Assembly (NCBI GenBank): GCA_964035545.1
Contig: CAXIUT010000088.1
Location: 1 to 27,476, forward strand
Source of the DNA: Bugula neritina
Lineage: Eukaryota; Animalia; Bryozoa
Direction of reading: 5' to 3'
Length of the DNA: 27,476 bases
The position numbers were made by a program, and so were the translations under genes. The notes below the pieces were generated by a model that ran no database searches, had not been told where the DNA came from, and was given only the letters and a program-made list of their open reading frames with translations. Shown here one piece after another: positions 1 through 27,476 of the stretch (position 1 is the stretch's first letter; the number at the start of each line of letters is the position of its first letter).

Positions 1-81
1 CCCAACCCCAACCCCAACCCCAACCCCAACCCCAACCCCAACCCCAACCCCAACCCCAACCCCAACCCCAACCCCAACCCC
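1..81 (+). repeat. Left telomere, (CCCCAA)n (C4A2, Tetrahymena-type)
   Basis: Perfect CCCCAA tandem array from base 1 to 81. Confidence 0.99.
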
Positions 82-159
82 TATCAAACACAATCATACT
101 TAATATCTCAAATATCATTCAATGCTATTGTAAAGATACTTTATCATTTAGAAAATAAA

Positions 160-2769
160 TCACGATATCAAATCATACTTGATAAAATTAGATATTCTAA
201 TAGGCTGATTTACTATAATTCTAAATCTACCTACCACCGGCCTATGATCACTTCCCGCCACCTTCACATCGCTATACCCCAAACACTCACAACTATGATC
301 CGGTTCCTCACTCGTCCAAAAAAGTATTCGATCACACCAAGAAGGAACTCGACTCTTCTCCTAGGTATAATTCCCATTATTCTTATCCAATTTGTAAGTC
401 GGAAGAAAGTTTATATCAGGCTACTAATAATTTTCTATAATATATGGAGTCCCCGGTTACCTACGAATTGATATCAGCTGATCCTGTTCCATCAGAATAT
501 TGACCACCTCTTTCTTGCGTTCCTCATTAGTCACACTTTCCAAAAGCTACTTCGTTTGGTTGTACTCCCCATTGATTCTAAAATTAAGATCACCATAAAA
601 AAACTTATAATCACTCTCCTATATTTCTGATTCATTTTGTACTCCTTCCTTACTCTGCTGAAAACACTTCTTATGAATCTGAATAAAATCATCCACTCGC
701 TCTTTGCTTTTAGAATGACCTGCAGTCAAATGCGCACAAGTAAAGCAAACAGTTGTCTAGTATATCTTTAACCTAAGAGTAATCGAACCTTTGTTTCCAA
801 ATTGACCTCCCATACCAGTTTTAACGGTGTCCTTTTGAACAGCTTTGATCGCATGTTTCCAAGAATCACTTATAAATATTATTTGCATCAAACCTACCAT
901 CTAGACCTTCTGCACAAATATCTTCTTGTCTTTTCCTGAATTTAATATTTTCTATAACAACTTTCCCCATTTCATAGAACTCTCACTTTATTATTCATTG
1001 TTACTCATTACGTTATTAGTACTCAACTCTATCATTTCTTCTATTCCAAAAACAACCAAGTCAGCACCTTCAGTAGCTTATACTACCTTTTCTAGTTGTT
1101 TTAGTTTTTAAGGATCAGTAGCATTGACATTCCAAGTTACTACGCAAATGTGAAATTCAACATTTTGCTTATTCTTAAGCATCGAATCCATTCTGTAGTG
1201 TTTATGATATAATACCAAATCAAGTGACTTCTGTTTCATTTCATCCATAAATTTCTGATTGTAAAGTCTTTGCAAGGAGATCAATGAGTCTGACAAGTCA
1301 TCTAAAAACTTATTCTTTTTAGCATTGACAGCTCGACTGCCAGTATAGATCATACTTTAGAAATCAGCCTTGTCTTCCCATATTGACTTGAATCCCACCA
1401 TCAACCAACTCATTTCCGACTGATCTCCCAAAAACAAGTCAGATATCAACGACCCAGAAGTATGCTCAGATACAACCTGTTCCTGCACCAACTGCTAATG
1501 CATCTAATAATAAAAAAAAGCCTGTAAAAATCGATTTGTTCTAAAAAGACAATCAAGACTATTAACCCGAATGATTCCTCTTTGCAAGCGTTTGATATCA
1601 TTAGTCAAGCAATTCCACTTAAAGAACCCAAATTATTTAAGCAATGGATCTATTTTACATAACATCTGGAACAACTCGCCTACAGATTAAGTATTAAACG
1701 CTTTATTGATATCAAAGTATATATATCGACAAAATGTATCTATAACTTATGAACTCTCATCGATGATCTGTTCAAATGCAGTAGTTAGTAAATTTTAACC
1801 TTAAACATTACGTTACAACAAATTGACCAATAACACACGTCCATAATCAGTTTTTATCGAATTCAAATGGTCCAATAAAGGTAAAGAAGTTAATTATTTG
1901 TTTCTAGTGAGTCGTATTTTATCATTTTGAAATTTTTGCTACCAAAATATAGGAACACTACCAGATATCGATACCAAACTTATTATTTCATCTCCTATTA
2001 CTAAACATTGCTCAGTTTAGTAATATTGAGCACATTTAGAATTCTAGTCAATTCCACGACTATAAAACCGAGTCCCAGAACGATACTTAGAACGTCTAGA
2101 TATCAGATAGTATTTAACCATTTTGTTACTCACAGTCAACTAGTATTTACCATAATGACCCTGCAAAACAGGAATTAACCACTCAAGAACAGTCTCATCG
2201 ACATTCAATGCTTTCAACATACCAGAATTCCAAAAGAACATATCTCTCGGTTTAGGTCTCAACTCAGTTCTCCATTTCTGAAAAGTTAAGGTTAGATCAC
2301 GACTAAATGAAAAATAAAAACTAAAATTGAAAATATCCTTTTTTATGATATTAGTACCTTATAAAGAACATCAAATACATCTCTCTGTCGATTGTTTATG
2401 AATTTGTTATACTAGATGTATCCGATCGATGCTATCTGGTAGACTGGAGTCTAGTCGGGAGGCAAACATGGCTGAAGATAGACATGTTCGACATAGACCA
2501 AAAAGTAGTCTCCTTCTATTTCTAGTACTCCTAGAATAAGAGAGGCAAATTTGATTTAAAAAGTTCCAGAAAACTAGAATTGTTTGGATTAATCTAACTT
2601 TTGTATGATATACCTTCAAATTGTACTGAGTTTGTTCTTTTGTTGATTAAAATTTGAGTTCTAAACTGTTCCTGTAAAGGAATAACCTGAATAGACAAAA
2701 TACTACTTGAATGAATTGAGATGAGTATACGATTTTAAACCTCTTCAAATTCTATTTTTATTCACTCAT
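160..2769 (-). CDS. Synaptojanin-like protein: N-terminal SAC domain (catalytic motif degenerate) plus inositol polyphosphate 5-phosphatase domain; 20-nt introns at 2687-2706, 2594-2613 and 2338-2357
   Basis: Read with UAR=Glu. SAC motifs: FYFSFSRDLT, ISRRSKYRSGTRFYSRGID, YY[E]TEQ, GSVPIFW[E]Q, RVNSLDCLFRTN. 5-phosphatase motifs: TWNVN, GNKGSI, CAHLTAG, FFYGDLNFRI, FLPTYK, PSWCDRILF, SDHRPV. TGA stop at 160-162. Confidence 0.92.
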
Positions 2770-2899
2770 TATAAATATGATATTAAGAAAAGGATGATGT
2801 CAATAAGAGGGTTGTATTTGAATGGATGTAGAAATAGACAGAAAGACAACAAAATAGATGGAAATAAGATGAATTATATATAAATAACTATATATTAGA

Positions 2900-2907
2900 G
2901 CGCCAAA
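2900..2907 (-). promoter_or_regulatory. Candidate E2F-binding site (TTTGGCGC)
   Basis: Exact match to the TTTSSCGC consensus in an AT-rich divergent spacer, about 40 nt upstream of the TXR1-like ATG. Confidence 0.45.
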
Positions 2908-2946
2908 GTAAAATGAATATAAATTAATCGTTCAAATAAGTATAAG

Positions 2947-4358
2947 ATGGGAAAACGTTCAAAATCACAAAAAAGAGCCATCAAACCTAGTATCAGAGAC
3001 TACCCTATCAGCAAATCCAAATCTTTCACCAACAACCTCAATAGCTTCATCAAAATGCTAAAAGAAGAACATAAAGAACTAACCTCCAGATAATATGTGA
3101 CTGAAATACACAAATTCGTTGATAAATACAAAGAAAAAAATAAAAAGAAAAGCTAACCTGTCGCCCACGCAAGACATAAAATCAAAATATGCAAATAATG
3201 CGATGGATGGAATGGAAATAACTGCATGTACCAGTGCACTCTCTGTGAAGACTACTATCATTAAAAATGTCTAGATTAGGATTCCAATTCCCTCAAGTCT
3301 TCTGGACTTTGCTAAAACTGCAATACAGAAAAGAGCGGGCAATTTGATAAAGAAAACTACCTGAATGAGTTACTAGAATAACATTGTCAATAGTGTGGTC
3401 TTTAAAGAGAAGACAGATAGGCATTCGCTCATTGTTTGAGATGTTCGCAAAGATTCCATAAGAAATGTTATGGTAAAAATGTGGTAGTTTGTATCAACTG
3501 CAAACATGAAATCGATGGTAACTATAATATAATTCAGAATAACTAAAACTTAAAAAACAGGTAAGACAATCTACTATCCTTGAATGGGCTAATTCTTCAA
3601 AAAAGAAAGAAATGGAATCTCCAATAACTCTCAACACATCAGCAGACACCCAAACTAAAATAAAAAACTATAAATATTAATAAGATACCAGATCACAACC
3701 TTTCAGATAAAAAGAACTCTTCACCAACTGCTTTGAAGATCTATCCCCTTAAGAAATAGATAAATACAAGTAGGCAATGATATTTGCTATCTTGGCCAAA
3801 AAGATGGAATACACAGAAGAACTAAAACCTATCGATTGCTCCCTAGATATCAGCAATTAGTAGAGTCTTGATTTTGGATTAGATCATATGACCAAAGCCT
3901 AATTAGATGTCTACAAACAATATAAAAAACAACCCATTGGACCCTTCAGATACGTATTCAAATAAGGAATGGGGTATGATGTAGTTGCAGATAAAGATAT
4001 CAAATAAAAAACATTAATATGTGAGTATCTTGGAGAAGTGGTTTCTTTGAGAAAGTGTATCGATCTTTAGACTGTAAGCAAGAATGATTCATTGATGGAA
4101 CTGAGGGCAGGTTATAATTCAGATGAAACTTTAATAATTAGACCAGATAAATACACTAACATGGCTAGATTTATCAATGGAATTAACAACTTCAAAAACG
4201 TGAACAAAGCAAATGTAGGCACCGTTCGAAAGCTAGCAAGAGGATATCCAACAGTGGTACTTTACACATTGAGAAACGTGAAGAAAGGAGAAAGTTTACT
4301 CTATGACTACAATGCTGGAACAACCAATTGTAAATATGATACATCTGGCTTTATTTGA
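2947..4358 (+). CDS. TXR1: TXR1/ATXR5/6-type histone H3K27 monomethyltransferase (two PHD fingers, PIP-like motif, SET domain); 20-nt intron at 3518-3537
   Basis: Two C4HC3 fingers (CK[E]C...CTLC...YH[E]KC...C[E]NC and CQ[E]C...CLRC...FHKKC...CINC). SET region LICEYLGEV, DSLMEL, PDKYTNMARFINGINN, GESLLYDYN...YDTSGFI* resembles ATXR5/6. A single 20-nt GT-AG intron joins the two frames. Confidence 0.9.
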
Positions 4359-4510
4359 ATGTTTAAATGATCGATAGAGATAAATATGATGAGAATACTC
4401 TTTATCAGTAATGAATATATGATGAGATATTTATGATGGTTTAGTTAATCAAAGAATTTATAATTTTGTTTATATATTAAATCAATATTTAAATTGATTA
4501 TTATTTCATC

Positions 4511-7155
4511 ATGAATTATCAACCTCACTTTTACAAACCATACTTATCTCAAGACTAACGACTTAAAAGATTCTATGCCTTGGAAGAACTTAAAGCAATT
4601 CAACCTTATTTTCTGAACATTTTACGACATCAGGATCTCGTCAACAACTTCACTAAATACAGCAACTAATTCTTATAGTCAGTGGTCTTCTAATATAAAT
4701 ATGGCAAACAGACCTTTGAAGATGATCTACAACTTAAAAAGAAGTTTTAATAGTTTTGCTATGAATTCAATGCTTGCTAACTTCAATATCAATAAGATTG
4801 TAGAGTTCAACAATAAAATCTTCAAGAACATTATATGGCGGCGCAATACTCTCAACTCCAAGACAATACAAACCCATACGGACAACAACAGCAAATCTAC
4901 AACCAAGGCTATCCCCAACAAAGCTATAACCAAGGATATCCCCAACAGCAGACACAAAACTATGGACAAGGATATCCCACACAAAATTACAATGAAAATT
5001 ATGGACAACAACAGCAACAAGGATATCCTCATGTATAAGGAAAAACCTATAGAGAAAGGAGAAATCAACCTGGAAACTAACAAAGAAGAAATAACTACTA
5101 AAACTATCAAAATAAAGGATAAGGATAAAGACCTGAAAGAGCATAAAGAGGATAAAGAAGAGAAAGAGGTTAAAAAGGATAATATAAAAAAAGATAATAT
5201 AGAGAACAAGGAAAAAATGAAGAACATTCTAAGAAACATCAACAAAAAGTTGAACCTGTTGTCTAACCTCCTCCTCCCCCACCAAAACCTGAACCAAAAC
5301 CTACAAAATTCACAATTAGTCAAATAAAAGATTTTATCAGTGCATACTCTAAAGAAGATTTGGAAAAACATGCAAATCCTGAAGTCGTAGCTAAAGCTAA
5401 AGAGATAAAAGAATGGAAATCTTAAGAAGTAGAAGTAAAATTAAAAGATGATTACAAACCATTTAACAAGAAACCTTCCAAAAATTAAAGAGAAGGAGAT
5501 AAAAGTCATGTAATCAAAACTGGAGTTAGAAGAGATGAAGCTAAGTAAGCTTAAAGACTCGGATATAAAACTCATACATAAAATAAAGTTCAAATTGTAG
5601 TTGGAGCTAAATAAACTCTTGAAACAAGACAAATGAAATAGTAAATTAAGAAAAAAGCTTATAACTTTGAATAAATCCAAAAATAAAGAGATCAAGGTTT
5701 AGATCAAATCTAAAAAGACAGAAGATAAATAGTGTTCAATCTTAACTTGATTGTTCCTGAAAATTTAAAAGACATTGAAAAAGATCTTTTACCTTTTCTC
5801 TTCAATAGTGAAGCTGTCTGTCAGGCATTGATCACAGAAATTATAAAAAAAGCTTGGGATCAACCTAAATATGCCAGTACATATGCCCAACTTTGCTACG
5901 ATTTCAGTAAAAAATCACTGGATAAGTTCAAATTTGAAATGAATAAAAATGACAATCCTTTTAAGTTTATGCTTATTGAAAAAGTACAACATTCTTTTGA
6001 TCAGAAAGCATAAAAATTCCCTGAATTTTAATCAAACTAAGATAAAGATATTTTCCTTAAAGATACTAAAAAGAGAATTCTTAGTAATGTTAAATTTATT
6101 GCTTAACTAATTCTTAGCAAAATCCTCAAAAAAAGAATCATCAAATATTGTATTTCACAACTTTTTGAATCTTTCCTCAACCACTACTATGCATTTATCC
6201 ATGATGCTAAAATATAAGATAGTATCTATGATTTCCATTATTAAGCTATCATCGAATTTATCTAGAATATTGGATAAAAGTATGAAGTTATGGATGAAAA
6301 AGATAAAGAAAAAGAGCAAAAAGCAGTAAACAATTATAAAGAAATCAAAGATCACATTGAAACTGTATTGAACGTTAAAAGTCCTCCTAATGCATAAACT
6401 ATCGAAAAGCTAGAATTATGTTCAGGAGATTAATACTTTTAACTTCTTGAATTTATCAACATGAATTATATGCAGAAAAAGTTTGCCAGACTAAGTGCTT
6501 TACTTCAAAACTTAGTTGAAAGAAGAAAAAATGGTTGGCAAAAACATTTGAGTACAGTTGATGGACCTAAAAAGTTAAAAGATATCCAAGATGAAGATTA
6601 AGAAATGCAAGGAAAAAGCAAATAAAACAAAGTAAATAAAGAAAAGATGTAACAATAAAAACTTGATAAGAAGGTGAAAGAATTATTCTAAGGATGGTAA
6701 ATGGACAAAAAATAATAACTCAGAGAAATCAGAGATATCTACAAAAAATACAGCATTTATGGATTCTATCTATCTTTCTTAAAGCAAGTTGCTGATTAAA
6801 AGAAAGATAATGTCATCAAAAGAGTAGCTCTGTTCCCCATAGTAGTCGAAGATTAAAGGTTCAATCCCAAAGAGTTCAACAAAGCTTGGTTTGAAGCTAT
6901 CAGAGTAATTATTTATTTATTTAGTATTTAGCTTTTGGTTCAGGAGATTTTCCTTTCTGTGGAGCTGCAATTGCAAAAATTTTGATGGTTTTGGTTGAAA
7001 AAGTTGGCAAACTTGAGAATTTCTATGAAAAGTTTGAAGACTAAGATGAAGAATTCTTCATGGAATAGATCTTCCAGAAATATCACCATTATTCTCAAGA
7101 CGAAAAAGCACTTAAGTACGTGAAGCCAAAGTCCAAATATTCAAAACTCATATGA
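4511..7155 (+). CDS. eIF4G-like MIF4G-domain protein with a Q/N/Y/G-rich low-complexity region; 20-nt intron at 6905-6924
   Basis: MIF4G signatures: LNLIVPENL, EIIKKAWDQPKYASTYAQLC, LIEKVQHSF, KRILSNVKFIA[E]L, LLQNLVERRKNGW, GPKKLKDIQ. Single frame from ATG 4511 to the intron; TGA at 7153-7155. Confidence 0.82.
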
Positions 7156-7198
7156 TATCATTAGTCAATCGATTATAATAATAGTTTTGATTCTGAGA

Positions 7199-9575
7199 TC
7201 AATCATTTTCTATCTCCTCTGAACTATCCTCCTCGTCGCTCCACTCCCACACCCCGATTTTATCCTCCTTTAGTACCGCCTCGAATTTTAGAATCAGAGC
7301 CCTCAACTTTGGATCTGCCTGTTCCGGATTACCTTTAACGATACCTCTCTCTATAAGTAATAAAATAATATTCTACTTATTTTTGTATGTAGAAACATAC
7401 TCTCCAGTCTCTTTCTTGAATTGATATTCATCTCCATCCATCAAAGTATTTCGAATTCGTTCAAGATAGCTCTCATTTCGGATAGGTTTAGTCAAATAAA
7501 GCTTAGCCTTTATACATTGTTTTTATATCAGTCTTAGATCTTCAGGAAGTTCTCTAAGATCCCCTTCCTCAACTGTCTGTTTATTGCCCCAATCAATAAA
7601 CACGACTTTTATTTTTTTAGTTTTTACTACGATATTATTAAAACTTACTTGATAAAATCAAAGCGCGGTAGTATTAATCATAATAAGGAGCAGCTACCAA
7701 AGATCCAGTAACCAAAAGATCTTTTGTTATTTTAGTAAGTTTTTTTGGAGATAACTTATCAGCGATCATATCAAGTGTTTTATAGTTACTTTAAGGTTGA
7801 ATACAAACAGTTTAACCATCTTAAACCCAAGAAAACTTTCCTCTGAACTTTTGGTTTTGCATCTCAAGAGGATCCACAGGTTAAAAATTAACTAGTTTAT
7901 CACTCCATAATCCTCTTTTTCCTTTCCTAGCTACACTTTATGCTTCTTTAAATTTTTATGGAACTCCTCCTTCTCTATCAGTATACACTAAAGATTCTTA
8001 AAGTAAAATTTCTTGAAGAGTTTTTCTTCCCTAAAAACTAACAATTCCAACAAAGTTATTGGTTTCTTTTTGATAATTAGAAATATTAACAAAAACTGAT
8101 CTTTTCTTTAACCTAGAATCATATAGGTCTTTATGATCTTCTTTCATCTTTTTAACCTAGTCAAGAAGAGGATTAATATTGTGACTCTGAATTCCTTGCA
8201 GTTTCACTTTTAAAGCTACATTTTTATCTTGTAACCACACTTTATAAGTTAGAAGATCAATCATTCCTTCAAGAACTCCAATTTCACTTTCTGTTAGTCT
8301 TTTTAACACCTCGTCTCTACGATAATAGTAGATATCTTATTTATGAGTATTAGGACCAGTTAAATCTTCAGGTCTATGAACTCCAATTTCTTTAGAATGA
8401 AGTCCTCTTCCTTTCTCCTTTGCTTTCTTTTCAAGTTCGGCTAGTTTGATACTCAAAATAGAGTTAGCAAATTCCTCTCGAATAAAGCCCCAACCTTGAT
8501 CAACAAGCATTGATTAAAAGTCTTTTGAGTCTTTAGCACGAATAAGAGAACCAGTTATATTCAGTCCTGAATCTTTGTGAAGATAAACATTAACCTCTTG
8601 ACCTATAAGCTGTTTTCTGGCAAATTATCGTGAATTAAATGCTCCTACTTCATCTCCGACTGGACATCTGACCATAGCTAATTCAAGTTTGACTTTAGCT
8701 CCTCCTTTTTTTGTCACTTCTAGTATGTATCCATCAAAAATATCACTAACTTAGCCTACAAAGTTGTTTTTTGCATAAATAAATGCTAAAATTTAGCAAT
8801 TGCGACTAAAAACTCCTAAATGAGCTTCTTTAGCTTCACTTTCAGCTTTCAAATAATCGGAATAAGATGCTCCTAGAGTAGCTAGACTAGCTGTATTAAT
8901 TATTCCCCAGCCTTCATTAAGAATTCTTAATTAAAGCTCTCGATTAAGAGATCCTAGCAGTTAAAATCTTTTCTTTACAAGATTGTAGATTGGTCTATCA
9001 ATGACAATTTTTAATTTAGAATTTTATTAAATAAAGCTAGCATAAGTATGTTCAGGTAGGCATTCGAAAAGAGTATTGATAGCTTTGAGTCTAATAGGTA
9101 CAAAATAAATTTTAGAATCTTTTTGAAAGCTAACTACAAGTTCTTCAGCAAGCCATTCTAGATTGCATTTAATTTATCCTCCTTTAGGAAAGAGTTTCAA
9201 CATCTATTTTCGATTGGTTTGCACATCAATTACAGCAATTGATTTCATCTTCTAATTTTTCTCACATTTAGATAATCTTGATTTCTGATCTGCATTGTAA
9301 ATTTTACTTTAATCCAACTCCTTCTTCACCACCTCCATTGCCCCTGATTCTATCTTTTCAGTCAGAAAAGCCTAGTTCATATAACGAATATGTGTTCCTG
9401 CCTTGTTGATAGTACATTAAATATTTTTTCCGATAAGATCTTCGAGGAAAGGTCTTGAAGCTGGACCAGGTATTATTTTGAATCCTTCAATAGGATACTA
9501 ATATGATTTTTTTTGAGGATCAGTTAGGAGGAGATTATTGTGAGAAGAGAGTGAAATAACTCTGAATTGTTTCAT
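7199..9575 (-). CDS. Tudor staphylococcal nuclease (Tudor-SN/SND1-like), divergent; 22-nt intron at 7627-7648
   Basis: Repeated SN motifs (SR[E]FARKQLIGQEVNV, LVDQGWG, EKKAKEKGRGLHS, A[E]SVARKGKRGLWS), Tudor motif YYRALI...VVFIDWGN, and C-terminal GVWEWSDEED. TGA at 7199-7201. Confidence 0.85.
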
Positions 9576-9838
9576 AATAAAAGAATATATCCATATCAAT
9601 TTTATATGAGCGAAAAGAATTAAATTCTCCTTAAATATTTTTTAAAAACTATTTGTTTATTTTTATACTAATCAAAATGAATCAAATAGGTACAATAACA
9701 TCATAGATTACTTTTTTTATATTATTTTTAATTATTAGGCAAAGAATAATAAGTTCTATATTTTTTCCCGATGATAAAACAATAATAAGTTAATCAGCTT
9801 AATATTAATTAAGTAGATAATTTCTCAACTTTTTCTGA

Positions 9839-10913
9839 ATGAATCAAGTCAAAACCTAAAATACAACTACTGTGACCTCTGGCCTTCGCAGTAAACTATC
9901 TTTTAATCTAGAAGCTAAGTCTCTTAGACAAAAGAAGCTCTTCTTGAAGAGAACTTTAACAAATACCTTTTAAGAAGAATCAAGTTAATCCTATTAAGCC
10001 GATAATTCAAAAAATTTAGAACTCTAAGAAGAAAAATAAAGAAATAAAAACATGAATTGGACCTAAAAAGAGTTTGCCGTCCTTGCAGAACTCATTAGAA
10101 CTGAAGGCTTTTCTTGGAAAAACTATACCAACCGTTTCGATAACATGTATGTCAATTTAAATTTAGATAAGAAAGTGTGATAAGAAAACAGTGCATCCAT
10201 AGGGTCAAGAAAACTACCAAGGCCTTCTCTTAGTTAAGTTCAAAGAAATCAAAAGAATTCAATAGCAAGCGGATTTTAAAAATATAACCTTTTTTATGAA
10301 TTAAGAAATAAAATAAAAAGAAGCTACTGAATATTCAAATATGGAAATAAGAAGTACAGATAAATTAATTTAGAACTTATATCAAGAATGGTGATGTATA
10401 AAGGCTCGAACCAAAAGAATTAAAAAATTAAATAAACCGATCAGCAAGATTAAATTCAATCAATATATAATGACTATATAGCCGTAGTTCAAGAAAAACT
10501 TTTATCTGAAAAGAGTTAATCCAAAAAGAAATCAGATGGATACCTTTCTGATGACTCATCTGTATTTGAATAATCAGCAAGACTTGAATAGAATCTTTAG
10601 ATTAAAAATAAAATATATTGGGAATAAGCTCTTCAACAAGAACAAAAAATGGTGGTTTAAACTCCTGATGCTTTGTAGAAAGCCATTCTAATCATGATAG
10701 CATCTTTAGTTTCCTTGAAAAAGAAGGAATGCTACAATTTTGTGGTTCTGATTCATAAGAAGTCGTCAATAAATAAGAAGAAAATAACTAAAATTGCTTT
10801 AAATGTATAAATTTTTATATTTAGTTGAATTTCCTTTGGACAATAATTTTATTTGTAACCTTTAATAAAATAAAAAAACAACCTAAATGACTTTAGAAAA
10901 GCCAAAAATATGA
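9839..10913 (+). CDS. Myb/SANT-like domain protein; 20-nt introns at 10147-10166, 10354-10373 and 10805-10824; C-terminal frame uncertain near 10670-10700
   Basis: NWT[E]KEFAVLAELIRTEGFSWKNYTNRF resembles a Myb repeat. An in-frame TGA lies directly before ATG 9839. The natural-looking C-terminus needs either a 26-nt intron (10675-10700) or a 1-nt indel. Confidence 0.6.
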
Positions 10914-11038
10914 TTTTATCATATTTTTTAATACTTAATGATTAAATATACATTTATCTTTCACAATTATTAATATTTAATACAAACAACCCAATTAGTA
11001 TATGTATTCTTTCATAAATAATTTCTATTTGGAATTAA

Positions 11039-12934
11039 TCAATCACAATGATCGTCGTAATCAAATGTATGGCCTCTCAGACATTCAGTACATATCTTCA
11101 AAGGAGGACTATAAATCCGACAGTTCTTGTAGTAAGTCTTAAAGTCAACAGGTGATACTGGTGTTACTGGTGTTACTGGAGTTTGACCTCCTCCCTGACT
11201 CACACATTGACTATTTTCCAATACTTAACCACTTGGACAGCATAATCCTCCAACTGGGCTAGCTCCAGAACTGCAAGTCAAACACTTTCCATTATTTTAA
11301 TCTATTGAGCCACAATTAGAATTTCCAAGTGAACAAATTCCATTACTATTTACATAATATCCAAAAAGACATGTGACACAAGGAAAAGCAGGATTTTTAC
11401 CTGTACATAATCTACAATTTCCACTCAAAAGTTGATGCTTAGCAGCGCATTGAGTACAAATAAAGAATTAATTAATATCCAAGCAGTTGGGAGGAAGAAC
11501 TGCACATATCCCTCTTATCAGTTTAAACCCAACAATGCAAACCAGAGTAGTTGAATTAGAATTCTAGGCACAGTTAGTACCGTTCCAAGTCAAATTGCCT
11601 GTACATAAGCCGCAAGAACCAGTTTAGAAGTTCCAAGTAGTACAATTTTATGAATTAGTCGGTTGAACACAAGTTCCATCAATAAGAAAATATGTATTAT
11701 CGCACTAATCACAGTTTTGATTGATTATGCTGAAGTTAGAACAGCCTGATGGAATCGATGTGCAATTATTTAGTAAAGTTGAATGGTATTGGCCAGTAGG
11801 GCATCCTACAGGAATACAACTTCCATTGCTTAATTCATAAGCAGTCGAAACACAAGCTGAGCAAGTGCCGTTCAACAAAACAGTTGAACAACTCAAGTCA
11901 ACACAATAACTTATCAGCAAATGCTTACCACTTTAGCAAAAGGGAAGACTTGGATTTATGCACTTACCAGCTATTAGGGTATACGATGAATTGGCACAGG
12001 TCTTGCAATCTCCAGTGAAAGGATCGAAAAATCCACAGGTAGGACTCACATCATAACATTTACCAAAACGGAAATATTTCCTATCTCCACAGTTAGTTGG
12101 GAATAGACATACACCATTAACCAAATTATAACCTGAGAGACATGCTGTACAAGTGAGAGTTCCTGGAATATGACTGATACAAGGAAGACCAGTCGTTGAG
12201 AATCCTCCTCCTGAAGCGCAACCTGCAAAATCGCCATAATAATCAGGTTGGTTGGTACCGTATGGACAAACAAAACTACTTGTTTGATAGGTTATAGTAG
12301 CTGATACTGTTGCAGGAGTAAAAAAGATAAGTGCATAATATCCAGTAGCTAACTGTCCTAATGAGTAACTAGTAACTCCACCTGTTGTGGTTCCAGACAA
12401 AAGCTGTGAAGAACCTGAGGAATATTTTCCACTCAGAGTCAAAAGAGTTATTGTTCCACCACTTGGAGACAAAGTAACAGTGATAGATTGACTACTTTCA
12501 CCTGGAGAAATATAAAAGTATTTTAAACCATTTATTCTAAGAGCTCCACTTACACTTAGAATAGCTGAATTTCCTACTGATGCAGTCAAGTAATAGAGAG
12601 TTACACTAGTCACAGATGATACTGTTACTTGAATATGATATTGGGCTGTTGCTGTAACTGTCCAAGTAGCACTACTTGGACTTCCACTCAATGATAAAGT
12701 TGTAACAGTGGCTAGATTGCTAGAATCCATAATTTTTACCGACAAACCGGCAGTGCTTCCTCCATTGGGAAACTGTATTGCAACATTGAGGACATCATCT
12801 TTAGTTAGACTAATAGGATAGGATGGATTAAGATAGCGACTAGTGGCCGAAGCATCATAGGTATAGCTCAATGTGCTTAAAGAAAGAGCAAAGGGAAGTA
12901 GAAGAAGGACTCCAAGGATATTTACTCTTATCAT
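11039..12934 (-). CDS. Secreted or surface protein: signal peptide, Ser/Thr-rich beta-rich N-terminal region, then many CxxC furin-like Cys-rich repeats (about 631 aa)
   Basis: ORFs 11933-12934, 11705-11920 and 11039-11221 are in one frame and join through TAA/TAG. Hydrophobic N-terminus (MIRVNILGVLLLLPFALS), repeated CxxC..GY.L.NG.C units, TGA at 11039-11041. Confidence 0.88.
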
Positions 12935-13388
12935 TTGCTATAACTAATTATTATTAGCGCCTGTAGAATAAAGTTGCTATTAAATAATAATTTACTCTGT
13001 GAGAAACAGCCTTAAAAGGACATTAAATGATCTTTTAAGTCTTTTTGTATTGACGTATCAAATAAATTCTGCGTGATAATAACAGAATTAAAAGTTAACT
13101 TGATAAAAAAATATTTATAATTCATTACTTTCTTTTTGTGTTTTAACTTACAATGAAAGATTTCAACCATTTGTGGACATTTTTTAGTATTATTAGTTTT
13201 ATTTTGTCAATTTAAAGGTTAATATTCAATAATAGAATTTTTGTTAATCAATTGAAAAGGAGATTAACTCTCAAAAACCTTCTATTTATGATATTTCATT
13301 CATAAAATAGATAAATATAGAAGTTCTAATTTATATTTTTTTTATGACCAATAAGATTTATGAATTAATATTTGTTTTTATTTTATAA

Positions 13389-16300
13389 ATGTCAGAGATA
13401 AGAAGATTTTCCAGATTATCTAACTCCAATAAAAAAGGAACACCCTATCGACAACTCAACGAAGACAACCAAACCTAGCGCTCCAATCTTGACAAAAGTA
13501 GATATACAGAAGTCACCATCGAAACTCACGATCAGTAAGTACCTTTCATCGCTCTTTATAAACCAAATTTTAACATAGAAAGAAGAAGACTCGAAGCTGC
13601 TTCTAAACTAGGCAGCGTCTTTCAAAATAGTGAGAAGTTAAGAGTACTTTACTGTTTGAATAAAATGGTATCTCTTGGTCCTCAATAAAAAACAATGAAT
13701 CTTAAGTTGCTATATTTAGCAAGAATATCCAAAAAGATGTAAGAAAAAAGAAAGCAAATAATATTTAGAAGTATAATAATAAACAAAATCAAAGTTAACG
13801 GTTATTTTTTAGCAAGCAAACTAATATCCAAAGTTCATAATAGTGTTTTAGTCAGAAACATAAAACAAAGTATGACCTAACTGAGAAGAAACAGACTCTT
13901 GATGATGGTAAAAGAGCTAACAGATAATAATGAAAACGGAAAATAACTAAAAAATCTAAGAGCATAGTTATTTAAACTAAAATAATAATCATTTAGTTAA
14001 TAATTCATAAATTCATCAAAAACAATCAATAAGAACACATCAAACATTTTATAAATCATATAAAATAATAATTATCATGATGATATAAGAAAATAACTAA
14101 AAAGATTTTAGCAATTAAGAGTGCAATACACTCCTCGTAGAAAATAAGCCTTAGATAATGAAATAATAATATCAGTAACAGGTAACTTGATAACTTCATT
14201 TCAAAGAAAAGTTCAATAATACTAAAAATACACATAATAATTAAAAATATAGCTAAATGACTATAAAGATGTCTAAGGAATAAATCAATTAAAACAGATA
14301 ATAAAATAGAAATAAAACATAATAAAATAGACATAAATATTTGTAACATAGTTATCAAGAATGGACATCGATTTGAAAAAGTTTACCTCATAAAACAAAC
14401 TAATGATAGATAAAATAGTATCAACTATCACTTCTCAAGATAAAAAACTATAAATAAAAATTAAAAATCTATAATAAACATCAATAAAAATATCAAATTC
14501 AAGAACATACATTACCAATGTCATTTTAACTCTTATTAAAAAGATAGAAACAATACAAATATAAAATAAATAAAAATAATCAATAAGAATATAAAATTAG
14601 AAAATCAGATAATAATAAATTAGAAATTAAAGAAAATAATTAGAACAAATTAAAAGATAATTATAACAAGTTAAAAATTAACTTAAACAGTAAAAAAATA
14701 AAATAACTTTATTGGTTTAAAAAAAATAAATTAGAAGAGGACTATAAGATCTCAAAAGAAAATGGAAAGGAAATTAATAAATTAAAATGCTAATTTAATA
14801 TATTGTCAATCTTCAACTAAATGTTTAAGAATTAAGTAGAAAACAATAATAATCTACCTTTTAAAATCAAAATTAATAAGCTATCTAGATTATTAAAAAT
14901 TATATCAATAAAGGTATCAATAACCTTAAAGAATCATTGAATCCACCCAAATTTACATAATACAATAAAATAAAAAACAATTTGAAATAGCTAGTACCTC
15001 CAATTGATTAGACCTTTAAGATAGCCTTTCTGAAAATAAAATAATTAAATGAATCAAAAAGATTTTCTTCACAAACAAAAAAAATATAAAATAGATAACA
15101 TCAAAAGACTCAAAAATAATAAATAGATCAAAATTAAAACTAACTTACCTAAAGACTTTTCTCTCAACTAAAAATAAACGAATAATAATTTGAAAAAATA
15201 AGCATATAAGGTAAAAAATCAATCCTATCAAAAATAGATACTCAATCAGGTTTTATAATCAAATAACTAAGATAAACTATACTACAACTTCAAAAACAAC
15301 TTGAACTGAAAAACCCACCTAAAAGTAATGAAGGAAATACATCTATTACCAACGCTTTAACTAGAATATAAAAAATAGTCAAACAACATTCTCAAGAAGA
15401 AACTACAACCAATGAAATGTAAAGAAGAAATGTTTAACTTAATAATAAGTTATAAGAACAAAGAAAACATTATTAAAATCTTATCAATAAACTACAAAAA
15501 CAAATAACATAAAATAACACGCTAATTAAGCAACAACTATCAAAAAAAGCATAAAATCAACCTAAAATAGTTCCTATTCAAAATGATAAAAATTAAGAGT
15601 ATTTATAGAGACAAATATAACTTCAAGATTAAATAATTCGTCTGAAATCTCAAATATAATCAAATTCAGCATCTCATAAATAAGAATTGATAAAATAAAG
15701 AACATAAAATAAAAGTCTATGGACTAAAATAGTATAAATATAAAGTTCAATTTCACAAAAATCATATTAACTCAAAGAAACCTCACTTCAGTAAACTACA
15801 GGAAGTTTAGGTCTCACTCAAGCATAATTTTATATCTAAAATGATAAAATTCTAAATGATCTACGTCAAGGATTCCTTATTTTATAAAAAAGAATTCAAT
15901 AAATAAAAGATCTCATCACAAAAGACTCATAAAATTCAATCTCATTAATCTTCAATAAACTATAATAACTATCAGAACACATCAAAAGATCATAATCAAA
16001 TATATTACAACTATAAAATAAGATAAAGTTGATGTTTAGTAGTCAATAACAAAAAAATAATGAATATCAGCATCAAATATCAACAACTTTATCACAAAAA
16101 CAGACCTAAACTATCTAGAAATAACATACAAGATAAATATAAAAAAGAAAATAACTAGTCACTATCAATGAACAACTAAAATAATAATTAAATAAAATCA
16201 GAACAGAGTTGTCATTACTAAACACCAAAGATTCTTCAAATTAAATAGCATAATTCAAATAAATAACACTAAAAAATGAATAATTATCATCGAAAAACTT

Positions 16301-18068
16301 CCTATTACAAGAAGAACTCATCAAAATCAAATCACAATTCTAAATGCTATCACATAGATCAACTTCAAACAACTAAAACTAGCACTTCAAACTGTTAATA
16401 TCAAAAAATTAATAACTATCAACAAAAAATTATCAACTACAATAAGAACTACTAAAAATAAAAGCAAACTTAAATATCAATAATACAACAAACATGTAGA
16501 ATAATCAATTTAAAATAATATCATAAAAAAATGAACAACTAACCTCAATCAATTTACAACTACAAGAATAACTACTAAAATTAAAATTATCATCACAATC
16601 GTAAATTAATATATCTACTACATCAAAATACGATAATTAACAATTTAAAATGCTGGTTTAAAAAAATTAATTACTATAAACTTAAATAATCAAAATCAGA
16701 AATTAATAAATTAATTCATCTAAACATGATAATCAATAATTTTTTAAATATAGAGAAGAAAATCAGATAATTAGAAATAAAATTAGCTAACTTTAAAGAT
16801 AACAACTTAGAAAAAATAATTAAGTATAAAGAGTTTAAAGTAGGTTAAGACAAACTTAAAGTTTTTTATCAACATAAAAATAAAAATCTAACAGTCTAAC
16901 ATCATAAATATCAAACCTAAAAAGATAGCTACAAAGACTACACAGCTAAACAGACAGGCTAGTCATAGAAACAAGATAATAAGTAAAAAAAATACAAATG
17001 GTCCTCAGATCTCTATAAGAATAACTAGACAACAAATCAAAATAATGCGATTCCCTACAACTAAATCTAAACTAACTATAAAAAATAAACCTACATCTTT
17101 CCCAATAAAATATAAAATACCAATCATAAACTAAAAATATCACACATCATTGCATGTAACTATAAGATAGAAACAACTAACTCAATGGATAACTTACACA
17201 TTTGAAAGCTGATTTCTATTCAATGCAAATATAACTACAATCCAATCGTAGCACTAAAATTCATACTAATGATAACATCAATCTCCTTCAAACTTAAATC
17301 AGATAAAAATCAGATACGATCAGTAATATGCTAGAACAATCAAGAACTAATTCCAATAGCCTCAATCAGCAAATATACTAACTCAAAGAACAATTGCTAG
17401 TACAGTAAAGAAAATATGAAGAACAACTTTCAGTTAAAAATCTATTAATCAATCGACTATAAAACCAACTAGTATAACTATAAAATAACTTGAAATCAAG
17501 TGAACAAAAATATATATCACGAGAATAACCAACTTTAAGACAAACAGTCGAATCCTCAGAAACAAAAGATCGATAAATATAACTACTCAACCAACAAATA
17601 GCCAGTCTACAATCATTTCTAGGAGACCTAAGTCATTAATACAAATAATTATAAAGAAAATACCATGAATAAAAACATCGGTTCGGTAAATTCTATGATA
17701 TCAGCCAAAGTCAACAAACAATGGAATAAATCGATAGAGCTATTCACTCACTACCAGATAATACAGAATTAACTGAGTAAGTTAAATCTCTAGTAGTTAA
17801 TAACTAGAAATTACAATACAGTATTGAAGAATTAGAGGTTTAAAGAAGAAAGCTATTATAAAAGGCACGATCTCAACCCGAAAGATAGTATGTAGTAGAA
17901 CTACTATTCAATATACTACTTGGAGCAAGAAAAATATCAGCACAGTCTCAAAAAGGAAACGCTCTATGGAACTAATTAGTACACATTAATGAACAGTCTC
18001 TTGAAGTGGGAGAACTGTTTACACAATTGTAACAATTCAGTTTAAAATTGTTAGGCAGTTCTGGATGA
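13389..18068 (+). CDS. Large coiled-coil protein (about 1559 aa), function unknown
   Basis: ATG 13389 and TGA 18066-18068 are in the same frame. The K/E/Q/N/I/L-rich heptad-like sequence is very rich in TAA codons. No intron was needed in the parts read codon by codon. Confidence 0.75.
16250..16700 (+). repeat. Four degenerate internal peptide repeats (about 43-aa spacing) within the coiled-coil gene
   Basis: FK[E]ITLKNE[E]LSSKNFLLQEELIKIK / FKLLISKN[E][E]LSTKNYQLQ[E]ELLKIK / FKIIS[E]KNEQLTSINLQLQE[E]LLKLK / FKMLV[E]KN[E]LL[E]T[E]IIKIR. Confidence 0.7.
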
Positions 18069-18155
18069 TCTTAACATATGTATGAAATATAATTTTGTAT
18101 ACCCTAGTAAACTTTCATTTAAAGAAAACTTTCAAATAGTTGTTAGCATATTTAA

Positions 18156-18568
18156 ATGAACTCTAAACACTTCAACCCGAAACTCTCTTACTCACTCAAA
18201 CTCAAAAGACTCCAAAGAAACATTTAAGACCTAGAATAAGCCACCAACATCTTGGAATCTCTACCCAATAAAACTATTCAAAAAATATGGAAATAAAAAC
18301 TAGAAAAAGATCAAAACTTCAAAAACTAGAAAAACAAAAGCATTAACAAAGGACCCTTCAAACAATGCTTAAGAAAAACTCTCTTATCTTTTAAGGTAAA
18401 TAATTTATAACTTAGAATTCCCAAGAAGAAATGAAGAAAGAAATTGAAGGAAAACTAAAAGCGATTGACCCTCAAGTGATAGCTCTTGAATAAAAAATGC
18501 TCAAAGAACTAAAAGAAATGGTTAAAGTATTAAAAGAAAGACATAACAATACCCCATTTTAAGAATGA
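18156..18568 (+). CDS. Small hypothetical helical protein; 20-nt intron at 18396-18415 (alternative in-frame ATG at 18078)
   Basis: Open frame under UAR=Glu, canonical GTA...TAG intron, TGA at 18566-18568. Confidence 0.6.
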
Positions 18569-18605
18569 TTGATAAAATTCTTATTATATTTATGTAAAAT
18601 AAAGA

Positions 18606-20066
18606 TCAACAATAGGTCGCTAAAACTGCCCAAGGCTCAGCCAATGATACAGGTAAATCAGTACTTTCAGGTTCCTCAGCATTACATCCAGCCCATTTCT
18701 ATATTTCACCCTGCATTTTATCTATTTGAATCATCTCATATTTAACCATGCTCAATATTGGAAGCATCTCTAGATCCTACAAATTAATCCTCGTATATAT
18801 CCTTTCCAATACTTTATGAATTCCTTTCAAGACTGATCCTATTTGGATTACATGTTTTCGATCTTTGGACTAAAGCATCTCCATACATACTCTAAGAGTT
18901 TCTACACATTTTTAATGTTGGGATATAAGTTGGTTTAATGATATTTTTCCTTATTTTCCCTTTTCTCGAGGAGTAGTCGATCGGCTTCTCTCGCCTTTTG
19001 ACTGCGTGTTATCAATATTTACAAACTGATGATCATTCTTTGTTTCTGATGGAGTCTGTTTATGATAATTTTCCTTAAACATCTCAAATTTAGACTTAAA
19101 CTAAGAACCCTTCACAGGAGTCATCGTCTTCTTTGATAACTCATCGATAGCCAAATGAGTTGTATGAAGTTCTTTTATCCTTGAAAAACTTTTAAGAGGA
19201 GAAAAAGATTGCTGTGAACATGATAAGTTTTCCATATTAACATCTTTTAAATGCATTATTTCCTCAAAGAATTCTTCCCAGTTCATTCTAGCCTTACAAT
19301 CTTTCTGCAAACACTTCATAATAAACCTTTTCAAGTTAGGAGCAATATTCACAGCATCAAAACATAAAGGTTTTTCTTCAATAGTCGATATTAAAGTTGC
19401 TATCGAATTAGATTCATAAGGACAGAACCCATATATCATTTCGAACAGAATAACACCTACTGACCAAATATCAGCATTGACTGAATATGCCTATCCTTTG
19501 AGAATTTAAGGTGCCATGTAGAGAGGTGAACCCAACATAGTTCTAGTCATTGTTTAAACAGCTAGTTCTTTGCAAAATCCAAAATCAGCCAATTTGAAGT
19601 TACTGTTCTTGATGAGAACGTTTTCAGGTTTTAGGTCTCGATGCATAATATTATTTTTTCTAAGAACTCTCAAGCCAGCAACTAATTGACTAAATATCTA
19701 AAGAGCTTTTTTTTATTCTAAAGGCCCTTGTTTTTTGAGAAGGTCATGGAGAGTTCCTCCTTCACAGAACTAATAAACAAAATAGCAATTATTTTTGGTT
19801 TGAAGCAACTCGTAAAACCTCACGATGTTAGGACATGGCTTTAATATTTGATGAATAGATAGCTCATTATTGATACACTCTTTCACTTTATCGTTGTCAG
19901 CCAAGGTCTTATTGCTGATTACTTTTACAGCAAAAACATTCCCATTATCAAGATGCCTAGCCTTAAAAACTTCACTATAAGCTCCTTTTCCTAACACATC
20001 ACCTAGCTAGTAGCGACTGACGATCCTACGCATATGGACCTCCCCCATTCGAGAACCATTTTCCAT
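18606..20066 (-). CDS. Ser/Thr protein kinase, ULK/Atg1-like (486 aa)
   Basis: LGKGAYSEV, FAVKVI, YFVY[E]FCEGG, IMHRDLKPENVL, KLADFGF, LGSPLYMAP[E]IL, DIWSVGVILFEMIYG. Intronless; TGA at 18606-18608. Confidence 0.93.
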
Positions 20067-20141
20067 TAGAAGACCCCTTTAATCTATTAAAAAATTATTT
20101 TATAAATTCATACGATCTATCAAACTCCAATACAATATAAA

Positions 20142-21354
20142 TCAATTCTAACATTTAAAGAATGTTAAGTCGAAGTTAGGATTATAATTTTACTTTTTCT
20201 CTTTTTCCTATTAGGAGTCCTCCTGAAAATGTTCGTATTAGTCATTGTTTGACTAATAAACCCTTTCATTTTGAGGATAAAAAAATTAGTCGTCATCTTA
20301 GTAAAAATAGTTGTGATGTCTGCTTCCCTTCAAAGATGGCTGCTCGATCTTTTAAGTCAGAACTAGAAGTTGTGATTGAAGTTTCTATAAAGAACTTGAT
20401 TAGTATTTCCATTCCTTTTATGCAAAAGTATTTATTTTAGATTTAAAAGATTCTATATTCTACTTAATCAAATTCAAAGAAATATTGTCTTTTGGCTCAG
20501 TAGACTACCTTTTGAACATTGGCTAAAAAGAGTTTATTTTGTGCTAGTAAGAATCTATTTTATTAAATAAATTAGCTAAAGTATTCTAGACTAAATACTT
20601 CATTTTAGATAGTTTAGTACCATTATACTTTATTAATTTCTATTCTACTTGACTTATTTTTTGTATATTTTAATTTTATCTCGATCCCATAGTTTCAATA
20701 ACCACCTTCACACTAGCCTAGATATCAGAGATTCTATCTTTCAAGTAGTTATACTATCCTACTTTAATTGCTTACTTTTGCAATAACCTTTCCTATTTGT
20801 TACTTCTATTTTGTTTCTGTTAAAGAATAAGCTGACATATAACTTGCTCTTTCTCTGCTATCTTCTTCTGCTGCTCGAATAGTATTTGCCTCAATTCGCT
20901 GATAATTCTTAATCTTATAGTTTTTACTTAGCATTCGCCTCTAAAAGTTCCTTCATTTTAGCTTAAAATTCTATTTTAACTGAAGCTATCTTTGCTTTAA
21001 TAACTTAATTCATTCTTCCATCATTTCCCAAAGACAGAGTCATTTGTTCACATCCTTAGCTTTATTTCTTTTTATGATTAGTAAACGGTTTAGAGCAAAC
21101 TCTTCCCAATTGAACAGATCCATTCTCAGTACTGGCAGTTCCTTAATAAAAGACTAAATTACCAACAGTTTGCTAATAATCTTAAGGAAGTGAATGAGCA
21201 GAATTAAGATGATTATATTTATGCGAATATCTATGTTAGAACAACTATACAGACTGATTTTATGGTTACTTGTTCTTTTGCCCTGAGATTATAATAGCCT
21301 TGGCTTAGGAATATCAGCCTCTCCACTTTTTAATGTTATACCTTATCTTCTCAT
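20142..21354 (-). CDS. Hypothetical coiled-coil protein (about 390 aa); 20-nt introns at 21231-21250 and 20908-20927
   Basis: Removing two 20-nt GT-AG introns gives a 1173-nt ATG-to-TGA frame. Confidence 0.65.
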
Positions 21355-21472
21355 ATTAAAATTTACTAACTACCAGAATTATCAAACTTAATACAATTCT
21401 ATTTACCATCTCTAGTCTCTATCTTAAATATATAATTTACTTAAATCTATCATTCTTTTACTTTGAATAATA

Positions 21473-22306
21473 ATGCGACCAGTTCTACCAAGATTCGTCA
21501 CTAGCTAACCTCCCCGCCCTCAATCCTTCCAAGATCAATTCCAACTACTAGCCAGACAAAATGGTTAGCTACTCCGTCTTGCCGATTCCATTTCCAGAAG
21601 CAATTTCATGCAAAATACACAAATTCCTCCAATAGTAATCCAACTATAGCACTAACTCAGAAATAATCTTTCTATTTTTGTTGATAGTATTAGATAGTTT
21701 TTTGTCGATATGGATAAAAGAATAGTAGCTATGGCTAAAATAATGGAACAACAACTCAATAAAGAATAAGAATAAAATAAAAGAAAAAGATTAATGACTA
21801 CTCATAAAGAACAAGTCTCCGGACTTTTTCATAATCTATCAAATCCAAGTATTATGATGAGAAATCAAAGAAGACAAGATCCAAACCAACAATTTTAATA
21901 AAGAATAGCAGCTCTATAAAATAACCTCAGAAAAACACAATAAAATTAATCAAAATTATTATCAATTGTATAGTAACTATCAAAAAAGCAATATCCTCAA
22001 CCATCTCTATCAAACCAACTCTAAGACACCAACAGCTACAACGATAACAAATCAATCGCAAGATAACCTTCAAGAATATCTGCCCAAGATAACAATTCTC
22101 ACTAGCATAGTTTTCGTTTATTTTCATTACAAAGCAAAAGTTTAAGAGAACAGCCAATAAGAAGTACAACTTATGCGCCTATGTCAAGAATCTAATAATA
22201 AAATATGACAAGATAAAATCTAACAAAAACTAATTCTACTGTCTATATACCAGATAGATATCATAACCATCGAGTTTCCTTTTTGATCAAAAATTTAAAA
22301 CAATGA
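21473..22306 (+). CDS. Hypothetical protein (277 aa), partly coiled-coil
   Basis: Uninterrupted ATG-to-TGA frame under UAR=Glu. Confidence 0.65.
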
Positions 22307-22339
22307 TCTACTTGCTTTTTATCAGAATAATAAATAAAA

Positions 22340-23130
22340 TCATAAATAGTAACGGTTTTTAGGTGTATTTAAACTCCCTTTGCTCCTTTTACGGTAAAAG
22401 GTACTTGTAATAGAATGTCCTTGTACCTGAGATGAAGTTTCTCTTGTTTTATGTCTTACATTTCTTAGGACTTTGGCATCTAGAAGTGTCCTTATCTTTG
22501 CTTTTTAGCTATATTGACTTTTTATGCATTTTATTTTGATATAAATTTATTGTATTCATAAACACAGACAACTCTATTTAGTTCCACTTGCTCTAAATAA
22601 CAAAAATATATACTTTTTAAAAGACAAACTTATTTTAGCTGCACAGTGTTCATGAGGTGATCCTTTGAGGGTACGAGTAAGATATCCATGAAATTTTTGA
22701 CTAGTAACTCTTGTTATTCCACGTTACTGACATAATTGCTAGAACCATAGATGAGTAACTAGATATTTTTTCTTCATAATTGAAAACCAATAAGAAAAGC
22801 AACGATGTCCAGAATGTTAAATTTAATACTCAGTTGGTCTCAACCTAATTAATCTAACTAATCTAAAATTTACGAATACTTATGATTATGTTTAACTTCA
22901 TACGCTACCAAAGTTATCAATGAAACGAACTATGATTTAGTGATAGAACCTGATCTCTGAAAAAGATCAATACATCTCCTTTACTACTATTGACTGATAA
23001 ATAAAAAACGACCTTCATCTAGAATCAACTTGAATTAAAGAATATTAATTGACTCTCCATTGATCTGACTCAATAGCGTAGCTAGTTATCTCGTAAATGT
23101 GATTCTTTGCCATTTATAAAGTTTAGTCAT
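22340..23130 (-). CDS. Hypothetical protein with degenerate EF-hand-like motifs; introns at 22994-23012, 22854-22873 and about 22593-22613; 3' part frame-ambiguous
   Basis: DLFQRSGSITKS[E]FVSLI and GESINIL[E]FKLIL resemble EF-hand loops. The reading frame below about 22600 cannot be resolved without assuming indels. Confidence 0.45.
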
Positions 23131-23165
23131 TTTATTTATAAAATACCTTATATTCTATAGAAAAC

Positions 23166-24273
23166 ATGAACAAATCCATCAATCACAAACATCTCACATA
23201 AACAACCGATACATTCCTCCCAAATCCAACCTTCAGCTATCACTAAATCAAAGGAGAATGCCAATATCAAATATTTCTCAGCAATCAAAGCAAAGCAATA
23301 GATACCCTATTTCATGATGGATAGCCAAGTAAATAAAAATTGATAGAACTAATAAATAATAGCTAGAAATAAACTAATGCAATGATTGGCAATCTTTTAT
23401 CTGAAACAGCATAGATAAGAAAGAAATTAAGAAAACAACATGAAAAATATTAATTAGTTGTTAGAGAACAAAAAGTTAAAATCAGAAAGATGTCATAATA
23501 AAATATATATCTTAGATCTAATCTTCATAATAGCTAAAATTTATACAATAAGACTGTTACGTCACTTAAACAAGGACTTAAAAACTAAAATCAAGAAATC
23601 TAATAATTTAATAAGTAAAATAGTGGACTTAGATTATTGTTGACTTAGTATCAAGAAGAATTATAAAAAAAAGATATATCTATCAATAATTTATAAAAAT
23701 AATGTGCACATTTTAAAAGTTAAATCAAGTAAAAAAAAATAATAAAATTTAAAACAAAAATAATAAATCTAAAATTTGAAATAAATTAATAACTAATTAA
23801 AAATGTAAATCAAAAATTCATAATTTTTATTAATCAAAGGATAAGATAAGAAAATAAATCTACTAATGGAACAAGATACCATCTGGAAAGAATAAATCAA
23901 ATCAAAAGATCAATAAATCAAAGATCTAAAAACTATCTAACATTCACAAACAACTAAAATTGACGATCTATTCAATATAATAGATTAACTCAAACTAGAA
24001 ATAGAAAGGAACAAAAGATCAAAACACTAAAATGGTTAAAAATAAAATAAGAAGTATAAATAACTTCATAAACACTCAGAATAAGCTATAAAAAGTATAA
24101 AAAGTAAATATGAGTAGAAGATGAAGAAAATATGTGGAGGTTTAAGAAAATAACTCAAAAAGACTCAAAAAGATATCTAAAATATCAAAAGTCATATCAA
24201 TAAAACCATCCTTTCCTATCAAAAATAACTTAAAGGACAAATTATCAGTCAACTTCTGATCCCTTTCCAATGA
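23166..24273 (+). CDS. Hypothetical coiled-coil protein with an apparent +1 frameshift at the A9 run 23731-23739
   Basis: Heptad-like K/E-rich frames lie either side of the A run; TGA at 24271-24273. Confidence 0.6.
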
Positions 24274-24311
24274 TATTGCATACTATCTATATCAATTATT
24301 TCAAATGTAGA

Positions 24312-24813
24312 TCATTCAAGGTTCACTATCTATAGTTAAGCTTGAGGGCACTTTGCAACTTGATGACTAGATTCCTCTCCACTAACATTTTCAACTTCCT
24401 CTTTTTCCTCAACCATCATCTCCTGCTGAGCCACTTCTGTTTCCTTTTCTGCACTTCTGCTTTGGTGTTCAACATATTTCTGTCCATCGACAGTTTGTGT
24501 TTCCCAGATAATTCTGAACACTTTATCCGCATCTTCAGGAGTAATAGATGGTCTCATTTTTCTACCTTTAAGTCTAATTTCAATGAATTTTTCTTTCTTC
24601 TTTCTGTCAGTATCAAGAGGGAACCAATTATTGAGATATCTGGTCGACACTCCCCATTTATGATTAACTCCTTCAGCACTGATCAAAGAGCAAGTTTCAA
24701 TTTAACTGAAAAGAATAGTTTTTAGAAGTAGCTAAAGGGAAATAGTACTTGTTAATAAGGATAAGGTCTTTATAGACGACAACCTGGCTATCTTGGTAAA
24801 GAATTTCTGACAT
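24312..24813 (-). CDS. Conserved-looking small protein (possibly PH-like beta domain, YYFP...WG...WFPLD..R) with an acidic tail; apparent +1 frameshift at 24719-24723
   Basis: MSEILYQDSQVVVYKDLILINKYYFPLATSK / TILFS[E]IETCSLISAEGVNHKWGVSTRYLNNWFPLDTDRKKKEKFIEIRLKGRKMRPSITPED. The ATG-to-TGA span is 502 nt (3n+1). Confidence 0.6.
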
Positions 24814-24925
24814 TTAAAAATCGAATATTAACCCAACTGCCAAAAAGAATATTTATGACTTTAAAATATTATTGAAGAATAAAAGTTTCATATTTTCATA
24901 AAAATTCAAATAATAATTGTAAAAT

Positions 24926-25848
24926 ATGGTAGTCATCATCTATAAAAAAAGTTAAAAAAATAACTTTGCACTAGAATGTTCAAGTGAAACTAAAGTATCA
25001 ACCATCCTCAACATACTCATCTAATGTACCTGTTACTTACTCAGATAATAACCTCAGAGTTTATCTCGATAGACTTATATGGAGTGTAGAATAGCTAGCC
25101 AATAAAGGAGTACTCAAACCAGCAGAATTACAAAACGTTTCCTGGTAAGACTTTGAAAGCATTAAAAAGAATTCCAGCATCTGCCTTAATAATTTCTTCA
25201 ATATGGAAGAAAGCCCATTGTATAACCTCCATACAGATTTGTTGTAGATAAGCATCACCAAAGATATGGAGTAGTTGTGGCTGAAGAATAAAGATAAGGA
25301 ATGCTAAATGCAGTCAAAGAAGCTAGAAAGTTGTTTTAATTTAAAGGACAAATTATGGATAAAGATCTCTTTGTTGAAGCCATCTAAAAACTCAGAGAAG
25401 CTGTGATGATAGCATACCCAGGTTATATTGATCTTCCAGAGTGGGAACCATCACTCCTCATGTTCGAAGAAAAAATTGAACTTGAGATACTCTAAACTTA
25501 AAATTTTTAAGTTTTTGATGAAAGGCCACTATCTGGTGGGCTGGAAAACAGCTTTAAGCAGACAAGCAGATTGGCTAGTACATAGGAAAAAATTAGAAAA
25601 CAAAAGCTATTGTAAAAGTTCAGAAATGGGGAGGTCAGCAGCCTCTCCGTTAACCTCCAATCGACGCTTAAACCTACAACAAAATGGTGAAATACTACTA
25701 CAAAAAGGTATAATAGACCAAATAGTTATAAAAGAAAAGCGTATAGACTCATTACTAGAAAGTCTAAACCCGAAACATGAAGGCCCAACTGCACATGCAG
25801 GAAGACATCCGTTATAACCATTTTGATCGCAATAGTCAATAAACTTGA
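24926..25848 (+). CDS. CFAP298: Cilia- and flagella-associated protein 298 (C21orf59/FBB18 family); 19-nt intron at 25026-25044; two apparent 1-nt deletions (about 25166 and 25522)
   Basis: VE[E]LANKG, LREAVMIAYP, ATIWWAGKQL, YIGKN[E]KTKAIVKVQ, R[E]PPIDA[E], MVKYYYKK and MKAQLH match CFAP298 motifs as recalled. Confidence 0.88.
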
Positions 25849-25886
25849 TAATATATTTTAACATAGTTGAGTTATATTATCGATAA

Positions 25887-27325
25887 ATGAATCTCCACGA
25901 CAAAAGACTACTCATAGCCCACTTCGGACTTACTATTGGCTGTCTACTTTTGGCTATCGGACTGCTTGTCTTTAAAATAATCAAAGATCTTCTCGGAATA
26001 AATCAAGACTATATTGATCCTGGATGTACTTAGATATATTTCAATAGCAAATTCGGATATACTTATCTTTCTCTTATCGTTTAGTTCATTGCAGTCAGTG
26101 TAGCTATCGTATGCTCTTTAATTTTATTTATTGCTTTTTTGGCTCCAATCAAAAAGAATTGTGGAGTAGAAGAATCCATAAATATCAATATAAACGAATA
26201 ATTATTGTATATTTTTACAGGAATTGCTTGTTTAGCTTGGATCATACTTGGTGGAAAAGCTATAGAATACTATTTTGAGGGAGACAAATGCAGCAATTTA
26301 AGTAACTATACTACTGATCTAATTAACTATATCAGTATAGGAGGAGTAGTTCTCCAATTAACACAAATGATTCTCCTTCTTATTCTTATTTACCAACGAG
26401 ATCCTCTGTTAGAAATGGTTAACCTCAATGAATTGAAGTAAAAACAGCAAATTTAGGAACAATAAATCCATAAGATGACATCAGAATATGCGAAAGATTA
26501 TGTTGAGTATATATCACAGCAAAAATAAAATACTAAACAAGGGCTACTGGCATATTAAAGTTAAATTTATAAGGAACTGGGATTGCTTCAATGGTTAAAC
26601 ATTAAAACAGAAAATAAAATCAAGAAGAATCATCTTATGAATATTAATCAGTAGAGGAATAATTACATAAAGAAAGTAAAAATAAAGTAGGAAAAATGCC
26701 TTTTTAAACACCTCTAAGACAAAGAAAAGATTCAAATATTTCTTTAGATGATTAGTTTAATAGCTAAAGAAATCAACTGATAAAATCACCACAAAAGATA
26801 ACATAAAATGGATAAAAACCATAAAAAAAGAAAGAATTAAAAGTAGCAAAAAATGTTTTTGAAGACACTTACTCACATGAAATAGAAGACAGCTGGAGAG
26901 AACATGAAATGCTTGAAAAGATGAGCACTGGCTCAAACAAAGATAAATAACCTCTAAGTGAATAGATAGCTAAACTTCTAAAGATAACTTTATTCAATAA
27001 TTCATCATTTTTTAAAACAAGCAAAAAAGTGACGTACAGGAATAGTGTCCAATTCTTAAATATCTGGATAGAGACTAAAAATATTAGATAAATCAAAATG
27101 ACTATAAATTCAAAGGAAACAACAAAAAACAAAATTATGAGAAAGAACAACTTATATTCAGCAAGAAAAGAAAAGATACAAAAGTTAAAGTAAAAAATTA
27201 GTTTGACTAGAATGAAATAATAAAGAAAGAAAGGTTGTCAAGATTTGGATAGGAATGGGTAAAATAAAGATAAAAATAATAAAAGTAACTCTAAAAAGAT
27301 CTAAGTTCAAGATATAAAAAGATGA
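25887..27325 (+). CDS. Hypothetical membrane protein: about four TM helices then a long hydrophilic tail; frame change near 26510-26560
   Basis: Four hydrophobic segments lie between 25910 and 26390. The first frame ends at TGA 26778-26780; a second, natural-looking frame runs to TGA 27323-27325. Confidence 0.6.
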
Positions 27326-27389
27326 ATGGACTTTAAGCTATTCGAAGCAAATACTATATCTGATTTATAAACATAATATCTATAAAGAT

Positions 27390-27476
27390 GGGGGTTGGGG
27401 TTGGGGTTGGGGTTGGGGTTGGGGTTGGGGTTGGGGTTGGGGTTGGGGTTGGGGTTGGGGTTGGGGTTGGGGTTGG
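27390..27476 (+). repeat. Right telomere, (TTGGGG)n
   Basis: Perfect GGGGTT array to the last base; reverse complement of the left array. Confidence 0.99.

Follow-up and report, generated by a model that had tools for sequence, protein, structure and literature searches.

Genes on a small contig of an animal genome assembly stay open only if TAA and TAG are read through, raising the question of whose chromosome it is and what these codons encode. The window, meaning the whole stretch of DNA analysed here (contig C97, 27.5 kb), lies within a 216-Mb assembly made up of nine megabase-scale animal chromosomes and about 300 small ciliate contigs. Read directly from its letters on the forward strand, it opens with CCCCAA repeats (positions 1–81) and closes with GGGGTT repeats (27389–27476), and the same telomere repeat is found on the ends of most small contigs in the assembly. 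Because C4A2/G4T2 telomeres cap both of its ends, we take it to be a complete macronuclear chromosome. As judged from its sequence, the window is very probably a whole small macronuclear chromosome from a ciliate, either living with the sequenced animal or contaminating its sample, whose code is NCBI table 30, with UAA and UAG as ordinary Glu codons and UGA as the only terminator. The sequence-only reading had assigned Glu to both codons and matched them to the peritrich code; the assignment is correct but the code is an already described one, not new, and the match to table 30 agrees with the published descriptions (PMC11687900, PMC10553269).

If only TGA terminates, the longest open frames measure 4962, 2568, 2208, 2076 and 2016 nt; the longest frame is at most 1044 nt if TAA alone terminates, at most 1377 nt if TAG alone does and at most 1002 nt with all three stops. 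Across 13 coding frames comprising 6,568 codons, TAA accounts for 5.05% and TAG for 1.39%, whereas TGA is absent in frame and makes up 2.62% of codons when these genes are read in their two off-frames. This combination of in-frame TAA and TAG with missing TGA is far beyond chance. The TGA position is moreover conserved within 0–2 codons in orthologues of five genes, so that the proposal of UGA as sole stop is upheld both by its absence within frames and by its conserved place at their ends.

Public metagenomes supplied syntenic orthologous loci of related ciliates, representing at least 11 lineages, and we aligned the window to them codon by codon. At the 118 TAA sites of the window that were aligned, relatives had E as their plurality residue in 54.7%, K in 4.5% and Q in 4.9%; at the 43 TAG sites it was E in 62.2%, K in 0.6% and Q in 7.6%. 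Control codons in the same alignments behaved as their known meanings predict (GAA: E 64.1%, Q 7.7%, K 3.2%; GAG: E 80.1%; AAA: K 66.5%, E 3.1%; CAA: Q 59.6%, E 7.2%). The roughly 45% of TAA sites without Glu in relatives reflect ordinary divergence, since about 36% of GAA sites lack it too. Glu was the most likely residue for both codons, leading by at least 149 log-likelihood units for TAA (Asp −149.5, Gln −230.9 and Lys −346.0 relative to Glu) and by at least 64 for TAG (Asp −63.9, Gln −68.2, Lys −117.2). The columns whose being mostly Gln, Lys or another residue had been named as grounds for abandoning the idea thus show a Glu plurality instead. Where relatives themselves use TAA or TAG, the window has Glu or TAR codons, TAA and TAG interchange between relatives, and in database fragments TAA lies opposite E in 86 of 124 cases; one homologue is contained in assembly GCA_041447055.1. 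The lineage sharing these codons is diverse and widespread in metagenomes, with UAR read as Glu throughout.

Individual genes repeat this pattern, and their proposed identities were borne out by Pfam matches on stop-free pieces (Syja_N, Exo_endo_phos2, Pkinase, MIF4G and SET). At the left end, a synaptojanin-like gene with a SacI domain and an inositol 5-phosphatase (160–2370, minus strand; 736 codons, 15 TAA, 13 TAG) carries the Syja_N and Exo_endo_phos2 matches and ends with TGA at 160–162, a position kept in two relatives (L070 and L076). In the L070 orthologue, E faces 7 of 14 TAA codons and 9 of 13 TAG codons, and the two SAC codons singled out earlier are as described: TAG at 1939–1941 in IFW[TAG]Q and TAA at 2017–2019 in YY[TAA]TEQ. 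A PHD-finger and SET-domain gene follows on the plus strand (2917–4355) in two frames, presumably separated by a small intron; Pfam finds SET in the window and PHD was seen on the orthologue, 9 of 14 TAR sites of SET lie opposite E, and its TGA position is conserved in orthologues. The eIF4G-like gene (4415–6982, plus strand; 51 TAA, 6 TAG) has a MIF4G domain by Pfam and yielded 25 related fragments; its TAA sites mostly face E. It holds the RA-E-RG-E repeat at 5135–5185, where TAA does alternate with GAA (TAA AGA GGA TAA AGA AGA GAA AGA GGT TAA AAA GGA TAA), and its 3' end is uncertain, a relative's frame extending 146 codons beyond it. Tudor-SN (SND1-like; 7202–9671, minus strand, two frames; 27 TAA, 7 TAG) has orthologues at 65–74% identity, with TAA opposite E at 15 of 20 sites in species A and the TGA position kept in three lineages; TAA at 8625–8627 falls in NSR[TAA]FARK, as had been reported.

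The remaining genes vary in how much they say about the code. A Cys-rich, probably secreted or surface protein (11042–13057, minus strand) is an open frame with few TAR codons (8 TAA, 5 TAG) and an orthologue at 42–43% identity; its TAR sites are variable and uninformative. The long coiled-coil protein (13104–18065, plus strand) is an open frame of 1654 codons with 167 TAA and 22 TAG, in which TAA and GAA alternate within internal repeats. In the Ser/Thr protein kinase (ULK/ATG1-like; 18609–20141, minus strand; Pfam Pkinase; 7 TAA, 8 TAG), TAA occupies the Glu of the APE motif (19506–19508, YMAP[TAA]ILKG), which is E in all 8 database fragments and all 3 orthologous loci, and TAG the hinge Glu (19770–19772, YFVY[TAG]FCEGG), both as first read. 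An adjoining open frame of unassigned function (20145–21020, minus strand) contains 16 TAA, 13 TAG and no TGA. The CFAP298 gene (kurly/C21orf59-like; 24876–25830, plus strand), traced by its frames, consists of several small exons, and its L099 orthologue carries Pfam CFAP298; its TAR sites, among them the earlier examples of TAG at 25594–25596 (GKN[TAG]KTK) and TAA at 25651–25653 (LR[TAA]PP), mostly face E in relatives. A single example was not located: for a TAG placed, with no coordinates given, at position 12 of an EF loop, two pattern scans found no canonical EF-hand loop.

The sequence-only reading had set its code apart from both Gln for UAR and a split of UAA = Lys from UAG = Glu, and the alignments uphold it on both counts. 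The split code would be that of Oligohymenophorea sp. PL0344, which has the same class-level affinity, and TAA is indeed abundant in Lys-rich coiled-coil genes and mostly opposite K at one or two sites, such as eIF4G codon 423. Overall, however, K appears at 4.5% of TAA sites, like GAA (3.2%) and unlike AAA (66.5%), Lys falls 346 log-likelihood units short of Glu, TAA occupies conserved Glu positions of eRF1 as well as the APE Glu of the kinase (E in 8 of 8 fragments), and TAA and TAG swap between relatives; on these alignment tallies we reject UAA = Lys, which has almost no probability left. Codon composition of the coiled-coil protein (TAA 10.5%, GAR 3.9%, AAR 11.1%) would give it the usual acidic/basic balance with TAA as Glu and about 22% Lys with TAA as Lys. 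Reading both codons as Gln, as in table 6, the commonest ciliate variant, would suit one of the suppressor tRNA genes, Sup1 tRNA(CUA), whose anticodon arm and D-loop are of Gln type, one base from tRNA-Gln(CUG). Against this, the share of sites with Q is 4.9% for TAA and 7.6% for TAG, no higher than for GAA (7.7%) and far from the 59.6% for CAA, Gln trails Glu by 231 (TAA) and 68 (TAG) log-likelihood units, and the Gln-rich tract of the eIF4G-like gene at 4835–5035 spells its 22 Gln codons with 18 CAA, 4 CAG and no TAR, as previously noted. We therefore reject Gln for bulk decoding and consider table 6 exceedingly improbable.

Decoding could also be ambiguous or context-dependent, with UAR mainly Glu but sometimes another residue, or a terminator close to the end of the mRNA, the situation in Condylostoma and karyorelicts. 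Being a Glu/Gln mosaic, tRNA(CUA) does not show by its sequence which amino acid it carries, and the longer frame of the relative at the unclear eIF4G 3' end would accord with such a scheme. Nevertheless, five genes terminate at a positionally conserved TGA, and TAA and TAG match GAA and GAG in their residue spectra, no second residue being in excess, making this reading very unlikely. Codes with no dedicated stop, in which UGA also means Trp (Condylostoma, karyorelicts; tables 27/28), are rejected by the 0 in-frame TGA of the 13 coding frames.

The decoding machinery points to table 30 as well. The ciliate eRF1 gene lies on contig C314, and the animal host's eRF1 provides a standard-code reference, in which E stands opposite all 4 TAG codons and 3 of 6 TAA codons; each of these seven Glu-paired TAR codons falls in a conserved motif, GGENG, IQEK and RLRMEKRHN among them. 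Inspection of eRF1, suggested with the original reading, showed an altered stop-recognition N domain, with RASQIKD in place of the host's TASNIKS and a GTS loop one residue shorter, and YxCxxxF retained. Such an eRF1 would no longer recognise UAA or UAG, leaving termination to UGA alone, and Glu-accepting suppressor tRNAs, for which the tRNA(CUA) genes are candidates, would decode UAR.

Of the tRNA-Glu genes with UUA or CUA anticodons that the earlier reading had looked to, only the CUA kind turned up: two tRNA(CUA) genes, both with oligo-T terminators, on ciliate contigs, and no tRNA(UUA) in an assembly that holds only part of the ciliate genome. By overall identity they are not clearly tRNA-Glu, sharing 53–61% with the ciliate's own tRNA-Glu; Sup1 is 61% identical to tRNA-Glu(UUC) of the ciliate, 67.5% to animal tRNA-Gln(CUG) and 72% to animal tRNA-Lys(UUU). 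Compared with the ciliate's own and animal tRNAs, tRNA(CUA) appears as a Glu/Gln mosaic and not a plain tRNA-Glu copy, its acceptor stem and T arm being Glu-like and its D-loop and anticodon arm Gln-like. Used as a BLAST query, the tRNA(CUA) gene matched nothing but its single paralogue, and ARAGORN reported no suppressor tRNA in the window and all fetched ciliate loci. Although TAA is commoner than TAG, pattern-limited searches of the partly assembled ciliate genome gave no tRNA(UUA): a Glu-type D-loop pattern had two chance matches on host chromosomes and none on ciliate contigs, a TTTAR plus T-arm pattern matched only organellar tRNA-Leu and tRNA-Lys and host SINE-like repeats, and a looser pattern, dominated by a host repeat, gave none among the matches listed.

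Known codes resemble this one to different degrees. In the passage of PMC4967479 that cites Sanchez-Silva et al. (2003), UAA = Glu is credited as first shown in Vorticella and Opisthonecta. With UAR = Glu known since 2003, the present code holds little surprise. A 2016 study reportedly extended it to both UAR codons in Campanella and Carchesium, and a single evolutionary origin in peritrichs has been inferred for it (PMC11687900, PMC10553269). Table 30 peritrichs share with this ciliate both Glu codons and the sole TGA stop, Oligohymenophorea-type C4A2 telomeres, suppressor tRNA genes and an altered eRF1 N domain; the present evidence is drawn from complete chromosomes of the genome, that for described peritrichs from transcriptomes. 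PL0344 (UAA = Lys, UAG = Glu; PMC10553269) likewise has UAG as Glu, TGA as its only stop and tRNA(CUA) genes, but differs in UAA and in its tRNA-Sup(CUA), which is 69–93% identical to its tRNA-Glu, compared with 53–61% here. Table 6 ciliates (Tetrahymena, Paramecium, Oxytricha) also reassign both UAR codons and keep UGA as the only stop, by a route of suppressor tRNAs and UGA-restricted eRF1 like the one that may have operated here, although there UAR means Gln. Blastocrithidia (table 31: UAR = Glu or stop, UGA = Trp) shows that UAR can be Glu, whereas here TGA is a stop, 0 of 6,568 codons in frame, and the organism is a ciliate whose macronuclear chromosomes are capped by telomeres.

A peritrich (subclass Peritrichia) is the likeliest source, this being the clade for which UAR = Glu is described. 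The C4A2 telomere, which we take to fit Oligohymenophorea, agrees with this, and one relative occurs in an activated-sludge metagenome, activated sludge being a classic habitat of sessile peritrichs. For 18S, a universal word run over the assembly hit two places, the host array on C6 and an 18S on C135 that at 57% GC is not ciliate-like, and a ciliate-specific primer of approximate sequence had no match in the assembly. An organism outside Peritrichia, and with it a second, independent origin of the code, is distinctly improbable. It could be argued from the peritrich-specific 18S primers Peri974F and Peri1403R (PMC4103560), which have no true match in the assembly, and from the relatives' source runs, which for the 12 contigs looked up are not among the named peritrich runs in PMC12411067. 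The primer result, however, is uninformative on Peritrichia because the assembly contains no ciliate 18S, and the diverse, widespread lineage has the code in common, a code whose single inferred origin lies in Peritrichia (PMC10553269). There is an outside chance that this ciliate either represents such a second origin or, as a peritrich, preserves in tRNA(CUA) the route of reassignment; the latter would be consistent with GluRS having taken over a Gln-decoding suppressor by way of an altered acceptor half, which agrees with the stop → Gln → Glu succession proposed for these codons (PMC10553269).

Placing the window in a ciliate means that about 300 contigs of this animal assembly are telomere-capped ciliate chromosomes and not animal DNA. 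Translated under table 30, they supply complete macronuclear chromosomes, ready for use, for a group whose genomic data are described as scarce (PMC12411067), and the eRF1 variant (RASQIKD, shortened GTS loop) together with the mosaic suppressor tRNAs offers material for studying the shift of UAR to Glu. Annotation with the standard code shreds these ciliate genes; relatives are represented in databases by pieces of 60–170 aa, and such shredding is therefore already widespread in metagenome gene catalogues. An exhaustive protein search with a 72-aa SAC piece of the synaptojanin-like gene returned only 10 short fragments, the best of which led to an orthologous contig.

With TGA as the sole stop, the longest open frames of the window run to 4962, 2568, 2208, 2076 and 2016 nt; the maximum is 1044 nt with TAA alone as stop, 1377 nt with TAG alone and 1002 nt with all three. 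Across 13 coding frames (6,568 codons), TGA is absent and TAA and TAG make up 5.05% and 1.39% of codons; read in their other two frames, these genes contain 2.62% TGA. Stop-free gene pieces matched the Pfam domains Syja_N, Exo_endo_phos2, Pkinase, MIF4G and SET. In a long coiled-coil gene, TAA accounts for 10.5% of codons, GAR for 3.9% and AAR for 11.1%, a composition that would be abnormal unless TAA encodes an acidic residue. The features on which the sequence-only reading had relied were largely recovered: all seven codon coordinates that it gave were correct, a Gln tract uses only CAA and CAG, and TAA alternates with GAA in an arginine-rich repeat. Its EF-loop example, the sole item not found, could not be located in the window.

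Relatives were sought using the stop-free gene pieces. An exhaustive search with the SAC-domain piece returned a 130-amino-acid fragment at 79% identity, from L070, a metagenome scaffold of 2.5 kb on which a GC-richer relative has its orthologue of the gene. Two word-indexed searches with the kinase and eIF4G pieces added 32 fragments, and contig look-ups then yielded syntenic loci of many further lineages, in which the gene order 5-phosphatase, PHD-SET, eIF4G, Tudor-SN and Cys-rich protein is kept, as is the kinase adjoining CFAP298. Compared with window 160-13057 and 18609-25830, the relatives' loci L070-L076, L088 and L099 conserve gene order despite protein identity of only 36-79%. GC content among them ranges from 30% to 50%, and the GC-rich relatives have far fewer TAA and TAG codons, with GAA and GAG in their place.

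These alignments read both codons as glutamate. Over 727 codons aligned to L070, window TAA falls opposite E seven times, N twice, D, V, H and K once each and TAG once, and window TAG falls opposite E nine times and Q, G, TAA and TAG once each; 7 of the scaffold's own 10 TAR codons (TAA or TAG) lie opposite window GAA or GAG. In a control table pooling at least 11 lineages and based on the plurality residue in relatives at each window codon, TAA (118 sites) gave Glu 54.7%, Lys 4.5% and Gln 4.9%, and TAG (43 sites) gave Glu 62.2%, Lys 0.6% and Gln 7.6%. The sense codons in the same table gave Glu 64.1% for GAA (158 sites), Glu 80.1% for GAG (57 sites), Lys 66.5% and Glu 3.1% for AAA (298 sites), and Gln 59.6% and Glu 7.2% for CAA (115 sites). 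A likelihood test, with substitution spectra taken from the alignments themselves, placed Glu first for TAA (Asp −149.5, Gln −230.9, Lys −346.0) and for TAG (Asp −63.9, Gln −68.2, Lys −117.2). Where the window has TAA for the glutamate of the kinase APE motif, all 8 fragments and all 3 loci of relatives show E.

Two known codes would assign these codons differently: UAR=Gln (table 6) and the split PL0344 code, with UAA=Lys and UAG=Glu. The sequence-only reading had set its proposal against both, and had looked to TAR columns occupied mostly by Gln, Lys or another residue as the outcome that would count against it. At TAA as at TAG, the plurality is Glu. The TAG tallies agree with the PL0344 code, which assigns UAG to Glu, and the TAA tallies exclude its UAA=Lys; UAR=Gln is excluded at both codons, where the Gln share does not exceed that seen at GAA. 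An independent check against the standard code came from an alignment of the ciliate's eRF1 gene (L077, G000:C314:16300-18800, minus strand) with the eRF1 exons of the animal host: TAG stands at four host-E positions and TAA at three, all in the most conserved motifs. In the relatives, TAR codons face Glu or TAR codons of the window and only very rarely Lys, Gln or Tyr codons; the code is therefore common to the whole lineage.

Termination was assessed at gene ends. In five genes (SAC/5-phosphatase, SET, Cys-rich, Tudor-SN and kinase) the frame closes at a TGA that lies 0-2 codons from the orthologues' TGA, and comparison of these five ends with the orthologues gave no sign of termination at TAA or TAG. 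Together with the orthologue alignments and the eRF1 check, these conserved TGA ends establish the code claimed from sequence alone, in which TAA and TAG encode Glu and TGA is the stop. For the eIF4G-like gene the 3′ end is provisional, and a terminal intron is possible there: the frame of species A, a related ciliate lineage, continues for 146 codons past the aligned end; the last ~30 codons in the window (6850-6982) are non-protein-like in appearance.

The decoding machinery was searched for tRNAs with CUA and UUA anticodons, as the sequence-only reading had proposed. Two tRNA(CUA) genes turned up on ciliate contigs in pattern searches covering the entire assembly, at L066:48-119 (G000:C10:16787-16858) and L067:42-113 (on G000:C256), each with a downstream T-run and 74-80% alike; no tRNA(UUA) was found in a limited search of the assembly, which holds only part of the ciliate genome. 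Both differ from the ciliate's own canonical tRNA-Glu(UUC), on C54, with overall identity of only 53-61%, and are mosaics of a tRNA-Glu-like acceptor stem and T arm with a D-loop and anticodon arm that differ by one base from tRNA-Gln(CUG). In Sup1, the better formed of the two, the acceptor stem starts UCC...GGA and the T arm closely resembles the tRNA-Glu one; the D-loop, AAUGGUUA, and the anticodon arm, GGACU-CUA-AAUCC, match the eukaryotic tRNA-Gln(CUG) type except for one anticodon base. The alignments put the outcome of decoding at Glu, whichever synthetase charges Sup1.

In eRF1, also singled out for inspection, the N domain is altered: RASQIKD replaces the host's TASNIKS and the GTS loop is one residue shorter, with YxCxxxF and Glu55 kept, the latter encoded by TAA. 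These changes would fit recognition of UGA only. A tRNA-Pro(UGG) gene adjoins eRF1 in L077.

The tRNA pattern searches were swamped by host repeats on C1-C9, namely many tRNA-derived SINE-like elements (...TAGTAAACAC...GGGTTCGAACCC) and a second abundant repeat, CTTTAAAAACGATGCTAGCAAGTTCAAAGC. Contig C214 (65 kb; L002, L013, L033) is organelle-like, with 11 clustered bacterial-type tRNA genes and a further tRNA given the anticodon 'tta' by ARAGORN; C73 (70.6 kb; L010, L069), likewise organelle-like, carries AT-rich tRNA-Leu(UAA), in two copies, and tRNA-Phe genes. Both may be mitochondrial genomes; their tRNAs are not nuclear suppressors.

This assignment (UAR=Glu, UGA as stop) is that of NCBI table 30, the peritrich code, and has been described before: in peritrichs, UAR stands for glutamic acid (PMC11687900), with a single origin in Peritrichia, probably out of ancestral UAR=Gln (PMC10553269), and the first report is given as Sanchez-Silva et al. 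2003 where it is cited in PMC4967479. 18S genes in the assembly are confined to the rDNA array of the host (C6) and to C135, whose 18S has 57% GC and is not ciliate-like. That unplaced 337 kb contig has a complete copy (L083, G000:C135:17750-19750) and a second 167 kb away, which may represent a host variant or a third organism. Sessile peritrichs typically inhabit activated sludge, and a metagenome of such sludge is the source of one relative. The organism is, on priors, very probably a peritrich. The source runs of the relatives include none of the named peritrich runs listed in PMC12411067. The peritrich-specific primers of PMC4103560 had no match in the assembly, which is uninformative because no ciliate 18S is present there.

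CCCCAA repeats fill the first 81 bases of the window (1-81) and GGGGTT repeats the last 88 (27389-27476). Telomere repeats (C4A2 and G4T2) thus stand on both ends, and the window is therefore one complete, telomere-capped ciliate macronuclear chromosome of 27,476 bases, carrying roughly 15 genes spread over both strands. It is contig C97 among the 321 contigs of the 216 Mb assembly, in which C1-C9 are Mb-scale, with animal-type tRNA genes and SINE-like repeats, and most small contigs are capped at start and end by the C4A2 repeat; the ciliate is thus a passenger within an animal genome project. In practical terms, the animal assembly is contaminated and these contigs require table 30 for annotation; the mosaic suppressor tRNA, the absence of tRNA(UUA) from the finds and the organism's placement are leads. 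Contigs C10, C11, C14 and C15 have internal telomere tracts in addition to the terminal ones (in C10, for example, at 9.7, 11.0 and 19.6 kb), suggesting assembler-joined minichromosomes or alternative fragmentation sites. Sequencing runs with three organism labels, drawn from three studies, contain DNA near-identical to window 7600-9600, so the ciliate turns up repeatedly in different samples, either as an epibiont or as a culture or facility contaminant.
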